From: an uncultured Candidatus Saccharibacteria bacterium
GTDB taxonomy: Bacteria > Patescibacteriota > Doudnabacteria > UBA920
Length of the DNA: 64,000 bases
NCBI GenBank assembly: GCA_964477745.1
Contig: CAYZEI010000002.1
Span: forward strand, 5,054-69,053
Direction of reading: 5' to 3'
Shown here: in pieces, positions 1 through 64,000 of the stretch
Position numbering within the stretch: the first letter of the stretch is position 1
How the letters are laid out: every line of letters begins with the position of its first letter
Made by a program: the position numbers and the translations under genes
Notes under the pieces: generated by a model
Databases searched by the model: none
Told to the model about the DNA's origin: nothing
Seen by the model: the letters and a program-made list of their open reading frames with translations, nothing else

Positions 1-82
1 TGTAGCATTCGGGATACCGATTTACAACGGGCTGGAGCATGCGGTTCGAACTCGTAGGCAAAAAAGGAGATAGGAGGGGACA

Positions 83-190
83 ATGAGTCCTTGGCTACTG
101 TTGCTGATAGTTATACCGTTGCTCTGGATCTTCGGCAGAGCAGCCATCAGGAACGGAAGACCCGGTCGCCGATGGGCCGGACTCAAATAA
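83..190 (+). CDS. Small hydrophobic peptide (35 aa, MSPWLLLLIVIPLLWIFGRAAIRNGRPGRRWAGLK) in GC-rich islet; not in the ORF track (<60 aa).
   Basis: ATG at 83 preceded by AAGGAGATAGGAGGGG. Single TM-like hydrophobic stretch. Terminator hairpin follows. Local GC is visibly higher than the adjacent dnaE. Confidence 0.3.
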   Translation: MSPWLLLLIVIPLLWIFGRAAIRNGRPGRRWAGLK

Positions 191-223
191 CAGGAGGCCC
201 CTATGACCTCCAACAACAAACCG

Positions 224-266
224 CCGTGACGGGATCGACCCCCTTCACGGCGCTCACTTTTTTATG
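224..266 (+). terminator. Rho-independent terminator (ccgtgacggg...cccttcacgg + T-run)
   Basis: Inverted repeat followed by a TTTTTTAT run. Confidence 0.5.
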
Positions 267-321
267 GTTCGTGTTTGTATTTGTTCCTGTCTGTGTTTCC
301 TATAAGCTAAAACCTAAAAGC

Positions 322-3300
322 TCACGCCACGTCTATCATTACCACTTCCGGTAACTCGCGAAGTTCAGTCATAAGCTCATTGCTCATTCCCACTTGGGTT
401 TGAGTTTTTATTTTTTTAGCCGCCCGGCCGGAACCCACGGACAAAAATACTTGCACGTTGCCCGGATGTTTTTCTAAAATTGATTTTATTTTATTTAACG
501 CCTCCATACTGGCCAAACTGGTCATATGCAAAATAATTTGCTTATTTTTTTCCATTTCGGTAAGTGCCATGCCGTACAATTCGTCGTTCGGCAGTTCTTT
601 AATATCTTCAGCAATTAATTTAAATTCTTCATCTTTGTCTGACAGGCGCCCGGAGACCTGGACAATTTTGTCATCCAATAAATAGGGCAAGGCTTTTTCC
701 ATTACTTTAGGGAACACCAAAACTTCCACACTGCCGGTTAAATCCGCCAAGGTAAAAAAAGCCATTGGGTCATTTTTCCGTGTTAGGGTTCTTTTAAGCT
801 TGGTTACCAATCCACCCATAACCACATTTGCTCCCAGCTCGTCTAAATTCAAACTTTTTACTGAGCGCATATTTCCTAAAACTTTACGATGCACGTCCAA
901 CGGATGAGCAGACACATACATCCCCAAATGTTCTTTTTCCCAGAGCAACATTTCTTCTTTGGTGGCCGGGTCAGATGGTCTTAACTTTAATTGCGCCTTA
1001 AGCATAGACGCACCAAACAACGAACTTTGTCCGTTACTTATGCTTCGGGAATTTTCACGAACAAATTCCAGAACTTCTTCGGTATTATTTAATAACTGGC
1101 CGCGTTCGCCAAAAGCATCCAATGCTCCTGCTTTAGAAAGTGCTTCCCATGACCGTTTGTTAAAACTTTTGGTGTAAGCACGGGTCAAAAAATCTTCTAA
1201 AGAGCTAAACGGCGTTGACTTTTTATCAGTAGATTCTAACGCTTCTGCGTTTCCATCTTCAATCTTAAATCTTACATCAATAATCTGTCTTATAACATCC
1301 GAGCCTAAATTTTTAATGGCGTTTAAGCCAAAGCGAATAGTTTTTTCGTCCACAACGGTAAAATCTCCCAGAGATTCATTAACATCCGGTGGCAGTACGG
1401 CAATCCCTAAGGCTTTACAGTCTTCCACTGCTTCGTAAATTTTATCTTCATCGCCGGATTCCGCAGTCATTAAAGCGGCCATAAACTCCACCGGATAGTT
1501 AGCCTTCATATACGCGGTCTGGTAAGACACCACGGAATAACTGGCCGAATGTGCTTTGTTAAAACCGTAAGCCGCAAATGGTTCAATCCACGCCCACACG
1601 TCTTCGGCTTTTTTAAAAGTCCACTTGGAAGTTTCCGGACAGCCTTGAATAAATTTCATTTTTTGCTTGGCCATTTCTTCCGGAATCTTTTTACCGACCG
1701 CTTTTCTAAACTTGTCCACTTCTTCCCAAGTGTAACCGGCCAAGTCGTGAGCAATGGTAAGCAGGTCATCCTGATAAACTAAAATTCCATATGTACGTCG
1801 GAGAATTTTTTCAAAAGCCGGATCAAAATAAGAAATTAAGCTGGGATTATGTTTGCGCTTAATATACTCGTCTATAAATTGCATCGGACCAGGGCGATAC
1901 AAAGCAATCATAGCCATAATATCAAAAATACTGGACGGCTGAAGTTCTTTTAAGTGCCGAGTCATTCCCGAAGATCCCAATTGGAAAACCCCAAAGGTTA
2001 AACCCTCGGACAATAATTTAAATGTTTTTGGGTCAGGGTGGGGGAGATTGTAAATATCAATCTTTGTGTTGTGGCGTTTTTGGACAATATTTACGGCATT
2101 TTCCAAAATAGATAAGTTGCGAATGCCCAATAAGTCCAATTTGACCACACCAATAGCATGTGAAGAAGCATTAACATCTAACGCGTACATGTCGTACTGG
2201 GTAATAATTCTTTCTCCGTCCGGTTCTTTTTGCAAAGGGGAGTAATCAGTTAACGCTGTCGGGGTAATAACAATTCCCGCGGCGTGAACAGAAGCGTGTC
2301 GCGCGCACCCTTCTAATTTTTTGGCAATGGTTAAAATGCGGTTGGTCTCCGGATCATGCTCGGCAATTTCTTTTAACTCCGCATTCATTTCTATGGCTTT
2401 GTCCAAAGTCATTTGGAAACCTTGCTTGCCCAGCGGAATCATTTTGGCAATTTGATCACACTTGGAATAGGCCACACCCAAAGCCCGGCCGACATCGCGC
2501 ACCGCGGCGCGTGCCATCATGGTTCCGAAAGTAATAATTTGCGCCACTTTTTCTTTACCGAATTTTTGGGTAATGTAGGCGATGGCTTCATCACGACGGT
2601 TATCCGCAATGTCCAAATCAATATCCGGCGGGGTCGGCCGATGCATAGTCAAAAAACGTTCAAACGGTAATTCATAGTAAAGCGGATCCACATTGGTTAT
2701 CCCCAAAATGCGCCCGACAATACTTCCGGCAGCAGATCCTCTGGTGTTGGTAATTGCCCCAATACTGTGAGCCCCTTCCACCACGTCGGCTACCATTAAA
2801 AAGTAAGTATCAAAACCTTTTTTACAAATAATATTTAATTCGTAATCTATCCTTTCCTTAATGGCATCGGGGATGACACCGTTTTGTCCGTACAAAGGCA
2901 ATGCCTTTTCATAAGTAATCTTTACCAAGTATTCGGCTGTGGTGAACCCTTCGGGAATTTCCACTTGCGGAAAATACCGCTGGTCAATTTTAATTTCCAA
3001 ATTGCACATACCCGCCACTTTTTGGGTATTCTCCACGGCTTCGGGAATATCAGAAAATAATTCCATCATCCGCTCCGGGGATTTCAAAGACAAATCGTAA
3101 GCGCGCATGTCCAAACGGTCGGCGTCGTTAACCGTTCGCCCGGTACCAATACAAACCAGCAAATCCTGGGCTTCAAAATCTTCCGGATATATATAGTGAC
3201 AATCCGCCGTGGCCACCACAGGTAAACTGTTGGCTTTAGCCAAGGCAATTAATTTATTATTTAATTCTTCTTCTTTAGGATCGGGCGTGCGACTGTTGCG

Positions 3301-3825
3301 TTGAATTTCAATAAACAATCTGCCACCGCTAAACATGGCCAAATATTTTTCCAAAACAACTTGGGCTTCAGCCTGGGGCCGATTCATTACCGCGCGGGCG
3401 ATTTCGCCTCGCTGACAGCCGGAAAGACATATTAGTCCTTCGCTATGCTGGGCTAAAAAGTCCGTATCAATTCTGGGTTTATAGTAAAAGCCATCTAAGT
3501 GACCGGCAGTGGTAATTTGAATTAAATTTTTATAACCGATTTCATTTTGAGCCAGAAGGGTTAAATGAAAATAATCTGAATCCGTTTTCCCTTCTTTGTC
3601 AGCCATCCCGCGAGGGGAGATGTAGGCTTCAAGGCCAATTATGGGTTTAATTTTTTGTTCCCGACATTTATTATAAAATTCAATGGTTCCGTACATGGTC
3701 CCATGGTCGGTAATGGCCAAACTGTCCATACCTAACTCCTTGGCCCGCTCAACCAGCGGGTCAATTTTGGACAAACCGTCCAATAAGGAATAATGACTAT
3801 GGCAATGTAGGTGAGTAAAGTTCAT
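322..3825 (-). CDS. dnaE: DNA polymerase III alpha subunit
   Basis: 1167 aa. N-terminal PHP domain (HLHCHSHYSLLDG...ITDHG). Polymerase core motifs along the full length. Confidence 0.95.
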   Translation of the reverse strand: MNFTHLHCHSHYSLLDGLSKIDPLVERAKELGMDSLAITDHGTMYGTIEFYNKCREQKIKPIIGLEAYISPRGMADKEGKTDSDYFHLTLLAQNEIGYKNLIQITTAGHLDGFYYKPRIDTDFLAQHSEGLICLSGCQRGEIARAVMNRPQAEAQVVLEKYLAMFSGGRLFIEIQRNSRTPDPKEEELNNKLIALAKANSLPVVATADCHYIYPEDFEAQDLLVCIGTGRTVNDADRLDMRAYDLSLKSPERMMELFSDIPEAVENTQKVAGMCNLEIKIDQRYFPQVEIPEGFTTAEYLVKITYEKALPLYGQNGVIPDAIKERIDYELNIICKKGFDTYFLMVADVVEGAHSIGAITNTRGSAAGSIVGRILGITNVDPLYYELPFERFLTMHRPTPPDIDLDIADNRRDEAIAYITQKFGKEKVAQIITFGTMMARAAVRDVGRALGVAYSKCDQIAKMIPLGKQGFQMTLDKAIEMNAELKEIAEHDPETNRILTIAKKLEGCARHASVHAAGIVITPTALTDYSPLQKEPDGERIITQYDMYALDVNASSHAIGVVKLDLLGIRNLSILENAVNIVQKRHNTKIDIYNLPHPDPKTFKLLSEGLTFGVFQLGSSGMTRHLKELQPSSIFDIMAMIALYRPGPMQFIDEYIKRKHNPSLISYFDPAFEKILRRTYGILVYQDDLLTIAHDLAGYTWEEVDKFRKAVGKKIPEEMAKQKMKFIQGCPETSKWTFKKAEDVWAWIEPFAAYGFNKAHSASYSVVSYQTAYMKANYPVEFMAALMTAESGDEDKIYEAVEDCKALGIAVLPPDVNESLGDFTVVDEKTIRFGLNAIKNLGSDVIRQIIDVRFKIEDGNAEALESTDKKSTPFSSLEDFLTRAYTKSFNKRSWEALSKAGALDAFGERGQLLNNTEEVLEFVRENSRSISNGQSSLFGASMLKAQLKLRPSDPATKEEMLLWEKEHLGMYVSAHPLDVHRKVLGNMRSVKSLNLDELGANVVMGGLVTKLKRTLTRKNDPMAFFTLADLTGSVEVLVFPKVMEKALPYLLDDKIVQVSGRLSDKDEEFKLIAEDIKELPNDELYGMALTEMEKNKQIILHMTSLASMEALNKIKSILEKHPGNVQVFLSVGSGRAAKKIKTQTQVGMSNELMTELRELPEVVMIDVA

Positions 3826-3946
3826 TGGACAGAATTAAGTAAAATTGACCAAAATTGCTTCAGAATTGACTGAAAATTTTGGCAGGGTGGGATAATGATA
3901 ATATTTCAACCAATTCCTATCTAGCATACCAAAAAATCACAAGTTT

Positions 3947-3955
3947 TGCTATAAT
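3947..3955 (+). promoter_or_regulatory. Extended -10 promoter element (TGcTATAAT) upstream of the 3982 gene
   Basis: TGnTATAAT match about 27 nt upstream of the start codon. Confidence 0.35.
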
Positions 3956-3981
3956 CTAATTATCTTATCTTAAACAAAAAT

Positions 3982-4845
3982 ATGCCCCTTTTAAAAGAAA
4001 AAATAGAGCTAGGTATTGAAGAGACGGAATTTCAAACACAAAAGTTTTTTGGTTCCATGAATCCTTTTTTTCGCTGGATGTTAATATTGGGAATCCTGGC
4101 AATTATTCCGTCATATTTCATAGCCAAATCTGTGTCACAAAAAATTTGGTCAGCTCGATATCAGCAAGGAGCCGTTGTGGCCAAGCCAAGCTTTACGGAT
4201 GCAAAACCTCCAAAAATTTCTAACGTCACCTTAACTAGCTTGGGGGACAACCTGTACTCGGCAGTGGTACAAATTACCAACGAGAATTTGGACTTGTCCG
4301 CCAATAATATTCCTTTTAATTTTAATTTTTATAACTCACAAAAACAACTTCTGTATTCCTATACCGATAAACTCTATTTGTTGCCCGACCAGAAAAAATA
4401 TCTCATCGCTCCAAGATTCTCTACCACCGAACAGATTTCCTTTGCGGAGCTAAAATTTACCCAAGATCCAAAATGGCAAAAACGCCTTAGTCTTCCTCAA
4501 GTAAAATTAACCGCATCTACCCCAAACAGCTACGACCAAATATCTCCTCAGGCATTTGTCTTGGAAGGAAGCTTTGTAAATAACAGTGTTTACACGTTAA
4601 AAGAAGTCAGGTTAAATTTTGTGCTGTATGATGCCTCTAAAAAAATTATTGGGGCAAGTCGGCGCGACGAATTTACGGTGGCGCCGTTTGAAAGAAGAAG
4701 CTACAAACAACTTTGGCCAAATTTAAGCGCACCGACTTTAAGCAAAGCCGAAGTAACGGTAGAAACAAACACCCTGGACTCAAATAATATTTCTGTTATT
4801 AACATCCCGATTACCCCCGCGTCAGACTTAAGTCGACCAAAATAA
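3982..4845 (+). CDS. Hypothetical membrane-anchored protein (one N-terminal TM)
   Basis: 287-aa ORF with an N-terminal hydrophobic helix and no recognised domain. Confidence 0.5.
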   Translation: MPLLKEKIELGIEETEFQTQKFFGSMNPFFRWMLILGILAIIPSYFIAKSVSQKIWSARYQQGAVVAKPSFTDAKPPKISNVTLTSLGDNLYSAVVQITNENLDLSANNIPFNFNFYNSQKQLLYSYTDKLYLLPDQKKYLIAPRFSTTEQISFAELKFTQDPKWQKRLSLPQVKLTASTPNSYDQISPQAFVLEGSFVNNSVYTLKEVRLNFVLYDASKKIIGASRRDEFTVAPFERRSYKQLWPNLSAPTLSKAEVTVETNTLDSNNISVINIPITPASDLSRPK

Positions 4846-4857
4846 CCTACAATTTTT

Positions 4858-5964
4858 GTGCCTATGTTTATTTTTTTAAAACGTTTTAGACATTTTGATA
4901 TTCCTTTGCTCGCCACCACTCTACTTCTGTCACTGGCGGGCATTGCTATTTTATACAGCACCACTTTGTCAGAAAACAGCAATTCACTGTTTTACCGCCA
5001 AGTCCTAATTTTGGTCGCCGGTTTATCCGCCTCGTTATTTTTAAGCGTTTTGGATTATCACACTCTGGCAAAAGCAAACCGAATTATTTACGTTGTCTTT
5101 GTACTTTTGCTGGTTTATTTGGAAATTTTCGGTACCGTAATTCGCGGAGGAACGCGCTGGTTGGATTTAGGATTCTTTCGTTTTCAGCCGGCGGAGTTTG
5201 TTAAGTTGGTAGTAATTTTTGGTCTGGCCAGATTACTTTATTTAAAACGCGGGCAAATAAATTCCCTCAGCACTTTAGTTTGGTCTTTTGCATACGCATT
5301 GGTTCCGGCGGGCTTGGTGATTTTAGAACCCGATTTAGGTTCGGCCATTATTATTTTAGGCTTATGGTTAGGGATTATTTTACTAAGCCCGATTAAAAAA
5401 AAGTTTTTGGCCATTATGTTTATTTCCTTTTTGGTCGTGGCCGGACTTGGCTGGAAGTTCTTTTTAAAAGATTTCCAGAAAGACCGAATAATGGTATTTA
5501 TAGACCCGACCTTAGACCCACGCGGTAAAGGTTATAACGTGCGCCAAGCCACAATTGCGGTAGGGAGCGGGCAATTTACCGGCCGGGGCTTAGGCAAAGG
5601 CGTGCAAAGCCAACATAAATTTTTACCGGAACGACAAACAGATTTTATTTTCGCAGCCGGTAGTGAAGAGATTGGGTTTTTAGGATCTTTTTCTTTGCTG
5701 GGATTATATTTCTTTTTATTTTTTCGCATTTTAAAAGTTATGAAAAAAGCCAAGGACGACTTGGGAATGTATATTGCCGGCGGAGTTTTATTCTTATTTT
5801 TTGGCCACGTAATTATTAATATCGGCATGAACATCGGCCTTTTGCCGGTAACTGGCATTCCATTGCCATTCGTCAGCGCCGGTGGCAGTTCACTAATTGT
5901 AAGCTTAATGGCTCTAGGTGTTGTACAAAATATTGCGGTGCAATCCAAAGCTTTGCGGTTTTAA
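4858..5964 (+). CDS. ftsW: SEDS-family peptidoglycan glycosyltransferase (FtsW/RodA)
   Basis: Polytopic membrane protein with FtsW/RodA-like motifs (GSGQFTGRGLGKG, PERQTDFIFAAGSEEIGFLGS, IPLPFVSAGGSS). Confidence 0.85.
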   Translation: MPMFIFLKRFRHFDIPLLATTLLLSLAGIAILYSTTLSENSNSLFYRQVLILVAGLSASLFLSVLDYHTLAKANRIIYVVFVLLLVYLEIFGTVIRGGTRWLDLGFFRFQPAEFVKLVVIFGLARLLYLKRGQINSLSTLVWSFAYALVPAGLVILEPDLGSAIIILGLWLGIILLSPIKKKFLAIMFISFLVVAGLGWKFFLKDFQKDRIMVFIDPTLDPRGKGYNVRQATIAVGSGQFTGRGLGKGVQSQHKFLPERQTDFIFAAGSEEIGFLGSFSLLGLYFFLFFRILKVMKKAKDDLGMYIAGGVLFLFFGHVIINIGMNIGLLPVTGIPLPFVSAGGSSLIVSLMALGVVQNIAVQSKALRF

Positions 5965-5987
5965 TTCATATCTGATAAAATTATATT

Positions 5988-6377
5988 ATGGATAACAACT
6001 CACCCTCCAAAAATGGAAAAAATCAGGATTTTAAGAAAATTGTGGAATGGCTGGGTATTATTTTAAAGTGTCCCATCTGCTCCGCAAAATATGACTTGGG
6101 TAAAACCCAGGTTATTGAAAGTGAGCAAGATGACGCTTATAACGAAGCCAGAATTTTAATACATTCCGATTGCGTTAAATGTAAAAGCTCAGTAATGTTT
6201 AATGTCGAAATTCGTGGTCCGGAAGTCTTCAGTGTGGGCGTGGTAACCGATTTAACCGGCAAAGACAGTGCAAAGTTTAAAAAACTTGCGCCGATCCATG
6301 TAAATGAAATTATCGGCATGCATAAAGAACTAAAAACTTTTAAAGGCGACTTTATTACCGCGCTTACACAAAAATAG
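5988..6377 (+). CDS. Hypothetical small protein with two CxxC pairs (zinc-ribbon-like)
   Basis: CPICS...CVKCK. Confidence 0.45.
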   Translation: MDNNSPSKNGKNQDFKKIVEWLGIILKCPICSAKYDLGKTQVIESEQDDAYNEARILIHSDCVKCKSSVMFNVEIRGPEVFSVGVVTDLTGKDSAKFKKLAPIHVNEIIGMHKELKTFKGDFITALTQK

Positions 6378-6400
6378 TACATTTAGACTAATAACTTTTA

Positions 6401-6433
6401 ACCCTTGCCAAGGCAGGGGTTTTTTGTTATAAT
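6401..6433 (+). promoter_or_regulatory. Terminator hairpin fused to a promoter (-35 TTGCCA, 17-nt spacer, TGtTATAAT) for rplY
   Basis: The cccttgcc/ggcagggg stem plus T-run overlaps a sigma70-like extended -10. Confidence 0.5.
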
Positions 6434-6504
6434 CTATAAACAAATTAAGATTTTTGAGTACCCTGAGATTGTCGAAGGGGATGGGAAAATCAACAAGGAA
6501 TCAA

Positions 6505-7191
6505 ATGGATAAACTGCAAATCAAAGCCACACTTAGAGACCTAAAAACCTCCAAGCCTGAAAAGTTAAGAAAAGAAGGACGTCTTCCGGGAGTACTTTAC
6601 GGCAACAAAGTGCAAAACGTTAACTTGACTGTGGACGCCAGAGAATTCGACAAATTACTTAAGAAAGCCGGCGAAAGCACTATTATAGAATTAGTCACCG
6701 ATGACGGTAAAACCCACCCGACACTAATTCACGACGTACAAAATCACTATTTAACCTCCGCACCTACTCACGTTGACTTCTATGAAGTTAGCATGACCAA
6801 AAAATTAAAAGCGACTGTCGCTTTGGAATTTGTTGGTGAATCACAAGCTGTAAAAGCCCTTGGTGGAATTTTGGTTAAGGCTTTGTCCGAAGTTGAAGTT
6901 GAATGTTTACCGGTAGACTTACCTCATAACATTGTTGTGTCTTTGGATGTCTTAAAAACACTTCACGATACAATTCATGTCAAAGATCTTCCAGTACCCG
7001 CAAAAGTTAAAATTATAACCGAACCAACCGAATTGGTTATTAAAGTTCAGCCTCCTCGAGAAGTGGAAACTGAATTATCTACCCCGGTTGTTGAAGATGT
7101 CAGCAAAGTTGAAGGCGCCGCCGAAGATAAACCGGTTGCAACAGCAGACGGCAAAGCAGATGCAAAAGCCAAACCGGAAGCAAAAAAGTAA
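6505..7191 (+). CDS. rplY: 50S ribosomal protein L25 / general stress protein Ctc
   Basis: MDKLQIKATLR...GRLPGVLYG motif. Lys/Ala-rich C-terminal tail. Start chosen at the internal ATG with an AAGGA SD (the track ORF starts at 6454). Confidence 0.85.
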   Translation: MDKLQIKATLRDLKTSKPEKLRKEGRLPGVLYGNKVQNVNLTVDAREFDKLLKKAGESTIIELVTDDGKTHPTLIHDVQNHYLTSAPTHVDFYEVSMTKKLKATVALEFVGESQAVKALGGILVKALSEVEVECLPVDLPHNIVVSLDVLKTLHDTIHVKDLPVPAKVKIITEPTELVIKVQPPREVETELSTPVVEDVSKVEGAAEDKPVATADGKADAKAKPEAKK

Positions 7192-7205
7192 TTTAAACTT
7201 TTTAA

Positions 7206-7241
7206 CCCCGTCCCGACTAGTCGGGACGGGGTTATTTTTTT
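7206..7241 (+). terminator. Rho-independent terminator, perfect 26-bp palindrome (ccccgtcccgACTAGTcgggacgggg) + T-run
   Basis: Perfect inverted repeat followed by TTATTTTTTT. Confidence 0.8.
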
Positions 7242-7266
7242 CTCAATAACTTGTTATACTTAATTT

Positions 7267-8148
7267 ATGAAAGTTGATAAAAAATTCCTTGGCCCGGCAA
7301 TATTTGCCATAATTATTTTACTAGGCGCATCTCTGCACCAATATTTTTACAATCAAAAAGTACTCAAAGAAATTGAGTACCAAAAAGCGGGGGACACGGC
7401 CTATCAATATTTAATTACTCCGAAAGATACCGCCGAACTACCGCAAACTACCGGACAAAATGTTAAATTGCCTATATTAATGTACCACCATGTCGGCCCA
7501 CTACCGGACAAACCGAGCGCTTTGCGACGCGATTTAACAGTTTCTACGGAAGATTTTGAAGCGCAGGTAAAATGGCTCGCGGACAACGGATATCACAGCA
7601 TCAAATTAAAAGAGTTCTACGAATATTCTTTAGGCAGATTCACCTTGCCAACAAAGCCGATTGTTTTTACCTTTGACGACGGCTACCAAGACGTCTTTTC
7701 TTACGCCGCCCCGATTTTAAAAAAGTACGGCTTTGTGGGGAGCTTTGCAATAATTACGCAATTCCCCAGCACACAAAACGGGGACAATACTTATGCCTCC
7801 TGGCAAGAGATTGCCACCGCTTACTTGGCCGGGAATGAAATTGTTTCTCATACCCAAAATCATTTTGACGGAAGTAACAAGAAATACTCAGCGGACTTTA
7901 TCCAAAAAAATCTCTGCAACTCAAAAACAGACATAAAGGAACACTTGGGTTTTGAAAGTAATATTTTAATATACCCTTACGGCCATTACACCACTCAATA
8001 CATAACGGAAGCAAAAAACTGCGGGTTTGACTTAGGCCTAACTGTACACGCCGGCAGTAAAATAAATTTGGATAACCTAATGGAAATTCCACGCCTCAGA
8101 ATTCACGGCAATCAAAATTTTGAAAAATTTAAACGACTTCTCCCATAA
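7267..8148 (+). CDS. Polysaccharide deacetylase (NodB-homology domain)
   Basis: TFDDGYQD motif and His motifs. N-terminal TM. Confidence 0.75.
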   Translation: MKVDKKFLGPAIFAIIILLGASLHQYFYNQKVLKEIEYQKAGDTAYQYLITPKDTAELPQTTGQNVKLPILMYHHVGPLPDKPSALRRDLTVSTEDFEAQVKWLADNGYHSIKLKEFYEYSLGRFTLPTKPIVFTFDDGYQDVFSYAAPILKKYGFVGSFAIITQFPSTQNGDNTYASWQEIATAYLAGNEIVSHTQNHFDGSNKKYSADFIQKNLCNSKTDIKEHLGFESNILIYPYGHYTTQYITEAKNCGFDLGLTVHAGSKINLDNLMEIPRLRIHGNQNFEKFKRLLP

Positions 8149-8150
8149 GA

Positions 8151-8190
8151 AAACCCACTATAATACGATATAGTATTATAGTGGGTTTTA
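8151..8190. terminator. Bidirectional terminator hairpin between convergent genes (cccactataatac-gatata-gtattatagtggg)
   Basis: 13-bp perfect stem flanked by A- and T-runs. Confidence 0.6.
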
Positions 8191-9027
8191 AAAAGTTATT
8201 TCCGCAAAACGCCAGAGGTTGTTAAAGTCTTTGTGAAATTTTATTTTTGCTTTCGGTAAGTATTTAATTACGTAATTAATTACGTATTTTTTTGTTTTTG
8301 GATCAATTTCTAAAAATACTACTTTCGGCATATGGGGGAGAGCGGATATTTGTTTTAATAAACGCTCATAAATGTCGAAGTCCTTGACCCGGTCAACCAA
8401 CGCGCCCTTAGGTTCCCATCTTAAATTTTTAAATCTTAAATCATAAATCTTCCTCGGCACATACGGCAAATTTGCCACAATTATATCCGGAACAAATTTA
8501 ATGTTTTTCAACAAATCGCTTTTTACAAACTTCACTTTTACTTTGTGAATTTTCGCGTTCTGTTTCGCCACCGCCAAAGCTTTCGCAGAAATGTCAGATG
8601 CGATATATTGGAGATTTAAGATTGGAGATTGGAGATTTTCGAACTGCTTGGCAATTGAAATTATAATGCATCCCGAACCCGTGCCAACATCCAAAATCCT
8701 AATTGGCTGTTTATAATCTTTAAATTTTAAATCTTTCAATCTTTCAATTAAATACTCCGTCTCCGGACGGGGGATTAGCACATTCTTATTTACCTTAAAC
8801 CGCAAGCCGTAAAAATCTTTATACCCCAAAATATAAGCCATCGGCTCACCCTTTTGCCTTCGCCTAATCATACTTGTCAGCTTGTTTCCTTGTATCCTTG
8901 TCAGCTTATACTCCGGATTCATAAACAAAAACTCCTTAGGCTTTTTCAGAACAAAAGCCAAAAGGAGCTCAATTTCAATTGAATGATATTTTGCTAAAAC
9001 TCCTTTGATAGTCGGGGTTGATTTCAT
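8188..9027 (-). CDS. prmC: Release factor glutamine N5-methyltransferase
   Basis: SAM motif ILDVGTGSGCI. Catalytic NPPY variant (NLPY). Confidence 0.85.
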   Translation of the reverse strand: MKSTPTIKGVLAKYHSIEIELLLAFVLKKPKEFLFMNPEYKLTRIQGNKLTSMIRRRQKGEPMAYILGYKDFYGLRFKVNKNVLIPRPETEYLIERLKDLKFKDYKQPIRILDVGTGSGCIIISIAKQFENLQSPILNLQYIASDISAKALAVAKQNAKIHKVKVKFVKSDLLKNIKFVPDIIVANLPYVPRKIYDLRFKNLRWEPKGALVDRVKDFDIYERLLKQISALPHMPKVVFLEIDPKTKKYVINYVIKYLPKAKIKFHKDFNNLWRFAEITF

Positions 9028-9073
9028 ACGCTTAATGTGTTATTATAAAAGGCTTCTGAAGGAGGAAGCATGA

Positions 9074-9433
9074 ATGATAACAGTTGCAGTTTCTCAGGTT
9101 ACCGTGACCAAAGTAGACACGGGGGATGGGATATTCTACACAATATCGGAGAACAACTTCGGATCTTTGCATCACGTCTCGTTCTTCGAAGTAGGTCTTT
9201 GCCGGATTCTAAACAAGTTGGAGCAATTCCTGAAATATGACGAGTACGATGTCCCGCCGACAGAAGAAGTCCAGCTAGGTGAGATGATAGGCTTTGTGAA
9301 AATTTGGCAGCTGACTGGTACCAAGCGGAGTATTTCACTAACCAAAAAGCAAATCACAGAACTTCTCATTTGGCTTGTCGACACAGACAACCTTCGAAAA
9401 AGCACCACTGGATGGTGTATCGTCAACAACTGA
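9074..9433 (+). CDS. Hypothetical protein (119 aa) in GC-rich islet inserted between prmC and prfA
   Basis: Strong SD (GAAGGAGGAAGC) 9 nt upstream. GC-rich codons. No recognised domain. Confidence 0.45.
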   Translation: MITVAVSQVTVTKVDTGDGIFYTISENNFGSLHHVSFFEVGLCRILNKLEQFLKYDEYDVPPTEEVQLGEMIGFVKIWQLTGTKRSISLTKKQITELLIWLVDTDNLRKSTTGWCIVNN

Positions 9434-9453
9434 GAGTACTCAGACCTAAAAAC

Positions 9454-9490
9454 AGGGCGGCCGCCACGCGAGCCGCCCTTTCGATTTTAT
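9454..9490 (+). terminator. Hairpin terminator (agggcggc...gccgccct)
   Basis: GC-rich 8-bp stem followed by a T-rich tract. Confidence 0.55.
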
Positions 9491-9529
9491 AAAGTTCGAA
9501 GTCTTTCAATCATTGAATCTTTAAATCTT

Positions 9530-10597
9530 TCAATTCTTTAACGCTTCTTTTTTTGCTTCTAAATCAGCTTTCTTTAAGGCATCTGTAATGAGGTCAAACT
9601 TACCTTCCATAATCAAATTAATCTGGTTGAAGTTTTGGTTTATACGGTGGTCAGTTACGCGGTCTTGGGGGAAGTTGTAGGTACGGATTTTTTCACTTCT
9701 GTCGCCGGTACCAATTTGGCCTTTAGTTAAACTGCGAATTTTTTTGTCTTCAATTTCCTGATAATGTGCGGCCACACGAGCGCGAATAACCGCCAAGGCC
9801 TTTTCCCGGTTTTGCGCCTGACTGCGTTCGTCCTGACACTGAGCCGTGATACCGGTAGGAATGTGTAAAATGCGAATAGCGCTGTAAGTTGTGTTAACCG
9901 ACTGTCCGCCGTGACCGGAAGAAGTGGTGGCTTCCATTTTTAAATCTTTCGGGTCTATGCTGTAATCTTTTTCTTCCAGTTCCGGCAAAACCGCCACAGT
10001 CACAGTGGAAGTATGTACCCGTCCCGACTTTTCGGTATCCGGCACGCGCTGGACACGATGCACGCCACTTTCAAACTTAAACTTGGAGTAAGGACCTTCG
10101 GCTCCGCCTTTTCCATGAATTTCAAAAATTACTTCCTTAAAACCGCCGGCGTCTGAGCGGGAGGAGGACATAATATAGGGTTTAAACTTATTTTCTTCGG
10201 CAAACTTGCCGTAGGCGCGAAAAATCTCCGCGGCAAAAAGCGTGGATTCGTCCCCACCGGCTCCGGCGCGAATTTCTATAATACAGTTTTTGTCATCGTT
10301 TGGGTCTTTAGGCAGTAAGGCGTCTTCGATTTCAGATTTGAGATTTATGATTTCAGATTCCAAGCGACGACCTTCGTCTAAAGCCATAGATTTAATTTCC
10401 GGATCCGGATCGATCAATAGTTTTTTATTCTCATCCAATTCTTTAATCTTTAAACCATAATTTTCAATCTTGCTTGCCACCGGCGCCAATTCCGACTGTC
10501 TTTTGCCCAATTTGGCCATATCAAAAGTACCGCCCGAAGACATTTGCTCCGTGAGGCTGGCGTATTCATCTAAGATTTTTTGAAATCCTGGTTCCAT
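9530..10597 (-). CDS. prfA: Peptide chain release factor 1
   Basis: GGQ motif (SGHGGQSVNTT). RF1-type tripeptide region QRVPDTEKSGRVHTS. Confidence 0.95.
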   Translation of the reverse strand: MEPGFQKILDEYASLTEQMSSGGTFDMAKLGKRQSELAPVASKIENYGLKIKELDENKKLLIDPDPEIKSMALDEGRRLESEIINLKSEIEDALLPKDPNDDKNCIIEIRAGAGGDESTLFAAEIFRAYGKFAEENKFKPYIMSSSRSDAGGFKEVIFEIHGKGGAEGPYSKFKFESGVHRVQRVPDTEKSGRVHTSTVTVAVLPELEEKDYSIDPKDLKMEATTSSGHGGQSVNTTYSAIRILHIPTGITAQCQDERSQAQNREKALAVIRARVAAHYQEIEDKKIRSLTKGQIGTGDRSEKIRTYNFPQDRVTDHRINQNFNQINLIMEGKFDLITDALKKADLEAKKEALKN

Positions 10598-10629
10598 ATA
10601 TTTAGTTACTTGGGAAATAGAGAACTAGA

Positions 10630-10725
10630 AAAATAGTGAGTTAGAAAATTAGAGGATTAGATTTTCTCACTCTCTGTATCTCTAATTCTCTGTATTTCTT
10701 GCCTTGTTCATTCTAACATAAAACC
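10630..10725. repeat. Imperfect long palindrome in the prfA 5' region (purine-rich arm gagaa/tagaaa units mirrored by ctcact.../ttctct...)
   Basis: An inverted-repeat arrangement is visible on direct reading. Confidence 0.35.
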
Positions 10726-10770
10726 ACCCCAAACAAAACGTCAGGATGGTCTTATTAAAGTTTTATTAAA

Positions 10771-11034
10771 CTACTTTTTCGGGGTGCGGGCTTTTCTGAC
10801 TTTCTTCACTTTTACATCGGCTTTAATTTGCACCGCGGTGGCACTGCGTTTTTTAAACTTATCAACGTTTCCGGCCGCATCCAATAATTTCTGCTTACCG
10901 GTATAAAATGGGTGGCAAGAACTGCAGATTTCAGTATGTAAGGCGGTGGAAGTGGAGCCTGTTACAAAAGCATTACCGCAAGCGCAGGTAACTTTAGCAT
11001 CGGCGTGATATTGTGGGTGGATGTCTTTTTTCAT
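10771..11034 (-). CDS. rpmE: 50S ribosomal protein L31 with Lys-rich C-terminal extension
   Basis: [10 protein letters not shown]...CxC...C motifs. Confidence 0.9.
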
Positions 11035-11243
11035 TGGATTTAAATATTTTAAATTAATTTCTATATAATTTCAGCAATTTCGATATTATCAAAGCCGGAT
11101 GGAATAAGCTTTGCGAAACTTCAGAAACTTTCAATACCATTATTTCTTATGATATCTACATTATTTTACCGTCTCTTGCCAAAAAAGTCAAGGCCTGTTA
11201 TAATAAGCGGACTAATTAATAAACATATTCCGCATCACTTTCT

Positions 11244-11312
11244 GTCCCGATAGGCCCGTGGGCCAAATATCGGGATCGACGGAATAGAAGCATCCCGATT
11301 TATCGGGATAAG
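11244..11312 (+). promoter_or_regulatory. Structured rpsB leader with alternating tcccgata / tatcggga stems (alternative hairpins)
   Basis: The same 8-mer and its complement recur four times, allowing mutually exclusive pairings. S2 autoregulation via its 5'UTR is known in other bacteria. Confidence 0.35.
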
Positions 11313-11321
11313 AAAGGTTTT

Positions 11322-12041
11322 ATGAAAGACGTAACTCTTTTAGAGTTGCTCAAAAGCGGAGCGCATTTCGGACACACCACCTCCAGGTGGAACCCAAAAA
11401 TGAAACCGTATATTTTTACGGTTCGCAACAACATCCATATTTTGGATTTGGAAAAGACCAAAAAAGCCTTGTTAAAAGCGGCTAAGTTCGCGGCGGAAAT
11501 TTCCAGCCGTGGCGGTACCGTGTTATTTGTCGGAACCAAGCGCCAAACCAAAGAATTGGTGAAAAAAGCAGCCGAGGCTTGCGGTAGCCCGTATGTAAAT
11601 GTCCGCTGGTTGGGTGGTACTTTCACTAATGCCAAAACAATCCAAAAGACCATTCGCAAAATGGAAAAATTGGAAAACATGAAGCAAACCGGGGAATTGG
11701 CCAGTCACTATACCAAAAAGGAACGCTTAATGGTAGAAAGAGAAATCGAAAAGTTAAAGAAACTTTTTGAAGGTATCCAAAATATGAAAAAGCTTCCGGA
11801 TGCCATTTTTGTTACCGACGTTAAGCATGATGACATTGCTATTAAGGAAGCTCAAAAGAGCAAAGTCAAAATTATCGGCCTTGTGGACACCAACAGCAAC
11901 CCAGAAGGAGTCGACTATATGATTCCTTGCAACGACGACGCCACCAAAGCGGTTGAATTAGTCTGCTCAGTTATTTCCGAAGCTATTTCCGAAAGCCGAC
12001 AAACTCAAACTTTGGTAAAAGACAGCCAGCCAATAAAATAA
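11322..12041 (+). CDS. rpsB: 30S ribosomal protein S2
   Basis: LLKSGAHFGH...RWNPKM signature. Confidence 0.95.
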   Translation: MKDVTLLELLKSGAHFGHTTSRWNPKMKPYIFTVRNNIHILDLEKTKKALLKAAKFAAEISSRGGTVLFVGTKRQTKELVKKAAEACGSPYVNVRWLGGTFTNAKTIQKTIRKMEKLENMKQTGELASHYTKKERLMVEREIEKLKKLFEGIQNMKKLPDAIFVTDVKHDDIAIKEAQKSKVKIIGLVDTNSNPEGVDYMIPCNDDATKAVELVCSVISEAISESRQTQTLVKDSQPIK

Positions 12042-12145
12042 TAGTCCAAAATAGAATTATTAAGAACTAAATCCTAAAACTGAACAATAATCAAATTTAA
12101 AATTTGTTTAGAAATTAGGAATTAGATATTAGAAATTAAACCTAT

Positions 12146-12727
12146 ATGTCTAACGACTTACTAAAAGAGCTCCGCGAACTGACCGGAGCAGGAATGTTGG
12201 AAATTAAACAAGCTCTAACGGAAACCGGAAACGACAAAGAAAAAACCATTGAACTGTTACGCAAAAAAGGCGCACTTAAAGTGGGGAAAAAAGCCGACCG
12301 TATTGCCAATGAGGGTTTAATTGAAACTTATATCCATCCGGGAAATCGTGTTGGTGTACTTATTGAAGTTAACTGCGAAACTGACTTCGTCGCCAGAACC
12401 GATGACTTTAAGAACCTGGCCAAAGATTTAGCCTTACACATCGCCGCCGCAAACCCTCTTTACGTAACTTCAGCGGAAATTCCGGCCGAAGTTGTGGAAA
12501 AAGAAAAGGAAATTTACAAAGAACAGGTTAAAGGTAAACCGGCCGAAGTTGTGGAAAAAATTCTGGAAGGAAAAATCGCCAAATATTACGAAGAAGCTTG
12601 CCTAATGGATCAGCCGTATGCAAAGAATCCGGACTTAAAAATTCGCGAGGTGCTGGCTGAAGCTGTGGCAAAAATGGGTGAGAAGATTGAGGTTAAAAGG
12701 TTTGCAAGATTTGTATTAGGTAATTAA
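12146..12727 (+). CDS. tsf: Elongation factor Ts (short form)
   Basis: LRELTGAGMLEIKQAL...LRKKG N-terminal UBA-like motif. Confidence 0.9.
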   Translation: MSNDLLKELRELTGAGMLEIKQALTETGNDKEKTIELLRKKGALKVGKKADRIANEGLIETYIHPGNRVGVLIEVNCETDFVARTDDFKNLAKDLALHIAAANPLYVTSAEIPAEVVEKEKEIYKEQVKGKPAEVVEKILEGKIAKYYEEACLMDQPYAKNPDLKIREVLAEAVAKMGEKIEVKRFARFVLGN

Positions 12728-12809
12728 TAAAAATAATTGACCATAATTTAAATAATTGACATAATTAGAGAGTGGTTTACATATGTCGATTTTGTTCAAT
12801 TATTAAATT

Positions 12810-13655
12810 TTGCCAATTACTTTGTCTTACCAAATTATTCCAAACATTGTATTTATATTTTCCGTTCTTGGGATTTTGTTAATGGTCCTTAGGCGCTTAC
12901 CGGAGGCCGTTACCAGCAACAGCCAAGACACAAAGGAACCCTCGGCAGACAAAAAACTGCTGGCAAAGGGATTACCGGCGGAAGCTTTTTCCAAGGTAAA
13001 GACCAATGTGCAATTCTGGATAAAGAAAACCTGGATTTTTATTTTGGAAGCCAAAGATTTAAAACCGCATGCCGCTGCCGGATACCGAATGAAAAAGATT
13101 TTCAGCCGTTCTAAGCCACCGGAAAAAAAATCTCCTCCTGCGCCGATTACCACTCACGAAGTAAAAAATGAGCAGTACTACTTGTACATGATTAAACTGC
13201 AACCCAAACATTTGGAGCACTATGATGCATTGGGAAAATTTTATCTTGAGCAAGGGAGCTTGGAAGATGCCAGAGATATTTATCAATATTTAGCCAGCCA
13301 TCAACCAACCAGCCCCGATTTTCAGGCCAGACTCGCTTACTGTTATTACCAGACCAAACAATTTGAAAAGGCAGCCGAACATTATCAAAAATCTTTAGCC
13401 CTTGATTCAACTCAGCCAAACCGCTATTATAACCTAGGTCTAAGTTTGGAAGCTGGAGGGAAGTTTCCGGATGCGGTCAAAAGTTTTGAACAAGCCATTG
13501 GCTTAGAACCAAAAAACAGCAAGTACTATTTAAGTCTTAGTAATACTTATGCTAAAATGGGGGATACCCAAAAAGCCAAGGAGTTACTACTTGAAGCGCA
13601 AAGTTCTGACCCGGACAATGAGTTAATAAAGTCCAAACTAACTAAATACACATAA
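12810..13655 (+). CDS. TPR-repeat protein with N-terminal TM
   Basis: Several 34-residue TPR-like repeats (YYNLGLSLEAGGKF..., YYLSLSNTYAKMG...). Confidence 0.65.
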   Translation: MPITLSYQIIPNIVFIFSVLGILLMVLRRLPEAVTSNSQDTKEPSADKKLLAKGLPAEAFSKVKTNVQFWIKKTWIFILEAKDLKPHAAAGYRMKKIFSRSKPPEKKSPPAPITTHEVKNEQYYLYMIKLQPKHLEHYDALGKFYLEQGSLEDARDIYQYLASHQPTSPDFQARLAYCYYQTKQFEKAAEHYQKSLALDSTQPNRYYNLGLSLEAGGKFPDAVKSFEQAIGLEPKNSKYYLSLSNTYAKMGDTQKAKELLLEAQSSDPDNELIKSKLTKYT

Positions 13656-13681
13656 ACCTGCCCACTTTGGGCAGGCTATAC

Positions 13682-13757
13682 GCCCACTTAGCTCATTTGG
13701 CAGAGCAGCTCCATGGTAAGGAGCAGGTGATCAGTTCGAATCTGATAGTGGGCTCCA
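13682..13757 (+). tRNA. tRNA-Thr (anticodon GGT), CCA encoded
   Basis: Cloverleaf folded by hand: acceptor gcccact/agtgggc; anticodon loop atGGTaa; T-loop ttcgaat. Confidence 0.85.
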
Positions 13758-13763
13758 GATTAA

Positions 13764-13797
13764 AACACCGCACAAATTTGTGCGGTGTTTTAAATTT
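13764..13797 (+). terminator. Terminator (aacaccgcacAAATTTgtgcggtgtt + T-run)
   Basis: Perfect palindrome with a T-run. Confidence 0.7.
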
Positions 13798-13824
13798 AAC
13801 ATATTACACTCTTCAGTGGTAAAT

Positions 13825-13856
13825 AAAAAAACTTTCAGAAATCTGAAAGTTTTTTT
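13825..13856. terminator. Bidirectional terminator (A-run-ctttcag-aaat-ctgaaag-T-run) downstream of tRNA-Tyr
   Basis: Perfect 7-bp stem flanked by A6/T7 runs. Confidence 0.6.
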
Positions 13857-13857
13857 A

Positions 13858-13943
13858 TGGTGGGCAGGACAGGATTCGAACCTGTGAAGGCATAAGCCAA
13901 CTGATTTACAGTCAGTCGCGTTTGACCGCTTCGCTACCTGCCC
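13858..13943 (-). tRNA. tRNA-Tyr (anticodon GTA), long variable arm, CCA encoded
   Basis: Reverse complement folds with acceptor gggcagg/cctgccc, anticodon loop ctGTAaa and T-loop ttcgaat. Confidence 0.85.
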
Positions 13944-14129
13944 AAACGCTTCAATATATTATCATTTTTTTAACCATTTGGTCAATAAGCGACATTTAAA
14001 AAAATTACCTAAAGCCTTTACACAACCCCAAATAAATGATATTATTTAATGTTTCCAACTTGTAGGAGGAAACAAACTCCGCTACCGAGAGGGTAGCAAA
14101 GTCAGACGTGATGTTTGAGGAGTGTAAAT

Positions 14130-14555
14130 ATGCCAGTAACAGGCAAGTCCGAAGTCCATGCCCTGCAATACGCAGCGTGCATGTTTATGAACATTCTAGA
14201 CCAGGTACTGTGGTGCCGCCTTGATGGCGGGGAGCCGAATGAGAAAGGTCTCAACATCGAAGTGTCCCCGGGGAAGACCAAAAACGATTTCAAAGTTTTA
14301 ATCCATCCGGTAGGGTGGCCTCAGGAATCTAACATCCACAGCAGGTTTTCGGGCAATGACAAGATCGGATGGCACTTTTGGGAAGCCACTATCGATGCAC
14401 TGCATTTAATGCAAGACGGAAAACAGTTCAACGTTTTCTTCCAGATGAATACCGCCGCATGCTGGAAGAGACCGACATTCCACTGTTTTACGAATGGAGG
14501 AGCAGCCTTTTTTAAACAGGCGGCTTTCGAGGCTGGGTTCACCGTAGAGGACTGA
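14130..14555 (+). CDS. Hypothetical protein (141 aa) in GC-rich islet next to the tRNA pair
   Basis: ATG at 14130 with GAGGAG SD 7 nt upstream (the track ORF starts at TTG 14115). No recognised domain. Confidence 0.45.
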   Translation: MPVTGKSEVHALQYAACMFMNILDQVLWCRLDGGEPNEKGLNIEVSPGKTKNDFKVLIHPVGWPQESNIHSRFSGNDKIGWHFWEATIDALHLMQDGKQFNVFFQMNTAACWKRPTFHCFTNGGAAFFKQAAFEAGFTVED

Positions 14556-14687
14556 GTTACCACAATCCATTCGGCAGGCATTGCCGGAACGTCTCGACAT
14601 GATCGGGATAAGACCTACGTCCGAGGGTTAAATCGGACATCTTTCCAAGTTTGTTTACATTAGTAAATTTAGAAAGATAAATCTTGT

Positions 14688-14762
14688 TTAAACACCTCAA
14701 CCATCGGTTGAGGTGTTTAAATATCTAACCCCACTTCGATACGTCGACGTATCGAAGTGGGG
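14688..14762 (+). terminator. Two consecutive hairpins (aaacacctcaacc...ggttgaggtgttt; 34-bp perfect palindrome ccccacttcgatacGTCGACgtatcgaagtgggg)
   Basis: Perfect inverted repeats on direct reading. Confidence 0.5.
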
Positions 14763-14793
14763 CAGGGAACTGAAATAGGTTATACTACAAATA

Positions 14794-15573
14794 ATGCACA
14801 AACAAATTTACAATACATATAAACCAGTAGGACTAACTCCACTACAAGCTTTGGAGGCTTTTAGAAAACAGGCGAAACTGCCGGCGGGTTTAAAAATGTC
14901 TTATGCCGGGAGACTGGACCCGTTGGCTGAAGGGGTGCTAATTTTAATTTGCGGGGATAAATTAAAAGAAAAGGATAAATTTTTAAAGCTAAACAAAACT
15001 TACCAAGCACAAATTCTTTTTGGCGTCGCCACGGATACGTTTGACTTGATGGGGAAAATTTTAAAAGTTGATGCGAATTTACCCCCGGTTGATAAAATAA
15101 AAAAAATGGTAAAAAATTTAGTCGGAAATATTATTTTACCTATCCCGCCGTATTCTTCCGTGCCAATAAACGGCAAGCCCAGTTTTATGTATGCCAGGGC
15201 AGGGGATTTAAGTTTAAAAAATATACAAAGCCGGGAAATGAAAATTTTAAAAATTACTCTTGAGGGTTATGAAAATATATCGGCTCATATGGTTTTAAAA
15301 TCCGCTCAACAAAAAATTAACAAAGTTAGCGGGGATTTTAGGCAAAAAGAAATTTTAAAACTTTGGAAACAAAAGGCGCCCGGCAAATTTGTGAATTTTA
15401 AAATTCTAAAATTAAAAATAAATTGTGCCAGCGGAACCTACATTCGCTCCATAGCACACCAATTAGGCACACAACTAAACTGTCCGGCTTTACTTTACCA
15501 CCTAACCCGCCAAAAAGTCGGCCGCTACAATATCAAATCATCCATAAAACTTAAAAACACCGCTTCAATCTGA
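14794..15573 (+). CDS. truB: tRNA pseudouridine(55) synthase
   Basis: GRLDPLAEGVL catalytic Asp motif. Confidence 0.85.
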   Translation: MHKQIYNTYKPVGLTPLQALEAFRKQAKLPAGLKMSYAGRLDPLAEGVLILICGDKLKEKDKFLKLNKTYQAQILFGVATDTFDLMGKILKVDANLPPVDKIKKMVKNLVGNIILPIPPYSSVPINGKPSFMYARAGDLSLKNIQSREMKILKITLEGYENISAHMVLKSAQQKINKVSGDFRQKEILKLWKQKAPGKFVNFKILKLKINCASGTYIRSIAHQLGTQLNCPALLYHLTRQKVGRYNIKSSIKLKNTASI

Positions 15574-15587
15574 AGCGGTGTTTTTTT
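15554..15587 (+). terminator. Terminator (aacaccgcttcaatctgaagcggtgtt + T7) overlapping the truB 3' end
   Basis: Hairpin plus T-run. Confidence 0.7.
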
Positions 15588-15635
15588 GACATTTGAAATT
15601 TGGATTTTGACATTCCAATTCCGCAACGGAATTGG

Positions 15636-16886
15636 CTACGTTCCTTCCTGCCAGCTCGACAAATACTTTTTCTGAGCCGGAGTCAGAGTATCAATCTTTA
15701 CTCCCATGGCTTCCAATTTTAATTTAGACACGCGTTCGTCAATTTCTTTTGGCACATCGTAAACTTGAGCGTGCATATTTTTGTAATTTTTAGACAACCA
15801 TAAGCAGGTTAAGGCTTGGTCGGCAAAAGACATATCCATAACCGCACTTGGATGACCTTCGGCTGCAGCCAAGTTCATAAGGCGTCCTTCGGCAATCAAG
15901 AATAAATTTCTTCCATTTGGCATAGTATATTCTTCCACTTGGTCGCGAACAGTGCGGTGAGATTTGGCCAATTTTTGCATATCCTTTTGGTTTATCTCAA
16001 CATTAAAGTGCCCGCTATTGCCCAAAATTGCCCCGTCCTTCATTAATTTCATATGTTGGGCGGTAATAACGTCCTTGTCTCCTGTGGCAGTTAAAAATAC
16101 GTCGCCAATCTTGGCCGCGTCTACCATTTTCATAACTTCAAAACCGTCCATGGCCGCTTTAAGTGCCGGCAAGGGGTCCACTTCGGTAACCACAACTCTG
16201 GCACCTAAACCCTTAGCGCGCAAAGCCATACCGCTTCCGCAGTAACCATATCCGGCTACTACAACAATTTTACCGGACAGTAAAACATTGGTCGCTCTCA
16301 GCAAACCATCCATAGTGCTTTGACCGGTTCCGTAATAGTTATCAAACATATGTTTGGTCGGAGTGTCATTAACCGCCACGATTGGATATTTAAGCGCGCC
16401 GTCTTTAGCCATGGCCTTAAGACGAATAACTCCGGTGGTGGTTTCTTCTTGTCCGGCAATTACGGTTTTTAATAATTCTTTGCGTTCGCTGTGAATTAAA
16501 GAAATTAAATCCGCACCGTCGTCTATGGTAATGTGCGGTTTAAAATCCAAAGTTTTATTTAAACACATGTAATAATCTTTGTTGGAAATTCCTTTCCAGG
16601 CAAAAACATTTATTCCGTCTTCCACCAAAGCTGCAGCGACGTCGTCCTGAGTAGATAGGGGATTACTGCAACACAAAACCACTTCCGCGCCACCGGCGGC
16701 AATAGCCTTGGCCAAAACCGCGGTCTCTTTGGTTACGTGCAAACACGCCGCAATGGTCATATTTTTAAACGGCTGGTTCTTTTTGAATTCTTGGGCAATT
16801 TTCCGCATAACCGGCATTTCGCGTTCGGCGAGCGTAATATTTATATGCCCCTGCTTGGCCAACTTCATGTCTTTTACTTTGTGCAT
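15636..16886 (-). CDS. ahcY: Adenosylhomocysteinase
   Basis: NAD-binding GYGYCGSG motif. Conserved SAHH blocks. Confidence 0.95.
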   Translation of the reverse strand: MHKVKDMKLAKQGHINITLAEREMPVMRKIAQEFKKNQPFKNMTIAACLHVTKETAVLAKAIAAGGAEVVLCCSNPLSTQDDVAAALVEDGINVFAWKGISNKDYYMCLNKTLDFKPHITIDDGADLISLIHSERKELLKTVIAGQEETTTGVIRLKAMAKDGALKYPIVAVNDTPTKHMFDNYYGTGQSTMDGLLRATNVLLSGKIVVVAGYGYCGSGMALRAKGLGARVVVTEVDPLPALKAAMDGFEVMKMVDAAKIGDVFLTATGDKDVITAQHMKLMKDGAILGNSGHFNVEINQKDMQKLAKSHRTVRDQVEEYTMPNGRNLFLIAEGRLMNLAAAEGHPSAVMDMSFADQALTCLWLSKNYKNMHAQVYDVPKEIDERVSKLKLEAMGVKIDTLTPAQKKYLSSWQEGT

Positions 16887-17051
16887 TTGTTTCCTTAAAA
16901 AGTTAATTTGTACCGGTTTATTATAGCAAAATTTTCATTCCTGACAAAGGCTCTGGAAACTTTTTCTTACATATGCTAAACTAGCTCAACTGAAATTTGC
17001 CCCTGACAAACCGGGGGTGGTATCAACAAACAAGAATAAGGAGTGAAGACA

Positions 17052-17390
17052 ATGGCTACACAGGCCACTGGTCAACAGGTTATTACCGGATTCATCGTCC
17101 GGCGGTGGAAAAATGAGTTCCTCTCCCGCAAGGGAGAATGGATTGAACAGCCTCAAGGGATAGTGTGTGCATTCGTGCACCAACTTGAAGAGATTCTGAA
17201 CATCGACAGGACAATCATCAACCAGGCACAGTACATGTACTTTGGGGAGTACTCCCCAGAGACTGGCTTTGCCAAATCCAGGAGCCTGCCGTTAGCGGTC
17301 CCAAAGGAATTCAGAAATTTCCAAGATGACCTGGCAGAGGCGGTACTGGAACAAATGACGGTCAACCTCAAGGCCACACAAACGCCATAG
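17052..17390 (+). CDS. Hypothetical protein (112 aa) in GC-rich islet
   Basis: ATG with AAGGAGTG SD (the track ORF starts at GTG 17043). About 50% GC by eye. Own terminator. Confidence 0.45.
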   Translation: MATQATGQQVITGFIVRRWKNEFLSRKGEWIEQPQGIVCAFVHQLEEILNIDRTIINQAQYMYFGEYSPETGFAKSRSLPLAVPKEFRNFQDDLAEAVLEQMTVNLKATQTP

Positions 17391-17435
17391 CGTCAACCGT
17401 CATCACAACCGGCTAACCACGCCCCTGAGCCCCAG

Positions 17436-17473
17436 CCCTCCCCGCACCACACGCGGGGAGGGTACTATTTTTT
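17436..17473 (+). terminator. Terminator (ccctccccgc...gcggggaggg + T-run)
   Basis: GC-rich 10-bp stem followed by TACTATTTTTT. Confidence 0.7.
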
Positions 17474-17539
17474 AAAGACTAGACTTTTTTAAGGTTTTAT
17501 GTCAAAATATATTGAGTTTGTTACCCCACTTATCTTATT

Positions 17540-17615
17540 GCCAGCTTAGCTCATCTGGTAGAGCAACGGTTTTGTAAACCGTAGGTGGTCGGTTCAAGTC
17601 CGACAGCTGGCTCCA
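17540..17615 (+). tRNA. tRNA-Thr (anticodon TGT), CCA encoded
   Basis: Acceptor gccagct/agctggc; anticodon loop ttTGTaa; T-loop ttcaagt. Confidence 0.85.
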
Positions 17616-17757
17616 CTACTTCGTCCCGATGAATTGGGACTACGAAGTGCGGGCATTACTTTCCATGTTGGGATCAATCATGGAATAAAAAAGATTTCTT
17701 TCGCCAAAGCAATCTTTTAATTTTTCAATTTTAAATCATTAAATTTTTAAATTACCT

Positions 17758-17913
17758 ATGTCCCAAGATCATTTGATAAACCTGGAATGTACAGTTTGCC
17801 ATAACTTAAATTACCAGACCAAAAAAAACAAGAAGAATACCGCCAAGCGCTTAGAACTTCAGAAGTTCTGCAAACAGTGCAAAAAGAAAGTCATGCACAA
17901 AGAAACAAAGTAA
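17758..17913 (+). CDS. rpmG: 50S ribosomal protein L33 (51 aa)
   Basis: Translation [51 protein letters not shown]. Cys-x2-Cys pairs typical of L33. Below the ORF-track size cutoff. Confidence 0.8.
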
Positions 17914-17991
17914 TATTATAGAAGCAAGAAAATTGAGTTGTGTATTAAGTAACCCTTGATTCTCGATTCTAGATTCTTGCTTCTATTTAAT

Positions 17992-18065
17992 AGGGGTTTG
18001 GTGAAGTGGTATCACAAAGGTCTCCAAAACCTTCGTCGTGGGTCCGATTCCCACAGCCCCTGCCA
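17992..18065 (+). tRNA. tRNA-Trp (anticodon CCA)
   Basis: Acceptor aggggtt/agcccct. Anticodon stem-loop aaggt-ctCCAaa-acctt resembles E. coli tRNA-Trp. The T-loop reads tccgatt (C at position 55), which is unusual. Confidence 0.75.
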
Positions 18066-18214
18066 CGTAAAATTCACTCGTCGGACTCGCTCATCACGTG
18101 GCATGCCCAACGAATACACAACTTCTACGAACGTGATAAAAAAATAAGAATTTTACGTGATCGCGTGCGACATAGTGAATCTATGGACTTTACGCGACAC
18201 GAAAATATAAAGCC

Positions 18215-18469
18215 ATGCACTACGTCTATCTTCTCGAATGCCAAGATGACAAATCCTGGTATATCGGCCAAACAGACGACCTCAAAGCTCGAGTGAAACG
18301 CCACAACGACGGTTCTGGCGCTCGCACTACCGCCCGTAAAGAAAATTGGAATGTAATTTACTTTGAAGCCTATACTGAAAAACTAGACGCTCTCGGAAGA
18401 GAAAAGTTCCTGAAAAGCGGTTCTGGGAGAGCATATCTCAAAAAACAACTTAGGCATTATCTAAATTAG
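18215..18469 (+). CDS. GIY-YIG nuclease family protein (UPF0213-like)
   Basis: YVYLLECQD..WYIGQTDDLKARVKRHN motif. Confidence 0.75.
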   Translation: MHYVYLLECQDDKSWYIGQTDDLKARVKRHNDGSGARTTARKENWNVIYFEAYTEKLDALGREKFLKSGSGRAYLKKQLRHYLN

Positions 18470-18475
18470 CCAAAG

Positions 18476-18528
18476 AAACTTCTCTATATTTAGAGGAGTT
18501 TTTTTGTTGAGGGCTGTGGGAATTGGAC
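18476..18528 (+). repeat. Repeat R copy 1: terminator hairpin (cttctcta-tatt-tagaggag + T7) plus conserved 25-nt tail (gttgagggctgtgggaattggac)
   Basis: About 85% identical to 19353..19405. Confidence 0.55.
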
Positions 18529-18534
18529 TAAAAG

Positions 18535-19269
18535 GTGTATAATGAAATTAAAATTATATTTTTTAAAAAGTTAATTTTTTCCAAAAATATGTGGATTTTT
18601 ACTGAGGAAGAAAAAAAGATAATTTCTTCAATCGTACAAAAAGGTAGGATTGAGCAGCAAAAAAATGAAAAATTTGCCATAATGGATTTTGGTAATTTTT
18701 ACAAACTTTTTTCAGATGAAGAAATCAACCTAATTCATAAATATATTGCTATAAACCCGGAGGAATTAAATTACAGACTTCCTTATCTTGGAATGACAGA
18801 AATCCCAAATGACTTAATACCAATTTCGGGGCAAGTTTATAAAAAAATGGGTAAACATCAAACTATTCCTTGTCAATTCCTTCCTAAAAAGACATTCGAA
18901 GCGTATGAGCTACTTAATGAAGCGATTGAAAAAGACATAAACAAAAAATTATTAATATTATACGGTTACCGGTCACCGGCAAGGCAAGTTTTTATGTTTT
19001 TTGATATTTTAGAACGTATATATAGTTTTGATTTTAGTAAAACCTTGCAAAGAGTTTGTTTTCCAGCTTATAGCGAACATGTTTACCCTTTGCGGCAGGC
19101 AATTGATTTTGTTACCCCAGAAGAAGGCACTGATAACTTTGACAAAACAGTTGAATACAGCTGGTTAAAAGTGAACTCGAAAAAATACAATTTTTTTGAG
19201 TCCTACCCCAAAAACAACCAACTAGGCATGATGTTTGAGCCTTGGCATTGGCACCATGAATTTTTTTAA
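18535..19269 (+). CDS. Peptidase M15-like (VanY/D-Ala-D-Ala carboxypeptidase-like) protein
   Basis: SEH...AID and EPWHWHH motifs resemble M15B zinc-peptidase signatures. The true start may be a later ATG. Confidence 0.55.
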   Translation: MYNEIKIIFFKKLIFSKNMWIFTEEEKKIISSIVQKGRIEQQKNEKFAIMDFGNFYKLFSDEEINLIHKYIAINPEELNYRLPYLGMTEIPNDLIPISGQVYKKMGKHQTIPCQFLPKKTFEAYELLNEAIEKDINKKLLILYGYRSPARQVFMFFDILERIYSFDFSKTLQRVCFPAYSEHVYPLRQAIDFVTPEEGTDNFDKTVEYSWLKVNSKKYNFFESYPKNNQLGMMFEPWHWHHEFF

Positions 19270-19282
19270 ATTTATTTAAGAG

Positions 19283-19382
19283 CTGGGATACGAATATAAT
19301 TATTCAATCCCTGAACCACAGTTCTAACATCCTTCACCACGTCCTGCCAGAAAAACTTCTCTTACGTTAGAGGAGTTTTTTT
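19283..19382 (+). ncRNA. Candidate small RNA or 3' module A1: TATAAT (19295-19300) followed by about 75 nt of conserved core ending in the R-type terminator
   Basis: Paralogous to 19985..20086. Shared blocks gaatataattatt, agttctaa, tcct..ac, tcctgcca.aaaaa. Confidence 0.3.
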
Positions 19383-19405
19383 GATGAGGACTGTGGGGGT
19401 TGAAC
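19353..19405 (+). repeat. Repeat R copy 2 (terminator + conserved tail)
   Basis: Direct repeat of 18476..18528. Confidence 0.55.
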
Positions 19406-19412
19406 TTTTTTA

Positions 19413-19444
19413 GTCTGGACAAATCCAGGCTTTTTTGATATACT
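19413..19444 (+). promoter_or_regulatory. Hairpin with T-run overlapping a sigma70-like promoter (-35 TGGACA, 17 nt, -10 TATACT) for the 19484 ORF
   Basis: Spacing and hexamers on direct reading. Confidence 0.4.
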
Positions 19445-19483
19445 TCGATGTTACTAAAGCAATACATTTTACAAGGAGTGTTA

Positions 19484-19924
19484 ATGCAGAAGCCTTTTTT
19501 TGTTCCGCGTATTCTCGGTGACGATGAGGATTTTCCTATTAGTCCCAACGACATCGATGTCACAAACGAATTTAACTTTGTAGGAGCGTTCGACGTTCCT
19601 GATTCAGACAACGACAACCCCAACGACAGATACAACAATCAGAAAATGAACGAGGGAGCCACAATCGTTGTCAATACTTGCCAGAAGCAGGGGCATTGGG
19701 GGCCGTGCAATCCCTATGAGCTGACTGGATTCCATGAGGAAGCCACATTCTCATTGACCACCTTCCTGAAAGGAAGGCATCAGTTTAACGGTCTCGTAAT
19801 TAGGGGGGAAGACGGTCTGTGGCGTGTTACGGATAAGTTTATCATTTACTGCTATATGGCCGCTCCCAAAATCCGTACCAAACCCCGCCAGCTCCCTCCC
19901 ACCGCAAATCAAATCGAAGGCTGA
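19484..19924 (+). CDS. Hypothetical protein (146 aa) in GC-rich islet
   Basis: ATG with AAGGAGTG SD 6 nt upstream. Asp/Asn-rich N-terminal region and Cys pairs. No recognised domain. Confidence 0.45.
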   Translation: MQKPFFVPRILGDDEDFPISPNDIDVTNEFNFVGAFDVPDSDNDNPNDRYNNQKMNEGATIVVNTCQKQGHWGPCNPYELTGFHEEATFSLTTFLKGRHQFNGLVIRGEDGLWRVTDKFIIYCYMAAPKIRTKPRQLPPTANQIEG

Positions 19925-19984
19925 ACAGCGACGCCGTCTGCGTACCTCCAGGGTACAAAGACGGCGTTTCTAGTTAGTTAAATT

Positions 19985-20086
19985 AAATTTGGTATATGAA
20001 TATAATTATTTCTGTTTTAATAATAGTTCTAAGATTCCTTACAACATCCTGCCATAAAAAACCATAGCTGATGTTATGGTTTTTTA
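19985..20086 (+). ncRNA. Candidate small RNA or 3' module A2 (TATAAT 20001-20006; terminator ccatagctgatgttatgg + T6)
   Basis: Paralogue of A1. Confidence 0.3.
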
Positions 20087-20119
20087 TGTTTAGAACCCAA
20101 AGTGCTATACTCAACATAT

Positions 20120-20365
20120 ATGAAAATTCAAGTCTTAGGTTCGGGTTGCGCTACTTGCAAAAAATTGTTTGAAATCACCAAAACCGCGGTCAAGGAAATG
20201 GGAATGACTGAGGAAGTGGAATATATTACCGACTTTCAACAAATCCTCAATATGGGCCTTATGTCCAGTCCGGTTTTGGCAGTGGACGACAAACCGGCTC
20301 TGGTTGGTTTTGTGCCGAACGTAGCGGAAATTAAAAAAGCGATTTTAAAAGCAAGTACAAAATAA
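20120..20365 (+). CDS. Thioredoxin-fold 'redox-active disulfide protein 2'-like small protein
   Basis: MKIQVLGSGCATCKKL CxxC motif. Typically partnered with a DUF318-type permease. Confidence 0.6.
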   Translation: MKIQVLGSGCATCKKLFEITKTAVKEMGMTEEVEYITDFQQILNMGLMSSPVLAVDDKPALVGFVPNVAEIKKAILKASTK

Positions 20366-21333
20366 TGAATCTATTTTACCCAATCCAATTATTTTCAGAC
20401 TGGCTGGCTTTTACGGTGTTTAAACTGGCGCCCAAAAGTTTAGCAGGGGAGGCAGTGAATTTTTTTATTTTTGATTCCATAAAAATATTTATTCTGCTGG
20501 CAGTAATTATTTTTATAGTTTCTATTATCCGTTCCTACCTACCGCCGGAAAAAATTCGGAATATTCTGGCTCACAAAAACCAATACACAGGCAATGTAAT
20601 AGCTTCTTTGCTTGGTATTGTAACGCCGTTTTGTTCCTGTTCAGCCATTCCTTTATTTTTAGGCTTTGTGCAAGCCGGAGTGCCTTTGGGCACAACTTTT
20701 TCTTTTTTAATTGCCTCACCAATGATAAACGAAGTGGCCTTAGTTTTGCTACTTGGACTTTTCGGTTGGAAAATCGCCGGCCTCTATATTATTAGCGGAC
20801 TTTTTATTGCCATTATTTCCGGAATAATAATTGGAAAATTAAAAGTAGAAAGCTTGGTTGAATCTTTTGTATATCAGAACACTGTACCGGGTAATGCAAG
20901 CCTACCCACACTGACAACAAAAGAAAGAATTGTTTACGCCCGCAATTATACTTTAGAAATTTTAAAAAAAGTTTGGCCATATATTTTAGTTGGTATTGGT
21001 GTAGGTGCTTGGATACATGGTTACGTACCCACTGACTTTTTGGCCAAATATGCGGGAAACGGTAAATGGTACGGCGTGCCTTTAGCTGTCTTAATTGGCA
21101 TTCCACTTTATTCCAATGCCGCCGGGGTAATCCCATTAGTTTCCGCACTCACTGAAAAAGGAGTCAGTATGGGCACCACCTTGGCTTTTATGATGTCCGT
21201 TACCGCGCTGTCCTTACCGGAATTTATGATCCTAAAAAAAGTTATGAAAACAAAACTCCTCTTTATTTTCGCCGGAATTGTTGCTATAGGGATTACACTA
21301 ACCGGATATTTGTTTAATTTTATTTTAAAATAA
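20365..21333 (+). CDS. Permease (YraQ/DUF318-like)
   Basis: Polytopic membrane protein with a CSCS motif. Start overlaps the upstream stop. Confidence 0.65.
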   Translation: MNLFYPIQLFSDWLAFTVFKLAPKSLAGEAVNFFIFDSIKIFILLAVIIFIVSIIRSYLPPEKIRNILAHKNQYTGNVIASLLGIVTPFCSCSAIPLFLGFVQAGVPLGTTFSFLIASPMINEVALVLLLGLFGWKIAGLYIISGLFIAIISGIIIGKLKVESLVESFVYQNTVPGNASLPTLTTKERIVYARNYTLEILKKVWPYILVGIGVGAWIHGYVPTDFLAKYAGNGKWYGVPLAVLIGIPLYSNAAGVIPLVSALTEKGVSMGTTLAFMMSVTALSLPEFMILKKVMKTKLLFIFAGIVAIGITLTGYLFNFILK

Positions 21334-21349
21334 CCATCTCCTGAACCTA

Positions 21350-21378
21350 TTTAAGCCCTTGATTTTTCAAGGGTTTTT
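21350..21378 (+). terminator. Terminator (cccttga-ttttt-caaggg + T6)
   Basis: Hairpin with T-run. TGtTATTATAAT follows. Confidence 0.6.
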
Positions 21379-21420
21379 TGTTATTATAATTTGTTAAATC
21401 GATCCAAAGGAGGATCAAAA

Positions 21421-21819
21421 GTGCCGTTTAAAAACTGCATAGTTCACACGGATATCACACCCGAAGGCACGAAAGTGCTTCGGGTAACCGGAAGGCTCGT
21501 CTGCCAAGCCGACAGGCATGAACTCAACAAGAATGCCGATCAGCTTGCGCCGAGAAAGGGCGCTGGAGGACAAACTTACATCATTGATTTGTTGGCGGTC
21601 AAAGCGATTGCCGAGCCTGGACTCACAGCACTCAAGTTCGCAACCAACCGGTTTGTCAGCTTCGGGAACAGAGTGGCAATCTGCGCCGAGAAAAAGCTCG
21701 TAATCCCTGAATGGTATGTGATACTCCCATTCAGCGTGCCGGTGTACCACTCCTTTCAGGAAGCAGTGGACTCACTCAATACCAAAACGGAGGTCACTGA
21801 TGGACGCCGTGGGGATTGA
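21421..21819 (+). CDS. STAS-domain (anti-sigma-factor-antagonist-like) protein in GC-rich islet
   Basis: GTG start with AAAGGAGGA SD. IIDLLAVKAIAEPGLTALKFA aligns with the SpoIIAA DLSGVTFMDSSGLGVL block. The Ser position is E/A, so it is non-phosphorylatable. Confidence 0.4.
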   Translation: MPFKNCIVHTDITPEGTKVLRVTGRLVCQADRHELNKNADQLAPRKGAGGQTYIIDLLAVKAIAEPGLTALKFATNRFVSFGNRVAICAEKKLVIPEWYVILPFSVPVYHSFQEAVDSLNTKTEVTDGRRGD

Positions 21820-22063
21820 GGTCATGCGCTTGATGGTGTTCATTCACCACAGTAGCTGGGCGGTTGCGGTGGTGGGCGTCGCTGGAGTATTATCGTTCTT
21901 GCTTGCAACTCGCACCCAAAATGCAACTCTTAGACGCACCATTTTCGCTATCAGTGCCGTCGCGATAACGTTCTTTATGGCAACAGGCTTGTCGGTTGGC
22001 CCAATGGACGACTGGCAACACCAGCACGGCACCTGCCTGCTTGAGTCCCTGAAAAAAAAGTGA
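21800..22063 (+). CDS. Small 2-TM membrane protein, translationally coupled to the STAS gene
   Basis: ATGs overlap (ACTGATGG). GGAGGT SD inside the upstream gene. Confidence 0.35.
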   Translation: MDAVGIEVMRLMVFIHHSSWAVAVVGVAGVLSFLLATRTQNATLRRTIFAISAVAITFFMATGLSVGPMDDWQHQHGTCLLESLKKK

Positions 22064-22136
22064 CCAAGCACGCAACACACCAAACTCGAGGCAGGGACGC
22101 ACAACGCGACCCCGCCTCTTAACATATATATAAAAA

Positions 22137-22532
22137 TTAGTTACAAGAAGAATATTCTCCCAAGCAAACCTTTTTACCGGATAATTGCAAATCTACCAAA
22201 CCCCCGGCGTTGCGAACGTTTGTAAAACCGTTTTTCTGCAATATTTGCATTGCCTGCCCGGCTCGGTTTCCACTACGACAATATAAAGCAATTGGAGCAT
22301 CTTTAGGCAAGTCCGGCAGTTGCCCTTGTTGTATTTTTGCTAAATCCAAATGCACCGCCCCATTTAAATGTTCAGTTTGCCATTCTTCATCTGTTCTAAC
22401 ATCCACAAAAATTTCCGCTTGGCTCAAGACTTGCTGGTTTACTGGGCTATTTTTTTCGCCCCCACGTAAAACAACCCCTCCAATTACTACGACAACCAAA
22501 ATAATTAACCCAATGATAATTTGTTTTTTCAT
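22137..22532 (-). CDS. Rhodanese-domain sulfurtransferase with N-terminal TM/signal
   Basis: Active-site loop YCRSGNRAG. Confidence 0.75.
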   Translation of the reverse strand: MKKQIIIGLIILVVVVIGGVVLRGGEKNSPVNQQVLSQAEIFVDVRTDEEWQTEHLNGAVHLDLAKIQQGQLPDLPKDAPIALYCRSGNRAGQAMQILQKNGFTNVRNAGGLVDLQLSGKKVCLGEYSSCN

Positions 22533-22596
22533 ATCTTTTTTAATTATTCTTAGAAATATTTAAATACCACTTGACAAGATTTTGTAGATTATATAT

Positions 22597-22618
22597 CATT
22601 CAAGTAATCACTTGAATG
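22597..22618 (+). promoter_or_regulatory. Candidate ArsR operator (cattcaagt-aatc-acttgaatg) in the divergent promoter region
   Basis: 9-4-9 inverted repeat immediately upstream of arsR, next to TTGACA. Confidence 0.45.
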
Positions 22619-22634
22619 TAATCTATCCTATATT

Positions 22635-22943
22635 ATGGATCAACTAAAAATAAAAAGCAAGTTGCTAACCCCGGACCTAACCAAAAAGGCCCGGCTATTA
22701 GAACTGGCGGGGGACGAGACCAGAATTCGGATTCTTTGCACTTTGTTTGAACATAACAATGTTTGCGTCTCTGACATCGCCAAAAGCTTAAAAATGAGCG
22801 TAGCAGCCGTTTCCCACCATTTACAGCTTATGCAAGAACACAAGCTAACATCATCCATCCGAGACGGAAAAAATATTTGCTATTCACTAAATAAAAATCC
22901 ATTAACAAAATATTTAAGGCAATTTATTTGCCATAAGGAGTAA
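22635..22943 (+). CDS. ArsR/SmtB-family transcriptional regulator
   Basis: Winged-HTH block RIRILCTL...VSDIAKSLKMSVAAVSHHLQLM. Confidence 0.8.
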   Translation: MDQLKIKSKLLTPDLTKKARLLELAGDETRIRILCTLFEHNNVCVSDIAKSLKMSVAAVSHHLQLMQEHKLTSSIRDGKNICYSLNKNPLTKYLRQFICHKE

Positions 22944-22947
22944 AAAT

Positions 22948-23184
22948 ATGTCTCAACACAATGTAACCATTTATTCTACCCCGACTTGTTCATACTGCAT
23001 TATGAGCAAAAATCTTTTTGATAAAATGGGCGTACAATATAAAGATATAGATGTCAGCAAAGACCATGCCGCGGCCATGGAAATGGTTAAAAAAAGTGGG
23101 CAAACCGGAGTGCCGGTAATAGATATAGACGGCAATATTCTTGTCGGTTACCAACCCGCTGCCTTTGACCAGTTATTAAAATAA
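22948..23184 (+). CDS. Glutaredoxin-like protein
   Basis: CSYC active site. Thioredoxin fold of about 78 aa. Confidence 0.8.
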   Translation: MSQHNVTIYSTPTCSYCIMSKNLFDKMGVQYKDIDVSKDHAAAMEMVKKSGQTGVPVIDIDGNILVGYQPAAFDQLLK

Positions 23185-23189
23185 ATTAC

Positions 23190-24089
23190 ATGAACACAAA
23201 AAATGAAGGTGCCCTGGATCGCCTAATCAGAATTCTTATTGGGGAAGTCCTACTGCTGTCCGGATTTTTCTGGCTTTGGGGCACTTGGCAAATTATTGCT
23301 TATGCTTTAGGCGTAGTTGCTGTATTTACCGCCTTTAGCGGATTTTGTTTGTTGTATAAACTTTTAGGAATATCCACAAATCAAAACCCTTTAGGAAAAG
23401 CCTCCAAAATTTTCAGTTTTGTTTTATATTTGTTAATAATCATTCTGCCTGTAGTTGGAAGCTACTATAGTAATTTCTTTACAAAAAAAATCTTTTTGGA
23501 AGATTACAGCAAAATGAATGAACCTTATAAGCAAACTTTGTTTTTTACCGGGCAGGACAAAAGACAAGAGTCTAAGGATAATTACCAAAAATTGGTTTTA
23601 GAGTTTGAAATTTTTTCTAAAAAATATTCTGCCTTTCACCCTTATATAATTAGAAAAGATGCTCAATTTAATAATGACTTGAAAAAAGTTTCGCAAACCA
23701 TAACCAAACTTTCCGACACAATAAACACCGGTAATTTAAAAGATGCCCACTTAACCCTGGAAACTGTGCGTCCGGTATTCCAAGATATTCTTAAACGCAA
23801 CAATTTTTCTATGCTTGCAGTGTCCTTGGTAGACTTTCATGATTCTATGGAAGTTGTTATAGCCGCAGCGGATAAAAAAGATTCAGCCGGGGTAATTTCT
23901 GCCTATGCTGATGCCGACGCCAAACTCAAAGCTGTAGAAGCGGAATCCAATGACAGCGAAATTCAAACCATTCGCCAAAAATTGGAAGAAACTTTAAGCT
24001 TAGCTAAAGAAGGAAAGGCCGACAGTCTTTCTGCCAAAGCCGGCGAACTCAAATCCGCCTTTGTAAAAGTCTACCTCAAAAGGGGATAA
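23190..24089 (+). CDS. Hypothetical membrane protein (N-terminal TMs, C-terminal soluble domain)
   Basis: ORF and hydropathy only. Confidence 0.5.
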   Translation: MNTKNEGALDRLIRILIGEVLLLSGFFWLWGTWQIIAYALGVVAVFTAFSGFCLLYKLLGISTNQNPLGKASKIFSFVLYLLIIILPVVGSYYSNFFTKKIFLEDYSKMNEPYKQTLFFTGQDKRQESKDNYQKLVLEFEIFSKKYSAFHPYIIRKDAQFNNDLKKVSQTITKLSDTINTGNLKDAHLTLETVRPVFQDILKRNNFSMLAVSLVDFHDSMEVVIAAADKKDSAGVISAYADADAKLKAVEAESNDSEIQTIRQKLEETLSLAKEGKADSLSAKAGELKSAFVKVYLKRG

Positions 24090-24114
24090 TCTTGTAATAA
24101 TTCTAAGGTAATAG

Positions 24115-24160
24115 TCAAAAACCTCCTGTATTTGCAGGAGGTTTTTTGGTATAATTAATT
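24115..24160 (+). promoter_or_regulatory. Terminator (aaacctcctg...caggaggttt + T6) fused to extended -10 (TGgTATAAT)
   Basis: On direct reading. Confidence 0.6.
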
Positions 24161-24163
24161 ATC

Positions 24164-24382
24164 ATGGAAAAACAAGGGAATCAGGGATTTGCTTTTATAG
24201 GGTTAATAATAACTTTAATAATTATAGTTATTTGGGCGTCTTTGACGTATAAAAATTCAAAGGATAAACAAAGCGTAATGAAAGCCGGCAGTAATGCTAT
24301 TGAGCAAACCAAGCAAAACAATGCTCGGCAATATGAAAACCAAATTGAAATCCAAAATAATTTAAATAGTATAGAAAATTAA
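24164..24382 (+). CDS. Small single-TM protein
   Basis: 72-aa ORF with a hydrophobic N-terminus. Confidence 0.4.
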   Translation: MEKQGNQGFAFIGLIITLIIIVIWASLTYKNSKDKQSVMKAGSNAIEQTKQNNARQYENQIEIQNNLNSIEN

Positions 24383-24383
24383 T

Positions 24384-25649
24384 ATGAAAACCAAACTCAC
24401 GGCCATTTTCTCTTTTGTCCTATTAAACTTTTTTGCTTTTGCCCAGTACGCTGTTGCCCGCGGTGGCGGAGGGGGTTCAAGCGGTGGCGGAGGGGGAGGA
24501 GGCGGGGGTGGTAGCAGTTTTAGTGTTCATACAACAGGTTCTTCCGGCTCTGGCTCAGGCAGTTTTAGTCCTTGGATGCTCTTGTTTCTAATTATTCCAG
24601 TCGCTGGGATAATTATAGCCTTTAAAAACAAACAGCGGCTTTTGGCTTTGGCCAAAATGAACGATGAAAACATTATCGCTAAAAATCATCTGGATAGAAA
24701 TGCTCTATATGCCGAGGTTGAGAATCTTTTCCAAAATTTCCAGAAAGCCTGGAGCGAATTTGATTTTAAAACTATTGAGCAGTTAGTCACTCCGGAATAT
24801 TACAAACGTATGGTGCTGGAACTTTCGGTGCTACAAAACGAAAACCGCGCCAACTTAATGAGTAACGTAATTGTGACGGAAATGTTTGTCATTGGTGAAG
24901 AGCAACCGGGCGAAACCACACAAAAACTTAACTTGCAAATTAGTGCCTCTGCGCATGACGTACTCCAAGACACAAAAAATAACAAAGCCCTATTTACCGA
25001 CAACAGCAGTTTTACCGAGTACTGGCACTTAGTGCAAACACCGGACAGAAGATGGGTCTTGGATTTTATTACCCAAGAAACGGAAGACCTTAATATGTTC
25101 GAAAAAGGCATTGCGGAATTTTCCCGGAAAAATAATTTTTACTATGATGCGGACTTTGGCTGGCTAATGATGCCGGACAAAGGCGTAATATTTAACAGAA
25201 CCAATTTTGGCAAAAGCGATATTAACAACCATGTAATTGGTTATTTCCGGGAAAAGATTGTGGAATTTTACACTTACATTCCGGACACCTATTCCAAGAA
25301 CCCGGAAAATTACCTTGTGGCCCAAGCTATTTTACCGAAAAGCTATAATAACATCTTAATAAAGAAAAAGAAGTTTTTAAGCATGCCGATTTGGGGCTTA
25401 AAAAAAATGTCTTTGGAAAGTGTGGACTTTAATAATAAATTTTCCATTTGGGCTCACGAAGAGGACCAAATTAATTCCTTGGAACTTTTAACCCCAAACT
25501 TCATGGAAAAAATTTACAACTTGCCGTTTGAACTCAACATTGAACTGGTCGGCAATACACTCTATTTTTACACCAAAGACAGGGGAGCAGACAACTACCC
25601 GCAAATGCTGGAAATAATTTCCTGGGCGTTTGATGAAATGAAAATGTAA
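24384..25649 (+). CDS. Membrane-anchored protein with Gly/Ser-rich linker and possible Tim44-like domain
   Basis: Signal peptide, (G)n(S)n tract, TM, then a DFKTIEQLVTPEYYKRMV... block. Confidence 0.45.
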   Translation: MKTKLTAIFSFVLLNFFAFAQYAVARGGGGGSSGGGGGGGGGGSSFSVHTTGSSGSGSGSFSPWMLLFLIIPVAGIIIAFKNKQRLLALAKMNDENIIAKNHLDRNALYAEVENLFQNFQKAWSEFDFKTIEQLVTPEYYKRMVLELSVLQNENRANLMSNVIVTEMFVIGEEQPGETTQKLNLQISASAHDVLQDTKNNKALFTDNSSFTEYWHLVQTPDRRWVLDFITQETEDLNMFEKGIAEFSRKNNFYYDADFGWLMMPDKGVIFNRTNFGKSDINNHVIGYFREKIVEFYTYIPDTYSKNPENYLVAQAILPKSYNNILIKKKKFLSMPIWGLKKMSLESVDFNNKFSIWAHEEDQINSLELLTPNFMEKIYNLPFELNIELVGNTLYFYTKDRGADNYPQMLEIISWAFDEMKM

Positions 25650-25663
25650 CAAAAAAACCCTCC

Positions 25664-25689
25664 GACATTCTGCAGAATATGAGAGTATT
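25664..25689 (+). repeat. 26-bp direct repeat copy 1 (gacATTCTGCAGAATATGagagtatt) containing a 12-bp perfect palindrome and the start codon of the HTH gene
   Basis: Identical to 25974..25999. Confidence 0.6.
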
Positions 25690-25975
25690 ATTTAAAAATA
25701 CTTTTATGCAAAAAACTTATAAACAACTAGAAAGATACTTTAAAGGCGTGGCAAACCACAGACGGATTGAGATTTTATTTTTGGTCAAAAAAACCATAAG
25801 CATTTCCTTAATCCAAATCTCCAACCAACTTGGTTGTAATTTTAAAACAATTTCCGAACATACAAGAAAATTAACCCAGGCCGGGTTATTAAACAAAAGA
25901 TATAATGGCAGGGAAGTATTTCACTCCCTATCACCCTATGGAAAAAAGTTTGTAGCATTCATTAAATCATTCTGA
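25679..25975 (+). CDS. Small winged-HTH (ArsR-like) transcriptional regulator
   Basis: NHRRIEILFLV...SLIQISNQLGCNFKTISEHTRKLTQAGLL. Confidence 0.55.
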   Translation: MRVLFKNTFMQKTYKQLERYFKGVANHRRIEILFLVKKTISISLIQISNQLGCNFKTISEHTRKLTQAGLLNKRYNGREVFHSLSPYGKKFVAFIKSF

Positions 25976-25999
25976 CATTCTGCAGAATATGAGAGTATT
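25974..25999 (+). repeat. 26-bp direct repeat copy 2, immediately upstream of gpmI
   Basis: Identical to copy 1, including the ATGagagta. Confidence 0.6.
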
Positions 26000-26002
26000 T
26001 TT

Positions 26003-27532
26003 ATGGACAAAAAACAACAAATTGCTTTAATAATTTTAGACGGTTGGGGGCATAGGGAAAGCACCCAGCATAATGCCATTGCCGAGGCAAAAACGCCTTT
26101 TTACGATGAGCTTTTAGCTAAATATCCACACACACTCATTAACGCTAGCCAAGAGCATGTGGGGTTACCGGCTGGGCAAATTGGCAACAGCGAAATTGGC
26201 CATATGACCATGGGTAGTGGCCGGGTATTAAACAGCGATCTGATAAAAATTTCTCAAGCGCTAACCGCCGGGGACTTTAAAAAAAATCCGGCTTTTGCCG
26301 AGCTGTTTAGCCACGTTAAAAAACATAATTCTACCTTGCATATTTTTGGTCTGGTTAGCCCGGGCGGAGTCCACAGCCATCAGGAACATTTACATGGGTT
26401 TTTAAAATCTGCAAAAGATGAGGGAATAGACAAAATTGCCATCCACGCCTTTACCGACGGCCGAGATGTGGCGCCAAAAAGTGGCGCAGAATATTTAAAA
26501 AATTTGGAAGTCTTAATTGAGGAACTGGGTGTGGGATACATCGCCACTATTTCCGGAAGATTTTTTGCTATGGACCGCGACAAAAATTGGCACCGCGTAG
26601 CTCAAGCCGAAGATGCCATCTTTCACGGTAAAGGCAAAACTATAAAAAATAAAAAGCCTTCGGAAATTGTTTCGGAATTATACAAAGAGGGGGTCATTGA
26701 CGAACTGCTGGAACCGGTAGTACTACTGGACGACAGTGGGCGCGACTATAAAGTGCAAAAAAATGACGGGATTTTCTTTTTTAATTTTCGTGCGGATCGC
26801 GCACGCCAGTTAAGTGAAAAAGTTTTAGAGCGAAAAACCAGTCACAACTTATGCTTTGTCACCTTAACTCAATACGACAAGACTTTTGAAAGTCTGGTAG
26901 CTTTTCCGCCGAACGATGCGGAGACCACGCTCTCTGCGGAAATATCCCAAGCCGGACTTTCGCAGTCACATATTGCGGAAACGGAAAAATATCCGCATGT
27001 AACATATTTTTTCAATGCCGGGCGCGAAGAACCCCATAAAAATGAGCGCCATATTTTAGTGGAAAGCCGGCGGGATATTAACACTCACGACCAAGCCCCG
27101 GAAATGCGTGCAAAGGAAATTGCGGACAAGGCCATAGAGCGCATTGAAGCAGGGGATGACTTTTTGGTTATTAACTTTGCCAATGCCGACATGGTTGGTC
27201 ACACGGCCAACAAACCGGCCATTATAATTGCCGTAGAGACCGTAGACCGAGAATTAAAACACGTAGTGGAAAAATTACTTAGCAAAAACGGGATTGCCAT
27301 AATTACCGCAGACCACGGCAACGCGGAAGTTAATGTAGACGAACTCACAGGCGAAAACCATACCGCCCACACCACAAGCCTCGTCCCATTCATCCTTGCC
27401 TCCAAGCTAGAAGCAATAAGCTATAAGCTATCAGCTACCTCCGGGTCTCTCGCCGATATCGCCCCCACCATTCTAGAACTCCTGCAAATAAAAAAACCCG
27501 TCCAAATGACGGGTAGAAGTCTTCTATCTTAA
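26003..27532 (+). CDS. gpmI: 2,3-bisphosphoglycerate-independent phosphoglycerate mutase
   Basis: 509 aa. ILDGWG...EIGHMTMGSGRVL metal-binding motifs. Confidence 0.95.
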   Translation: MDKKQQIALIILDGWGHRESTQHNAIAEAKTPFYDELLAKYPHTLINASQEHVGLPAGQIGNSEIGHMTMGSGRVLNSDLIKISQALTAGDFKKNPAFAELFSHVKKHNSTLHIFGLVSPGGVHSHQEHLHGFLKSAKDEGIDKIAIHAFTDGRDVAPKSGAEYLKNLEVLIEELGVGYIATISGRFFAMDRDKNWHRVAQAEDAIFHGKGKTIKNKKPSEIVSELYKEGVIDELLEPVVLLDDSGRDYKVQKNDGIFFFNFRADRARQLSEKVLERKTSHNLCFVTLTQYDKTFESLVAFPPNDAETTLSAEISQAGLSQSHIAETEKYPHVTYFFNAGREEPHKNERHILVESRRDINTHDQAPEMRAKEIADKAIERIEAGDDFLVINFANADMVGHTANKPAIIIAVETVDRELKHVVEKLLSKNGIAIITADHGNAEVNVDELTGENHTAHTTSLVPFILASKLEAISYKLSATSGSLADIAPTILELLQIKKPVQMTGRSLLS

Positions 27533-27706
27533 TTTAGTTTCTGTCCTGAACAAAGTCGAAGGGGAAAAGTTTGATTGTTTGATAAAAAAATGTCCGACCC
27601 GCAACAGTGGACACAAAACTTTGACTTGCGCCAAAGTGTTCTGTCTAGAATTAGACCGACGTTGGTCGGCTTTATTCATTTCACTGTTGCAGGTGGGTGG
27701 CTAGGA

Positions 27707-27910
27707 TCAGCCTTCTTCGACATCGGCTCCGACGGGCGCGTGGCCCCAGCGATCTGCGCCAGAACCAATGACTTTTGCTGGCGCCGCGGATGTGGCTGCC
27801 GTTTCTGAAACGGCAGGCTTAGCTGTTTGTGGTTGAACCGGCAAGGAGCCGGCGTCATCTGGACTGCCACCAGCCACGAAAGCTGGTCTTTTGCGATTAT
27901 GCATGCACAC
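27707..27910 (-). CDS. Ala/Pro/Gly-rich low-complexity small protein in GC-rich islet (coding uncertain)
   Basis: GTG start with AAGGAGGG SD 7 nt upstream. Competing ORFs lie in other frames and on the other strand. Several hairpins. Confidence 0.3.
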   Translation of the reverse strand: MCMHNRKRPAFVAGGSPDDAGSLPVQPQTAKPAVSETAATSAAPAKVIGSGADRWGHAPVGADVEEG

Positions 27911-28064
27911 GACGTGACCCTCCTTGGAACCTGCTATACTAAAGCTAATTTAAGGAAAATTTTGAGTTATGTCAATACCAAATTGACGAGAGATTTAAGA
28001 TTAGAAGTTTGAATAAAATAAAAAGTTTGTTATAATAAATTTAAATAATTTTAAAAATAAAAAT

Positions 28065-28562
28065 GTGGAAATAAAAAAAGCTAACCAATCGCAAGCCGGA
28101 TTTACTCTTTTGGAATTATTAGTGGTTATTGCCATTATTGGGCTATTGGCCGGGGTAGTCATGCTCGGCGTTAGCAGCGCCAGAGTTAAAGCTCGAGATG
28201 CCAAACGTTCCGGTGATATGCGCCAAATGATTACCGCGCTTGAACAGTACCATATTACACACGGAATTTACCCAACCGGTAGCGGTTCTATTGCCAGTGT
28301 AGGGAATGGAGCAAGCTTAGATGACCCCACGGCTATGGATTTTACCGTTGAACCGATGATCCCGAATTATATTCCTATGTTCCCTAAAGCACCCACCCCG
28401 GCAGACGGCAGTTGCCAAGGGACAAGTGGCAGGGGAGGAAATAATTATTGGTACGATGTTGATGACGATGGTTTTTCCTACACCATGACTTTCTGTTTAG
28501 GAAAAAACGTCAGTGACTGGTCCGAAGGAATTCGTTATGCCACTCCTGAGGGAGTGAGGTAA
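28065..28562 (+). CDS. Type IV pilin / pseudopilin (prepilin N-methylation domain)
   Basis: QAG|FTLLELLVVIAIIGLLAG class-III signal. Confidence 0.8.
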   Translation: MEIKKANQSQAGFTLLELLVVIAIIGLLAGVVMLGVSSARVKARDAKRSGDMRQMITALEQYHITHGIYPTGSGSIASVGNGASLDDPTAMDFTVEPMIPNYIPMFPKAPTPADGSCQGTSGRGGNNYWYDVDDDGFSYTMTFCLGKNVSDWSEGIRYATPEGVR

Positions 28563-28587
28563 AATAAACCTATATAAAAATCCTTGC

Positions 28588-28618
28588 GGTGTAACGCAAG
28601 GATTTTTTGTTATCGTTA
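28588..28618 (+). terminator. Terminator (aaatccttgcg-gtgtaa-cgcaaggattt + T)
   Basis: Hairpin plus T-run. Confidence 0.6.
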
Positions 28619-28790
28619 TAATTCTAGTATTGTTATTGCCTGCCACCCTTTACTTCACTCTTGCCTTATGTGCTTTACCCCAAGCGTACATAGATTTTAA
28701 AATTGGCTCCAGGGTTTTCCCATAAGCAGTGGGGGAGTATTCCACCTTGGGCAGAACGCTTTTATGTGAAAACTTTGTTATACTATACTA

Positions 28791-30005
28791 ATGAATCTGT
28801 TTACTAACCTCAAAACTCCAAAATTTATAATTTTGTTCACCGTGTTTGTGGACATTTTAGGATTGGGTATTGTTATTCCGGTATTACCTTTTTACATTAA
28901 GTCTTTCGGCGTGTCCGACTTTATTGTCACTGCCTTGTTTGCGGTTTTCTCATTATTCTCATTTATAAGCGCGCCATTTTTAGGTGCTTTGTCTGACCGT
29001 ATTGGCAGAAGACCGGTGCTAATTGCCAGCATTACCAGCACCGCAATCGGCTGGTTAATTTTTGCCGCAGCACGAACTGTACCGTTAATGTTTTTGGGCC
29101 GAATTATTGACGGTAGTGCTGCCGGAAATATTTCTACCGCTCAAAGTTACTTGGTGGATATTTCCAAAGATGCAAAAGAACGTTCTGCTAACTTAGGGCT
29201 AATCGGCGCGATGTTTGGTATTGGTTTAACTATTGGACCATTAATCGGCGGAACTTTAGGTTCTATTTCTCACACCCTGCCGTTTTGGGTGGTTGGGGGT
29301 TTAGCCGCTTTAAATGCGACCATGGCTTATTTTTGGCTTCCGGAAACTCATCATACCAGAGACACCAGCAAGCCCATTGAACTTAATCCAATGGCGCCAA
29401 TTATTCGAGCTACTAAAAACCCTAAGCTCTTGCCCGGATATATTTCTTGGTTTTTGTTCGGCTTGGCCGCAGCCAGTCAACAGGCTGTCTTCTCCTTATA
29501 TTTAAATCACGTTTTTGGCTTTAAAGAATTTGTTGCCGGATTATTTTTTACCTTTATCGGGATTGCCTTGTCTTTAAACCAGGCAATATTTATAAAACGG
29601 TTTTGGATAAAAAGATTCAAAGAACCACAACTAGAACTGTACATGATGTTGGTTTTTGCGGTGGGCTTCTTATTTATGGATATTAAATATTTAGCCTTCT
29701 TTATTTTTGGTGTACTATTGGTTACTATTGGCCAATCGGTCTTGCGTGTGGTTATGTCCAGCCAAATGGTTGGAGCCAGCTTGGGCCAGCAGGGAGAAAC
29801 TTTAGGAGTTATGACTTCGGTAATGTCTTTAAGTATGATTGTCGGTCCTCTTACTGCCGGTTGGTTGTTTATAAAAAATCCCAGTTTACCGTTTTTATTT
29901 AGCTCAATGGCCGTGGCGCTGGCATTTGTATTGATTTTGTTAAACAGAAAAAAACTCGCCGCGGAAAATGCAGACGAAAACACACCGACCAGTTTCTCAA
30001 TTTAA
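28791..30005 (+). CDS. MFS transporter
   Basis: 12 TM helices. GALSDRIGRRPVL motif A. Confidence 0.85.
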   Translation: MNLFTNLKTPKFIILFTVFVDILGLGIVIPVLPFYIKSFGVSDFIVTALFAVFSLFSFISAPFLGALSDRIGRRPVLIASITSTAIGWLIFAAARTVPLMFLGRIIDGSAAGNISTAQSYLVDISKDAKERSANLGLIGAMFGIGLTIGPLIGGTLGSISHTLPFWVVGGLAALNATMAYFWLPETHHTRDTSKPIELNPMAPIIRATKNPKLLPGYISWFLFGLAAASQQAVFSLYLNHVFGFKEFVAGLFFTFIGIALSLNQAIFIKRFWIKRFKEPQLELYMMLVFAVGFLFMDIKYLAFFIFGVLLVTIGQSVLRVVMSSQMVGASLGQQGETLGVMTSVMSLSMIVGPLTAGWLFIKNPSLPFLFSSMAVALAFVLILLNRKKLAAENADENTPTSFSI

Positions 30006-30010
30006 TTTGT

Positions 30011-30724
30011 ATGAAGATGTTACTACAACTAAAACGTGACATTCGTAAATTGGCCAATCCTGCAAAAGCTAAAGTTTTGGCCGGGTTTTTTAAAACTGGC
30101 CCCGGACAATACGGGGAAGGGGATATATTTTTAGGAATTACCTTGCCCTTACAGCGCCAGTTAGTTAAACAATACTGGCGGGATTTAACCTTGGCGGACG
30201 CTGAGAGCTTATTAAAATCTAAACTCCACGAAGAACGCCTAATCGCCCTTTTAATTTTAGTTAAAAAATTTACCACCTCTGAAATCTTTAATCAAAAATC
30301 CAAAATCTATAAGTTCTATCTCTCCCACACTAAATATATTAACAATTGGGACTTGGTAGATTTATCCGCCCAGAATATTGTAGGGGAATATCTAATCGAT
30401 AAAAATCGCAGCGTACTTTATAAACTTGCCAAATCTAAAAATCTCTGGGAACGACGCATTGCTATTTTGGCAACTTTAACTTTTATTAAAAATCGCGACC
30501 CGAAAGATTCTTTGGCAATTGCAAAAATTCTGCTCTCCGACCGGCACGATCTTATTCATAAAGCTGTCGGATGGATGCTTAGAGAAATAGGCAAACGTTG
30601 CAACGAAAAAACCCTCACGGATTTTCTGGATAAAAATGTATTAAAAATGCCCCGTACAACATTACGCTATGCCATTGAACGACTTCCGGAAAAAAATAGA
30701 CTCCACTATCTGCATCTAACATGA
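30011..30724 (+). CDS. DNA alkylation repair protein (AlkC/AlkD-like HEAT-repeat glycosylase family)
   Basis: Family-like blocks (WDLVD, LWERRIAI, IHKAVGWMLRE). Confidence 0.65.
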   Translation: MKMLLQLKRDIRKLANPAKAKVLAGFFKTGPGQYGEGDIFLGITLPLQRQLVKQYWRDLTLADAESLLKSKLHEERLIALLILVKKFTTSEIFNQKSKIYKFYLSHTKYINNWDLVDLSAQNIVGEYLIDKNRSVLYKLAKSKNLWERRIAILATLTFIKNRDPKDSLAIAKILLSDRHDLIHKAVGWMLREIGKRCNEKTLTDFLDKNVLKMPRTTLRYAIERLPEKNRLHYLHLT

Positions 30725-30727
30725 GTT

Positions 30728-30765
30728 ATTCTACGCGACTCTGTAATTACATAGTCGCGTAGAAT
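30728..30765. repeat. P-family 38-bp palindrome copy 1 (attctacgcgactctgtaattacaTagtcgcgtagaat, one mismatch) + T-run; probable terminator
   Basis: Homologous to 37853..37890 and 59076..59113. Confidence 0.6.
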
Positions 30766-30834
30766 TTTTTAAACTCAGGGCATCTTCGGGCAATTTTTGT
30801 TATAATACAAGCAAAGCCTTAAAGAAACTCCAAA

Positions 30835-31509
30835 ATGGACTACATTGCTGAAATTGCTAAAATTAAATTACCTTTTACCCCCGTTGATCTACCCTTTGTC
30901 AAACGGGTGTTTGATATTATTGTGAGTTTTTTTATTATCTGTCTCTTGTCACCGCTAATTGTGGTGATATTGGTCTTGTTCTATGTGGAAGAAATTTTTT
31001 TGGCTTCCAGCCGTGGCCCGCTATTTTATAAAGAAACCAGAATCTCCAAAGGTTTGCCATTTAAAGTTTTTAAATTCCGGATTTTCAAAACCACAGCCAG
31101 TGCCGGTTATTTAAAACAACACGGTATTATTCAAACCAAAGAACTGGAAGGGGACAATAAAAACATGACCCTCACCGGGCGATTGCTTAAACAAATCTAT
31201 ATGGATGAGCTCCCGCAAATTTATAATGTAATCAAAGGCGACATGACACTGGTGGGACCTCGTCCTTCCAATGAAGTGGTAACTTACGAAGACGGCATGG
31301 CAGGAAGGTTTCAGCGGTTTTTATTTAAAGGCGGTCTTACCGGCCCTTTCCAGGCACAAAAAGATTCCCCGACCAGACCAGTGCAAAGCGAGGCGGATAT
31401 TGAATATATTTTATTTTGTAAAAATAATCCCGGCTGGAAAATTATTTTAAAAGATCTGCACATAATTGGCCAAACAATTTTCACCGTACTGCGGGCTAAG
31501 GGGATATAA
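30835..31509 (+). CDS. Bacterial sugar transferase (polyprenyl-phosphate glycosyl-1-phosphate transferase family)
   Basis: FDIIVSFFII...PLFYKETRISKG...DELPQIYNVIKGDMTLVGPRP. Confidence 0.8.
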   Translation: MDYIAEIAKIKLPFTPVDLPFVKRVFDIIVSFFIICLLSPLIVVILVLFYVEEIFLASSRGPLFYKETRISKGLPFKVFKFRIFKTTASAGYLKQHGIIQTKELEGDNKNMTLTGRLLKQIYMDELPQIYNVIKGDMTLVGPRPSNEVVTYEDGMAGRFQRFLFKGGLTGPFQAQKDSPTRPVQSEADIEYILFCKNNPGWKIILKDLHIIGQTIFTVLRAKGI

Positions 31510-31527
31510 TTTTAAACCGATACTATA

Positions 31528-32655
31528 ATGGAACCATTAGCCAATAAAATTAGGCCCACTTCCTTAGAGACTTTTGTCGGGCAAAAACATTTGGTGGGCG
31601 AGGGCAAGCCCTTACGGCAGGCGATTGAAAATAAACACCTGTTTAGTTTTTTGTTTTGGGGTCCACCGGGAGTAGGAAAGACCACACTAGCCAGAATTTA
31701 TGCCAAAGCAGTTAATGCCGAATACCACGAGCTGTCCGCGGTGTCCGCCGGCAAAGACGACATTCGGGCAATTGTAGATAAACCAACCATGATGGGTCAG
31801 CCGAAAATTTTATTTTTGGACGAAATCCATCGCTTCAACAAAGCCCAACAGGATTTTTTATTACCTTACGTGGAATCGGGCAAACTCACTTTAATTGGCG
31901 CCACCACAGAAAATCCCAGTTTTGAAGTTATCCCGGCCCTACTTTCCCGCTGTCGAGTTTTTGTACTTAATGAACTTAGTAGTGACGAGGTAGGGGAAAT
32001 TATTAAACGATCAAAAGTCAAAATTACCAAAGAGGCCACTGCATGGCTTATTGCCCTGTCAAATGGTGATGCCAGACAAGCCCTGACTATGATAGATAAC
32101 TGTTTAAGTCTTTATGACAAACTAACCATTGAGAATTTAAAAAATACTTTACAATCAAAATTTTTACGGTACGATAAAAAAGGCGAGGAACATTACAATA
32201 TAATTTCCGCGTTTATAAAAAGCATGCGAGCCGGCCAAGCCAGTGCCGCTATGTATTATCTAGCCCGCATGGTGGAAGCAGGGGAGGACCCTAAATTTAT
32301 TGCCCGGAGAATGGTAGTTTTTTCCAGTGAAGATGTTGGGCTGGCCCAACCTACGGCCTTGGTGGTGGCTAACGCGGTTTTTGCCGCTTGCCTGCAAATT
32401 GGTTATCCGGAATGTGCTATAAACCTTGCTCACGGCGTGGCTTATTTAGCAAATTGCAAAAAAGATCGTAGCGCCTATAATGCTTTAAGATCCGCCCAGG
32501 AAGACGCAAAAAATTTAGGCAATTTGCCCGTGCCCTTGAAATTACGCAACGCTTCCACTAAACTAATGAAAGATTTAGGCTACGGTGAGGGTTACGAAAA
32601 ATACGATTCAGACGATTACCTCCCCAAAGAGCTTAAAGGTAAAAAATATTTTTAA
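31528..32655 (+). CDS. rarA: Replication-associated recombination protein A (AAA+ ATPase)
   Basis: Walker [10 protein letters not shown], Walker B FLDEIHRF. MgsA C-terminal domain. Confidence 0.9.
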
Positions 32656-32658
32656 ACT

Positions 32659-33096
32659 ATGGAAACCACCACAAATTTTGAAACTAATTTTCCTAACCCC
32701 GAAGCCGAGTCTGAACTTTTACGGATTGCCGGTGTTTTAGAAACTTTGGATCCAAAAAATAAAGACCACTACTTGGAAGTGTTAAAAAATACAGCGGTGG
32801 AAATTGAAAAAATTGTCAGACAAATTATTGACCACCCCATAGTTAAAGGCCATTACTCATATAACGGAATATTTTTTGAAAATAACAAAGAAATGATTCG
32901 CATTGAGGACGGACTTCACTTTTTAAAATCCATCACAACTTCTAAAGCCTTAGAACAAGCCTATAAGCTGGGGGGCGGAAGAGAAGGAGTTGCCGGACAA
33001 ATTGACAAGTTAAAAGGAGAATTGGACGAAGCTATTATCCAATTACAAAGCCTTTCTCTTATCCGCAAATTCGATAAATCAATTCCCCATGCCTAA
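32659..33096 (+). CDS. Hypothetical protein
   Basis: 145-aa ORF. Confidence 0.4.
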   Translation: METTTNFETNFPNPEAESELLRIAGVLETLDPKNKDHYLEVLKNTAVEIEKIVRQIIDHPIVKGHYSYNGIFFENNKEMIRIEDGLHFLKSITTSKALEQAYKLGGGREGVAGQIDKLKGELDEAIIQLQSLSLIRKFDKSIPHA

Positions 33097-33173
33097 TTTT
33101 CAGCCATTTAAGGAATAGCGACTACCGAGATTTAGCAAAGACAACAAATAAATTTGATTAAAATTATCTTTAC

Positions 33174-34043
33174 ATGCTCTCATTAAACACCAATCCACAA
33201 ACTCAACCCAAAAAGGATATCTTACATCAACAACTTATTCCACTTATTCTTACAGTTGTGGTTTTTTTGTTTTTGTGGGCAATTTTTTTTGTTGCCATTT
33301 TCGGACTGAATTTAATTCCGAATACTGACGACATTTCCCTTAAAATTAGGTGGTATGATGTGCTAATCGGAGGCACTATTTATTTAAAAACTTCCGTGGA
33401 TTTTGCTATTTTCATGGGCAGGCTTATGTCCAGCAATCCGGGCTGGAAAAATAGAATTGCCATAGAAATCGGCACAGCTTTGGGTAACGGACTTGGTACC
33501 ATTGTGGTATTAATAATATGGACATTCTTTAAAGAAGTTGAATGGCTGTTGGCAATAATGATCTTTATTGCTTCGATTGTGTTGTTTGAACTGGCATTTG
33601 CTTCGCTTGAACACTTTTCTAACTGGGAAGGCGAGGGCAAATTAAAACGCCTTACTTATTCCATAATAAACAACGGTTTAACATTTGCGGTAAAATTTAC
33701 TCAACCGATTACAAAAAAAATCCTCCCTGATTTAGGCGAAAAACTTAAGGGTAGCCAAGCGCTTCCGTGGAAAAAACTTTTATTCTTTTCCTTTAGCGTG
33801 CCCTTTATTTTAGGGCTAGATGATTTTGCCGGCTATGTGCCTTTATTTAATATTGTTAATGTATTCGGATTTTCCTTGGGGGTAATTGGAGCACACACCT
33901 TGTTAAATATTGCCTTGTTTATAAACCCCAGCGCTACTGTCAAAATTGTCCGAAATGAATGGGTGTCATTCATCGGCAGTCTTGCATTTATTGGCCTTGG
34001 TATTTGGGGATTAATTGAAGTTGTAAAAATAATCTTACACTAA
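33174..34043 (+). CDS. Hypothetical polytopic membrane protein
   Basis: Multiple TM helices. Confidence 0.45.
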   Translation: MLSLNTNPQTQPKKDILHQQLIPLILTVVVFLFLWAIFFVAIFGLNLIPNTDDISLKIRWYDVLIGGTIYLKTSVDFAIFMGRLMSSNPGWKNRIAIEIGTALGNGLGTIVVLIIWTFFKEVEWLLAIMIFIASIVLFELAFASLEHFSNWEGEGKLKRLTYSIINNGLTFAVKFTQPITKKILPDLGEKLKGSQALPWKKLLFFSFSVPFILGLDDFAGYVPLFNIVNVFGFSLGVIGAHTLLNIALFINPSATVKIVRNEWVSFIGSLAFIGLGIWGLIEVVKIILH

Positions 34044-35084
34044 ATGGATTTAGAGACTTTACTAAAACAGTACGACTACAAAATATCTCCACGTCGGATT
34101 GCTCAAAAACCAGCCAGCCCTCGCGACAGCGCGAGGCTTTTGGTATATCGGCAAAAAACTAAATCTTTAAGTTTTGATACATTTAAAAATATCGGTAAAT
34201 ACCTTCCACCTAACGCGTTGCTGGTATTTAACCAAACCAAAGTCGTACCCGCACGATTGCAAATTACCAAAACCACCGGCGGGAAAGCGGAAATACTTTA
34301 CATTAGCCACGATAAAAACCTCATTCAAGTCTTAAGTAACAGATATTTATCCATTGGTTCAAATATTCAACTCAGTCGCCAAGGTAAAAGCAATTTTTTG
34401 GTTGTTAAAAAAATTAAACAATTTTATTATCTTAAACCAAACTTTCCAACAAATAAAATAAAATCCATATTGGAGAAATATGGGCTTACTCCACTCCCGC
34501 CATATATTAAGCATTCTCCTTTAACCGAAAAACAAAAAAAAGAACAGTACCAAACCGTATTTGCCAAGGCGGGACTGTCCGTGGCAGCTCCTACGGCCAG
34601 CTTACATTTTACTAAAAATTTGATCGCCAAATTAAAAAAACAGGGGATTAGCATAAAATATGTAACCTTAAATGTAAATTTAGGAACCTTCGCACCCCTG
34701 CGGGAAGAAAATTTAGCGACCGGCAAACTTCATACTGAAAGTTATGAAATAGACAAAAAAACCGCAACTGAATTAAATTTAGCCCGCAAACAAAACCGCT
34801 CAATAATCGCCGCCGGCACAACAGTGGTAAGGACTTTGGAATCCGCATCTTTTAATGGAAAACTTAAAAACCTTTCCGGTAAAACCCAACTGTTTATTAA
34901 ACCCGGATTTAATTTTCAATTTACAACAGGGTTAATTACAAATTTCCATGTACCAAAATCCAGTTTACTCATGCTGGTGTCCGCCTTTGTCGGGAAAAAA
35001 ACTTTGTTTAATTTATATAAAAAGGCCCTTGCGAAAAAATTTAGATTTTTTTCTTTTGGTGATGGAATGCTGATTTTGCCTTAA
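34044..35084 (+). CDS. queA: S-adenosylmethionine:tRNA ribosyltransferase-isomerase
   Basis: YDYKISPRRIAQKPASPRDSARLLVY N-terminal signature. Confidence 0.9.
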   Translation: MDLETLLKQYDYKISPRRIAQKPASPRDSARLLVYRQKTKSLSFDTFKNIGKYLPPNALLVFNQTKVVPARLQITKTTGGKAEILYISHDKNLIQVLSNRYLSIGSNIQLSRQGKSNFLVVKKIKQFYYLKPNFPTNKIKSILEKYGLTPLPPYIKHSPLTEKQKKEQYQTVFAKAGLSVAAPTASLHFTKNLIAKLKKQGISIKYVTLNVNLGTFAPLREENLATGKLHTESYEIDKKTATELNLARKQNRSIIAAGTTVVRTLESASFNGKLKNLSGKTQLFIKPGFNFQFTTGLITNFHVPKSSLLMLVSAFVGKKTLFNLYKKALAKKFRFFSFGDGMLILP

Positions 35085-35311
35085 GGGCCTGTGGATATTT
35101 ATTTTTCTTTTTCTGCTGAATTTATTGTCGTTTAAAATCCGAAATTTGAAAAATCGCATAAATAAGACGGAATTATCCTATCAATTTCGTATTTTACTAT
35201 GAATAAGCCCTAACTCTCTTGACATGTTTTAAAAACCCTTGATTTTATTGGGTTTTTTAGTTAAGATTTAAACGTCTACACAAATTATTAAAAAAATGGA
35301 GACACAAAATT

Positions 35312-35584
35312 ATGACAAAGTCAGAAATTTTGCAGGCCTTAGCCGACAAGCTCGGTAAAACCCGCAAAGAAGTAAGCGAATTCATGGACGCCATGGTGGA
35401 AATGGCCTATGCCGTGACCAAAAAAGAAGGCGAATTTGTAATCCCAGGAATGGGCAAATTACAAAAGAAGCATCGCGATGCGAGAATGGGTCGCAACCCA
35501 GCCACTGGCGCCAGCATTTCAATTCCGGCCAAAACCGTTCTGAAATTCCGCGTAGCCAAAGCTGCCAAAGACGCCATCCTGTAA
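35312..35584 (+). CDS. hup: DNA-binding protein HU
   Basis: GRNPATGASISIPAK arm motif. Confidence 0.9.
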   Translation: MTKSEILQALADKLGKTRKEVSEFMDAMVEMAYAVTKKEGEFVIPGMGKLQKKHRDARMGRNPATGASISIPAKTVLKFRVAKAAKDAIL

Positions 35585-35598
35585 TTTATTACAAACTT

Positions 35599-35633
35599 AA
35601 ACCATCCCGCATAGTCGGGGTGGTTTTTTGTTT
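35599..35633 (+). terminator. Terminator (aaaccatcccg-catagt-cggggtggttt + T)
   Basis: 11-bp stem with one G-U pair. Confidence 0.6.
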
Positions 35634-35659
35634 TCCGAATTTTATGGTATAATATTCAA

Positions 35660-36100
35660 ATGAAAATACATCCAAGTAAAATATTTTTAGAAACAAAAAA
35701 ACAGTTTGAAATAGTGGATATTACCAGCCACGTGCAAAAGGCGGTTTTGGAATCCGGGATTAAAAACGGAATAGTGGTTGTATTTTGCCCGCATACCACC
35801 GCCGCAATTAGAGTTAATCATAATGAACCGCTACTACTTCAGGACATTATGAAAACCCTTTACCGCATAGTGCCCATAGATCAAAGCTATAGTCATGATT
35901 TATTTGAGGTCAGACAAAACGTGGCTCCAAATGAGCGAAGTAATGGCCATGCCCACGTGAAAGCTTTTTTACTTGGATCATCCGAAAATTTACCAATTGA
36001 AAAAGGGTCTCTTTCCATTGGCGCTAAACAAAGCGTGTTATTTATTGAACTGGACGGCGGAAGAAGCAGGGAAGTAAATTTACAAATTTTGGGAGAATAA
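35660..36100 (+). CDS. YjbQ/UPF0047 family protein
   Basis: FCPHTTAAI...HAHVKAFLLG family blocks. Upstream TGgTATAAT. Confidence 0.75.
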   Translation: MKIHPSKIFLETKKQFEIVDITSHVQKAVLESGIKNGIVVVFCPHTTAAIRVNHNEPLLLQDIMKTLYRIVPIDQSYSHDLFEVRQNVAPNERSNGHAHVKAFLLGSSENLPIEKGSLSIGAKQSVLFIELDGGRSREVNLQILGE

Positions 36101-36226
36101 CCAAAAATACTTTTTACCGGCGCATCGCGCACCGGTGCCCTATGAAATTTTAATAAATACTCTTAAGGATGGTCGGTCTTAAGAAATCTTCAGACAAAAA
36201 AATCAAAATAAATTAAAGAAAGGACT

Positions 36227-36913
36227 ATGATGGAATATACTACTTACCAATTAATGGTAGTCAACGCTTTGGGGGATTTGTACTCCAAAACAATAATCTA
36301 CCTGCCAAATATTCTTGCCGCGGTAATTGTTTTGGTTCTCGGTTGGATTTTGGCAATATTTTTAAGCAAGTTGGTTGTTAAAATTTTAGATGTAATTAAA
36401 GTTGATTCGCTTGCCAACCAGTTAGGAATGCAAAACTTGGGGCAAAAAATGGAAAAGAAACTTAGCCTATCCGCGCTTGGCGGTTGGCTGGTTAAATGGT
36501 TCTTCTTCATTGGAAGCATTATTGCCGCCACTGACATTTTAGGACTTCAGGCAATTTCAACTTTTCTATTTCAAGGAGTACTTAGCTATGCCGGGCAAGT
36601 GATTGTGGCAATGGCGATTTTACTTTTGGGTTTACTGGCTGCGAATTTCTTTTCCGGCATAGTAAATTCCGCAGTCAAAGCCAGCGGACTTCATAAAGGC
36701 GAGGCTTTGGGCGCATTAACCAAATGGGCGATTGTGGGATTCAGCGTGATTGCAGCGCTATCACAATTACAAATTGCTACCGCATTCTTACAGGACTTGT
36801 TCCGAGCCATTGTGGCCATGTTGGCCATTGCCGGCGGATTGGCTTTTGGTTTGGGCGGACAGGGCACAGCCAAACGAATCTTGGAAAGCGCGGAAGAAAC
36901 TTTAAAATCTTAA
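36227..36913 (+). CDS. Membrane protein with two 'conserved TM helix' repeats
   Basis: Internal duplication of an approximately 100-aa unit. Confidence 0.45.
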   Translation: MMEYTTYQLMVVNALGDLYSKTIIYLPNILAAVIVLVLGWILAIFLSKLVVKILDVIKVDSLANQLGMQNLGQKMEKKLSLSALGGWLVKWFFFIGSIIAATDILGLQAISTFLFQGVLSYAGQVIVAMAILLLGLLAANFFSGIVNSAVKASGLHKGEALGALTKWAIVGFSVIAALSQLQIATAFLQDLFRAIVAMLAIAGGLAFGLGGQGTAKRILESAEETLKS

Positions 36914-36938
36914 ACAATCGTAAAAAATACTGTATACT

Positions 36939-36979
36939 ATTCTCAGACTCCGCAAAATGCGGAGTCTGAGAATTTTTTT
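36939..36979 (+). terminator. Terminator (attctcagactccg-caaaat-gcggagtctgagaat + T7)
   Basis: Near-perfect palindrome. Confidence 0.7.
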
Positions 36980-37849
36980 ATGTCTATGATTAGAAAACTA
37001 CTTACAACTTTTATTTTAATCTTTATTGCTATTGGGCTATTAGGTATTTACTATGTTATAAAGCTCAAAAACACCCCAAAAACGGTTAAAACACCTGCCA
37101 AGGCTCAAGAGGTCACCTTGCGCTTTATTGAAGGCTGGAACACAACGCAGATTGCCTCATATTTGAATTTCTATGGGGATCGCCCGCAACTGGCGCATAT
37201 CGTAAACAGCGGGGATTTTTTGGTCGCCCAAAAAGAATTTTCCGTAAAAGATTACCCGCTTCTCGCATCCAAGCCGGAAAAAGCCGATCTGGAAGGTTTT
37301 TTGTTTCCGGACAGCTATCGCTTTTACCTTTCTGCACTAAGCCTTGCTTCCAGCACGCCTAAGGAAATTAGCAATACCATAATAAAAAAAATGCTGGATA
37401 ATTTTGCTTTAAAATTTACCCCTGAAATGCAGAAGCAAGCGGACAAACAAAAATTATCCGTTTATAAAATTATTACCTTAGCTTCGGTACTGGAAAAAGA
37501 AACCGGTGCCAGTTTAGCGGAAAAGAAAATTGTGGCCGGAATTTTTTATAACCGGTTAAAAATCGGCATGCCGTTGCAAAGTGATGCTACAGTAAATTAC
37601 GCCACCAAAAAAGATCTACCCAGCCCAACTGAGGCAGATACCAAAATTGACTCCCCGTACAACACTTATAAATACCCGGGACTGCCGATGGGGCCCATCT
37701 GTAACCCCTCTTTAAACTCCATAATTGCCGCGTTAGAGCCCGATAATACCGACTACCTGTATTTCCTCCATGACCAAAAAACCGGCCAAGCCTACTACGC
37801 CAAAACCTACGACGAGCACTTTGCTAACAAGTACAAATACTTAAAATAA
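36980..37849 (+). CDS. mltG: Endolytic murein transglycosylase (YceG-like)
   Basis: N-terminal TM. EGFLFPDSYRF signature. Confidence 0.85.
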   Translation: MSMIRKLLTTFILIFIAIGLLGIYYVIKLKNTPKTVKTPAKAQEVTLRFIEGWNTTQIASYLNFYGDRPQLAHIVNSGDFLVAQKEFSVKDYPLLASKPEKADLEGFLFPDSYRFYLSALSLASSTPKEISNTIIKKMLDNFALKFTPEMQKQADKQKLSVYKIITLASVLEKETGASLAEKKIVAGIFYNRLKIGMPLQSDATVNYATKKDLPSPTEADTKIDSPYNTYKYPGLPMGPICNPSLNSIIAALEPDNTDYLYFLHDQKTGQAYYAKTYDEHFANKYKYLK

Positions 37850-37852
37850 TAT

Positions 37853-37890
37853 ATTCTACGCGACTCTGTAATTACAGAGTCGCGTAGAAT
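37853..37890. repeat. P-family palindrome copy 2 (perfect 38-bp, centre TAATTA)
   Basis: attctacgcgactctgtaattacagagtcgcgtagaat. Confidence 0.6.
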
Positions 37891-37947
37891 CATTTATAGA
37901 CAAATAAAAAATGCACGAGCGTGCATTTTTTATTTTAAGAAAATAAT

Positions 37948-38874
37948 TTATTCTAATTTACTGCCAACAAAATTTTGGTAGCCGTTTAAGAATTCCAAAA
38001 TCGGACTTTCGTTTTTCCCTTCCAATTGTAATGAGCTGATTTGTAAAGCGGTGTTTTGTCCACAAACCAGAATTCCTTGTTCCAGCACTGTTCCTGGTGC
38101 ATTTTGTCCTACCGGCCAATCAACAGCCGGATAGCAACCGGTAACTTTTAATTTTTTCCCGTTCCACGTAGTCCAAATTCCCGGCCAAAGGTAGAAAGCG
38201 CGAAATTGATTATATATTTCCTGGGCGGTTTTATTCCAATCCACCTTCCCGTCATTTTTGGAAATAATATTGGTGTGACTAACGCCCGTTTCCACTTGGG
38301 GAAGGGGAGTGACTTTACCGGAAGTATAGTCTTGAACCACCCCACTGATAATTCTTGCGGACAACTTGGCAAGCTTGTCTGAAAGAGTAAAATAATTATC
38401 ATCCGGTTCAACGGCAATGATTTCTTGTGCAATGAGCGGGCCGGTATCCACTTGCTCATCAAGAACAAAAATACTGGTTCCGGAATGGCTGTCGCCGTTT
38501 AACAACGAGGCCTGAATCGGGGATGGTCCGCGATATTTGGGAAGCAAAGAAAAATGCACGTTAATAGTTTTATATGGGGGCAAATTTATAACTTCCAAAG
38601 GTAAAATCTTGCCGTAAGCCACAACCACAAAAATATCGGCATTTAAACCTTGAAGCAGACTTAAAAATTCAGGATTATTTTTTACCCGGTCGGGTTTATG
38701 CAGAGGGAGTTTTAAATCAACCGCCAATGCGGAAACCGGACTTTCCTGCAGTATTTGTTTTCTGCCCACTTTTACATCCGGGTTTGTTACCACGGCTAAA
38801 ATTTCGTGCTCTTTTTTTAAAGCTTCCAAAATGGGTAAGGCGACATTAGCAGTGCCAAAAAAAACAATACGCAT
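37948..38874 (-). CDS. fmt: Methionyl-tRNA formyltransferase
   Basis: MRIVFFGT start and SLLPKYRG motif. The upstream 17 codons of the track ORF overlap a palindromic element and are judged non-coding. Confidence 0.9.
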   Translation of the reverse strand: MRIVFFGTANVALPILEALKKEHEILAVVTNPDVKVGRKQILQESPVSALAVDLKLPLHKPDRVKNNPEFLSLLQGLNADIFVVVAYGKILPLEVINLPPYKTINVHFSLLPKYRGPSPIQASLLNGDSHSGTSIFVLDEQVDTGPLIAQEIIAVEPDDNYFTLSDKLAKLSARIISGVVQDYTSGKVTPLPQVETGVSHTNIISKNDGKVDWNKTAQEIYNQFRAFYLWPGIWTTWNGKKLKVTGCYPAVDWPVGQNAPGTVLEQGILVCGQNTALQISSLQLEGKNESPILEFLNGYQNFVGSKLE

Positions 38875-38875
38875 A

Positions 38876-38952
38876 TTAGCGATCCTAATCTCCGAATAGC
38901 ATCCGAATGTTCCGAATGGGCCCAATTCGGGGCATTCGGATATAATTCGTTG
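38876..38952. repeat. Imperfect long palindrome built from ccgaat / attcgg units
   Basis: atccgaatagcatccgaatgttccgaatgggcccaattcggggcattcggatataattcgttgtattcggat. Confidence 0.5.
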
Positions 38953-38964
38953 TATTCGGATCGG

Positions 38965-39528
38965 TTATGTTAATTCTTTCATTACTTTTCTTAAAATTTC
39001 CGCTTCCACGCGACAGTCCACCAGAGCATCATGCAGATTAACGGGCTTTTTTACTTTGAGCATCTTAAGCATTGATTCAATGCCAAAACCCGCAAAATTC
39101 TTTACGGAACTTAAACGGTTTTTTGCCGCGAGAAAAGGATAAAATAATCCCCAAAGTTCAAAATAATGATAATCAAACTTCCATTTTATTCCGGCCCGCT
39201 TATAACTTTCCAGTAAAAACCTTTTATCGTTGTACCCGACATAAAAAGCCTGAATAACATCATGACCAAAAGTGCGGTCAAACTTTTTTAACACTTGTTT
39301 TAACTCCGGCGCTCCTTTGAGCATTTCCAAAGTAATTTTATTTACTTTCATGGAAGCCTTATCGCGAGTCTTCCAACGCCGAGGTTTTACATAAGAAGTA
39401 AAAAACTTTTTTTCTTCTAAAGTTTTTTTGTCCAACAAGACCGCGGACAGTTGTAAAATTTCGTGTTTTCCAATATCAAACCCGCTAAACTCAGTGTCTA
39501 TTAATAAGATGTCTTTTTTGAAATTCAT
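38965..39528 (-). CDS. DEDDh 3'-5' exonuclease (DnaQ/oligoribonuclease-like), paralogue B
   Basis: Exo I IDTEFSGFD. Exo III HDALVDCRVEAE. Confidence 0.7.
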   Translation of the reverse strand: MNFKKDILLIDTEFSGFDIGKHEILQLSAVLLDKKTLEEKKFFTSYVKPRRWKTRDKASMKVNKITLEMLKGAPELKQVLKKFDRTFGHDVIQAFYVGYNDKRFLLESYKRAGIKWKFDYHYFELWGLFYPFLAAKNRLSSVKNFAGFGIESMLKMLKVKKPVNLHDALVDCRVEAEILRKVMKELT

Positions 39529-39532
39529 AGAT

Positions 39533-39614
39533 TTTACGAAATACGAACCTTTACGAACTTACGAATTTTCCCGCGAGCTTTGTTCGTAAGTTCGTAGGCA
39601 TTCGTACTTCGTAA
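39533..39614. repeat. 'acgaa' palindromic element copy 1 (tttacgaa..tacgaac..ttacgaa / ttcgtaagttcgta..ttcgtacttcgtaaa)
   Basis: Homologous to 40158..40232 and 56903..56985. Confidence 0.65.
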
Positions 39615-39618
39615 AAAA

Positions 39619-40155
39619 TTATACTTCTTTAATTATTCTTCTAAATATCTCCGCGTCCAGACGAACTTTTTCCATAGCATCGTGAGGGTTTTTTTGTTTT
39701 AATTTAAAATTATCCAAAAAGGTGTTAAAAGTTGGCATCTTTTTTAAACCGTAGTTTAGAGTATAAATATACCCCAAGGTCCACAACTGAACCACGTGCT
39801 CATCGTAGTCAAATGGAACTACGGCTCTTTTAAATGAGGCTTTCAAAAATAACAACTGTTGGAAGCTGTGAGTAGAAAGAAGTAAGTCGCGCCCGAACTT
39901 TTGGTGAAATTGCTTTATACAATCGTAAATTTTTGGACTTTTGCGCAAAATTTCCGGAGTAGTATTGAGTAATTTTGCGTGTGCGTTTACCACACTGTCT
40001 AAATAGCTGACTTTAATAAAACTGTTAAAATTATTCTTTTCCAGCAAATTATCCTTATCCAGCAGTACGGCTGAAAGTTGAATGACAGAATCTTTGTCAG
40101 GATCAGGGCCAGTTGTTTGAATTTCAAAAAATAGTAGGTCTTTTATAAATCTCAT
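39619..40155 (-). CDS. DEDDh 3'-5' exonuclease, paralogue A
   Basis: FFEIQTTGPDPDKD (Exo I). HDAMEKVRLDAE (Exo III). Confidence 0.7.
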   Translation of the reverse strand: MRFIKDLLFFEIQTTGPDPDKDSVIQLSAVLLDKDNLLEKNNFNSFIKVSYLDSVVNAHAKLLNTTPEILRKSPKIYDCIKQFHQKFGRDLLLSTHSFQQLLFLKASFKRAVVPFDYDEHVVQLWTLGYIYTLNYGLKKMPTFNTFLDNFKLKQKNPHDAMEKVRLDAEIFRRIIKEV

Positions 40156-40157
40156 AT

Positions 40158-40232
40158 TTTACGAAGTACTAACCTTTACGAACTTACGAATTTACACCCG
40201 AGCTCACTTCGTAAGTTCGTATGAATTCGTAC
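40158..40232. repeat. 'acgaa' palindromic element copy 2
   Basis: As above. The central 15-20 nt differ between copies. Confidence 0.65.
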
Positions 40233-40241
40233 TTCGTAAAA

Positions 40242-40745
40242 TCAAATTAATTTCTTTGCCTTCCAGTCCGCAACAATTTCTTCCCCTTGGGTGTATTTTT
40301 TTATAAGGTCAATAATTAAAATGCCGTTTATGTGGTCAATTTCATGCTGAGCTACGCGGGCAATCCAGCCGTCATCGGAAAATTTAACTTTTTTGCCGTC
40401 GGCGTTCCAAGCTTCAATAGTAACTTTTTTCGGCCTTCGGACAGTGCCATAAACATTCGGAATAGAAAGGCACCCCTCTTCCAAGTCTACCTTTTTTAAA
40501 CTGCGCGAAATAACTTTGGGATTATACAAAGCCATTAAGGGTACGCCGTTTTTTTCCAAGTTAATAACAATTAGCTTAAGAGATTTTCCTACCTGTGGAG
40601 CAGCCAAGCCAATACCGTCGGCATTGCGCACGGTGTCTATCATGTCTTTAGTTAATTTTTGAACTTCCTTGGACAACGGAAAAACCACCGGCTCAGTCGG
40701 GTTTCTTAAAAATTTATTTGGGAATTTTAAAATTGGTAAAATCAT
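40242..40745 (-). CDS. def: Peptide deformylase
   Basis: GIGLAAPQVG, EGCLSIP, HEIDHINGIL. Confidence 0.95.
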   Translation of the reverse strand: MILPILKFPNKFLRNPTEPVVFPLSKEVQKLTKDMIDTVRNADGIGLAAPQVGKSLKLIVINLEKNGVPLMALYNPKVISRSLKKVDLEEGCLSIPNVYGTVRRPKKVTIEAWNADGKKVKFSDDGWIARVAQHEIDHINGILIIDLIKKYTQGEEIVADWKAKKLI

Positions 40746-40792
40746 AGTAAATACAAGCTGGTCTTAAAATTTTACTGCCTTATGTTTGAACT

Positions 40793-41113
40793 TTAATCAT
40801 TTGAGCTTGGTTTGTCATTTGGAATTTGTAATTTGGATTTTATTTCTTGATTATTCTTCTTAATTAAATAGGCAAATAATCTGCCCGGGGTTTTGGCATT
40901 TTTATTTTCCATAATTTGTCCGGCTAACCCGCGCAAATAATTATGGTCATAAAGCACTGCCATTTTTAAATAAAACGCAAAGTGTTTTTTATCGTTCAGT
41001 TTGATGGATAACTCGTCGGCCAGTAAATGAATAGGGGAGTGCAAATGAGAATTCACTTTGGGTTTGTCCTGATTTTTGGCTTTAAATTTACCGATGTTTG
41101 CTATGGATTCCAT
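40793..41113 (-). CDS. Hypothetical protein, first gene of the def operon
   Basis: 106-aa ORF with no recognised domain. Confidence 0.4.
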   Translation of the reverse strand: MESIANIGKFKAKNQDKPKVNSHLHSPIHLLADELSIKLNDKKHFAFYLKMAVLYDHNYLRGLAGQIMENKNAKTPGRLFAYLIKKNNQEIKSKLQIPNDKPSSND

Positions 41114-41146
41114 ATAAGTGAATTATAACTTATTTTAACAAAATTT

Positions 41147-41188
41147 GGAAAAAATGAACCGGTGGAAGACTAATGAGTCCGCCACCGG
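41147..41188 (-). terminator. Terminator on the minus strand (ccggtgg...ccaccgg + T-run) ending the GC-rich islet gene
   Basis: 7-bp GC stem followed by TTCATTTTTTCC on the minus strand. Confidence 0.5.
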
Positions 41189-41214
41189 CAATAGACAACA
41201 CCAGAACCACACGA

Positions 41215-41601
41215 CTAGCTGGCGAGTCCTGTGACCAAGAGCTTGCCGTCTTCAATAACAGCGTTTTCCCGTGTAACGGCTTTTCCGGCCGGAGCCCCAT
41301 GTTTTGTGGTGGTGATGGTACACTTTGGCCCTGCGGACGATGGCCTCAGGTCGACTTCGATTTCTACTTTTACCCTAGGGCTGTCCATCGAAAAGACAAC
41401 CTTGTCCATACTCAGTTCGCAGGTCACCTCACAGCCATCACGAGATGACCAGATCTCTGAGATCTTTTCATCTGTGACTGTATGGGACATGTACCACGCT
41501 ACGGCATTTTCTGCCTTTTTGAGGTGGTTCCAGAACCGCATGAATTCTCCTGGGCGTGCCCAGTTAAGCCTTAGTGCGACCAATGTATCAAACATCTTCA
41601 T
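41215..41601 (-). CDS. Hypothetical protein (about 126 aa) in GC-rich islet
   Basis: AAAGAGGA SD. The true start is probably the second ATG (41595). No recognised domain. Confidence 0.45.
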   Translation of the reverse strand: MKMFDTLVALRLNWARPGEFMRFWNHLKKAENAVAWYMSHTVTDEKISEIWSSRDGCEVTCELSMDKVVFSMDSPRVKVEIEVDLRPSSAGPKCTITTTKHGAPAGKAVTRENAVIEDGKLLVTGLAS

Positions 41602-41725
41602 CCTCTTTCTTGTTTCGTAACAAAAAGATGTGCGATCGCTTGCGGTCGAACATCTTTTTATAACTTGTACAGTTTACCCTAAATTGGTTGATTTGTCAAG
41701 AGAAAACAGCTATAATTAAAGTATT

Positions 41726-43054
41726 ATGAGCAAAGTTTCAATAGCCGGACTAAAAATAGACGCGACTACAAAATCTGACTTTTTGAGCCAGATTCTTTTA
41801 CGCACTAAAGCTGGCCAAAAAACTTGGGTAACTACTCCGTATTCGGAATTTTTATATCACGCCCTGCGTGACAAACAATTATTAGAAACTCTAAACCAAG
41901 CAGACTTTGCAGTGGCCGATGGTATTGGAATTTTTTGGGCGAAAAAGTATTTAGAGATCCCTCTCACCACAAAAAATTTTTACGCCAAAATAATCCAAGC
42001 GCTGTGGCAAATGAACTATTCTCTATGGGCGATTATTTTTAACCCCAAATGGATTAAGTCAGCGTTACCCGAAAAAATTCCCGGAAGCGACTTGGTTTGG
42101 GACTTGGCTAATTTGGCGAGCAATAATAATCTTTCAATTTTTTTGCTTGGCGGGTTTGGCGACACGCCACAACTGGCCGCTGACAATTTAAAATTAAAAA
42201 ATCCAAAAATAAAAATTGCCGGGGTTAGTAACAAACACCCAGACGATCCTATTCTATACCAGACAATAAAAAAGGCCTCACCTGACATTCTTTTGGTAGC
42301 CTACGGACCAATTAAGCAGGAGCGCTGGATAGCCGAAAACTTACCAAATTTGCCTGTAAAACTGGCCATTGGCTTGGGTGGCACCTTTGACTACCTGGCC
42401 GGAAAAGTGCCTTTGCCACCCAAAATAATGCGCGCAATGGGTCTGGAATGGCTCTGGCGCCTATTTACCCAACCAAAGCGCATTGCCAGAATTTTTAATG
42501 CCACTTTTGGATTAATGTCAGAGATTTTCTTATGTAAACTTTTCCAATATTTACCATACAGAAAAAATGTCGTTTGTGTAATTATTAACAAGGACGGTCT
42601 GGTCTTTATTGCCCAACGGAATCCAAATAATAAAAAGACTCGTGATCGAATTGTAGAAAAAAATAAATACATAAACTACTGGCAGCTGCCTCAGGGTGGA
42701 ACCGGTAACGAAGAAATAATTATTGCGGCCAGGCGCGAGGCACAGGAAGAGACGGGAATAAAAAATTTAAACTTTATTAAAATTTCCAACGAGACTCATA
42801 ATTATGTTTTTAGCCCGTCATGGTTTAGACTTTACGATGATGAATACAAATATAAAGGCCAGACCCAAAATATTGTCTATTTTAAATTTACAGGTGAGGA
42901 CTCAGAAATTCATTTGGACAACAATGAGTTAATCAACTGGCGCTGGGTTGATGTAAATCAATTCAAAAATATCATCCATCCGGAACGCCAACTTCTAACA
43001 GAAATTGTGTTTGCCGATTTGAAGGAAATGCAAGAAAAAGCTATAATAAATTAA
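41726..43054 (+). CDS. WecG/TagA/CpsF-family (GT26) glycosyltransferase fused to a C-terminal NUDIX hydrolase domain
   Basis: N-terminal block AVADGIGIFWAKKYL. C-terminal Nudix box GGTGNEE...REAQEETGI. Promoter TTGATT-17-TATAAT upstream. Confidence 0.65.
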   Translation: MSKVSIAGLKIDATTKSDFLSQILLRTKAGQKTWVTTPYSEFLYHALRDKQLLETLNQADFAVADGIGIFWAKKYLEIPLTTKNFYAKIIQALWQMNYSLWAIIFNPKWIKSALPEKIPGSDLVWDLANLASNNNLSIFLLGGFGDTPQLAADNLKLKNPKIKIAGVSNKHPDDPILYQTIKKASPDILLVAYGPIKQERWIAENLPNLPVKLAIGLGGTFDYLAGKVPLPPKIMRAMGLEWLWRLFTQPKRIARIFNATFGLMSEIFLCKLFQYLPYRKNVVCVIINKDGLVFIAQRNPNNKKTRDRIVEKNKYINYWQLPQGGTGNEEIIIAARREAQEETGIKNLNFIKISNETHNYVFSPSWFRLYDDEYKYKGQTQNIVYFKFTGEDSEIHLDNNELINWRWVDVNQFKNIIHPERQLLTEIVFADLKEMQEKAIIN

Positions 43055-43103
43055 TTGACAAGAATGAACAAAATTGATCAGAATTGACCAAAATTATTAC
43101 ACC

Positions 43104-44609
43104 ATGAACACTATTAGAACAAGATTTGCGCCATCACCAACCGGCTTTGTGCATATTGGAAATATCCGTACTGCGTTGTTTGGTTATTTATTTGCCAAAC
43201 ATAGTAAAGGCAGTTTTATTTTGCGTATCGAAGATACTGATCGTGCCCGGTTAGTTGAAGGCGCGGTAGAAAACCTTCTTCGAGTTATGAAGCATCTTGG
43301 TATAAACCCTGATGAAGGATTTTATTTAGACGAAAATAACACTGTGCAAGAAAAAGGCGAATTCGGTCCATACTTACAATCTCAAAGACTATCTTTATAT
43401 CAAAAACACGCCCTAGAACTGATTGAAAAAAATAAAGCCTACTATTGCTATTGTAGTGAACAAAGATTAACTGATTTAAGAAAAGAGCAGGTCGCTTTAA
43501 AAAAACCCCCGATGTACGACATGTATTGTCGTAATTTAACTGCCGAACAAAGAGAGACCGAATCCAAACAATGCCGGTCGGAAGGCAGAAATCCGGTTAT
43601 ACGTTTTGCCATGCCTCAAGAAGGGCGCACAGAAGTTAATGATTTGATTTATGGGAAAATGAGTTATGAAAACAAACTTTTGGATGATCAAGTAATTTTA
43701 AAGTCGGACAGTTTTCCTACCTATCACCTTGCTGTAGTTGTTGACGACCACTACATGCAAATTTCCCATGTCACCAGAACCGAAGAATGGTTGCCATCAA
43801 CACCCAAACACGTACTGCTTTATGAGGCACTTGGATGGACTCCGCCAATCTTTGCTCACATGCCATTACTTCTAAATCCAGACAAATCCAAACTGTCCAA
43901 ACGCCAAGGCGATGTGGCAGTGGAAGATTTTTTAGCCAAAGGTTATTTAAAAGAAGCGTTAATAAATTTTGTGGCCTTTTTAGGCTGGAATCCAAAGACC
44001 ACACAAGAAATTTTCTCTTTGGAAGATTTAATTTCTCAGTTCAATTTGGAAAATGTAAACAAGAGCGGGGCAATTTTTGACATTAACAAACTGGATTGGA
44101 TTAACGGTCAATATATTCGCGCCAAAAATTCCGGAGAACTGGTTAATTTAGCTTTGCCGTATTGGCAGCAGCAGGGGATAAACACAGAAAGTTACCCGCG
44201 TGGTTTTTTAACCGCGATTTTGGAAGTGGAAAAATCCCGCCTAAAAACTTTATCGGAAATAGGAGAGAGAACCAAGTATTTTTTTGAACTGCCAAATTAT
44301 GATGCAAATCTTTTGACTTGGAAAAAGTCCACACCCGAAGATGCCAAAGCCAAGCTATTAGAAATTCATGACCTTCTGGCGCAAATGGACACTGAGGAAT
44401 TAAAAGAACAAAATAAACTGGAAGTCAAAATCAAATCCTTCATTTCGGATAAAAAATATGACACCGGTTCAGTTCTGTGGCCAATGCGCGCCGCTTTAAC
44501 CGGTATGCCGGCGAGTCCAAGTCCCTTTGAAGTAGTAAGTGTCTTAGCTCATGGACCGGGCAAAGATGAAATATTAAGACGATTAAAGTTAGCTGCAGAT
44601 AAAATTTAA
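43104..44609 (+). CDS. gltX: Glutamyl-tRNA synthetase
   Basis: PSPTGFVHIGN (HIGH). KLSKR (KMSKS). Confidence 0.95.
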   Translation: MNTIRTRFAPSPTGFVHIGNIRTALFGYLFAKHSKGSFILRIEDTDRARLVEGAVENLLRVMKHLGINPDEGFYLDENNTVQEKGEFGPYLQSQRLSLYQKHALELIEKNKAYYCYCSEQRLTDLRKEQVALKKPPMYDMYCRNLTAEQRETESKQCRSEGRNPVIRFAMPQEGRTEVNDLIYGKMSYENKLLDDQVILKSDSFPTYHLAVVVDDHYMQISHVTRTEEWLPSTPKHVLLYEALGWTPPIFAHMPLLLNPDKSKLSKRQGDVAVEDFLAKGYLKEALINFVAFLGWNPKTTQEIFSLEDLISQFNLENVNKSGAIFDINKLDWINGQYIRAKNSGELVNLALPYWQQQGINTESYPRGFLTAILEVEKSRLKTLSEIGERTKYFFELPNYDANLLTWKKSTPEDAKAKLLEIHDLLAQMDTEELKEQNKLEVKIKSFISDKKYDTGSVLWPMRAALTGMPASPSPFEVVSVLAHGPGKDEILRRLKLAADKI

Positions 44610-44627
44610 CTTTGTTCAAACACCGCC

Positions 44628-44670
44628 CGCCCAGTTCTTTGAATCAAAGAGCGGGGCGGGTTTTTTGGTC
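44628..44670 (+). terminator. Terminator (ccgcccgc...gcggggcggg + T6), then TGgTATAAT
   Basis: GC hairpin followed by a T-run. Confidence 0.7.
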
Positions 44671-44701
44671 AAAAGAACACATTTCTGGTATAATATAGTG
44701 G

Positions 44702-46009
44702 ATGTTCAATCCATTTGAAACCAAAACACAAAAGAAATTTGCTTTCGGGCTTATCTTTAGCCTTATTTTTGCTATGGGCGTTTCTTTTGTCCGCGCCGAT
44801 CAAACTGCGGAAGAATTAGCAGCCACCAAAACCGCCAATGAAAAGAAACTCCAGCAAATAAACCAGCAAATTAAAACTTACCAACAACAAATCGCCACCA
44901 CACAAGCCAAATCCAGCAGTTTAAAAAACGAGATTTTTATTTACGACAAGCAAATTATTTCCACGGAATTGCAAATCCAAGGAAAAGAAACGCAAATTAG
45001 CGACGCCAATTTACAAATTACCCAGCTGGAAGACTTAATTGCAAAAAAACTTAAGGAAATTGACGATAATAAAAAAGTTTTGGGCCAATTAATAGTTGAA
45101 CTCAAGCAATATGATGACCAGTATGCATTAAAAACTACGGTCGGTAGCGACAACCTGTCGGATTTTTTGGATCAGTTTCAATTTACCCAAAATCTGCAAA
45201 GCAAAATTTATCAATTGGTGCAAAAAATTAAAGACTTAAAAGCCAGGTTAGAAGGGCAAAAAAGAGATTTAGAAACCCAGGTTAAACAACTTGAAGAATT
45301 AAAAAACCAATTGGAGATTACAGAAAATTCTTTAAGCGCTGTGCGAGGTCAAAAACAATCTTTGCTTAATCAAACCAAAGGAATTGAAAAAAACTTTCAG
45401 AAACTACTTTCTTCCAGCAAAGCCGATGAAGAAAACTTACAAAAAGAAATCCAAGACTTGGACGCAAAAATCCGAGCCAAGCTCGGAAACAAATCCATTC
45501 CCGCGGCCAAAGGCGTTTTGGCCTGGCCTATGGACGGCATTAAAACCCAAAATTATGGGAACACCGGATTTACCGCTCTTGGGTATAACTTTCACAACGG
45601 CATAGACATAGCCGCACCGGCCGGCCAACCGATTTACGCCGCTGCTGACGGTGAAGTTTTATATACAGACAAAAGCGACGCCTCGTACGGCAATTGGGTA
45701 GCAATTAAACACAACATCAGTACTAAAAATGGCAGTAGTCAAATTATCACTCTGTACGCGCATTTTAGAAGCTTCAAAGTCTCTCCGGGTCAACAAGTTA
45801 AGCAAGGTGATGTAATCGGTTACGAAGGAAACACCGGCAACACCACCAAAAAATTGTACGGACCCGAACGTGGCTACCACATTCACTTTGGCGTTTACGA
45901 CGCTGAAGGATTTGGGGTAAGCACCGGAGCTTATACCAAAATTTACGGCAATTATAAAGTGCCTTACGGTTATACTTATAACCCGCTTAATTTTTTAGGT
46001 AGTAATTAA
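44702..46009 (+). CDS. Peptidase M23 (LytM/EnvC-like) with N-terminal coiled coil
   Basis: HNGIDIAAPAG...ITLYAH...HIHFGVY. Confidence 0.85.
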   Translation: MFNPFETKTQKKFAFGLIFSLIFAMGVSFVRADQTAEELAATKTANEKKLQQINQQIKTYQQQIATTQAKSSSLKNEIFIYDKQIISTELQIQGKETQISDANLQITQLEDLIAKKLKEIDDNKKVLGQLIVELKQYDDQYALKTTVGSDNLSDFLDQFQFTQNLQSKIYQLVQKIKDLKARLEGQKRDLETQVKQLEELKNQLEITENSLSAVRGQKQSLLNQTKGIEKNFQKLLSSSKADEENLQKEIQDLDAKIRAKLGNKSIPAAKGVLAWPMDGIKTQNYGNTGFTALGYNFHNGIDIAAPAGQPIYAAADGEVLYTDKSDASYGNWVAIKHNISTKNGSSQIITLYAHFRSFKVSPGQQVKQGDVIGYEGNTGNTTKKLYGPERGYHIHFGVYDAEGFGVSTGAYTKIYGNYKVPYGYTYNPLNFLGSN

Positions 46010-46023
46010 TTAATAAATATTTT

Positions 46024-46998
46024 ATGCCTAGTAAAATAAAAAAATACTTTTATATTTTGCTTCTCGTCGAATTAATAATCAGCTACATTCCAGCCCAGGT
46101 GTTTGCGGCGGAACAATATAATTACGCCTCTTCCGGTGTCTCATCACAAATAGAAGCCTACCTGTGTGCACCAAGTGCGGTTGATAAAAAATCGACAGAG
46201 ACTACAACTGGAACGGGCTGGCGCTTAGTGGATGGCGGATACCAACAATATGCCGCATCAAATAACGCAAACTCCGGGGATTTGTATAAATGCATTAACC
46301 AACTATATAAGTTCGCAATTATTCTTTCTGCTGTCATAGGTGTTTTCTTTTTAGTTATGGCAGGATACATTTATATGTCCGCCGACGGAAATCAAGAATC
46401 CGTGGACAAAGCAAAAAATATTTTAGTTACCACCATAACCAGCATGGTTGTATTAATGGCCGGATACTTGCTACTAAAAGCAATCAACCCCGATATAATC
46501 CAATTTAAATCTATTCAACCGCCAAGCGTACAGGTGAACACAGCTTCATGGGGCGAATTCAAACCACTTGTCGCTCCAAATGGAGATTTCATAGGAGTAG
46601 TTAATGGAGGTCAGTCATATAAAACTCTTGGAAAAAATGATGCTGAATTAATTACTAAAGCTGGATGCACTTTTCAAAACAATGATTTCAAAGTTCAAAT
46701 CAGCGGGATTCAAACAGATTTATTTAATGCTATTGTAGAAGTATGTAGAGCAGGAAGTGGAAATGGCAAAATTCAAATTTCATCTGTAACAGGTGGCGAT
46801 CATGCAAAAAATTCCTACCATTATAAATTCTGTGCCATTGATATGGCAGATGGAACCGGCACATTTAGAAACAACCCCGCGGGCAAAGCCGCTGAAGCAA
46901 AAGCAAAAAGTTTTGGAAATCTTTTAACAATCAACCCTGGAACGGATGCCGACAAAATAGATCACTTACATATTGACGCAAGAAGTAAATGTCCATAA
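46024..46998 (+). CDS. Secreted/membrane protein: signal peptide, VirB2/TrbC-like hydrophobic hairpin, C-terminal LAS-type (M15-like) zinc-peptidase-like domain
   Basis: SYHYKFCAID (H-x6-D) and DHLHID (HxH) motifs. Confidence 0.4.
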   Translation: MPSKIKKYFYILLLVELIISYIPAQVFAAEQYNYASSGVSSQIEAYLCAPSAVDKKSTETTTGTGWRLVDGGYQQYAASNNANSGDLYKCINQLYKFAIILSAVIGVFFLVMAGYIYMSADGNQESVDKAKNILVTTITSMVVLMAGYLLLKAINPDIIQFKSIQPPSVQVNTASWGEFKPLVAPNGDFIGVVNGGQSYKTLGKNDAELITKAGCTFQNNDFKVQISGIQTDLFNAIVEVCRAGSGNGKIQISSVTGGDHAKNSYHYKFCAIDMADGTGTFRNNPAGKAAEAKAKSFGNLLTINPGTDADKIDHLHIDARSKCP

Positions 46999-47006
46999 TT
47001 TAAATT

Positions 47007-47040
47007 AAAAAAGCCTCCACAATCTGCGGAGGCTTTTTTA
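47007..47040 (+). terminator. Terminator (aagcctccac-aatc-tgcggaggctt + T6)
   Basis: Hairpin plus T-run. Confidence 0.7.
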
Positions 47041-47412
47041 ATACACTTCTCCGGCTTAAGTTGCAATAGGGGAGACAGGGTCAATAATTTTCATATTTAA
47101 GGATACTAGTACTTTTTATACCATCTGTGAGTCAAACAAATAAAAGTATATCCTTAAATAACTCTTTCAAAAAAATATACTAGCTAATATTTTTTAATAC
47201 AGAAATTAAAATAAAAATACTTTGCGGAAAATAAAAAAATATTTTTATTTAAGTAGGGGAATTCTAAAACAACAAAAAGCCCACACAATGAGCTTTTCAA
47301 ACATAAGCTGTCGCATAAGATACATTGTGCGACATAGTAAATATTCCGTTTTGGCACTTCCCTTGCGTTTATAGGGGCTCAATTAGCCCGGACTGATTTA
47401 AAACAAAATTTA

Positions 47413-48675
47413 TTACTTATCGGTATATACTTTTCTTAAATCTGTAACTAGCTTTGGTAAAATTTTCAAAAGTTTTTTTAAATCATTCAATGTGGTACTT
47501 TTGCCCAAGCTAAACCTTACGCTACTTTTAGCCTCGCTTAGGGATCTACCTATGGCTAACAAGACATGAGAAGGCTCATTGGTGGCACAGGCGCTAGAAG
47601 TTGAGACGCTAAAGCCATAGGCGTCCAAATAAAGCAACAGTGCCTCCCCTTCTACTCCAAAAAAAGTAAAATTGATGTTATTGGGTAATTTATTTAATTT
47701 AATAAATTTATTATTTTTTATTTCATTTACTTTTAATTTACTATTATCAGCACCGTTTAAAAGTACATTAGGAATCAACTTAATTACTTGTTCGGTTAGA
47801 AACTTTTGTAATTTAAATAATCTGGCGTTTTCTTTATTGGCTTCTGCTTGCGCCAACTCAAAGGCCTTGGATAGACCAACTACCCCGGGAACGTTCTCTG
47901 TTCCGGCTCTTAAACCTTTTTCCTGCTCTCCACCATGCACAAACGGAGCAATTGGAGTTCCTATCCTCACATACAAAAATCCGGTCTGCTTGGGGCCGTA
48001 AATTTTGCTCCCATTAACTGACATTAAATCCACTCCGAGTTTTTCTACATTCAAGCTCGAGCTCCCGGAAGCCTGACAAGCATCGGTATGGAAAAATATT
48101 CGCGGTAAGTTATTTTTTATTCTTTCAATATTAATTCCTTTGAGCCACTTCCCTATTTCCTCAATTGGTTGTAGCGTACCGATTTCATTATTGGCATACA
48201 TTACGGAAATTAAAATAGTTTCCGGTCGCACCGAGGCTTTGAGTTTAGCTAAATCAATAAGGCCGAATTTATCTACTCCCACTAAACTGGTTTTATAGCC
48301 CTCCCCTTTTAGATAAGAAAAAGAATTTATTACACAATGATGTTCGATTGTGGAAGTAATTAAATGCGGTAGCCCGAGTTTGTGAGATTTACTGCTTTCG
48401 GCCATCTTTGCCATTCCAAGAATTGCCAAATTAACACTTTCCGTTCCCCCGGCGGTAAAAATAATCTCGGCCGGTTTAGCGCCGATAATTTTGGCAATGG
48501 CATTTCGTGAATTTTCCAAGGCCTCCTTAGCCTGCTTCCCATGGGAATGCAACGAAGATGGATTGCCAAATTTTTCACTTTCAAAAGGCGCCATAGCCTT
48601 TTTAACCCGCGGGTCAATTGGGGTGGTGGACGCGTAATCCAAGTAAATTAAATTTTTAGATTTCTTTTGATACAT
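47413..48675 (-). CDS. Cysteine desulfurase (NifS/IscS family, class V aminotransferase)
   Basis: LIYLDYASTTP and PLP-Lys SVNGSKIYGPKQTGFLYV. Start set at MYQKK; the upstream extension overlaps strong hairpins. Confidence 0.85.
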   Translation of the reverse strand: MYQKKSKNLIYLDYASTTPIDPRVKKAMAPFESEKFGNPSSLHSHGKQAKEALENSRNAIAKIIGAKPAEIIFTAGGTESVNLAILGMAKMAESSKSHKLGLPHLITSTIEHHCVINSFSYLKGEGYKTSLVGVDKFGLIDLAKLKASVRPETILISVMYANNEIGTLQPIEEIGKWLKGINIERIKNNLPRIFFHTDACQASGSSSLNVEKLGVDLMSVNGSKIYGPKQTGFLYVRIGTPIAPFVHGGEQEKGLRAGTENVPGVVGLSKAFELAQAEANKENARLFKLQKFLTEQVIKLIPNVLLNGADNSKLKVNEIKNNKFIKLNKLPNNINFTFFGVEGEALLLYLDAYGFSVSTSSACATNEPSHVLLAIGRSLSEAKSSVRFSLGKSTTLNDLKKLLKILPKLVTDLRKVYTDK

Positions 48676-48689
48676 AAATATTTTAAAAA

Positions 48690-49145
48690 TAACCGCCGTG
48701 AGGTAAAACCCCGCGGCGGAAGAAGGAAGCATACTCGGCATCTTCAGACCTTCTTCCGCCGTGCTTAAACTTTAAGCGTTAAAGCTGTCTCGGCCATACT
48801 ACAGCCGTTAAAACGACAACCCGACTTAAAGTCCGAGCTCTTAACAACGAGCGCTCGTCTTGTTAAGAGCTCTTATTAAAGAGCGTGTAGCGAATCAGAA
48901 GGAGGCTGGCAGTCTTCAATCCCCAAAGCTGTTACCCTTTGAAAAGAGACTACCACAGATTGCCTGTGGTTGCGGGAGCCGGTGTTAACGACTTGCCACA
49001 AACAACCCATTCCTCCTTCTGTCGCTAACTCACCAGGATTTCTCCTAGCGAGATAAAGCCTCTCAAAACCATGAACCCACCCGAAGAAGGAGGCGTTCAG
49101 GGAAATATAAGCGTGATGTCGTCGCCTATTCAAGAGGCCTGATTA
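48690..49145 (-). ncRNA. Candidate structured RNA gene (about 400-450 nt, GC-rich); leading guess RNase P RNA (rnpB)
   Basis: No credible ORF. Many long stems (e.g. gagctcttaacaa...ttgttaagagctc; cggcggaagaagg...ccttcttccgccg). A..AAGUCCGAGCUC / GAGCUCGGACUU segments resemble RNase P CR-I/CR-V. Bounded by terminators on both sides. Confidence 0.35.
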
Positions 49146-49164
49146 AAAATACTATACAATATAA

Positions 49165-49196
49165 AACAAAAAAAGTCAACCTATTTAAGGCTGACT
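49165..49196 (-). terminator. Terminator for the 49211..49624 gene (gtcagcc-ttaaatagg-ttgac + T7 on the minus strand)
   Basis: Hairpin plus T-run. Confidence 0.6.
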
Positions 49197-49210
49197 AATT
49201 TAAATTATTA

Positions 49211-49624
49211 TTACCTCTGAGATTTTACAAACCCTGCTGTCACCGCCTCCCCTTCCGTTTTAAAACATTGTTCCGGTTTTACAGTTTTATAAAATGCCCC
49301 GCCACTGACATGATAAATCTTTTTACCCCCGGACGAAATATTCCCTTTAACAATACAATCAGTGGCGGGAGTTGAACTAGCAACCACCACTGTCCCCTGC
49401 TGAGCCTCTTTTGCCGGAGCTACGGTTTCTTGTGTAATTGGTTTTTTATCTGAATTTGTGGTATAATTATTTTGTGACTTTATTTTTTCTCGGCGATATC
49501 CCCGCTCAAAACGACCGCTACCGAAACCGATAAAAAATACTAAAACAAAACACACAGATATAACTACCTGCTGTTTGTTTTCTTTTTTCTCTAACCAATC
49601 TTTAATTTCTTGATAAGAAAACAT
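49211..49624 (-). CDS. Small membrane-anchored protein with Cys-containing C-terminal domain
   Basis: N-terminal TM. C-terminal CIVKGNISSGGKKIYHVSGGAFYKT...CFKTEGEAVTAGF. Confidence 0.45.
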   Translation of the reverse strand: MFSYQEIKDWLEKKENKQQVVISVCFVLVFFIGFGSGRFERGYRREKIKSQNNYTTNSDKKPITQETVAPAKEAQQGTVVVASSTPATDCIVKGNISSGGKKIYHVSGGAFYKTVKPEQCFKTEGEAVTAGFVKSQR

Positions 49625-49657
49625 ACCCTAATATTATAGCACTTTTGTGAAATCTTT

Positions 49658-50992
49658 ATGAAATACGCATTTGTACTAGGCAGAGTTTATACCTTATCTA
49701 TAGCGGAATTAATTGCAGTTTTGGAAAAACCTGACCAAGCCTTAGGTTTAACCGGCACACCAACAAAGATTCTGGAGACTTCTCCGGAGATTTTAGTTAT
49801 AGAAACAGAAAACCCTCTGAATGCGGAAAAATTGCAAAAAAAATTAGGCGGGATGGTGAAAGTTTTAGAAGTGGTGGACATGGTAAAAAAACGAGAAGCC
49901 GAATCCGTCAACTTTGCATTAAAACATTACTTTAGACCGGGAATTTTAAAAAAACAATTTTTCAAAGACTATAAAGGTAAGGTGCAATTTGGCTTAAGCA
50001 TTTATCTTTTAGATATGGAACTCTTAAGACCACCGACTTCTACCGACAGGCAGGAGCGCGGTTCGTTTAACAGTATTTTTGCCGAACCAAAACGTATCGG
50101 CATGATGATAAAAAAAGGCCTAACCGAAACCGGTGCCAGCGTTAGATTGGTCTTGCCGGAATTTAATTCCTTATCTTTAGCTTCCGTAGTTGTCACCAAA
50201 AATCTTTTATTACAAAAGGGCGCGGAAATTTGTTTACTGGCCGGCAAAGACAGAGTCTACACGGCCAAAACTTTAGCCGTGCAAGATTTTGAAGACTATG
50301 GCCGACGCGACTACCAGCGCCCGGTACGGGATGAAAAACAAGGAATGATTCCACCCAAGGTGGCACAAATTATGTTAAATTTGTCCGGCTCCAAAGCCGG
50401 CGATACTGTCTTAGACCCTTTTTGTGGTATAGGCACAATCATACAAGAAGGAATTTTATTAGGTTACAAAATGCTAGGTAGTGATATTAATAAAAAGGCA
50501 ATCCACGGCAGTGAACAAAATTTAGAATGGTTCCGCAATCGCTACAAAATTTCCCCGGGCAAATATCATGTGGAAGTAGCCGATGCAAAAAAAGTTACCG
50601 GTTTACTGTCCGCCCAAAAAATCAATGCCGTTGTCACCGAAGGAACCTTAGGACCGATTTACGGCAAGTATCCCAAGCCAGAGGAAATTACCGCCAATTT
50701 TAATGATCTAACCAAACTTTATACCGCTTGCCTAGCGGAATTTGGGAAAATGTTGCCGTCAAAAGGGCGGGTGGTAATGTGTATTCCGGCATATAAAAAG
50801 ACCCGTGACATCTACGAAATGTTGCCCAGTCTTGACTTTATAGAGGCTTTAGGATATAATTTAGTGGATATTATTTCTCCCAGTTTGGCGAAAAAAATGA
50901 AATTTTTAAGGTTTTCAAACCGCGGAACCGCGATTTATGACCGCAAAGATCAAGTCGTCGCCAGAGAAATAGTCATCTTTGAAAAAATTTAA
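49658..50992 (+). CDS. Putative RNA (guanine-N2) methyltransferase, Trm11/RlmL-like (THUMP-like N-terminus + class I MTase)
   Basis: VLDPFCGIGTIIQEG motif I. Motif IV is non-canonical (VVTEGTLGP instead of D/NPPY). Confidence 0.5.
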   Translation: MKYAFVLGRVYTLSIAELIAVLEKPDQALGLTGTPTKILETSPEILVIETENPLNAEKLQKKLGGMVKVLEVVDMVKKREAESVNFALKHYFRPGILKKQFFKDYKGKVQFGLSIYLLDMELLRPPTSTDRQERGSFNSIFAEPKRIGMMIKKGLTETGASVRLVLPEFNSLSLASVVVTKNLLLQKGAEICLLAGKDRVYTAKTLAVQDFEDYGRRDYQRPVRDEKQGMIPPKVAQIMLNLSGSKAGDTVLDPFCGIGTIIQEGILLGYKMLGSDINKKAIHGSEQNLEWFRNRYKISPGKYHVEVADAKKVTGLLSAQKINAVVTEGTLGPIYGKYPKPEEITANFNDLTKLYTACLAEFGKMLPSKGRVVMCIPAYKKTRDIYEMLPSLDFIEALGYNLVDIISPSLAKKMKFLRFSNRGTAIYDRKDQVVAREIVIFEKI

Positions 50993-51058
50993 TTAGCGAA
51001 CTGTGAACGGCGATTTTAACTAATCGCTAATTACTATTCTCTATTCACTAGGAACCAA

Positions 51059-51343
51059 ATGGCTCATAAAAAAGCAGGCGGCAGTACAGCACTTGGCCGC
51101 GATTCAGTATCAAAACGCTTAGGCGTAAAAATCTTCGGTGACCAAGCCACTAAAAAAGGCCAGGTTTTAGTTAGACAAAAAGGTACCAAATACCACCCGG
51201 GCAAGAATGTCCAAATCGGTGGAGACTCCACTCTCTATGCCTTAACTGACGGAATGGTCAAATTCCAAAGCAAGATGGTTAAAAAATTCCACGGCAACTT
51301 AAAGAGAACCAGAATAGTCAATGTTGTCCCTGTAAAAAAATAA
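51059..51343 (+). CDS. rpmA: 50S ribosomal protein L27
   Basis: [10 protein letters not shown]...[11 protein letters not shown]. Confidence 0.95.
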
Positions 51344-51359
51344 TTCCCCTATTTTAAAA

Positions 51360-51391
51360 ATCCCCCCGATATTCATCGGGGGGATTTTTTG
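51360..51391. terminator. Bidirectional terminator (atccccccgat-attc-atcggggggat + T)
   Basis: Palindrome plus T-run. Confidence 0.7.
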
Positions 51392-51398
51392 ATGCTTT

Positions 51399-51653
51399 TT
51401 ATGTGTGTTTTATTTTTAACGCTAAAATCACAACGGCAAACAAAAAAGAGATTATGTTGGAAATGTAGATTGGGGGTTGCTTTAATAATAGCCCGTAAAT
51501 AACCCACAATAAAGTTCCGGAAATCAAAGTAGCATAAGTCCAAAAAGACAAATCGCCTGCACTTTTGGTTTTATATAATTTTAATGCTTGCGGTAAAAGG
51601 GAAACGGTTGTTAAAGTTGCCCCTAGCGTGCCGATAATTGCAATGTAATCCAT
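51399..51653 (-). CDS. SemiSWEET (PQ-loop/MtN3 family) sugar transporter
   Basis: 84 aa with 3 TMs. LPQALKLYKTKSAGDLS PQ-loop motif. Confidence 0.7.
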   Translation of the reverse strand: MDYIAIIGTLGATLTTVSLLPQALKLYKTKSAGDLSFWTYATLISGTLLWVIYGLLLKQPPIYISNIISFLFAVVILALKIKHT

Positions 51654-51656
51654 TAG

Positions 51657-53360
51657 TTATTTTATACCTTTCAACTTCACGACAGATTTCATAAACCCGG
51701 CAAATAGTGGGTGTGGGGACAACGGGCGGGATTGAAATTCCGGATGGAATTGACTGGCCACAAAATACGGATGATTTTTGAGTTCAATAATTTCCACCAA
51801 TTTACCGTCCGGTGTAGTACCGGAAATAACCAACCCGGCAGATTCTAATTTTTCCCGATACTCATTGTTAAATTCATAACGGTGGCGGTGGCGTTCGCTA
51901 ATTTTGGCCTTGCCGTTTTTGTTTATTAGTCCGGCGTCAAGGTAAGCTTTTTCGGTTACGGTTCCGCGAGTAATTACGCAGTCCCAAGACCCGAGACGCA
52001 TAGTTGCGCCGTATTCGCGATTCAATAATTTCTTTTCCTGGTCAGGCATAATGTGAATAACTTTATGCGGAGCGTCATCATCCACTTCGGTTGTATTGGC
52101 TCCTTTTAACTTTGCCACATTACGGGCAAATTCTATGCTGGCCATTTGCATACCATAACACAAACCCAAATATGGTACGTTATTTTCTCGCGCAAATTGA
52201 ATAGTTTGGATCATCCCCTCAGTTCCCCTACTGCCAAAGCCTCCCGGCACTACAATGCCGTCAAATTCTCCCAAAACAGCCTTAGCGCCCTTCTTTTCTA
52301 TATCTATACTAGAAACCCAGTGCAAATTAGTCTTGACCCCATTTAACCACGATGCGTGCTTAATGGCCTCCACAACCGAAATATAAACATCGGCCAATTT
52401 ATAGGCGCCGGTTTCATAATATTTTCCCACAACCCCTATGTTAACAACTTTTTTAGAAGAGCTGGACTTGGTAATTCTTGCTACCAAATTTTTCCATTCC
52501 TTAAATTCATTTTTCCTCGGCTTCATTTTGAACTTTTCCAAAATTTTGTCTGTAAACTTTTGTGCGTCAAAATTCAAAGGCACGCGGTAAATAGAATCGG
52601 CATTTGGCGCAGCAATAATATGTGTAGCCGGAATGTTACAAGTCCAGGCTAAAGTTTCTTTGCGTCTGTCGTCTACCGGTAATTCCGCTCTGGCTACCAA
52701 AAAGTCCGGCTGAATACCACTGGCAATAAGTAATTTAACCGAGGTCTGCGCCGGCTTGCTCTTCATTTCCCCAACACTTGGAGGGGTCGGCAAATAGGCC
52801 ACGTGAACATGGACCACATCGCGATTGTCGCGATACTTCATAATACGGTTCGCTTCCACAAACAAAATATTTTGGTACTCCCCGACTGTTCCGCCAATTT
52901 CCGCAATGACAAAATCTGCCTTTCTTTCTGAAGCAGCCAACTCAAGCCTACGAATAATTTCTTCCGGCACATGCATAGCCACTTCCACATCTTCACCGTC
53001 ATATTCAAAATTACGTTCTTTTTGGATTATATGCTGATACAGCTGGCCATTGGTTAAATAGTTGGAGCTGGTTAAATCCGTATTCATAAACCGCTCGTAG
53101 TTGCCCAAGTCCTGGTCGGTTTCCATACCATCCTTGGTCACAAACACTTCCCCGTGTTCCTGTGGACGAATTGTCCCGGCATCCACATTCAAATAGGCAT
53201 CCATTTTTACCGGTGCCACGCGGTACCCGCGAGATTCCAGCAAAAGAGCTAAAGATGCTGTTGTAACACCTTTACCGACAGAAGAAATAACTCCTCCGGA
53301 AACAAAAATAAACTTGGTATTCAACTTTTTGGCTTTGCGTGGTTTGATGTGGTAGGACAT
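51657..53360 (-). CDS. pyrG: CTP synthase
   Basis: FVSGGVISSVGKG. GATase GLCYGMQ. Confidence 0.95.
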   Translation of the reverse strand: MSYHIKPRKAKKLNTKFIFVSGGVISSVGKGVTTASLALLLESRGYRVAPVKMDAYLNVDAGTIRPQEHGEVFVTKDGMETDQDLGNYERFMNTDLTSSNYLTNGQLYQHIIQKERNFEYDGEDVEVAMHVPEEIIRRLELAASERKADFVIAEIGGTVGEYQNILFVEANRIMKYRDNRDVVHVHVAYLPTPPSVGEMKSKPAQTSVKLLIASGIQPDFLVARAELPVDDRRKETLAWTCNIPATHIIAAPNADSIYRVPLNFDAQKFTDKILEKFKMKPRKNEFKEWKNLVARITKSSSSKKVVNIGVVGKYYETGAYKLADVYISVVEAIKHASWLNGVKTNLHWVSSIDIEKKGAKAVLGEFDGIVVPGGFGSRGTEGMIQTIQFARENNVPYLGLCYGMQMASIEFARNVAKLKGANTTEVDDDAPHKVIHIMPDQEKKLLNREYGATMRLGSWDCVITRGTVTEKAYLDAGLINKNGKAKISERHRHRYEFNNEYREKLESAGLVISGTTPDGKLVEIIELKNHPYFVASQFHPEFQSRPLSPHPLFAGFMKSVVKLKGIK

Positions 53361-53372
53361 AGATTTTGAATT

Positions 53373-53404
53373 TTCCGCCAGAGGCGGATCCGCCTCTGGC
53401 GGAA
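53373..53404. terminator. 32-bp perfect palindrome (ttccgccagaggcGGATCCgcctctggcggaa) between convergently ending genes
   Basis: Perfect inverted repeat. Confidence 0.6.
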
Positions 53405-53436
53405 AGAATTAAGATTTAGGATTTAAGAAATTAAAA

Positions 53437-54510
53437 TTATTTTGTAAATTTAAAGGTTGAAAGTATTTTATTTATCAAAATATTGTCTTCATACAGCACC
53501 CCAACACCATCTGGACTGCTACCTTCGTTCACATAAGACTGAAAACCTATTCGTAATGTTTTATTTCCTAAAACGGTTTCTACTTCAGAAGACATCCAAG
53601 GGCCATCGCCGTTTCCATACATATAACCAATTTGGTCACCGACCTTGACTTGCTTTGCATCTTCTACAATACCTCCAAGATTTTCAATCTTTTTTGGGTC
53701 AAATTTTTTATTTAATACCTGCGTGCCAATCGTGTCAGGCCCCTTAGTCAATGCTATAAACCCTTCCGCAAGACCACTTTGCAAAACAAAATCTGCCGGA
53801 TGCATAAACTCAAACCCGTACTGCTCATTTGTATATGCTTGCCAGTTTGAGGTGTCAAGTGATTTTGTAAATTTAAAGGTTGAAAGAATCTTTTTAAACT
53901 CTTCTGGAATCAATGACTCGCTAGAAAATTGGAAAACTTGATTATCTTTAATAATAAATGCCGAGCCACTAATCCCTCTGCCTTCTGGTTCCAAATAATA
54001 TCCTCTAGTTCCATTAAAATCGATTGTTTCGGTCGTTTTGGAGGATACCAGAAAATCTCCTAAAGTTTTAAAGTTATTTCCATTTTTATTTAAAACAATA
54101 CCGGGGTCATTCTTAGAAACAGTTATCCAAATAGTTGACTCATACCCTTCCTCGGCCAATTGACATTTAGATGTCTTTTCACAAATAAAAATTAAGCCAT
54201 CTTTCTCTTGTTTTATTGTCCAATCAGTTGGGTAGTTAATTTCAAACCCATACTGGTCATTTTTATAAGTTATCCAATCTTTAATCTCTGAATCGCTTAT
54301 TTGCTGACTTGCTGATTTGCTGACCTCATGCTTCGGCAAACTATTTTGTGTCTCTTCGTAAATCTTTTGTCGATACTGATTGCTCCATACGGAAAACATT
54401 ACTAAAGTAATGCCGGAAAATAGAAAGACAAAAATAAACACCAAAGAAAGCATTTTTAGCTTTGGATTGGCTTCCCACATATCCGGTTTTGGTTCAAGAT
54501 TGTCTATCAT
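53437..54510 (-). CDS. Hypothetical N-terminally anchored protein with duplicated C-terminal module (ILSTFKFTK repeat)
   Basis: Internal repeat visible in both protein and DNA (tttgtaaatttaaaggttgaaag occurs twice). Confidence 0.45.
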   Translation of the reverse strand: MIDNLEPKPDMWEANPKLKMLSLVFIFVFLFSGITLVMFSVWSNQYRQKIYEETQNSLPKHEVSKSASQQISDSEIKDWITYKNDQYGFEINYPTDWTIKQEKDGLIFICEKTSKCQLAEEGYESTIWITVSKNDPGIVLNKNGNNFKTLGDFLVSSKTTETIDFNGTRGYYLEPEGRGISGSAFIIKDNQVFQFSSESLIPEEFKKILSTFKFTKSLDTSNWQAYTNEQYGFEFMHPADFVLQSGLAEGFIALTKGPDTIGTQVLNKKFDPKKIENLGGIVEDAKQVKVGDQIGYMYGNGDGPWMSSEVETVLGNKTLRIGFQSYVNEGSSPDGVGVLYEDNILINKILSTFKFTK

Positions 54511-54513
54511 AAA

Positions 54514-54960
54514 TTATTCTGCTTCTACATTAATCTTGGTTTCCGCCGTTATGCCGGAAGCCAGGCGGACTTTTACCGGGTGAAGTCCCAAAGTTTTAAT
54601 CACCCCGGAAATTTCAATTTGGCTCTTTTCCAATTCCAATCCCATCTTGCTATTTATGGCCGACAAAATATCTTTTTCATGGACACTGGAAAATACCTGA
54701 CCCTTTTCCCCAACTTTAATTTTGAAAGAAAAGGTTCGTTTTTCTATGTCGTTTTTTAAGGCCCGCAATTTCTCAGTTTCCTTTAATTTCTTTGTATGTG
54801 CTTCCTTTTGTTCTTTTGCCACTGTGGCTTGAATTTGTGGGGTAGCAATTTGTGCAAAACCTTTGGCAATTAAAAAATTCTTACCGTAGCCTTCGCTAAC
54901 GTCTTTAATCTCCCCTTTTTTGCCTGCTCCAGGTGCGTCTTTTGTAAATATAACTTTCAT
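54514..54960 (-). CDS. rplI: 50S ribosomal protein L9
   Basis: [30 protein letters not shown]. Confidence 0.9.
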
Positions 54961-54964
54961 AAAT

Positions 54965-55090
54965 TAAAGATACAAATTAACAAATGCACAAATAATACAA
55001 ATAACAACAAATTTTAAAACCAAGTATTTGTAGGCATTTGTATCATTTGTGTTTTTGTATATTCGTATTACATTTTGTTAAAAATAAAAA
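54965..55090. repeat. Imperfect long palindrome built from acaaat / atttgt units
   Basis: gatacaaattaacaaatgcacaaataatacaaata ... gtatttgtaggcatttgtatcatttgtg. Confidence 0.4.
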
Positions 55091-55239
55091 ACTCCCTTTT
55101 TCTTCCAAATTTCTAACTTTTTTGGAAGATTTATAAGAGAGTCCAGTGTCTTCTTTTTCCTACAAGCTACAAGCAAATAGCTATAAGCTAATAAGGGCTC
55201 TTTGTTAGTATACTTGAGAGAGAAAATATGTCAAATACC

Positions 55240-56157
55240 CTATATTTTTAAATACTTTCTCACAGCTAAGAAAGTCGAACCAATAGACAGTACCAAGGAC
55301 AACCCAAACAAAATTACTAGTAAGTAGGCATAATTAAATACGCTATTGTTATATAGACTGACGTTAGGACTTACATAATTGGTCACGGCCGGAATTATCT
55401 TGGTGAATACAGGAATAAACAACATCCCGGTAATTAAAGTAGAAAAAATACTATACATTAAACTTTCCATTAAAAAGGGCCCGCGAATATACCAATTAGT
55501 CGCTCCCACCAGACGCATAATTTCAACTTCTTCTTTGCGGTTATAAATTGTCAGGGTAATTGTGTTATAAATAACCAAAACCGCAATTAACGCAAACACC
55601 GCAAACAGTGCTAAACCAAAAGTAATAATAAACCCTAGCACTTTGGTTAACCGCTCAATTATAACCCGATTATCTTCATAATTTACCTTGTCCACAAAAT
55701 TGGTATATTTTTCCGACTGCATTTTTTCGGCCACGGCCGGATAATCTTCCAAGTTCACGGCTTTAATATGCAAAGTAGCGGGGAGTGGATTTTCGTTTAA
55801 CTCATTAAGTGATTGGGTAATTAGTTGGTCATCTTGGTGCTTAGCTTTAAAATCCTCAAAAGCCTGGACTGCGGAAACATAAACCACTTCTTTTACTTTA
55901 GGATCTTGAGAAATTTCAGTTTTAATAGTTTTAATTTGGTCTTCGGCTAATCCGATTTTAAAATACACGCTAATATCTACAGTGTTTTGAATTGTCTTAA
56001 TGGAGTAGTTGGTTAATACAAACAACAAAAACAAGGTAGAAAAAATTACCAAGGTTATGGTCATGACCATAGTGGCAGCCATAGACAACCATAAGTTACG
56101 AACAAAATTCGTAGCTCCGGTTTTTATGACTCGTAAAAATGAAATGGAATCAAACAT
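55240..56157 (-). CDS. ftsX: Cell division permease FtsX
   Basis: 4-TM FtsX topology downstream of ftsE. Confidence 0.8.
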   Translation of the reverse strand: MFDSISFLRVIKTGATNFVRNLWLSMAATMVMTITLVIFSTLFLLFVLTNYSIKTIQNTVDISVYFKIGLAEDQIKTIKTEISQDPKVKEVVYVSAVQAFEDFKAKHQDDQLITQSLNELNENPLPATLHIKAVNLEDYPAVAEKMQSEKYTNFVDKVNYEDNRVIIERLTKVLGFIITFGLALFAVFALIAVLVIYNTITLTIYNRKEEVEIMRLVGATNWYIRGPFLMESLMYSIFSTLITGMLFIPVFTKIIPAVTNYVSPNVSLYNNSVFNYAYLLVILFGLSLVLSIGSTFLAVRKYLKI

Positions 56158-56221
56158 AAAATAGGTGTTAGGTTTTAGCTTGTAGCTTCTAGGGTTAAAC
56201 CTAAAAGCTAGTAGCTATAAG

Positions 56222-56899
56222 CTAGAGCTTGTATTTTCCTTTTTGTTGTTCAATAGTAATTTTTCCGCCTTCAATAGTAATAACGCGCTTTTTAATTTTA
56301 TTTACTAAATCCGAGGCGTGAGTTGCTAAAATTACGGTTGTCCCCAGCTGGTTTATTTTCATTAGCAAATCTATGACTTCAGCGGCATTAACTTCGTCCA
56401 AATTTCCGGTAGGCTCGTCGGCAAGTAACAGTAATGGGCGGTGTGATAAGGCGCGGGCAATGGCTACGCGTTGTTTTTCTCCGCCGGACATTTCGTGAGG
56501 AAAACTGTCTTTTTTATGCAAAAGCCCGACTAAATCCAAAATTTTTGGCACTTCCAGCTTAATCTTATCTAACCTATGTCCACAAACTTCCATGGCAAAA
56601 GCCACGTTTTCAAACGCGGTACGTCTAGGTAGAAGTTTGATATCCTGAAAAACCATGCCGATTTTTCGGCGCAAATAAGGGAGGTCGGATTTTTTAACTT
56701 TTGTTATATCAACATCATCAATAAAAATTTTTCCGCCGTCTATCGCCTCTTCACGAATAATCAATTTCAAAAGAGTGGACTTGCCGGCGCCTGAAAGCCC
56801 CACAATCGAGACAAATTCTCCCCGATGCACCTGCAAATTAATGCCGTCTAAGGCACGTTGATGATTATATTTTTTTACAACATTTTCAAATTTGATCAT
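56222..56899 (-). CDS. ftsE: Cell division ATP-binding protein FtsE
   Basis: Walker A GLSGAGKST. ABC signature LSGGEKQR. Start set at MIKFENV. Confidence 0.9.
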   Translation of the reverse strand: MIKFENVVKKYNHQRALDGINLQVHRGEFVSIVGLSGAGKSTLLKLIIREEAIDGGKIFIDDVDITKVKKSDLPYLRRKIGMVFQDIKLLPRRTAFENVAFAMEVCGHRLDKIKLEVPKILDLVGLLHKKDSFPHEMSGGEKQRVAIARALSHRPLLLLADEPTGNLDEVNAAEVIDLLMKINQLGTTVILATHASDLVNKIKKRVITIEGGKITIEQQKGKYKL

Positions 56900-56902
56900 A
56901 AT

Positions 56903-56985
56903 CTTTACGAATACGAACATTTACGAACATACGAAATTAGCACTTGTATAAATTCGTAAGTTCGTATTAATTCGTACTTCGTAAA
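56903..56985. repeat. 'acgaa' palindromic element copy 3 (between prfB and ftsE)
   Basis: ctttacgaatacgaacatttacgaacatacgaaatt...aattcgtaagttcgtattaattcgtacttcgtaaaa. Confidence 0.65.
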
Positions 56986-57003
56986 ATCATTATACCAGAT
57001 TTT

Positions 57004-58098
57004 TTATCTTGTCGCGAAGAATTCCAAGTATTTTTCTACAAACTCATCTAATTCTCCGTTAAGCACGCTCTCGGGATCGGACATCTCAAGTGCCGTGCGA
57101 TGATCTTTAACCATCTTGTACGGATGCAAAACGTATGAGCGAATTTGATTCCCCCACTCCGCGGACTTAAACTCCCCGCGAATTTCCTGTTTTTCTTTTT
57201 GTAATTTTTCTTCTTCCAAAGTTTTCAATTTAGCCATTAAAATTTTCATGGCGATTTCCCGGTTCTGATGCTGACTGCGTTCATTTTGAATACTAACCTT
57301 TATGCCGGAAGGAATATGGGTAATTCGAATAGCAGAGTATGTGGTGTTTACAGACTGACCGCCATGACCGGAAGCGGTATTGGCTTCTATCTTTAAATCT
57401 TTGGGGTCAATTTTTAATTCTTCTTGTTCTTCTAAAAGTGGCAATAATTCTAATAGCGCAAAAGACGTTTCGCGGGTATGAGCGGGGTTAAAAGGACTCA
57501 AGCGCACCAAGCGATGTACCCCGGCTTCACTTTTAAATAAACCGTAAGCGTACGGCCCCTTTACTTCCACCACGCAAGTTTTTAATCCGCCTTGTTCCCC
57601 GCGTGAGAGTTCCAAAATTTCCGTGGTAAAACCTTTTTTGTCCGCGTAACGTAAAAACATGCGCAGGAGCATATCCGCCCAATCTTGCGCGTCCACTCCC
57701 CCGGCGCCGGAGTGTAAAGAAAATATGGCGTTGTGGTCGTCAAATTTTTTATTTAACAAAGCCACAAACCGATTTTTTTTGTACTTTTCTTCCAGCTCGC
57801 TAAATTGTTTTTTTAAATATTCTACGGTCTCTTCCGATTCATCCTGATTGGTTTTGACCAATTCCAAAGTCTCTTGGGTTTCTTTTTCTAAATTTATCCA
57901 AAAATCATAAAAGTTTTTTAATGCCTTGTATTCCTGAGAAACTTTTTGAGCGTGTGCATTGTCCGCCCAAAAATCCGGAGCTTGCATTAAATCGGCCAAC
58001 TCTAAAACCCGCTGTTGTTTTTGTTCCAACCGCAAATGGCCTTTTAAATCCGAAATTGCACTTAACAATTCGGCTAATTTTTTTTGTAATTCATTCAC
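57004..58098 (-). CDS. prfB: Peptide chain release factor 2 (single continuous ORF, no +1 frameshift site)
   Basis: SPF motif (RLSPFNPAHTRE). GGQ motif. Confidence 0.95.
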   Translation of the reverse strand: MNELQKKLAELLSAISDLKGHLRLEQKQQRVLELADLMQAPDFWADNAHAQKVSQEYKALKNFYDFWINLEKETQETLELVKTNQDESEETVEYLKKQFSELEEKYKKNRFVALLNKKFDDHNAIFSLHSGAGGVDAQDWADMLLRMFLRYADKKGFTTEILELSRGEQGGLKTCVVEVKGPYAYGLFKSEAGVHRLVRLSPFNPAHTRETSFALLELLPLLEEQEELKIDPKDLKIEANTASGHGGQSVNTTYSAIRITHIPSGIKVSIQNERSQHQNREIAMKILMAKLKTLEEEKLQKEKQEIRGEFKSAEWGNQIRSYVLHPYKMVKDHRTALEMSDPESVLNGELDEFVEKYLEFFATR

Positions 58099-58282
58099 AG
58101 GAAGATATTAAAAATAACTAGTTCATTATAACAGGAAAAATGCCGCATTATATACTAAATTGGACAAAATGTCAATACCCCCGCTTTTTAAAGGTATAGA
58201 CATTTTAGTGGTTTTTTGTAAAAATGTATGGTCAAGAGAAAATCACATCTCTTGAGAAAACCCCAAAGGAGGGGTAAATACA

Positions 58283-58489
58283 ATGGTTAATATACTTCGT
58301 GGTTTGCTGGGAGCCATAGCTGTCGAATTTGCACTAATTCCTGCTGTCGCAGGGTGGTGCCGAGGAGAGGGATGCGTCTCCAATACTTTCGGAGTAGGAT
58401 TACTCCACATTCTGGCAGTCGCCTGCCTAATTTGCGGAGCTGTCGCCACATTTTGGCCAGCGATCACCAGCCGTCAGAAACTGCGGTAA
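58283..58489 (+). CDS. Small hydrophobic/membrane peptide (68 aa) in GC-rich islet
   Basis: AAAGGAGGGG SD 8 nt upstream. Two hydrophobic segments. Confidence 0.4.
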   Translation: MVNILRGLLGAIAVEFALIPAVAGWCRGEGCVSNTFGVGLLHILAVACLICGAVATFWPAITSRQKLR

Positions 58490-58507
58490 ACACTACCGCA
58501 TACTCTC

Positions 58508-58538
58508 GCAGGGAACCCTGGTTCCCTGCTCTTTTTTA
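58508..58538 (+). terminator. Terminator (gcagggaacc-ctg-gttccctgc + T6), followed by two more hairpins (58550-58582, 58599-58617)
   Basis: On direct reading. Confidence 0.65.
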
Positions 58539-58592
58539 TATAAAATTTTGGCCGTGCTCCCCTTGTAAGAGTCACGGCCAGTGTCTGCGAGT

Positions 58593-59021
58593 CTATATGG
58601 CCACGTTGTAGTGGCCTAAGATGTATTCTATAAGCACCTCCTTCTGTGCCAGTTTGTGGTGTCCTTCCAGGTGTTTGATCCCCGAAAAAAGTAATATCCT
58701 GATTAACTGCTGGCGACTAACCCCGTAAGAACGGGACAGCTCGCCAAGTTTGCTAATCAAAGACGGACGACAGGGTATCTTCCCCTGGTGATGTGCCACA
58801 TCACTGTTCAATTCGTTTCCCGCTTGGAGCGGGAAATCAGGTTGGCGTTCTATCACGGATAGCATAACCTCAAGCAGAAATACTGTCTGCTCTACTAAAT
58901 GCCTACCGCTTTGCTCCGCCATCTCCGCAAGAAGATGGTGAAGCTCTTTTCCATATCCAAGGGACAGTTTTGCGGGCATGATTTGCCAGCGAACATATCC
59001 CGGGCTGTAGTATTCTACCAA
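58593..59021 (-). CDS. Putative tandem ribbon-helix-helix (CopG/Arc-like) DNA-binding protein in GC-rich islet
   Basis: KLSLGYGKELHHLLAEMAEQSGRHLVEQTVFLL and LISKLGELSRSYGVSRQQLIRILL both fit the RHH beta-alpha-alpha pattern. The true start may be the internal ATG (MPAKL). Confidence 0.35.
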   Translation of the reverse strand: MVEYYSPGYVRWQIMPAKLSLGYGKELHHLLAEMAEQSGRHLVEQTVFLLEVMLSVIERQPDFPLQAGNELNSDVAHHQGKIPCRPSLISKLGELSRSYGVSRQQLIRILLFSGIKHLEGHHKLAQKEVLIEYILGHYNVAI

Positions 59022-59045
59022 ATTTACGAGAAAAAATCCATACTT

Positions 59046-59165
59046 AAAAACCGCTCTGCGAGAGCGGTTTTTACTATTCTACAAGACTCTGTAATTACAG
59101 AGTCTTGTAGAATCCTTTAATAATATTCATGAGACATAAAATGCGCGGCCGCGCATTTTATGTCA
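59046..59165. repeat. Three consecutive palindromes downstream of folA: aaaaaccgctct-cgc-agagcggttttt; P-family copy 3 (59076..59113, attctacAAgactctgtaattacagagtcTTgtagaat); cataaaatgcGCGGCCGCgcattttatg
   Basis: P copy 3 differs from copies 1 and 2 by paired compensatory changes that keep perfect dyad symmetry. Confidence 0.6.
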
Positions 59166-59184
59166 GCTGGATAAAGGTTTAAAT

Positions 59185-59658
59185 TTAAATTTTTTCGTAG
59201 TCTACAAAAGTAAATCCGTCGTGCGGTTCTTCTTTAACTTTTTTCCAAATTTTTGAATCTATTTCCGGAAAATATACATCACCCTCATATTTTTTAGCAA
59301 TATGGGTAATAAATAATTTATCCACCCGGTTTATTAACTGTTTGTATATCATTGCACCACCGACCACGTAAGTCTCTTTATCCGCCAAATCTTTTAGCGC
59401 CTGTTCCAAATCCGCGTATAGCAAAACCCCTTCCGGGACTTTGTCTTCCGGATTATTGCTAATAACCACATTTAACCGGCCAGGAAAAGGTTTCTTTAAA
59501 ATATCCATAATGGATAAAAAAGTGTTCCGTCCCATAAGTACCGGCTTACCCATAGTAATTTCTTTAAACCGTTTTAAATCCTCGGGCAAATTCCAAGGCA
59601 GGCCGTTTTTTATTCCTATTACATTGTCTTGTGCCACCGCGGCAATAATTGAAAGCAT
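59185..59658 (-). CDS. folA: Dihydrofolate reductase
   Basis: IIAAVAQDNVIGIKNGLPW...LMGRNTF. Confidence 0.9.
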   Translation of the reverse strand: MLSIIAAVAQDNVIGIKNGLPWNLPEDLKRFKEITMGKPVLMGRNTFLSIMDILKKPFPGRLNVVISNNPEDKVPEGVLLYADLEQALKDLADKETYVVGGAMIYKQLINRVDKLFITHIAKKYEGDVYFPEIDSKIWKKVKEEPHDGFTFVDYEKI

Positions 59659-59697
59659 GTTTCTGATTCCTAAATGCTAAATGCTGTACGCTAAATA

Positions 59698-60510
59698 CTA
59701 AATGGCTATTGGCGCCTTAATCCCCGGATCCGGATTGTAATTTTCCAAAGTAAAATCTTCGTATTTAAAATCAAACAAGTTTTTTACTTCCGGGTTCAAT
59801 TTCATTGTCGGCAAAGCTTTTGGTTGGCGGGATAATTGCAAATTTACTTGCTCAAAATGGTTATTGTAAATGTGTGCATCGCCCAAAGTGTGCACAAATT
59901 CTCCGAGTTCCCTTCCGGTAACTTGCGCAATCATCATAGTCAAAAGCGCATAAGAGGCAATATTAAACGGCACACCCAAAAAAGTATCTGCTGACCGTTG
60001 ATAAAGTTGGCAGGACAATTTGTTGTTGGCTACGTAAAATTGAAACATGGTATGGCAAGGTGGTGGTGCGGTTTTTTTACCGGCAATTAAAGATTGCAAA
60101 TCCGCCACATTCCATCCCGAAACAATCATACGCCGGTTGTCCGGATTATTTTTAATTTGATCCAAAATGTAAGCAATTTGGTCAAAAGTTTCGCCGTTGT
60201 ACCCTTTCCAGGCTCGCCACTGTTTGCCGTAAACCGGACCCAAATCCCCATTTGCATCTGCCCATTCGTCCCAAATTGTCACCCCATGCTCATTTAACCA
60301 TTTTACGTTGGTGTCGCCTTTTAAAAACCACAGAAGTTCATAAATAATGGATTTTAAATGAATTTTTTTGGTAGTCATTAACGGAAAACCCTTGGCTAAG
60401 TCAAACCTCATTTGATAGCCAAAAATGGACTTCGTGCCTGTGCCGGTACGATCATGCTTCTGTGCACCATCGTCTAGTATTTTTTGTAAGAGATCTAAAT
60501 ATACTTTCAT
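59698..60510 (-). CDS. thyA: Thymidylate synthase
   Basis: HDRTGTGT...[11 protein letters not shown]. Confidence 0.95.
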
Positions 60511-60511
60511 A

Positions 60512-61246
60512 CTATTTTTGTGGTTTAATATCTTTTAAAGCTATTCTCCTAACCAGTTCCCAAACTTTGTTATGAACGTCTTCCGGTGACATTAATTCAC
60601 CGGCTTTCACGCATTCCACCAGCTTGGTATTAGGAAACAATTTGGCGATTTGTAAATAAACTTTTTCCGCATTTTTTAAATGATTTATATCCGCCTCGTG
60701 CAAATCCCGTTTTTTGCCGTTGGCGTATTCCCGCTGGTCAGAGGTTTTTTTGTCCACCAAACTTTGTGCCATTTCCGCCGGCATATGTAAAATTATATTT
60801 AAATCGGGCTTTGGGATATTAAAAATATTGTATTCCAAATTATCCAGCCATTTAAAATATTTTAACCGATCAATATCGTCGGCAATTTTTCCACCCTGGT
60901 GACCAGCATTGGCTGTTACATAACGGTTAGAAATAACAATTTTTCCGCTCTCAAGCCACTGGCGGATTTTGAAAGAAGCATCAAACCTATCAATTGCATA
61001 AAAAATAGACGCTGCTTCCGGCCCCACTTGTCCGTACTTGCCGTTTAAATATTCTTCAATTAACCCAGCGGACTTGGTACCATATTGCGGAAAGTCAGTC
61101 ATTTCCACATTGTATCCGGCCACTTTTAACTCTTCCAATAATAAATTGGTCTGGGTGGCCTTGCCACTACCATCAGTACCGTCAATTACAATGAACCGGC
61201 CTTTTTGGATCTCCTCCGCCTTTTTGGATTTTCCGAATTTTATCAT
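60512..61246 (-). CDS. tmk: Thymidylate kinase (long form)
   Basis: P-loop [14 protein letters not shown]-like region. Confidence 0.85.
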
Positions 61247-61268
61247 AGAGGTTCTAAAAAACTGATTA

Positions 61269-61826
61269 TTACTTACTTACTTCAGAAACTATTTCATCAA
61301 CTTTTTTATATAACTCGTCCAAGCTACCTACATTATCTATTCTAAAGTCCGCCTGCTTACCTAAGTCCGGAATCCCCGCTTCGGTGGGACCAGTCTCTTG
61401 GGTTTTAAAATTTTCAAAATCCATTACGCCGTCGTCATCTTTTTCTTTGCGGTTTTTATAGCGCTCAAAACGTAATTCCATTGGCGCGGTAACATAAATA
61501 ACTTTTGCACCCCAATTTTTTACCACTTCCAACTCATCCATTCTAATTCCATTAACCACAATAATTTTTTCCCAAGATTTATTGACCCTGTGCCCCAAAG
61601 CTTCCACTAAAACGTGAGGGCCAAAAATTTTTCTTAACGACAAGCCTAGATCAATCTCGTTTTTACGGGAAATCGGCATGTCTAAGTCTTCTAAAATGGC
61701 GTCTAGAATATGGGTAAAACGAAAATGGCCGGCGCCATATTTAGCCACCAAATAATTTGCCGTTGTATCCTTGCCTGCCAACTTTTCCCCAACAAGCCCA
61801 ATTATTATTTTTTTGTTGTCGTTCAT
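61269..61826 (-). CDS. Deoxynucleoside monophosphate kinase, phage T4 gp1-like
   Basis: IIGLVGEKLAGKDTTA P-loop and C-terminal DNVGSLDELYKKV, matching the T4 gp1 SGVKRSGKDTTA...NDGSLEELFSKI pattern. Confidence 0.6.
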   Translation of the reverse strand: MNDNKKIIIGLVGEKLAGKDTTANYLVAKYGAGHFRFTHILDAILEDLDMPISRKNEIDLGLSLRKIFGPHVLVEALGHRVNKSWEKIIVVNGIRMDELEVVKNWGAKVIYVTAPMELRFERYKNRKEKDDDGVMDFENFKTQETGPTEAGIPDLGKQADFRIDNVGSLDELYKKVDEIVSEVSK

Positions 61827-61865
61827 ATTGTTCCTTCCTAAAAGCTATAAGCTAAAACCTAACTC

Positions 61866-62306
61866 CTAACTTTTATACCCTCCGGTGCTCCCAATCCCTC
61901 CTCTGTCAGTATTTCGAGTCTCACTGCTCTCTTGCCACTCAGCTTGAGTTACCGGTAAAAATATTCCTTGCGCCAGTCTCTCCCCTTTTTTTACTTCCAC
62001 CGGCGCTTTGGTAAAATTATGCACAATAATATGAATTTCGTCATTGGGCCCCGCATAATCAGGATCTATTACTCCAATACCATTTGCCATCGCAAGTCCT
62101 TTTTTTAACGGTAGACTACTGCGAGCAGACACCAGTAAAAAATAACCACTGGGGGCGGCAATAACCAACCCGGTAGAAATTTTAGCAACCTCCCCGGCAG
62201 GGATAACAACATCTTGATTGGAGGCAATATCAAACCCGGCGGATTCTGTGGTGTGATATTTTGGCAATTCAATTGACGGGTCTAGTCGTTTGATTTTTAC
62301 ATTCAT
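61866..62306 (-). CDS. dut: dUTP diphosphatase
   Basis: SAGFDI...AGE and RSSL motifs. Confidence 0.9.
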   Translation of the reverse strand: MNVKIKRLDPSIELPKYHTTESAGFDIASNQDVVIPAGEVAKISTGLVIAAPSGYFLLVSARSSLPLKKGLAMANGIGVIDPDYAGPNDEIHIIVHNFTKAPVEVKKGERLAQGIFLPVTQAEWQESSETRNTDRGGIGSTGGYKS

Positions 62307-62309
62307 AAT

Positions 62310-62430
62310 TACAAGATACGGATTTACAGATTAATACAGATAATACTGATAATGCGGATACTGCACTGAAAGCACACTTGCACTAATCAGTATTATCCGT
62401 TTCATCCGTATTCAAATCAGTTTATCTGTA
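62310..62430. repeat. Imperfect long palindrome (atacggat/tacagat/tactgataa units mirrored)
   Basis: atacggatttacagattaatacagataatactgataatgcggatactgc...actaatcagtattatccgtttcatccgtattcaaatcagtttatctgtatca. Confidence 0.4.
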
Positions 62431-62985
62431 TCATATTTTAATTTTCTTTAAAACTTGATCCAAATTTTGATAAAGAGCTTCCTTGCTTCCTTCGTTAATT
62501 ATTGTCCAATCTGCCCGGGCTATGGGCCCTGCTTGGTGAAGGTTTTCTATTTGCGCTTTATCACGGGAAATTAAATCTGCCTCAGTAAGGGGTCTAATGG
62601 TACGTATTTTCATTCGTTCTGCCCGCGTTGGCAAAGAAGAATATATCGCGACCACTTTAAAATTTTCTCCAAATTCTTCTTTAATGGCCAAATATTCTTC
62701 CCAGGAATATAAACTTTCTAAAATTACGTTTGAGGATTTATATAATTCTTTAATTTTTGGAATACTTAAAATTGCCATTGAGGCCATGCCGTGCTTGGCT
62801 CTGAGTTCTTCCCTCACCGCTCGTTCATTGGCTTCGTTAACCGGCAAATTCCGCACCGCAACTTCATCCATTACCACCTGGCCAAAATAAACTTTGGGCC
62901 AGCCGGTTTTTTTCATTAAATATTCCGTACTTTCGGTCTTCCCCGCTCCGGCTAGACCGACAATGGCAAGAACAATATTGCTCAT
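62431..62985 (-). CDS. P-loop nucleoside/nucleotide kinase-like protein (CoaE/dNK-like)
   Basis: Walker A VGLAGAGKT. About 180 aa. Confidence 0.45.
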   Translation of the reverse strand: MSNIVLAIVGLAGAGKTESTEYLMKKTGWPKVYFGQVVMDEVAVRNLPVNEANERAVREELRAKHGMASMAILSIPKIKELYKSSNVILESLYSWEEYLAIKEEFGENFKVVAIYSSLPTRAERMKIRTIRPLTEADLISRDKAQIENLHQAGPIARADWTIINEGSKEALYQNLDQVLKKIKI

Positions 62986-62989
62986 AAAT

Positions 62990-63643
62990 CTATTTTAAAC
63001 CTTTCCATTCTTTATAAAATCTTTCAAGATATTTCTTCATAAACTCGTGCCTGCCAACAGCTAACTTTTTGGCTGTTTTGGTATTCATTCTATCCTTAAG
63101 CAACAAAAGTTTTTCGTAAAAGTGATTGATTGTTGCTGTAGGATTTTTAAAATATTCTTCCTTGGTCTTATGCATAACAGGCTTTTTATCCGGGTTGTGC
63201 ATTTGCAAATTTGCGTGCCCACCATATGCAAATGTTCTTCCGATCCCAATTGCGCCTATTGCGTCTAGCCTGTCAGCATCCTGCACAATTTTCCCCTCTA
63301 ACGTCCGCATTTCGGTCTTAACCCCTGCCCCTTTATACGACATCGTGAGCATTATTTCACAAACTTGGTCAATTATTTCTTTATTAACGCCGTGTTTTGC
63401 CAACAACTTCTTTGCAATTTTTGGTCCGACAGTATCATCACCGTTATTAAATTTCCAATCTGAAATATCATGCAAAAGAGATGCTAATTCTACCACCAAC
63501 ATATTTGCCGATTCTTTCCTGCCAATATGCCGGGCCATTTGCCAAACCCGATAAACATGCCACCAATCATGACCGGAAGATTCCCCATCTAATTTATTTC
63601 TGACCTCTTGTGATATTTGCTTAATTGTTTTCTGATTGTTCAC
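62990..63643 (-). CDS. HD-domain phosphohydrolase
   Basis: H...HD motif (WWHVYRV...LLHDISD). Confidence 0.75.
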   Translation of the reverse strand: MNNQKTIKQISQEVRNKLDGESSGHDWWHVYRVWQMARHIGRKESANMLVVELASLLHDISDWKFNNGDDTVGPKIAKKLLAKHGVNKEIIDQVCEIMLTMSYKGAGVKTEMRTLEGKIVQDADRLDAIGAIGIGRTFAYGGHANLQMHNPDKKPVMHKTKEEYFKNPTATINHFYEKLLLLKDRMNTKTAKKLAVGRHEFMKKYLERFYKEWKGLK

Positions 63644-63645
63644 GT

Positions 63646-64000
63646 TTACTCCCCTGACTTCATTTTTATCTCTCCCTGATTAATACGTTCCGGAATACTT
63701 TCGGAAAAAATTTGGACCAATTCCCCGTTCCAGTTTGGGTTCTCTTGATACACCTCAACCGACACTCCGGCTTCTTTTAACATATCAACCGCTTGCGGGT
63801 TACGATAAATTTTTCCCACCACGACTCTTTTTACTCCACAAGCGATTACATACTTAGCGCAATGAATACAGGGACTATACTTGGTATACATAGTGGAGCC
63901 ATTTGTGCTGGTGCCACCTTGTCTGGCCGCCTGAAGCAATGAGTTATGCTCTCCGTGAATGGTTCGCACGCAGTGGCCTTCTTCCAGCAAATGCCCAGAA
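63646..64000 (-). CDS. dCMP/CMP deaminase (zinc-binding), N-terminus beyond the window edge
   Basis: HAEHNSLLQA (HAE) and PCIHCAKYV (PCxxC) motifs. Confidence 0.75.
   Translation of the reverse strand, partial: SGHLLEEGHCVRTIHGEHNSLLQAARQGGTSTNGSTMYTKYSPCIHCAKYVIACGVKRVVVGKIYRNPQAVDMLKEAGVSVEVYQENPNWNGELVQIFSESIPERINQGEIKMKSGE

Follow-up and report, generated by a model that had tools for sequence, protein, structure and literature searches.

Small genes rich in G+C and led by strong Shine-Dalgarno (SD) sites lie scattered through intergenic slots of the window, the whole 64,000-nt stretch of DNA that was analyzed. We lean toward reading these islets, minus a structured RNA at 48690–49135, as flexible-genome expression cassettes, similar to morons, that related lineages exchange by recombination without dedicated insertion machinery. 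Each unit would comprise one or two genes with a sigma-70-type promoter, a leader, a strong SD, a small coding sequence (CDS) and an intrinsic terminator, and would use SD-dependent initiation on leadered mRNAs in a clade whose core genes lack an SD. The predicted products are small, clade-restricted and very fast-evolving, and include a TraY-like tandem ribbon-helix-helix (RHH) protein, an NTF2/cystatin-like protein and small membrane proteins with two helices, besides a possible winged-helix protein and others. In related genomes, a slot between conserved Candidatus Doudnabacteria genes is either empty or filled by a strongly diverged orthologue or by an unrelated unit of similar build. Units would turn over by being lost, replaced by non-homologous ones or exchanged between related lineages through homologous recombination, anchored in the conserved flanking genes or in the conserved leader and terminator, with occasional ties to integrative elements.

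G+C content and SD sites of the islets

The window has a mean G+C of 0.401 (300-nt windows, sd 0.049, 95th percentile 0.487). The original prediction listed ten segments as richer in G+C than their flanks, at about 50% each. The measured values are, in order, 0.509, 0.464, 0.495, 0.519, 0.479, 0.528, 0.537, 0.493, 0.491 and 0.496, which gives a range of 46–54% against the window mean of 40%; the enrichment is real, and the 50% figure suits most segments but overstates 9060–9490 (46%). Internal flanks are mostly at 0.32–0.42. The left flank of islet 7 is also raised (0.476). At islet 1 the flank value of 0.54 covers just 59 bases, those at the very start of the window. Peaks of at least 0.49 number 19 in the window, with 10 inside the listed segments, which cover 10.5% of it, and the rest inside core genes (dnaE, prfA, prfB, iPGM and others). 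The accompanying check on G+C and third-position G+C (GC3) also bears the claim out, with GC3 of 0.53–0.65 in the islet ORFs versus a core mean of 0.40 (sd 0.047; maximum 0.55, HU). The same sequences occur in independent assemblies (L081, 99.97%; L082, 100%; L085 and L088, >99%), which rules out assembly chimeras as the source of the islets.

A canonical SD, defined as GGAGG, AGGAG or GAGGAG located 5–11 nt before the start, precedes 9 of 11 candidate islet ORFs versus 1 of 64 other genes (Fisher p = 4e-9), the sole exception being the glutaredoxin gene at 22948. The SD-led starts found by the scan are 83, 9074, 14130, 17052, 19484, 21421 (GTG), 21800, 27910 (minus strand) and 58283. The expectation of a canonical SD before every islet ORF and few core genes thus fails for two ORFs: o8a has a weaker GAGG upstream, and the SD scan found no site at o9a. 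The variant said to recur three times does so, as (A/G)AGGAGTG at o3, o4 and o5. Core genes of the clade start without an SD, many with a -10 box a few bases 5' of the start codon. SD-led ORFs make up 49 of the 805 in the loci of relatives; they exceed their neighbors by a mean of 0.063 in G+C, and 42 of the 49 are richer (p = 6e-7). The islets are, as proposed, a set of small genes in intergenic slots that stand apart in composition and translation.

Composition and SD usage atypical for the host would also be expected of recent foreign DNA from G+C-richer, SD-using donors, or of a dedicated mobile class, not yet drifted to host composition. This explanation is improbable. The o4 and o6 homologues have a G+C of 0.52–0.54 in genomes at 0.39–0.42, and G+C is raised in all homologues where it was measured (o2, o4, o6a/b and o9a). 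The same families, composition and sites recur in relatives with saturated silent divergence, which means that the high G+C is not a transient trace. It appears to be kept stably, possibly through GC-biased gene conversion where these loci recombine, mRNA selection or repeated re-import from a G+C-richer pool.

Coding status of the islet ORFs and a structured RNA

The islet ORFs were described as ORFans. No member matches Pfam, PHROGs or PADLOC and none resembles another, but a search of 1.84 billion representatives found 2–14 homologous cluster representatives (23–68% identity) for every ORF except the 35-aa ORF and o8a. The existence of these small families means that they are not strict ORFans. 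Two families have confident predicted folds, NTF2/cystatin-like and TraY-like tandem RHH (AlphaFold pLDDT 90 and 82). The fast evolution of the proteins would be compatible with the suggested role as host-interaction effectors of an episymbiont, but two members look like small DNA-binding proteins. For each islet gene with an estimable dS, dN is below its own dS, and when 10 of the ORFs were looked up by exact sequence, 8 proved to be called by the gene callers of public assemblies. The islet ORFs are mostly real genes.

It is very improbable that the islets are non-coding, that is, structured RNAs or G+C-rich spacers carrying long ORFs by chance. ORF lengths exceed those in shuffles of G+C-rich DNA only weakly (P = 0.004–0.29), several islets have long ORFs overlapping on both strands, the tenth islet is truly a structured RNA, and the leaders of o3 and o4 contain conserved hairpins, all of which would suit such a reading. 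Against it, conserved motifs are kept within protein families at 23–68% identity, the two folds are confidently predicted, GC2 is low (0.31–0.44, as expected for coding sequence) together with high GC3 in the called frame, the SDs are correctly spaced, and no Rfam family matches. The non-coding reading was rejected for o2–o7 and o9a/b, and may still apply only to islet 1 and, weakly, to o8a.

The segment at 48690–49145 is G+C-rich, as listed, but does not belong to the ORF class. Positions 48690–49135 (minus strand, ~440 nt) are a conserved structured RNA. A predicted sigma-70-type promoter (TTGACT, 17 nt, TATAGT) lies near 49140–49185 on the minus strand, and the 3' end is a long terminator-like hairpin just upstream of a class-V aminotransferase gene that probably starts at 48676. 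The segment is ~95% identical to L083, versus ~81–91% for the flanking coding sequence. The minimum free energy is -190.9 kcal/mol (z = -7.8) on the minus strand and -145.8 kcal/mol (z = -4.6) on the plus strand. No Rfam family matches the segment, even at E up to 10.

Unit anatomy and slot turnover

The listed segments lie in intergenic slots, as claimed. Promoters and terminators of the units were called by consensus match alone. The hairpin terminator attributed to each unit is predicted for most of them, and none is evident after o6b. Islet 1 (60–262, plus strand, G+C 0.51) is cut by the window start and was defined by direct reading and the SD scan. An SD at 72–77 leads a 35-aa hydrophobic ORF (83–190, plus strand), and a second SD (192–197) leads an 8-codon ORF (204–230) that runs into a hairpin and T-run (~219–262). 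The putative 35-aa product is absent from the protein collection and has no homologue.

The o2 unit (9040–9490, plus strand) lies antisense between prfA and prmC and consists of a -10-like box, a hairpin that covers the SD (9059–9065), a 119-aa CDS (9074–9433) and a bidirectional G+C-rich terminator (9454–9479). Its homologues are P0030 (48% identity) and P0036 (43%). P0030 occupies the same prmC-prfA slot in L169, complete with SD and terminator; in L005 the slot is only 48 bp, and in L089 it holds an SD-led 90-aa ORF unrelated to o2. The o3 unit (14017–14765, plus strand), between tRNA-Tyr and truB, has a promoter-like site (14017–14045), a conserved structured leader (14046–14129), a 141-aa CDS (14130–14555) and two terminator hairpins (~14689–14762). 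One o3 homologue is found on a short contig within a run of SD-led ORFs at a G+C of 0.46–0.49. The o4 unit (16945–17475, plus strand), between AdoHcyase and tRNA-Thr, has a promoter and leader (16945–17051), both conserved, that include a hairpin and the SD AAGGAGTGAAG, a 112-aa CDS (17052–17390) and a terminator (17435–17463). Its leader is conserved in L171, L172 and L175. In both o3 and o4 the leader is conserved more strongly than the coding region. The flanks of o4 are 97–100% identical to those in L089, versus 57% nucleotide and 41% amino-acid identity for the CDS. Upstream of AdoHcyase, members of the o4 family were confined to the window, L089, L175 and L171; L090, L003 and L005 cleanly lack the unit.

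Islets 5 and 6 lie in a variable ~6-kb segment (18066–24116) downstream of tRNA-Trp that encodes GIY-YIG, VanY, o5, thioredoxin, an ArsP permease, o6a/o6b, rhodanese, ArsR, the SD-led glutaredoxin and a YgaP-like protein, with the known families assigned by Pfam. Position 18065 is joined straight to 24117 in L090, L091, L092 and L095, and no integrase or att repeat was seen in the segment. The o5 unit (19407–19975, plus strand) has imperfect direct repeats of ~90 bp on both sides and contains an upstream terminator and -10 module, an SD (AAGGAG, 19473–19478), a 146-aa CDS (19484–19924) and a terminator hairpin (~19930–19975). The profile of its six-representative family weakly matches the MecI winged helix (E = 0.04). 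In L173 an o5 homologue (66% identity) lies ~3.5 kb from a large serine recombinase gene, with ImmA and XRE genes between them, on one short contig. The two-gene o6a/o6b unit spans 21350–22063 (plus strand). A terminator and -10 module (21353–21387) and an SD (AAGGAGG, 21407–21413) precede o6a, which starts at GTG (21421–21819, 132 aa); o6b has a GGAGG SD (CDS 21800–22063, 87 aa), two transmembrane helices and the C-terminal motif DDWQHQHGxCLLE. The pair and its upstream module are conserved in L175, directly 3' of tRNA-Thr, with a dN of 0.45–0.47 for o6a/o6b and a dS of 0.365 for AdoHcyase.

The o7b unit (27707–27925, minus strand; SD AAGGAGG at 27919–27925; CDS of 65–67 aa) is convergent with iPGM, and its homologue P0031 (51% identity) is in the same place beside iPGM in L179, L180 and L181. 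The 126-aa ORF o8a (41215–41595, minus strand) has its weak GAGG 7 nt before the second ATG, and the opposite strand also bears long overlapping ORFs. Only its own cluster (P0014) was matched among the 1.84 billion representatives, and the exact 128-aa form is absent from the protein collection; o8a is probably coding, with the weakest support among the ORFs >60 aa. The o9b unit (58266–58535, plus strand) has an SD (AAGGAGG, 58266–58272), a 68-aa CDS (58283–58489) encoding two transmembrane helices, and a terminator (58503–58535). Its orthologue in L083 occupies the same slot at 48% amino-acid and 58% nucleotide identity and keeps the GWCxGxGC motif; further homologues are P0032 and P0048.

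The o9a cassette (58497–59024, minus strand) consists of a 128-aa CDS (58593–58979), a terminator and 45 bp upstream. It is identical to L083 at 526 of 528 positions, and L084, L086 and L087 encode the very same protein, although these lineages are ~86–87% identical in flanking DNA. The dS of o9a is 0.012 versus 0.46–0.84 in the flanking genes. By sequence comparison, the cassette has demonstrably been exchanged between lineages, apparently recently. The predicted o9a structure (pLDDT 82, a beta-alpha-alpha layout repeated twice) looks like a tandem RHH protein, with best PDB matches to F-plasmid relaxosome chains E–G (TM 0.53–0.79), which we take to be TraY, and to single-chain Arc. An o9a homologue in L177 (65% identity) adjoins tmk.

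Relatives were sampled around two anchors only (AdoHcyase and o9a), and islet 8 falls outside the slot comparison. Units o2, o4, o6a/b, o7b, o9a and o9b have counterparts at the same or a neighboring syntenic site, reaching lineages with 56% amino-acid identity in prmC for o2 and 86% in AdoHcyase for o4. The homologues of o2, o4 and o6a/b keep the SD, and those of o2 and o4 also the terminator. Elsewhere the o2, o3 and o4 sites are empty gaps of 39–166 bp, and L089, L001, L004 and L006 have unrelated SD-led G+C-rich ORFs at the same sites. Silent divergence is uncoupled from the flanks. Synonymous differences at codons for identical residues amount to 0.42–0.53 for o4, o6a, o6b and o9b, versus 0.19–0.27 for adjacent core genes and 0.01 for o9a, so the silent divergence of o4, o6a/b and o9b is ~2 times that of their flanks. 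Part of this excess could come from alignment error in fast-evolving proteins or from a locally higher mutation rate.

Orthologues in place, with raised G+C wherever measured and a retained SD in the o2, o4 and o6a/b families, also fit vertical descent only. The islets would then be old clade-specific genes, their patchiness a product of repeated loss, their G+C and SDs selected for a mode of expression, and their fast evolution a sign that constraint is weak or that an arms race is under way. The leaders of o3 and o4, kept across lineages with saturated silent sites, agree with this, as does HU, a highly expressed core gene with a GC3 of 0.55 and GGAG upstream. Ribosomal protein genes, however, have neither an SD nor high GC3. 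Further, o4 is present at 86% AdoHcyase identity and absent from relatives at 92–99%, unrelated ORFs fill the o2 slot although o2 evolves no faster than prmC, and neither the near-identity of o9a nor the doubled silent divergence of the other units follows the flanks. Vertical descent alone is unlikely.

The transfer of o9a, the o5 homologue near a serine recombinase and the variable segment beside tRNA-Trp favor foreign import, and the first two, with the empty or unrelated slots, support in part the horizontal acquisition that was proposed. They do not extend to a single horizontally acquired mobile class, a proposal contradicted by the syntenic units in relatives. Neither terminal repeats nor target duplications occur in the window, and Pfam scans of its larger ORFs detected no integrase, transposase or reverse transcriptase, in line with the earlier observation that integrase, transposase and array are lacking. 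Homologues with DNA context are only on contigs of relatives or short contigs, and an IMG/VR search, like PHROGs and Pfam, found no relatives of the units. Fast evolution combined with loss, replacement and swapping between related lineages points to flexible-genome genes rather than to a single mobile element or newly imported foreign DNA. Recombination is the likely vehicle of exchange; the relatives compared yielded neither a directly observed event nor a donor.

Comparison with known systems

SD-poor bacterial genomes are known, for example in Bacteroidota. The genome studied here resembles them in that almost no core gene is SD-led, and differs in having a defined minority of G+C-rich, fast-evolving genes with very strong SDs. 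An anti-SD motif is often not detected in a Parcubacteria subgroup (PMC9297842). Relatives of the window genome encode uL1, which probably places them outside that group. The predicted o9a fold, beta-alpha-alpha twice per chain, is like that of TraY and the Arc/MetJ RHH proteins; unlike them o9a has no Pfam or PDB-profile sequence match, and unlike TraY its context lacks a relaxase or oriT, and its DNA binding is putative.

The islets share with integron gene cassettes a small size, a single ORF of unknown function, a hairpin-forming 3' end and strain variability. Unlike cassettes, they have no integrase, attI or array, possess their own promoters, and end in hairpins and T-runs like intrinsic terminators. 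Replacement-type flexible genomic islands of marine bacteria hold differing genes between the same conserved flanks, swapped by homologous recombination. Islet slots are similar in being empty or holding an orthologue or an unrelated gene, and in a silent divergence uncoupled from the flanks; the islet units are instead tiny (0.3–0.8 kb, 1–2 genes) and scattered, and have a distinctive composition in common, together with SD-dependent initiation within an SD-poor genome. Phage morons, associated with Hendrix and Juhala, are autonomous promoter-ORF-terminator units of deviant base composition, inserted where related phages have the two flanking genes side by side. The islet units likewise have a promoter-like site, an ORF and an intrinsic terminator, lie between genes adjacent in relatives and deviate in composition. 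Unlike morons, they reside in a cellular CPR chromosome, where no phage genes surround them; several have conserved leaders and have been resident for a long time, and they are richer in G+C than their host, not merely different from it.

Anatomy and coding status of the units

The same DNA is present in independent assemblies at 99.97% (L081), 100% (L082) and >99% (L085 and L088) identity, so the islets are not assembly artefacts. The closest relatives of the AdoHcyase gene product (15636-16886, minus strand) come from Patescibacteria MAGs labelled Candidatus Doudnabacteria or mislabelled Saccharibacteria. The larger ORFs of the window scanned against Pfam are ordinary housekeeping and accessory genes, including dnaE, prmC, prfA, truB, AdoHcyase, iPGM, prfB, folA and gltX, and no integrase, recombinase, transposase or reverse transcriptase was found among them. 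The window contains four tRNAs.

Islets 1-9 are G+C-rich intergenic segments. Islet 1 holds a 35-aa ORF and the others hold the units of o2 (9040-9490), o3 (14017-14765), o4 (16945-17475), o5 (19407-19975), o6a and o6b (21350-22063), o7b (27707-27925, minus strand), o8a (41215-41595, minus strand), o9b (58266-58535) and o9a (58497-59024, minus strand). The G+C content is 0.401 for the window, 0.46-0.54 for the ten islets, and mostly 0.32-0.42 for their internal flanks. GC3 is 0.53-0.65 in the candidate ORFs compared to 0.40 ± 0.05 in 63 core genes, and the candidate GC2 stays low. A canonical Shine-Dalgarno (SD) motif is located 5-11 nt before the start in 9 of 11 candidate ORFs versus 1 of 64 other genes (p = 4e-9). 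Scattered along the window as single or paired units, they carry their own leaders and -10/-35-like sites, identified as consensus matches; the promoter-like site and terminator of o4 are kept across relatives. A G+C-rich hairpin followed by a T-run lies at the end of most units. The original prediction had described G+C-rich islets with SD sites, hairpin terminators and no known family, and this description is accurate with three caveats: for G+C-rich DNA the ORF lengths by themselves exceed chance expectation only slightly, o9a has no SD site, and o6b has no obvious terminator. Within islet 1, a second strong SD precedes an 8-codon ORF (MTSNNKPP; 192-262) whose end overlaps the terminator hairpin, an arrangement that could be leader-peptide-like or a coincidence.

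The anti-SD motif was detected in 48% of Parcubacteria and is mostly missing in the group that lacks uL1 (PMC9297842). Relatives of the window encode uL1, and therefore the anti-SD is probably present in this genome. A TATAAT-like box (at least 5/6) ends 4-14 nt before the start in 16 of 63 core genes, chance matches being frequent in A+T-rich DNA; this position suggests that these genes may have leaderless or very short-leader mRNAs.

To assess coding status, the ORFs were concatenated and compared by full HMMER search with 1.84 billion cluster representatives. The search recovered the own cluster or a close relative of every ORF, together with 2-14 further representatives at 23-68% identity for all except the 35-aa ORF and o8a, the latter matching itself alone. 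An indexed search with the single o3 protein matched its own cluster alone. The family alignments have conserved motifs, and public assemblies annotate as genes 8 of the 10 ORFs queried by exact sequence. The islet ORFs do not resemble one another and have no Pfam, PHROGs or PADLOC match. On this evidence, o2-o7 and o9a/b are genuine protein-coding genes; o8a is probably protein-coding, and the 35-aa ORF is an unverified candidate CDS.

AlphaFold models were computed from the family alignments of two proteins. In the o3 model (pLDDT 90) a helix packs against a curved sheet, and the structural matches, which are NTF2/cystatin-like, are weak. The o9a model (pLDDT 82) is a single-chain double ribbon-helix-helix (RHH), and its best solved matches are single-chain Arc and chains E-G of the F-plasmid relaxosome, which we take to be TraY. 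PDB profile searches returned a weak match of o5 to the MecI winged helix and nothing for o3 and o9a. A STAS-like motif in o6a is unsupported because its PDB profile matches are at chance level. The original prediction had offered episymbiont effectors as an example of what the islets encode; the fold-level hints (RHH, small membrane proteins and possibly a winged helix) are more suggestive of regulators and membrane factors than of secreted effectors.

Slots in relatives and uncoupled histories

Loci of relatives (L numbers) were compared around AdoHcyase, in GTDB genomes and JGI metagenomes, and around o9a, at many evolutionary distances. Their core genes are collinear with the window and the islet cores have no DNA match. 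The intergenic gaps that hold units (slots) are empty in several relatives. The tRNA-Tyr|truB gap of o3 is 39-109 bp in L002, L004 and L006 compared to 850 bp in the window, and in L005 the prfA|prmC gap of o2 measures 48 bp. L003, L005 and L090 show a clean absence of the o4 unit; the slot is ~130-170 bp in L003 and L005, and none of the three vacant sites has a target duplication. Elsewhere these slots are filled by unrelated ORFs of a similar style: that of o2 has a different SD-led 90-aa ORF (G+C 0.48) in L089, that of o3 has a G+C-rich ORF behind an AAGGAGG motif in L001, and that of o4 has different G+C-rich ORFs in L004 and L006.

Orthologues also occupy the same or neighbouring positions. 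In one relative with a 56%-identical prmC, an o2 orthologue is found between prmC and prfA; o4 orthologues adjoin AdoHcyase in L089, L175 and L171, o6a and o6b are paired in L175, o7b adjoins iPGM in relatives, and o9b is in the same folA|prfB slot in L083. An o9a homologue adjoins tmk in L177. The homologues of o2, o4, o6a/b and o9a have a raised G+C (0.43-0.54), and the SD sites are kept in those of o2, o4 and o6a/b. An o5 homologue (66% identical) and a large serine recombinase are ~3.5 kb apart, separated by ImmA-like and XRE-like genes, and an o3 homologue (53% identical) is within a run of SD-led ORFs with G+C of 0.46-0.49. A simple gene call on the relatives' loci gave 49 SD-led ORFs among 805 (6%). 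They exceed the non-SD ORFs of the same locus by a mean of 0.063 in G+C and 0.084 in GC3, and 42 of 49 are richer (p = 6e-7), the effect size being approximate since a high G+C itself makes chance SD motifs somewhat more frequent. The association of SD sites with high G+C thus characterizes the clade and is not specific to the window.

The same tRNA-rich neighbourhood has other inserts in relatives (L089 4169-4882, L175 3608-4270, L029 7477-8139). One is a 237-aa membrane protein gene between tRNA-Tyr and tRNA-Thr, presumably VIT1/CCC1-like by its look; others are A+T-rich 220-aa ORFs (G+C 0.32-0.33) that we take, again by look, to be homing-endonuclease-like. The tRNA-rich region appears to be a general hot spot.

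L083/L084 and L089 probably represent one related lineage; L084 and L089 share a sample. Core genes of the window have dS of 0.37-0.84 and dN ≤0.04 against this lineage. The o9a cassette is identical at 526 of 528 positions across the lineages (dS 0.012), and the identity ends at the unit borders. Judged by these identities, the o9a cassette is a recent transfer between lineages. The protein of its neighbour o9b is 48% identical between the same lineages. Compared with L089, the promoter, leader, first codons, terminator and tRNA flank of o4 are 97-100% identical, and its CDS retains 57% nucleotide and 41% amino-acid identity. The dN of o4 (0.56) is higher than the dS of the adjacent AdoHcyase (0.37). 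Synonymous differences at codons for identical residues are 0.42-0.53 in o4, o6a, o6b and o9b, 0.19-0.27 in flanking core genes and 0.01 in o9a. The units therefore coalesce deeper, or far more recently, than their surroundings. This uncoupled divergence is read as allele exchange among related lineages, and the deeper silent values could owe something to alignment error or to a mutation rate that is raised locally.

The 130-nt region 5' of o4 contains a TG-extended -10, a hairpin and AAGGAGTGAAG, and it is conserved even in L171, where the dS of AdoHcyase is 1.37. The o3 leader is conserved in L170 and L178, whose o3 proteins are 53% and 37% identical, and one pair of its hairpin is changed on both sides from U-A to C-G. 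The conserved o3 and o4 leaders point to regulated, SD-dependent translation. Such leaders would also provide homology anchors for recombination.

A predicted structured RNA, the 6-kb block and repeated elements

Islet 10 (48690-49135, minus strand) is a predicted ~440-nt structured RNA located directly upstream of a class-V aminotransferase gene, with a near-consensus promoter and a terminator-like hairpin. It is ~95% identical to L083, with ~81-91% for the neighbouring coding sequence, and the fold of the minus strand has z = -7.8. Rfam searches at gathering and permissive thresholds found no family in any islet or leader; the four tRNAs alone reach threshold, and the best score in islet 10 is 20 bits against a gathering score of 35. 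Separate from the other islets, islet 10 is a candidate for either a new structured RNA or an extended leader of the aminotransferase gene. Its CCUCCUUCU and AGAAGGAGG motifs were considered as an anti-SD mimic and rejected; they pair with each other in the predicted fold. The longest aminotransferase ORF (start 48741, minus strand) begins inside the terminator-like hairpin, and a relative's 417-aa gene call and the alignment point to the ATG at 48676 (minus strand) as the likely real start.

Islets 5 and 6 belong to a segment (18066-24116) that is absent as a block from L090, L091, L092 and L095, where the tRNA-Trp end (18065) is joined to 24117. The block encodes GIY-YIG, VanY (G+C 0.31), thioredoxin, an ArsP permease, rhodanese, ArsR, glutaredoxin and a YgaP-like gene. 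Presence or absence beside a tRNA gene is a feature of tRNA-linked integrative islands, but assignment to this class was rejected because no integrase was found in the block and no repeat of the tRNA end was seen at 24060-24400.

Several repeated elements were observed. Imperfect modules at 18469-18529, 19290-19406 and 19990-20085, each made up of a -10-like box, ~55 nt and then a terminator hairpin, are present on both sides of the o5 unit and behind the GIY-YIG gene, with similar ones in L003; they could be small RNA genes or recombination scars. A ~39-bp near-perfect palindrome (TATTCTACGCGACTCTGTAATTACAGAGTCGCGTAGAAT) has three copies (30717-30771, 37842-37896, 59065-59119), one of them just outside the o9a cassette. 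A short related inverted repeat, GTAG-TATT-CTAC (~59006-59017), precedes the o9a start and could serve the RHH protein as an operator. A duplicated 39-nt element with the palindrome CATTCTGCAGAATATG (25654-25692 and 25964-26002) is upstream of a small ArsR/MarR-like gene and iPGM and is likely an operator pair. A 101-nt repeat (39516-39616 and 40141-40241) precedes two tandem RNase T-like exonuclease genes, and a weaker third copy (56886-56986) is near prfB.

Interpretation and comparison with known systems

The original prediction that the islets are a horizontally acquired or mobile gene class holds in part. The apparent recent transfer of o9a and the turnover at the slots agree with mobility, but the units do not form a single class of mobile element. 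Recent foreign import fails for o2, o4, o6a/b, o7b and o9a/b since the orthologues, even when deeply diverged, retain the composition and the SD sites. The units combine four properties: they are G+C-rich, have strong SD sites in an SD-poor genome, encode proteins that evolve very fast, and have genealogies uncoupled from those of their flanks. Fast-evolving genes should decay to an A+T-rich equilibrium, so some force keeps the units G+C-rich, which could be biased gene conversion with frequent recombination, selection on the unit mRNAs, or repeated re-import. This departure from the expected A+T-ward drift raises a testable question about composition.

We also put forward, as an unlikely reading, that the Doudnabacteria clade may have two expression classes. 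An SD-less, often leaderless core would coexist with a G+C-rich, fast-diversifying set with strong SD sites and structured leaders, which would constitute a distinct translational regulon shuffled by recombination; a process such as GC-biased gene conversion at recombination hot spots would actively sustain its G+C. If so, composition would mark recombination history and not foreign origin, and the units would offer a rare example of a gene class marked by SD dependence. If not, they are a well-documented but ordinary example of accessory-gene turnover. CPR/Patescibacteria genomes are full of small unknown genes whose reality, turnover and expression are at issue, and the combined properties are a simple sequence signature for a flexible, possibly interaction-related gene set in such genomes. 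Full-text literature searches found no description of such a pattern.

Several known systems were considered. Integron cassettes, which are promoterless ORFs with an attC site organized in arrays near an integrase gene and an attI site, were rejected. The units are dispersed, carry their own promoter-like sites and end in 3' hairpins followed by T-runs; no 3' element shared among them was found, and the Pfam scans of the larger ORFs detected no integrase or recombinase. Target duplications, terminal repeats and a shared boundary motif were looked for in the units and not found, the sole repeats being the imperfect ~90-bp ones around o5 and generic terminator/-10 modules. A diversity-generating retroelement acting on the o4 CDS was rejected because no reverse transcriptase was found among the scanned ORFs of the window and no internal repeat in o4; o4 divergence spans the whole CDS and includes indels, unlike the short, adenine-templated variable region of these elements. 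A toxin-antitoxin pair of the o9a RHH protein and o9b was also rejected. The two genes are convergent and meet at a short region with their terminator hairpins, they evolve independently (o9a identical, o9b 48%), and neither has a PADLOC or Pfam match.

The units were also compared with phage morons. The o2, o3 and o4 slots lie between genes that are adjacent in relatives, and the composition of the units is unlike that of their neighbours (G+C 0.46-0.54 versus 0.40; GC3 0.53-0.65 versus 0.40). The units have promoter consensus matches and hairpin/T-run structures, which may correspond to the own promoter and factor-independent terminator of a moron. Morons reside in phages or prophages, whereas the units have housekeeping genes as neighbours; no PHROG matches were obtained, and IMG/VR scans with the o9a family, one o5 homologue and one o3 homologue returned no relatives. 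The best description of the units is as moron-like, flexible-genome expression cassettes that are exchanged, replaced and lost at fixed intergenic slots.

Follow-up and report, generated by a model that had tools for sequence, protein, structure and literature searches.

Putative paralogous small RNA genes and a duplicated terminator downstream of a tRNA-Trp gene in a CPR bacterium

Two pairs of repeats, A1/A2 and R1/R2, are present downstream of the tRNA-Trp gene in the 64-kb stretch of DNA that was analysed in full (the window). The explanation we prefer, held with slightly less than even confidence, is that A1 and A2 are paralogous small RNA genes, that R1 and R2 are copies of a duplicated two-way terminator and that the locus was built by insertion or duplication of single genes. 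The A unit is a conserved non-coding unit, shared with related ultra-small (CPR) bacteria, and a new candidate small RNA gene. CPR bacteria (Patescibacteria) have tiny genomes with few recognisable regulators. To our knowledge almost no regulatory RNAs are known from them, and we know of no described sRNA family. A would be a concrete candidate regulatory RNA for CPR bacteria, testable with one metatranscriptome, and the locus appears to show reduced genomes acquiring foreign single genes in the stretch directly downstream of a tRNA gene.

The tRNA-Trp gene and its GIY-YIG companion

The gene calls of the earlier note for this region (tRNA-Trp, GIY-YIG nuclease, M15 peptidase and GC-rich ORF) all hold. 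The first part of the locus is organised as follows:

17992..18065, + strand: tRNA-Trp (CCA) (ARAGORN; Rfam tRNA, 61.3 bits; comparison with relatives)
18066..18214, + strand: structured spacer between the tRNA and the GIY-YIG start codon (covarying hairpin; relatives)
18215..18469, + strand: stand-alone GIY-YIG nuclease gene, 84 aa, UPF0213/Slx1-like (Pfam PF01541, E=1e-17)

The tRNA has the T-loop TCCGATT (C55), and its terminal bases, CCCCTGCCA, reappear as the CTGCCA that closes every A unit. The spacer, which has no match in Rfam, is kept in relatives, where it lies 3' of many different tRNAs. As the leader of the GIY-YIG gene it is structured and covarying, and it pairs with the last bases of the tRNA. 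The 84-aa protein is of the UPF0213/Slx1-like kind, a minimal GIY-YIG domain (~85-100 aa) related to PDB entries 1ZG2 and 1YWL, which matched it with E=1.8e-10 and E=1.9e-6, respectively.

Of 83 loci with this GIY-YIG family, 52 have the gene 3' of a tRNA gene. The tRNAs concerned serve 11 amino acids, and a covarying leader precedes the GIY-YIG gene in every case. No description of such an arrangement was found in the literature searched, and this observation, though a side result, may outweigh the repeats in importance. In four other loci the tRNA 3' end is repeated in direct orientation immediately past the GIY-YIG stop codon, and in one of these (L038) a hairpin and a T-run then follow.

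The A units

19284..19355, + strand: A1, with a -10-like TATAAT (19295-19300), hairpin GAAC-CACA-GTTC (19313-19324), core TCTAACATCCTT and CCTGCCA (19343-19349)
19990..20088, + strand: A2, a diverged paralog of A1, with TATAAT (20001-20006), core AGTTCTAAGATTCCTTAC, CCTGCCA and its own terminator (20053-20088)

The paralogy of A1 and A2, claimed in the earlier note, was confirmed by alignment. A1 (19284-19355) and A2 (19990-20061) gave a Smith-Waterman score of 32, compared with a maximum of 14.6±1.3 (highest 18) when shuffled A1 was scanned against the whole window. The similarity includes blocks of 36 nt at 81% identity and of 21 nt around TATAAT at 90%. As the note had also stated, A1 terminates in R2: it passes without break into R2 and directly abuts the R2 hairpin and T7. 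The terminator of A2 (20053-20088) is another one, a 14-bp hairpin with T6 behind it. With z-scores of -3.9 and -4.9, the terminator hairpins rank as stable. The A2 core is altered at positions that are invariant in the other units, and A2 may be decaying. The further copies of A and R that the note had raised do not occur in the 64-kb window, which contains the two known copies of each and no third of either. In the window, the Rfam gathering score is attained by the four tRNAs alone; a search of 17400-20400 at E≤10 gave no match over A1 or A2 and, for R1, only a chance miRNA match (E=3.9).

Parcubacteria-like contigs of other genomes yielded three more A units (L029 4108-4186, L030 104-176 and L216 4312-4407), with nhmmer E values of 2.5e-6 to 7e-12 and covariance model scores of 50-60 bits (E≤1.4e-10). 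The -10-like box, a 4-bp hairpin GAAN-N4-GTTC, the invariant TCTAACATC and CTGCC recur in each of the five units. The A units look like small independent transcription units, in keeping with the small RNA genes that the earlier note had suggested. A hairpin and 6-7 T close four of them (A1, A2, L029 and L216), with mutually unrelated terminators. The L030 unit has no terminator; the Trp-type GIY-YIG spacer begins directly after its CTGCCA, and the unit occupies the usual position of the tRNA, immediately 5' of the GIY-YIG leader. In L029 and L216, the A unit comes after tRNA-Trp, the GIY-YIG gene and then one or two unrelated genes. At least four lineages carry A, in each case close to tRNA-Trp or the GIY-YIG gene that accompanies it.

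The body of A1 is 82% identical to that of the L029 unit and 74% to that of the L030 unit, whereas identity to the window at third codon positions of the adjoining GIY-YIG gene is as low as 52% (L029) and 36% (L030). This difference indicates that A is conserved above the neutral level, under purifying selection. The 4-bp hairpin was chosen independently by RNAalifold, with a closing pair that is C-G, U·G or U-A; this helix, the only one predicted, is weak (4 bp and -0.76 kcal/mol, from five sequences), and in none of its pairs are both bases exchanged when compared with the commonest pair. The distance from TATAAT or TATACT to the core is constant in the five units, but the -35 sequence is poor and the consensus promoter scan omitted the A promoters. 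None of the copies offers a reading frame that is both usable and conserved: in A1 there is no ATG, GTG or TTG in frame, the frame of A2 differs and the L030 unit has an in-frame stop six codons ahead of the core. A small peptide gene was rejected on the lack of a conserved start codon and frame.

Other identities for A were also rejected. ARAGORN and Rfam were negative for a tRNA, tRNA half or tRNA-like RNA, and T-arm pairing is absent. A LexA-type operator (GAAC-N4-GTTC) would be a perfect palindrome only in A1; the other units pair through G·U only, which favours an RNA helix over a DNA site. A clamp between the post-terminator tail and the A body reached p=0.06 for A1 and the R2 tail and was not significant for A2, L029 and L216; in this comparison tRNA-Trp and the R1 tail were the sole significant pair. 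Weak covariance model matches in L101 and L052 were discarded as coding-like sequence with no promoter or terminator. The core pattern has 109 matches in viral contigs, approximately the estimated chance number, and none extends to the full unit.

Transcription of A would start a few bases past the -10-like TATAAT. The predicted RNA, ~75 nt in length, would have the 4-bp hairpin GAAN-N4-GUUC at its 5' end, expose the invariant single-stranded C/U-rich stretch UCUAACAUCCUU(U/C)AC as a likely pairing or protein-binding surface, carry CUGCCA, the bases that end tRNA-Trp, and end at an intrinsic terminator. That A is transcribed and acts as RNA we infer from these sequence features. A scan of 234 candidate start regions in the window for targets gave none above shuffled controls, and neither did the shared tRNA-Trp/spacer/GIY-YIG region of four genomes. 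A 10-bp match by eye between the A core and the ribosome-binding site of the GC-rich ORF was not among the best-scoring sites and was dropped.

The R repeats

18469..18529, + strand: R1, consisting of GCCA, an A-tract, hairpin (18479-18498), T7 (18499-18505) and a tail; putative two-way intrinsic terminator after the GIY-YIG gene
19346..19406, + strand: R2, the A1 terminator (hairpin 19356-19375, T7 19376-19382) plus tail; paralog of R1
18511..18528, - strand: inverted 18-nt copy (17/18) of the T-loop, T-stem and acceptor of tRNA-Trp (18042-18059), in the R1 tail (p<0.0005)

R1 (18469-18529) and R2 (19346-19406) do form the direct repeat described before: they align over 61 nt without gaps at 82% identity, at a spacing of 877 bp. 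In each copy GCCA and an A-tract lead into a 7-8 bp hairpin, after which come seven T and a 24-nt tail; the differences lie in the loop and spare the stem. A 29-nt degenerate pattern of R has two matches in 64 kb, R1 and R2, where 0 were expected. In R1, what the earlier note called a conserved 25-nt tail is the reverse complement (17/18) of tRNA-Trp 18042-18059, which the note had overlooked. This inverted copy is absent in the relatives.

No counterpart of R was found in the relatives or the reference genomes searched. In 185,579 reference genomes the R pattern had 4 matches, about the chance number, in unrelated organisms and with no resemblance beyond the pattern. Conservation of the repeats in relatives, the point on which the earlier note had staked its proposal, is therefore seen for A, in three other genomes, and not for R. 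From its distribution, R looks like a lineage-private duplicated terminator rather than a moving module. R1 would terminate the GIY-YIG gene and R2 would terminate A1, each copy acting as a two-way intrinsic terminator next to a piece of the tRNA-Trp 3' end in inverted orientation.

Variable gene content and possible insertion

18589..19269, + strand: VanY/M15 D-Ala-D-Ala carboxypeptidase-like gene, between R1 and R2
19412..19431, + strand: second terminator-like hairpin and T-run
19484..19924, + strand: GC-rich (48%) orphan ORF, 146 aa, between A1 and A2
19931..19967, + strand: GC-rich inverted repeat, directly after the GC-rich ORF

The tRNA-Trp gene, spacer and GIY-YIG gene are common to L026, L019, L029 and L216, but the genes beyond them differ. 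In the window VanY follows, in L029 a two-gene module, in L216 a 127-aa gene, and in L026 and L019 other genes. The gene order among relatives diverges immediately past the GIY-YIG gene, which supports the idea of an insertion hotspot. The hint in the earlier note to such a hotspot has thus gained ground, as relatives share tRNA-Trp and GIY-YIG and differ in what comes after, and the GIY-YIG family is tied to the 3' side of tRNAs.

Homologs of VanY are at most 66% identical and lie in unrelated contexts; the 4 contexts examined showed no synteny, no A and no R. For the GC-rich ORF, homologs were limited to three clusters among 5.8 billion proteins, and nothing was found for the three GC-rich ORFs in Pfam, NCBIfam, PHROGs or PADLOC. 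The structure predicted for the ORF at 19484..19924 (mean pLDDT 36) is unusable. The hairpin at 19412..19431 overlaps the predicted promoter of this ORF (TGGACA-17-TATACT, 19416-19444), and each downstream gene has a promoter-like site of its own past the terminator. Elsewhere in the genome other duplicated intergenic modules are present, for example palindromes at 39516 and 40141 beside tandem paralogous genes.

In the preferred reading, the order R1, VanY, A1·R2, GC-rich ORF, A2 would have arisen downstream of tRNA-Trp as single genes were inserted or duplicated again and again, and the GIY-YIG unit, tied to the 3' sides of tRNAs, would exploit the same site. The strongest competitor, which we consider possible though clearly less probable, is that A and R are att-like DNA junction repeats, left by cassettes (VanY and the GC-rich ORF) that integrated at the tRNA-Trp 3' flank. 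Site-specific or homology-assisted (Campbell-type) integration would have duplicated the target together with the terminator, and A would be kept as a landing site or element end. Each repeat pair indeed encloses one gene, VanY within R1/R2 and the GC-rich, near-orphan ORF within A1/A2, and the cargo between tRNA-Trp/GIY-YIG and A is different in each genome. The tRNA-Trp 3' end, as CTGCCA, closes every A unit, and the GIY-YIG spacer following it directly in L030 would fit a DNA insertion target equally well. The direct tRNA 3'-end copies past the GIY-YIG stop in four other loci, with the hairpin and T-run next in L038, point in the same direction. However, by Pfam there is no integrase, recombinase or transposase among the called genes within ~10 kb on either side. 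The repeats are 75-82% identical, with no concentration of the identity in a core, and the best-conserved parts of A (TCTAACATCCTT and the -10-like box) lie away from CTGCCA, which is unexpected for a simple target duplication. In addition, no A-like units are present in ~80 GIY-YIG loci beside other tRNAs. The related suggestion of the earlier note, which took A1 and A2 for possible mobile 3' modules on both sides of the GC-rich ORF, gained nothing, as such modules are indistinguishable from plain duplication.

A broader version of the insertion idea, which strikes us as improbable but worth stating, is that A, R and the GIY-YIG unit are parts of one undescribed CPR gene-insertion system aimed at tRNA 3' ends. 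A minimal UPF0213 nuclease, with a leader pairing with the end of the upstream RNA gene (…GCCA), would insert after CCA-type ends. A, as a small RNA gene ending in the tRNA-Trp heptamer, would be a reusable second landing pad, and single-gene cassettes would accumulate between tRNA-Trp and A.

Further alternatives

A role of A as a 5' leader that controls the downstream gene in cis via its terminator, in the manner of an attenuator or riboswitch, is unlikely. A promoter-like box and then a terminator ahead of a gene is the usual layout of an attenuator, and redox genes follow both A2 (a thioredoxin-like/ArsP operon) and the L029 unit (a disulfide oxidoreductase). However, the five downstream items are unrelated to each other (orphan ORF, Trx/ArsP, oxidoreductase, secreted ORF and GIY-YIG spacer) and separate promoter-like sites lie past the terminators. 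The terminators are non-homologous, the conserved core shows no evident alternative pairing with them, and the conserved part of A is nearly unstructured, with its core unpaired.

Marginally less likely still is that local segmental duplication of intergenic DNA produced all of this as a neutral side effect, with function limited to ordinary promoters and terminators. The duplicated intergenic modules elsewhere in the genome (39516 and 40141), the lack of a homolog of R outside the window and a divergence of R1 and R2 close to the drift expectation would suit it. For A this reading is already contradicted: its internal layout is preserved and it is kept in three diverged genomes, at 74-82% (L029, L030) against 36-52% at synonymous sites of the adjacent gene.

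Very improbable is an integrase-less cassette array (CALIN) with the modules as integron-type attC sites: same-strand single-gene units are parted by imperfectly palindromic modules of 60-105 nt and GTTGAAC in the R2 tail fits GTTRRRY, but the R1 box is ATTGGAC, the A2 box is absent, the left partners GTCCGAT and ATTCAAT do not match RYYYAAC, the A1/R2-tail complementarity is marginal (p=0.06) and that of A2 with its own tail not significant, IntI and attI are absent among annotated neighbours, and each gene has its own promoter.

Comparison with known systems

Like integron attC sites, the modules are imperfect palindromes between same-strand single genes, but the core boxes do not agree and no integrase is nearby. 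MITEs or other repeated mobile elements were rejected on the two copies of each repeat in 64 kb and the chance-level matches elsewhere. The locus has features in common with genomic islands that are integrated at tRNA or tmRNA 3' ends between att direct repeats: variable genes, compositionally foreign or non-syntenic, lie just 3' of a tRNA, direct repeats flank the inserts and a few tRNA 3'-terminal bases recur on the distal side. It differs from such islands in the absence of an integrase among the called neighbours and in its repeats, which are long (61-72 nt), diverged (75-82%), reach into a terminator or promoter and do not match the tRNA. The direct match to the tRNA is 6-7 nt only (CCTGCCA, in A1 and A2), and the 18-nt copy is inverted.

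The free-standing GIY-YIG homing endonuclease gene segB of phage T4 lies in a tRNA gene cluster (PMC2330249). The GIY-YIG unit described here is likewise a small gene adjoining tRNAs, and the position of its relatives beside many different tRNAs suggests that it is mobile. Unlike homing endonucleases, the protein is a minimal UPF0213/Slx1-like domain with no DNA-binding domain. Unlike segB, the unit comes in every case with the structured, covarying spacer, which pairs with the terminal bases of the tRNA, and in some loci direct copies of the tRNA 3' end flank it, which homing does not yield.

RoxS and FsrA of Firmicutes are trans-acting sRNAs with a C-rich seed, their own promoter and a Rho-independent terminator. 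A has no sequence or Rfam relationship to them and no target in the regions scanned; its body is very short, nearly unstructured and ends with the tRNA-Trp 3' heptamer, and its host is CPR/Parcubacteria-like. Nevertheless, A resembles trans-acting sRNAs in being a short intergenic unit with a -10-like box, a predicted small hairpin at the 5' end and a terminator hairpin with U-tail, in its conservation across species and in having two paralogs in one genome; like the C-rich-seed sRNAs, it also has a conserved C/U-rich stretch that is left unpaired and includes CCUU (anti-Shine-Dalgarno-like).

Gene neighbourhood and probable insertion hotspot

The genes assigned earlier around the locus were confirmed. 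They lie, together with the paralogous non-coding units (A1 and A2) and the duplicated terminator modules (R1 and R2), in the following order:

17540-17615, tRNA-Thr
17758-17913, ribosomal protein L33
17992-18065, tRNA-Trp
18066-18214, structured spacer
18215-18469, GIY-YIG
18469-18529, R1
18589-19269, VanY/M15 peptidase
19284-19355, A1
19346-19406, R2
19484-19924, orphan GC-rich ORF
19990-20061, A2
20120-20365, Thioredoxin_3
20365-21333, ArsP

Exact copies of the locus were found only on contigs of the same strain (99.9-100% identity). Protein homologues bear Parcubacteria or Patescibacteria names, and the closest VanY homologues, at most 66% identical, are found in unrelated contexts with neither A nor R beside them. 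The order tRNA-Thr, L33, tRNA-Trp, spacer and GIY-YIG is common to the window and two loci of relatives (L026 and L019), and tRNA-Trp, spacer and GIY-YIG are also common to L029 and L216, whereas the genes 3' of GIY-YIG are different in every genome compared. This synteny comparison supports the insertion hotspot at which the earlier note had hinted.

The orphan ORF is one of three GC-rich ORFs (17043-17390, 19484-19924 and 21391-21819; 48-53% GC, genome approximately 39%), which were probably acquired recently. None of the three matched a family in Pfam, NCBIfam, PHROGs or PADLOC. A GC-rich hairpin is present 3' of the first two, and the second has only three homologue clusters among the 5.8 billion proteins searched. 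The window contains other repeats as well: TTACGAA-rich palindromic elements of about 100 nt (39516-39616, 40141-40241 and 56886-56986), of which two lie upstream of a pair of DEDD-exonuclease-like tandem paralogues on the minus strand (38965-39528 and 39619-40155); three intergenic copies (30728-30765, 37853-37890 and 59076-59113) of ATTCTACGCGACTCTGTAATTACAGAGTCGCGTAGAAT, a near-perfect palindrome of 38 nt; and a 39-nt direct repeat at 25654 and 25964.

A conserved non-coding unit

A1 and A2 had been described as paralogous units, and their local alignment score of 32, compared to 14.6±1.3 for shuffled A1 against the whole window, bears this out. Searches over the 64 kb revealed no further copy. 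A profile of A1 and A2 did detect units in the relatives' loci L029 (E=2.5e-6) and L030 (E=2e-4), and the resulting four-sequence profile an additional one in L216 (E=7e-12), so that A is conserved outside this genome; a lack of conservation in relatives would, according to the earlier note, have spoken against its reading. With a covariance model all five units scored 50-60 bits (E≤1.4e-10), with no other convincing match.

Order of elements at the loci containing A
Window: tRNA-Trp, GIY-YIG, R1, VanY, A1·R2, GC-rich ORF, A2, Trx/ArsP
L216: tRNA-Trp, GIY-YIG, 127-aa gene, A, GC-rich secreted ORF
L029: tRNA-Trp, GIY-YIG, two genes, A, oxidoreductase
L030: A, GIY-YIG spacer, GIY-YIG, two genes same as in L029

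All five units contain a -10-like box (TATAAT or TATACT) with TGGGAT-like bases in front of it, and a 4-bp hairpin (GAAN-N4-GTTC; closing pair C-G, U·G or U-A), which RNAalifold predicts unaided. They further share an invariant TCTAACATC inside TCTAACATCCTT, a variable stretch of 4-13 nt after this core, and CTGCC(A), which is also how tRNA-Trp ends (all tRNA-Trp genes seen have CCCCTGCCA). In L030, the unit occupies the exact usual tRNA position, with the junction …TAGTTCTAACATCATTCACTATCCCCTGCC / GCGTAAAATGAC. Terminators follow four of the five units and are mutually non-homologous; that of A2 is a 14-bp hairpin unlike that of A1, followed by T6.

A is not coding, because A1 has no in-frame start, the L030 unit has an in-frame stop and the frame of A2 differs. 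The body of A1 is 82% identical to that of L029 and 74% to that of L030, versus 52% and 36%, respectively, in the neighbouring GIY-YIG gene at third codon positions, which shows that A is under purifying selection. A1 resembles the L029 unit more than it does its own paralogue A2 (75%).

In L032 (approximately 1150-1210; also in L031), a 5' part resembling A (GAATTCCGTTCTAAC) is fused with a tRNA-Asn-like 3' end (CCGAGCCA) with an Asn-type GIY-YIG spacer directly 3', a layout that parallels L030.

The duplicated terminator

R1 and R2 form the direct repeat that had been claimed (82% identity over 61 nt, gap-free, spacing 877 bp). GCCA and an A-tract open each module, a hairpin of 7-8 bp and seven T follow, and a tail of 24 nt closes it; the mismatches are located in the hairpin loop, sparing the stem. 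Since the hairpin lies between an A-tract and a T-tract, R is predicted to be a two-way intrinsic terminator: an ordinary terminator, duplicated. A1 passes straight into R2, in agreement with the suggestion that A1 uses it as terminator. A 29-nt degenerate pattern derived from R1 and R2 matched only these two sites in the 64 kb (none expected), and searches of the window found no further copy. R was also absent from all fetched loci (profile search) and from 185,579 reference genomes (pattern scan); the module appears private to this genome.

The R1 tail contains, at 18511-18528, an inverted 18-nt copy (17/18; p<0.0005) of tRNA-Trp 18042-18059 (T-loop, T-stem and acceptor), and this inverted repeat encloses the GIY-YIG unit, i.e. 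spacer and gene. U is nearly universal at position 55 of the tRNA T-loop. The T-loop here (18045-18051) is TCCGATT, with C at position 55, and this C55 is also present in the R1 copy. Four other tRNA-Trp loci examined on related contigs have TTCGATT and lack the inverted copy, which is unique to this genome. The R2 tail carries a diverged version (13/18 by manual count). If one imagines the GIY-YIG unit away, the 3' end of tRNA-Trp joins up with the A-tract, hairpin, T-tract and tail, and together they make a long, imperfect palindrome with the terminator loop at its centre. Possible origins are fold-back (hairpin-primed) repair, a truncated convergent tRNA copy, or a flipped module of displaced tRNA end plus native terminator. 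The R2 tail seemed able to pair with the 5' half of A1, though only marginally so (p=0.06), and no such pairing was found for A2 and its tail or in relatives.

Possible function of A

From the conserved non-coding unit we infer an expressed regulatory RNA. A would probably be read from a promoter of its own, giving a transcript of about 75 nt that has a very small hairpin at its 5' end, a C/U-rich stretch both conserved and exposed (UCUAACAUCCUU, which includes the anti-Shine-Dalgarno-like CCUU), a tRNA-Trp-like CUGCCA and a terminator, and that may act in trans via the exposed stretch. R2 would serve as terminator of A1 and R1 would be a copy of R2 set after GIY-YIG, in a gene array that would have grown as genes were repeatedly inserted or duplicated in the 3' flank of tRNA-Trp.

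The main rival reading makes A a landing site or junction in the DNA and draws on the CTGCCA shared with tRNA-Trp, the L030 junction and the layout of one gene per repeat. However, conservation of A is strongest away from CTGCCA, a recombinase gene is absent among the genes called within about 10 kb on either side and no A occurs at GIY-YIG loci beside other tRNAs; we consider this explanation less likely. A leader or attenuator, a peptide gene or an operator (for A), and an integron attC or a MITE (for A/R), were tested and are unsupported. A is a new candidate small RNA gene; neither A nor R matched a family in Rfam.

The tRNA-linked GIY-YIG unit

By its matches in Pfam and to PDB 1ZG2 and 1YWL, the GIY-YIG gene encodes a minimal UPF0213/Slx1-like domain. 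Homologues with 55-82% identity were collected from 83 loci; the family was observed in the window and among L019, L020, L026-L106 and L216-L218. In 52 of these, ARAGORN identified a same-strand tRNA gene ending ≤300 nt upstream, mostly at 115-180 nt, with 11 amino-acid specificities; for most of the others, visual inspection suggests a tRNA with an intron or a tRNA-like 3' end in the corresponding place. Between tRNA end and start codon there is always a conserved structured spacer, for which Rfam holds no family. In its first helix, the last tRNA bases plus CG pair with a downstream CGTGGC, with matched changes (GCCACG/CGTGGC, GCCGCG/CGCGGC and GCCCCG/CGGGGC), and a later hairpin has compensatory changes at three pairs (17 sequences). 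Immediately behind the GIY-YIG stop codon, L038/L040, L062, L081 and L039 carry a copy of the tRNA 3' end in direct orientation, a mark of insertion into the tRNA gene end.

Upstream of GIY-YIG in L034, L036, L041, L072 and L100, there are tRNA genes missed by ARAGORN, apparently with group I intron core-like sequence, and the free-standing GIY-YIG gene lies just 3' of them. According to a recent survey, most tRNA introns of Patescibacteria are without homing endonuclease genes (PMC13011429). No description of the tRNA-linked unit was found in the literature searched on the GIY-YIG gene and tRNA introns. With its covarying leader, it is the most unusual feature of the neighbourhood and merits separate study.

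Follow-up and report, generated by a model that had tools for sequence, protein, structure and literature searches.

A GC-rich cassette in a Patescibacteria genome pairs a predicted divergent STAS-domain-only protein with a small two-helix membrane protein encoded in an overlapping frame

Introduction

What is understood of proteins that consist of a STAS domain alone comes almost wholly from kinase-driven partner switching or from STAS domains appended to large transporters. The SpoIIAA-type antagonists (SpoIIAA, RsbV, RsbS, and RsfB; PF01740) are proteins of approximately 115-130 amino acids whose fold combines a sheet of four to five strands with four helices in the order β1-β2-α1-β3-α2-β4-α3-β5-α4, with a DxxxVxxI-x-x-G segment at the β3/α2 junction. 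SLC26/SulP proteins carry their STAS domain at the C-terminus, behind a transporter part of 14 helices. MlaB, which belongs to the MlaFEDB lipid transporter, is a stand-alone STAS protein: it contacts the ABC ATPase MlaF, takes part stoichiometrically in a membrane complex, and is not driven by phosphorylation. The STAS fold itself is known already, and STAS-only proteins devoid of a phospho-site are not unusual. The CPR/Patescibacteria, in turn, have very small genomes, and most of their small proteins are uncharacterised.

Here, we describe a cassette in a 64-kb stretch of Patescibacteria DNA (the window) that encodes ORF A, a predicted STAS-domain-only protein, and ORF B, a predicted two-helix membrane protein. 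ORF A resembles the SpoIIAA-type antagonists in length and modeled fold, and its sequence aligns with their β3/α2 segment; unlike them, it has a glutamate in place of the phospho-serine, has no kinase or phosphatase gene nearby, scores below the Pfam thresholds, and is encoded by a gene overlapping that of a small membrane protein rather than that of an anti-sigma factor. The role proposed below for ORF A would be comparable to that of MlaB, but no ABC transporter adjoins the cassette, and the match to the MlaB STAS domain, which came out on top when the PDB was searched with the family profile, was not significant (E 0.2 over approximately 40 residues). As in SLC26/SulP proteins (structural matches with E 5e-4 to 5e-3), the STAS domain would be tied to a membrane part, but ORF A is a separate protein encoded before the 87-aa ORF B, which has no SulP similarity. 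New in this locus are the conserved overlap with a previously unseen two-helix family, the extreme rarity of both families, and the mosaic behavior of an exchanged cassette. The initial annotation regarded a STAS protein with a miniature membrane partner as a module not described before, and we likewise found such a pair neither in the literature nor among the Pfam, NCBIfam, and PADLOC models.

Results

The cassette occupies positions 21352-22130 of the window, with defined boundaries, and forms a self-contained transcription unit in which a 5' hairpin and -10 box are followed by the ribosome-binding site (RBS) and GTG (21421) of ORF A, the overlapping ORF B, and a 3' hairpin. The two plus-strand ORFs fill 21400-22100, where GC content was 0.51-0.54 (53% for the cassette, compared with approximately 40% in the rest of the window), in agreement with the two-gene GC-rich cassette originally proposed. 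The GC content at third codon positions (GC3) was 0.60 and 0.66 in the two ORFs versus 0.29-0.49 in ordinary host genes. Codon bias due to high expression was ruled out as the source of this richness, given that four-fold sites of the host HU, L33, and S2 genes are rich in C and poor in G, whereas both G and C are enriched at those of the cassette; judged by base composition, the cassette is foreign. Two independent assemblies (L001 and L002) carried the identical cassette with identical flanks, and the locus is therefore not an assembly artefact or chimera. No terminal inverted repeats, direct repeats, or target duplications were found at the cassette ends, and no integrase or transposase was present among the Pfam-called neighbours; unlike a transposable element or an integron cassette, the unit lacks terminal repeats and has its own promoter-like site.

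The 5' boundary is a hairpin detected by a terminator scan (21353-21382, plus strand), with a 10-bp stem (AAGCCCTTGA-TTTT-TCAAGGGTTT) followed by a T-run and a folding energy of -20.5 kcal/mol. It was identical or nearly so in two related loci, L083 (a 111-kb contig from a related genome) and L085, and no co-directional gene lies upstream of the L083 copy; the hairpin acts as the terminator of the upstream ArsP permease in the window, yet moves along with the cassette. A 28-nt portion, TAAGCCCTTGATTTTTCAAGGGTTTTTT (21352-21379), recurred identically in five IMG/VR viral contigs (L090-L094), where a promoter again followed the hairpin and nothing else was shared, save one short tRNA-like match in L094. 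This recurrence in unrelated contigs marks the hairpin as a generic terminator, and the five viral contigs matching its 20-mer were rejected as cassette relatives because only the 28-nt terminator is common to them.

A promoter scan placed a sigma-70-type promoter-like site at 21359-21390 (plus strand), with a -35 element TTGATT (21359-21364) and a -10 region at 21382-21390 (TATTAT/TATAAT); the TATAAT box was kept in all three loci, and the site would be expected to drive the cassette. A TTG at 21391 was dismissed as an alternative start, since it falls inside the promoter region and a GTG or ATG with its RBS is kept in all alleles.

At the opposite end, a 3' non-coding element (22064-22130, plus strand) combines a CA-rich stretch with a downstream GC-rich hairpin (22088-22118; -21.1 kcal/mol, z -5.7; -23.3 kcal/mol for the L083 counterpart). 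The hairpin is terminator-like with an imperfect T-tract, and the element occurs once in the window. It was 72-77% identical to that of L083, compared with only 38-57% for the central coding part; taken together, the hairpin/-10 box and the approximately 65 nt of 3' non-coding sequence were 72-95% conserved. The CA-rich stretch, ACCAAGCACGCAACACACCAAACTCGAGG (22064-22087; 10680-10705 in L083), was itself conserved between alleles above the level of the coding sequence. A metagenome search with the 3' 20-mer yielded no further cassette variants: its three matches (L086-L088), all in high-GC contigs and two of them inside an actinobacterial-type gene, were treated as chance. One of these contigs, L087 (1280-1320), contained the hairpin 20-mer together with an adjacent ACAACACCAAAC in reversed order, probably by chance. 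Within 21300-22200, Rfam gave nothing except a sub-threshold AbsR28 match at the terminator (E 0.64).

ORF A (21421-21819, plus strand) encodes 132 amino acids, one fewer than the 133 first assigned, from a GTG at 21421 that is supported as the start by a conserved AAGGAGG RBS 7 nt upstream (21407-21413; also present in L083 and L085). The protein alone matched nothing in Pfam (E<=1) or NCBIfam. Searched exhaustively with HMMER, a set of 1.84 billion representative proteins contained only three relatives (50%, 48%, and 35% identical), and a profile search of 5.8 billion clustered proteins added none, leaving a family of four clusters (P0001, P0003, P0004, and P0005). Three of the four members matched the Pfam STAS family PF01740 (E 6e-6, 2e-4, and 2e-3), with scores of 26.4 bits for P0005, 21.5 for P0004, and 18.0 bits for P0003; only P0005, which is 35% identical to ORF A, passed the gathering threshold of 22.6 bits, and the P0004 and P0003 matches covered nearly the whole profile. 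The STAS membership of ORF A, itself below the Pfam thresholds, accordingly derives from the homology of its relatives and from its fold.

AlphaFold2 run on the four-sequence alignment produced a model of ORF A with a pLDDT of 84.7 and a pTM of 0.79; prediction from the single sequence reached a pLDDT of only 49, so that the alignment-based model alone was informative. The modeled order of elements was β1-β2-α1-β3-α2-β4-α3-β5-α4 (strands at 6-12, 18-26, 52-63, and 84-89, and a short strand between the helices at 97-101 and 112-121; further helices at 29-42 and 65-82). Foldseek searches of the PDB with this model returned SpoIIAA (1tid), mycobacterial and other anti-sigma antagonists, RsfB, RsbS, and SLC26 STAS domains at the top, with E values from 2e-5 and target-normalised TM-scores of 0.64-0.79, and the best matches were almost all STAS proteins. 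The STAS fold that the initial annotation had read by eye and proposed to check with AlphaFold is borne out by this model and by the PF01740 matches of the relatives, and ORF A is, according to the prediction, a highly divergent STAS-domain-only protein. A single-sequence PDB search ranked archaeal and eukaryotic ribosomal protein S11 best (E 0.2-0.5, residues 3-48), the likeness lying in window 21421-21565 (FKNCIVHTDIT... against FNNTIIHITDIT..., E 0.2). An S11 identity was ruled out, as these E values are not significant, the likeness was lost with the family profile, which placed the MlaB STAS domain on top, and the fold is that of STAS.

The phosphorylatable serine of the antagonists had been described as replaced, and hhalign against SpoIIAA, RsbV, and RsbS reference sequences indeed set Ser58 of SpoIIAA opposite Glu65 of ORF A. 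The equivalent residue is Lys in P0003, Glu in P0004, and Asp in P0005, and ORF A has no phosphorylatable Ser or Thr at the N-terminus of helix α2. With the serine replaced, partner switching by a kinase and phosphatase cannot control the ORF A family. The reported absence of a partner kinase, anti-sigma factor, or SulP transporter nearby stood within the 64 kb, the kinase search being a weak one: phmmer with SpoIIAB and RsbW seeds found nothing below E 0.7 among all ORFs of the window. No HATPase_c, PP2C, or sigma-factor genes occurred among the Pfam-called neighbours in the window, L001, and L083. No SulP-type transporter lies beside ORF A, the adjacent permease being ArsP_1 (PF03773), which is not beside the L083 cassette, and neither the window nor L083 or L085 has ABC transporter genes (mlaF/mlaE) beside the cassette.

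ORF B (21800-22063, plus strand) starts with ATG and encodes 87 amino acids. Hydropathy analysis delineated two membrane-length segments (approximately residues 5-36 and 46-66), as expected for the two-TM protein of the first description. Two motifs are conserved: HHSxWA, which precedes the first helix, and ATGLSVGxxDxWQHQHxxCLLExL, which lies in the second helix and continues past it. By the positive-inside rule applied to the sequences, the short loop would be cytoplasmic and the conserved termini outside.

The Shine-Dalgarno sequence noted for ORF B inside the upstream gene was confirmed: GGAGGT (21789-21794, plus strand) lies within the ORF A coding sequence 5 nt upstream of the ATG, and (A/G)GGAG is present in all three alleles. 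Residues K122 and E124 of ORF A are invariant, which is probably explained by this embedded RBS in the coding sequence. The proposed overlap of the ORF A stop with the ORF B start also held, but the stop had been misplaced: the TGA inside ACTGATGG (21798-21800) does not lie in the ORF A frame. The true stop of ORF A is the TGA at 21817-21819, so that the two frames overlap by 20 nt. In the relatives, the overlap is shorter, being ATGA (4 nt) in L083 and TGATG (1 nt) in L085. Relative to both of them, the window has a 1-nt indel within 21796-21819 that puts the ancestral stop out of frame, and its ORF A is consequently longer by six codons; the resulting DGRRGD tail is disordered in the model.

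The pair was present in both of the other loci with DNA across the junction: an ORF A homologue is followed by an overlapping ORF B homologue in L083 (93 aa) and in L085, which answers the co-occurrence check attached to the initial annotation. On sequence evidence, only three related genomes, all of one narrow Patescibacteria clade, are known to carry the pair. The most distant and most canonical family member (P0005/P0006) is a solo STAS protein of ordinary composition with no downstream membrane partner, and the pairing therefore belongs to the GC-rich sub-family and not to the whole family.

Both ORFs remained open in the three alleles despite saturated third codon positions, and all indels between alleles were multiples of 3, save the one at the A/B junction. 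Between ORF A alleles, the fraction of differing sites was 0.29-0.38 at first and second codon positions and 0.52-0.60 at third positions, and RBSs and start codons were conserved. Long ORFs exist on both strands of this GC-rich DNA, and one gene caller took an antisense ORF over ORF B; the antisense ORFs (21415-21750, 21844-22125, and 21890-22102) were dismissed because their frames are not conserved among the alleles. The open frames, the excess of third-position changes, the conserved RBSs, and the non-conserved antisense frames together indicate that ORF A and ORF B are real genes.

The three ORF A alleles (window, L083, and L085) were about equidistant, with 48-50% amino acid identity, in contrast to the 86-96% DNA identity of the flanking host genes. 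Third-position divergence was 0.52-0.60 between alleles versus 0.18 for AdoHcy hydrolase (window versus L083) and 0.06 for ArsP (window versus L085), and GC3 was approximately 0.6 in all alleles. Between the window and L085, identity was 97-100% up to approximately 21395 and dropped to approximately 40% within approximately 30 nt after the -10 box; between the window and L083, the first third of ORF A was relatively similar, at 62-88% identity. L083 and L085 shared 82-93% identity across the ORF B region, with ORF B proteins 81% identical and ORF A proteins only 48%, a combination indicative of mosaicism. Because rapid evolution in place would leave synonymous sites short of saturation, the alleles must be old lineages imported by recombination. 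The sequence comparisons thus indicate that the alleles were replaced rather than evolved in place and that they are mosaics of one another. No cassette relatives outside the family were found in the viral, phage, or other bacterial sequences searched.

Six more small GC-rich ORFs of the window share this composition (GC3 0.54-0.61) and have no Pfam match: 9074-9433, 14115-14555, 17043-17390, and 19448-19924 on the plus strand, and 41215-41601 and 58593-59021 on the minus strand. At least two of the six have their own GC-rich terminator hairpin directly after them. In the syntenic slots of L083, whose flanks are 86-90% identical, the ORF at 17043 is only 26% identical to its counterpart (8104-8436), and that at 14115 is unrelated to the ORF at 3889-4254. 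As these sequence comparisons suggest, the STAS cassette may be one case among many GC-rich, hypervariable orphan genes that form a class of their own and are replaced at fixed slots throughout the genome.

The window neighbours of the cassette are Trx_3, ArsP_1, rhodanese, ArsR, glutaredoxin, and YgaP-like genes. The permease is 70-83% identical to permeases in approximately 80 Patescibacteria genome bins, a likeness on which we base the assignment of this AT-rich genome to the Parcubacteria/Nomurabacteria type, and Trx-ArsP with ArsR, often with rhodanese, is a common contiguous gene set in other Patescibacteria; neither ORF A nor ORF B was found in the Trx-ArsP loci of other species (0/80). 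The cassette had been placed between an ArsR-regulated redox locus and a permease. The adjacency stands, but these are not two separate units: ArsP_1 and the thioredoxin-like gene belong to the same ArsR-type set, and the cassette therefore lies inside that locus.

L083 is collinear with the window, with 86-90% DNA identity over S2, EF-Ts, TruB, and AdoHcy hydrolase, and its cassette (9932-10744) corresponds to 21352-22130. There, the cassette is flanked by an inverted tRNA-Thr/L33 segment and by a 72-aa gene (at 24164 in the window), in a neighbourhood without the thioredoxin-like, ArsP permease, rhodanese, ArsR, glutaredoxin, and YgaP-like genes. This different setting shows that the cassette is independent of the ArsR/redox locus, and the A+B unit is not dependent on the neighbouring ArsR, thioredoxin, permease, and rhodanese genes.

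The segment between the common anchors (window 17535-24116; L083 8466-10760) is a plastic region beside tRNA genes, with the tRNA-Thr/L33 segment inverted in L083. Absent from L083 are tRNA-Trp, GIY-YIG, VanY, a 158-aa orphan, Trx-ArsP, and rhodanese-ArsR-Grx-YgaP, and an AT-rich gene (approximately 30% GC) for a 220-aa protein with an HTH motif is inserted there on the minus strand. At the end of the L083 contig, 0.8 kb downstream of the cassette, lies a 246-aa ORF (11488-12228, plus strand) that neither Pfam nor PADLOC matched; its sequence leads us to suspect a transposase-like protein. Farther downstream in the window, a 421-aa protein (24384-25649, plus strand) has a signal or membrane segment at its N-terminus and, after it, a long Gly/Ser run (GGGGGSSGGGGGGGGGSS) that is responsible for a local GC peak at 24400-24600; its Tim44-like and DUF3137 matches are weak.

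Viral or phage origin was pursued by searching viral contigs with both protein alignments, by tblastn against phages, and by a BFVD fold search, and it was set aside as nothing relevant emerged. ORF A, ORF B, P0003, P0004, and P0005 had no PADLOC match, and the Pfam and NCBIfam toxin, antitoxin, and defence models gave none either. Two likenesses fell short of significance, namely that between the ORF B of L083 and 2TM_IV in PADLOC (E 0.019, 12 bits) and that between ORF B and the P21 holin S model (Phage_holin_2_1; E 0.28).

Discussion

Our data indicate that the cassette is an autonomous two-gene operon, exchanged horizontally, in a Patescibacteria genome of the Parcubacteria type. By analogy with the described systems, we consider it about an even chance (a probability near 0.5) that ORF A is a non-phosphorylatable STAS subunit acting with the co-translated membrane protein ORF B. 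As the frame of ORF B overlaps that of ORF A, both proteins should be made together, and the STAS protein could then serve as a cytoplasmic regulatory or stabilising partner of ORF B, much as STAS domains do for the membrane parts of SLC26/SulP proteins and MlaB does for MlaFE. We infer that the two proteins would bind physically, that ORF A would have a regulatory role, and that the pair would respond to a signal. The conserved His- and Cys-rich motifs of ORF B (HH, HQH, and C) are candidate ligand, metal, or redox sites, and a link to metal or redox sensing is suggested solely by these motifs and a neighbourhood that is not conserved. Several observations count against a partnership. With both termini of ORF B outside, as the positive-inside rule predicts, little surface would be left for a cytoplasmic STAS protein, and the swapping of ORF A alleles against a near-constant ORF B (L083 versus L085) argues against a tightly co-evolving interface. 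The solo STAS protein P0005/P0006 and the lack of a significant Pfam or PDB sequence match for ORF A alone point in the same direction.

The nearest structural matches of ORF A, namely SpoIIAA, RsbV-type antagonists, RsfB, and RsbS, would suit a classical partner-switching antagonist whose kinase and phosphatase are encoded elsewhere, ORF B being an unrelated membrane protein that is merely co-transcribed. JGI labels P0004 and P0005 'anti-anti-sigma regulatory factor', and the genome data span 64 kb only. We regard such a role as quite unlikely, however, since the four family members have Glu, Lys, Glu, and Asp at the phospho-acceptor position, the Pfam-called neighbours include no HATPase_c, PP2C, or sigma-factor genes, no SpoIIAB/RsbW-like protein appeared among the window ORFs (in a weak search), and the overlap with ORF B is kept in all alleles. 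The accidental long ORFs on both strands, the antisense ORF preferred to ORF B by one gene caller, and the absence of a family match for ORF A itself might instead indicate a functionless remnant of foreign DNA, with ORFs persisting by chance. That interpretation is largely refuted and retains very little probability: at saturated divergence, both frames are open in three alleles with indels in multiples of 3 except at the junction, second codon positions change less than third, RBSs and start codons are conserved, the fold of ORF A is predicted with confidence, and the antisense frames are not conserved.

A conflict module (toxin-antitoxin, abortive infection, or holin-antiholin) would make ORF B a membrane-damaging effector and the STAS protein its neutraliser or a trigger-sensing regulator. 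The resemblance to type II toxin-antitoxin pairs and class II holins lies in short overlapping genes with the soluble product upstream and in patchy, variable alleles; ORF B is also holin-like as a downstream two-helix protein of approximately 90 aa with a charged C-terminal tail. Such a module would fit the extreme patchiness (four clusters in 5.8 billion proteins), the foreign composition, the divergent, mosaic, and synonymously saturated alleles in near-identical flanks, as under balancing or frequency-dependent selection, and the plastic setting beside tRNA genes, where the window has a GIY-YIG gene and L083 is rearranged; the likenesses to P21 holin S and 2TM_IV, weak and not significant, go the same way. 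The cassette nevertheless differs from these systems in showing no similarity above noise in PADLOC, Pfam, or the NCBIfam toxin, antitoxin, and defence models, no adjacent lysin, and no relatives in phage or viral collections, and we know of no STAS antitoxin. Hypervariability is moreover not specific to the A+B pair, given that other GC-rich orphans in these genomes are equally hypervariable. On balance, we consider a conflict role somewhat unlikely. A broader conception, which we hold to be unlikely, would see A+B as a polymorphic recognition or conflict locus of episymbiotic Patescibacteria, in which a membrane effector or receptor is gated by a non-phosphorylatable STAS protein and ancient recombining alleles are held under balancing selection; its roles may include, for example, phage defence, host-cell interaction, or kin discrimination.

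The practical weight of the locus is limited by a tiny family, its metagenome-only occurrence, and a putative function. As a non-phosphorylatable STAS subunit acting with ORF B, ORF A would provide a clean natural case of a STAS domain without a phospho-site tied to a minimal membrane partner. If the two proteins bind, no simpler STAS-membrane module would be known, and the pair would offer a tractable means of learning what a bare STAS domain senses. Beyond the proteins themselves, the saturated alleles in near-identical flanks, the mosaicism, and the foreign composition mark a locus exchanged among close relatives, and this allele pattern may be useful for understanding gene flow in Patescibacteria.
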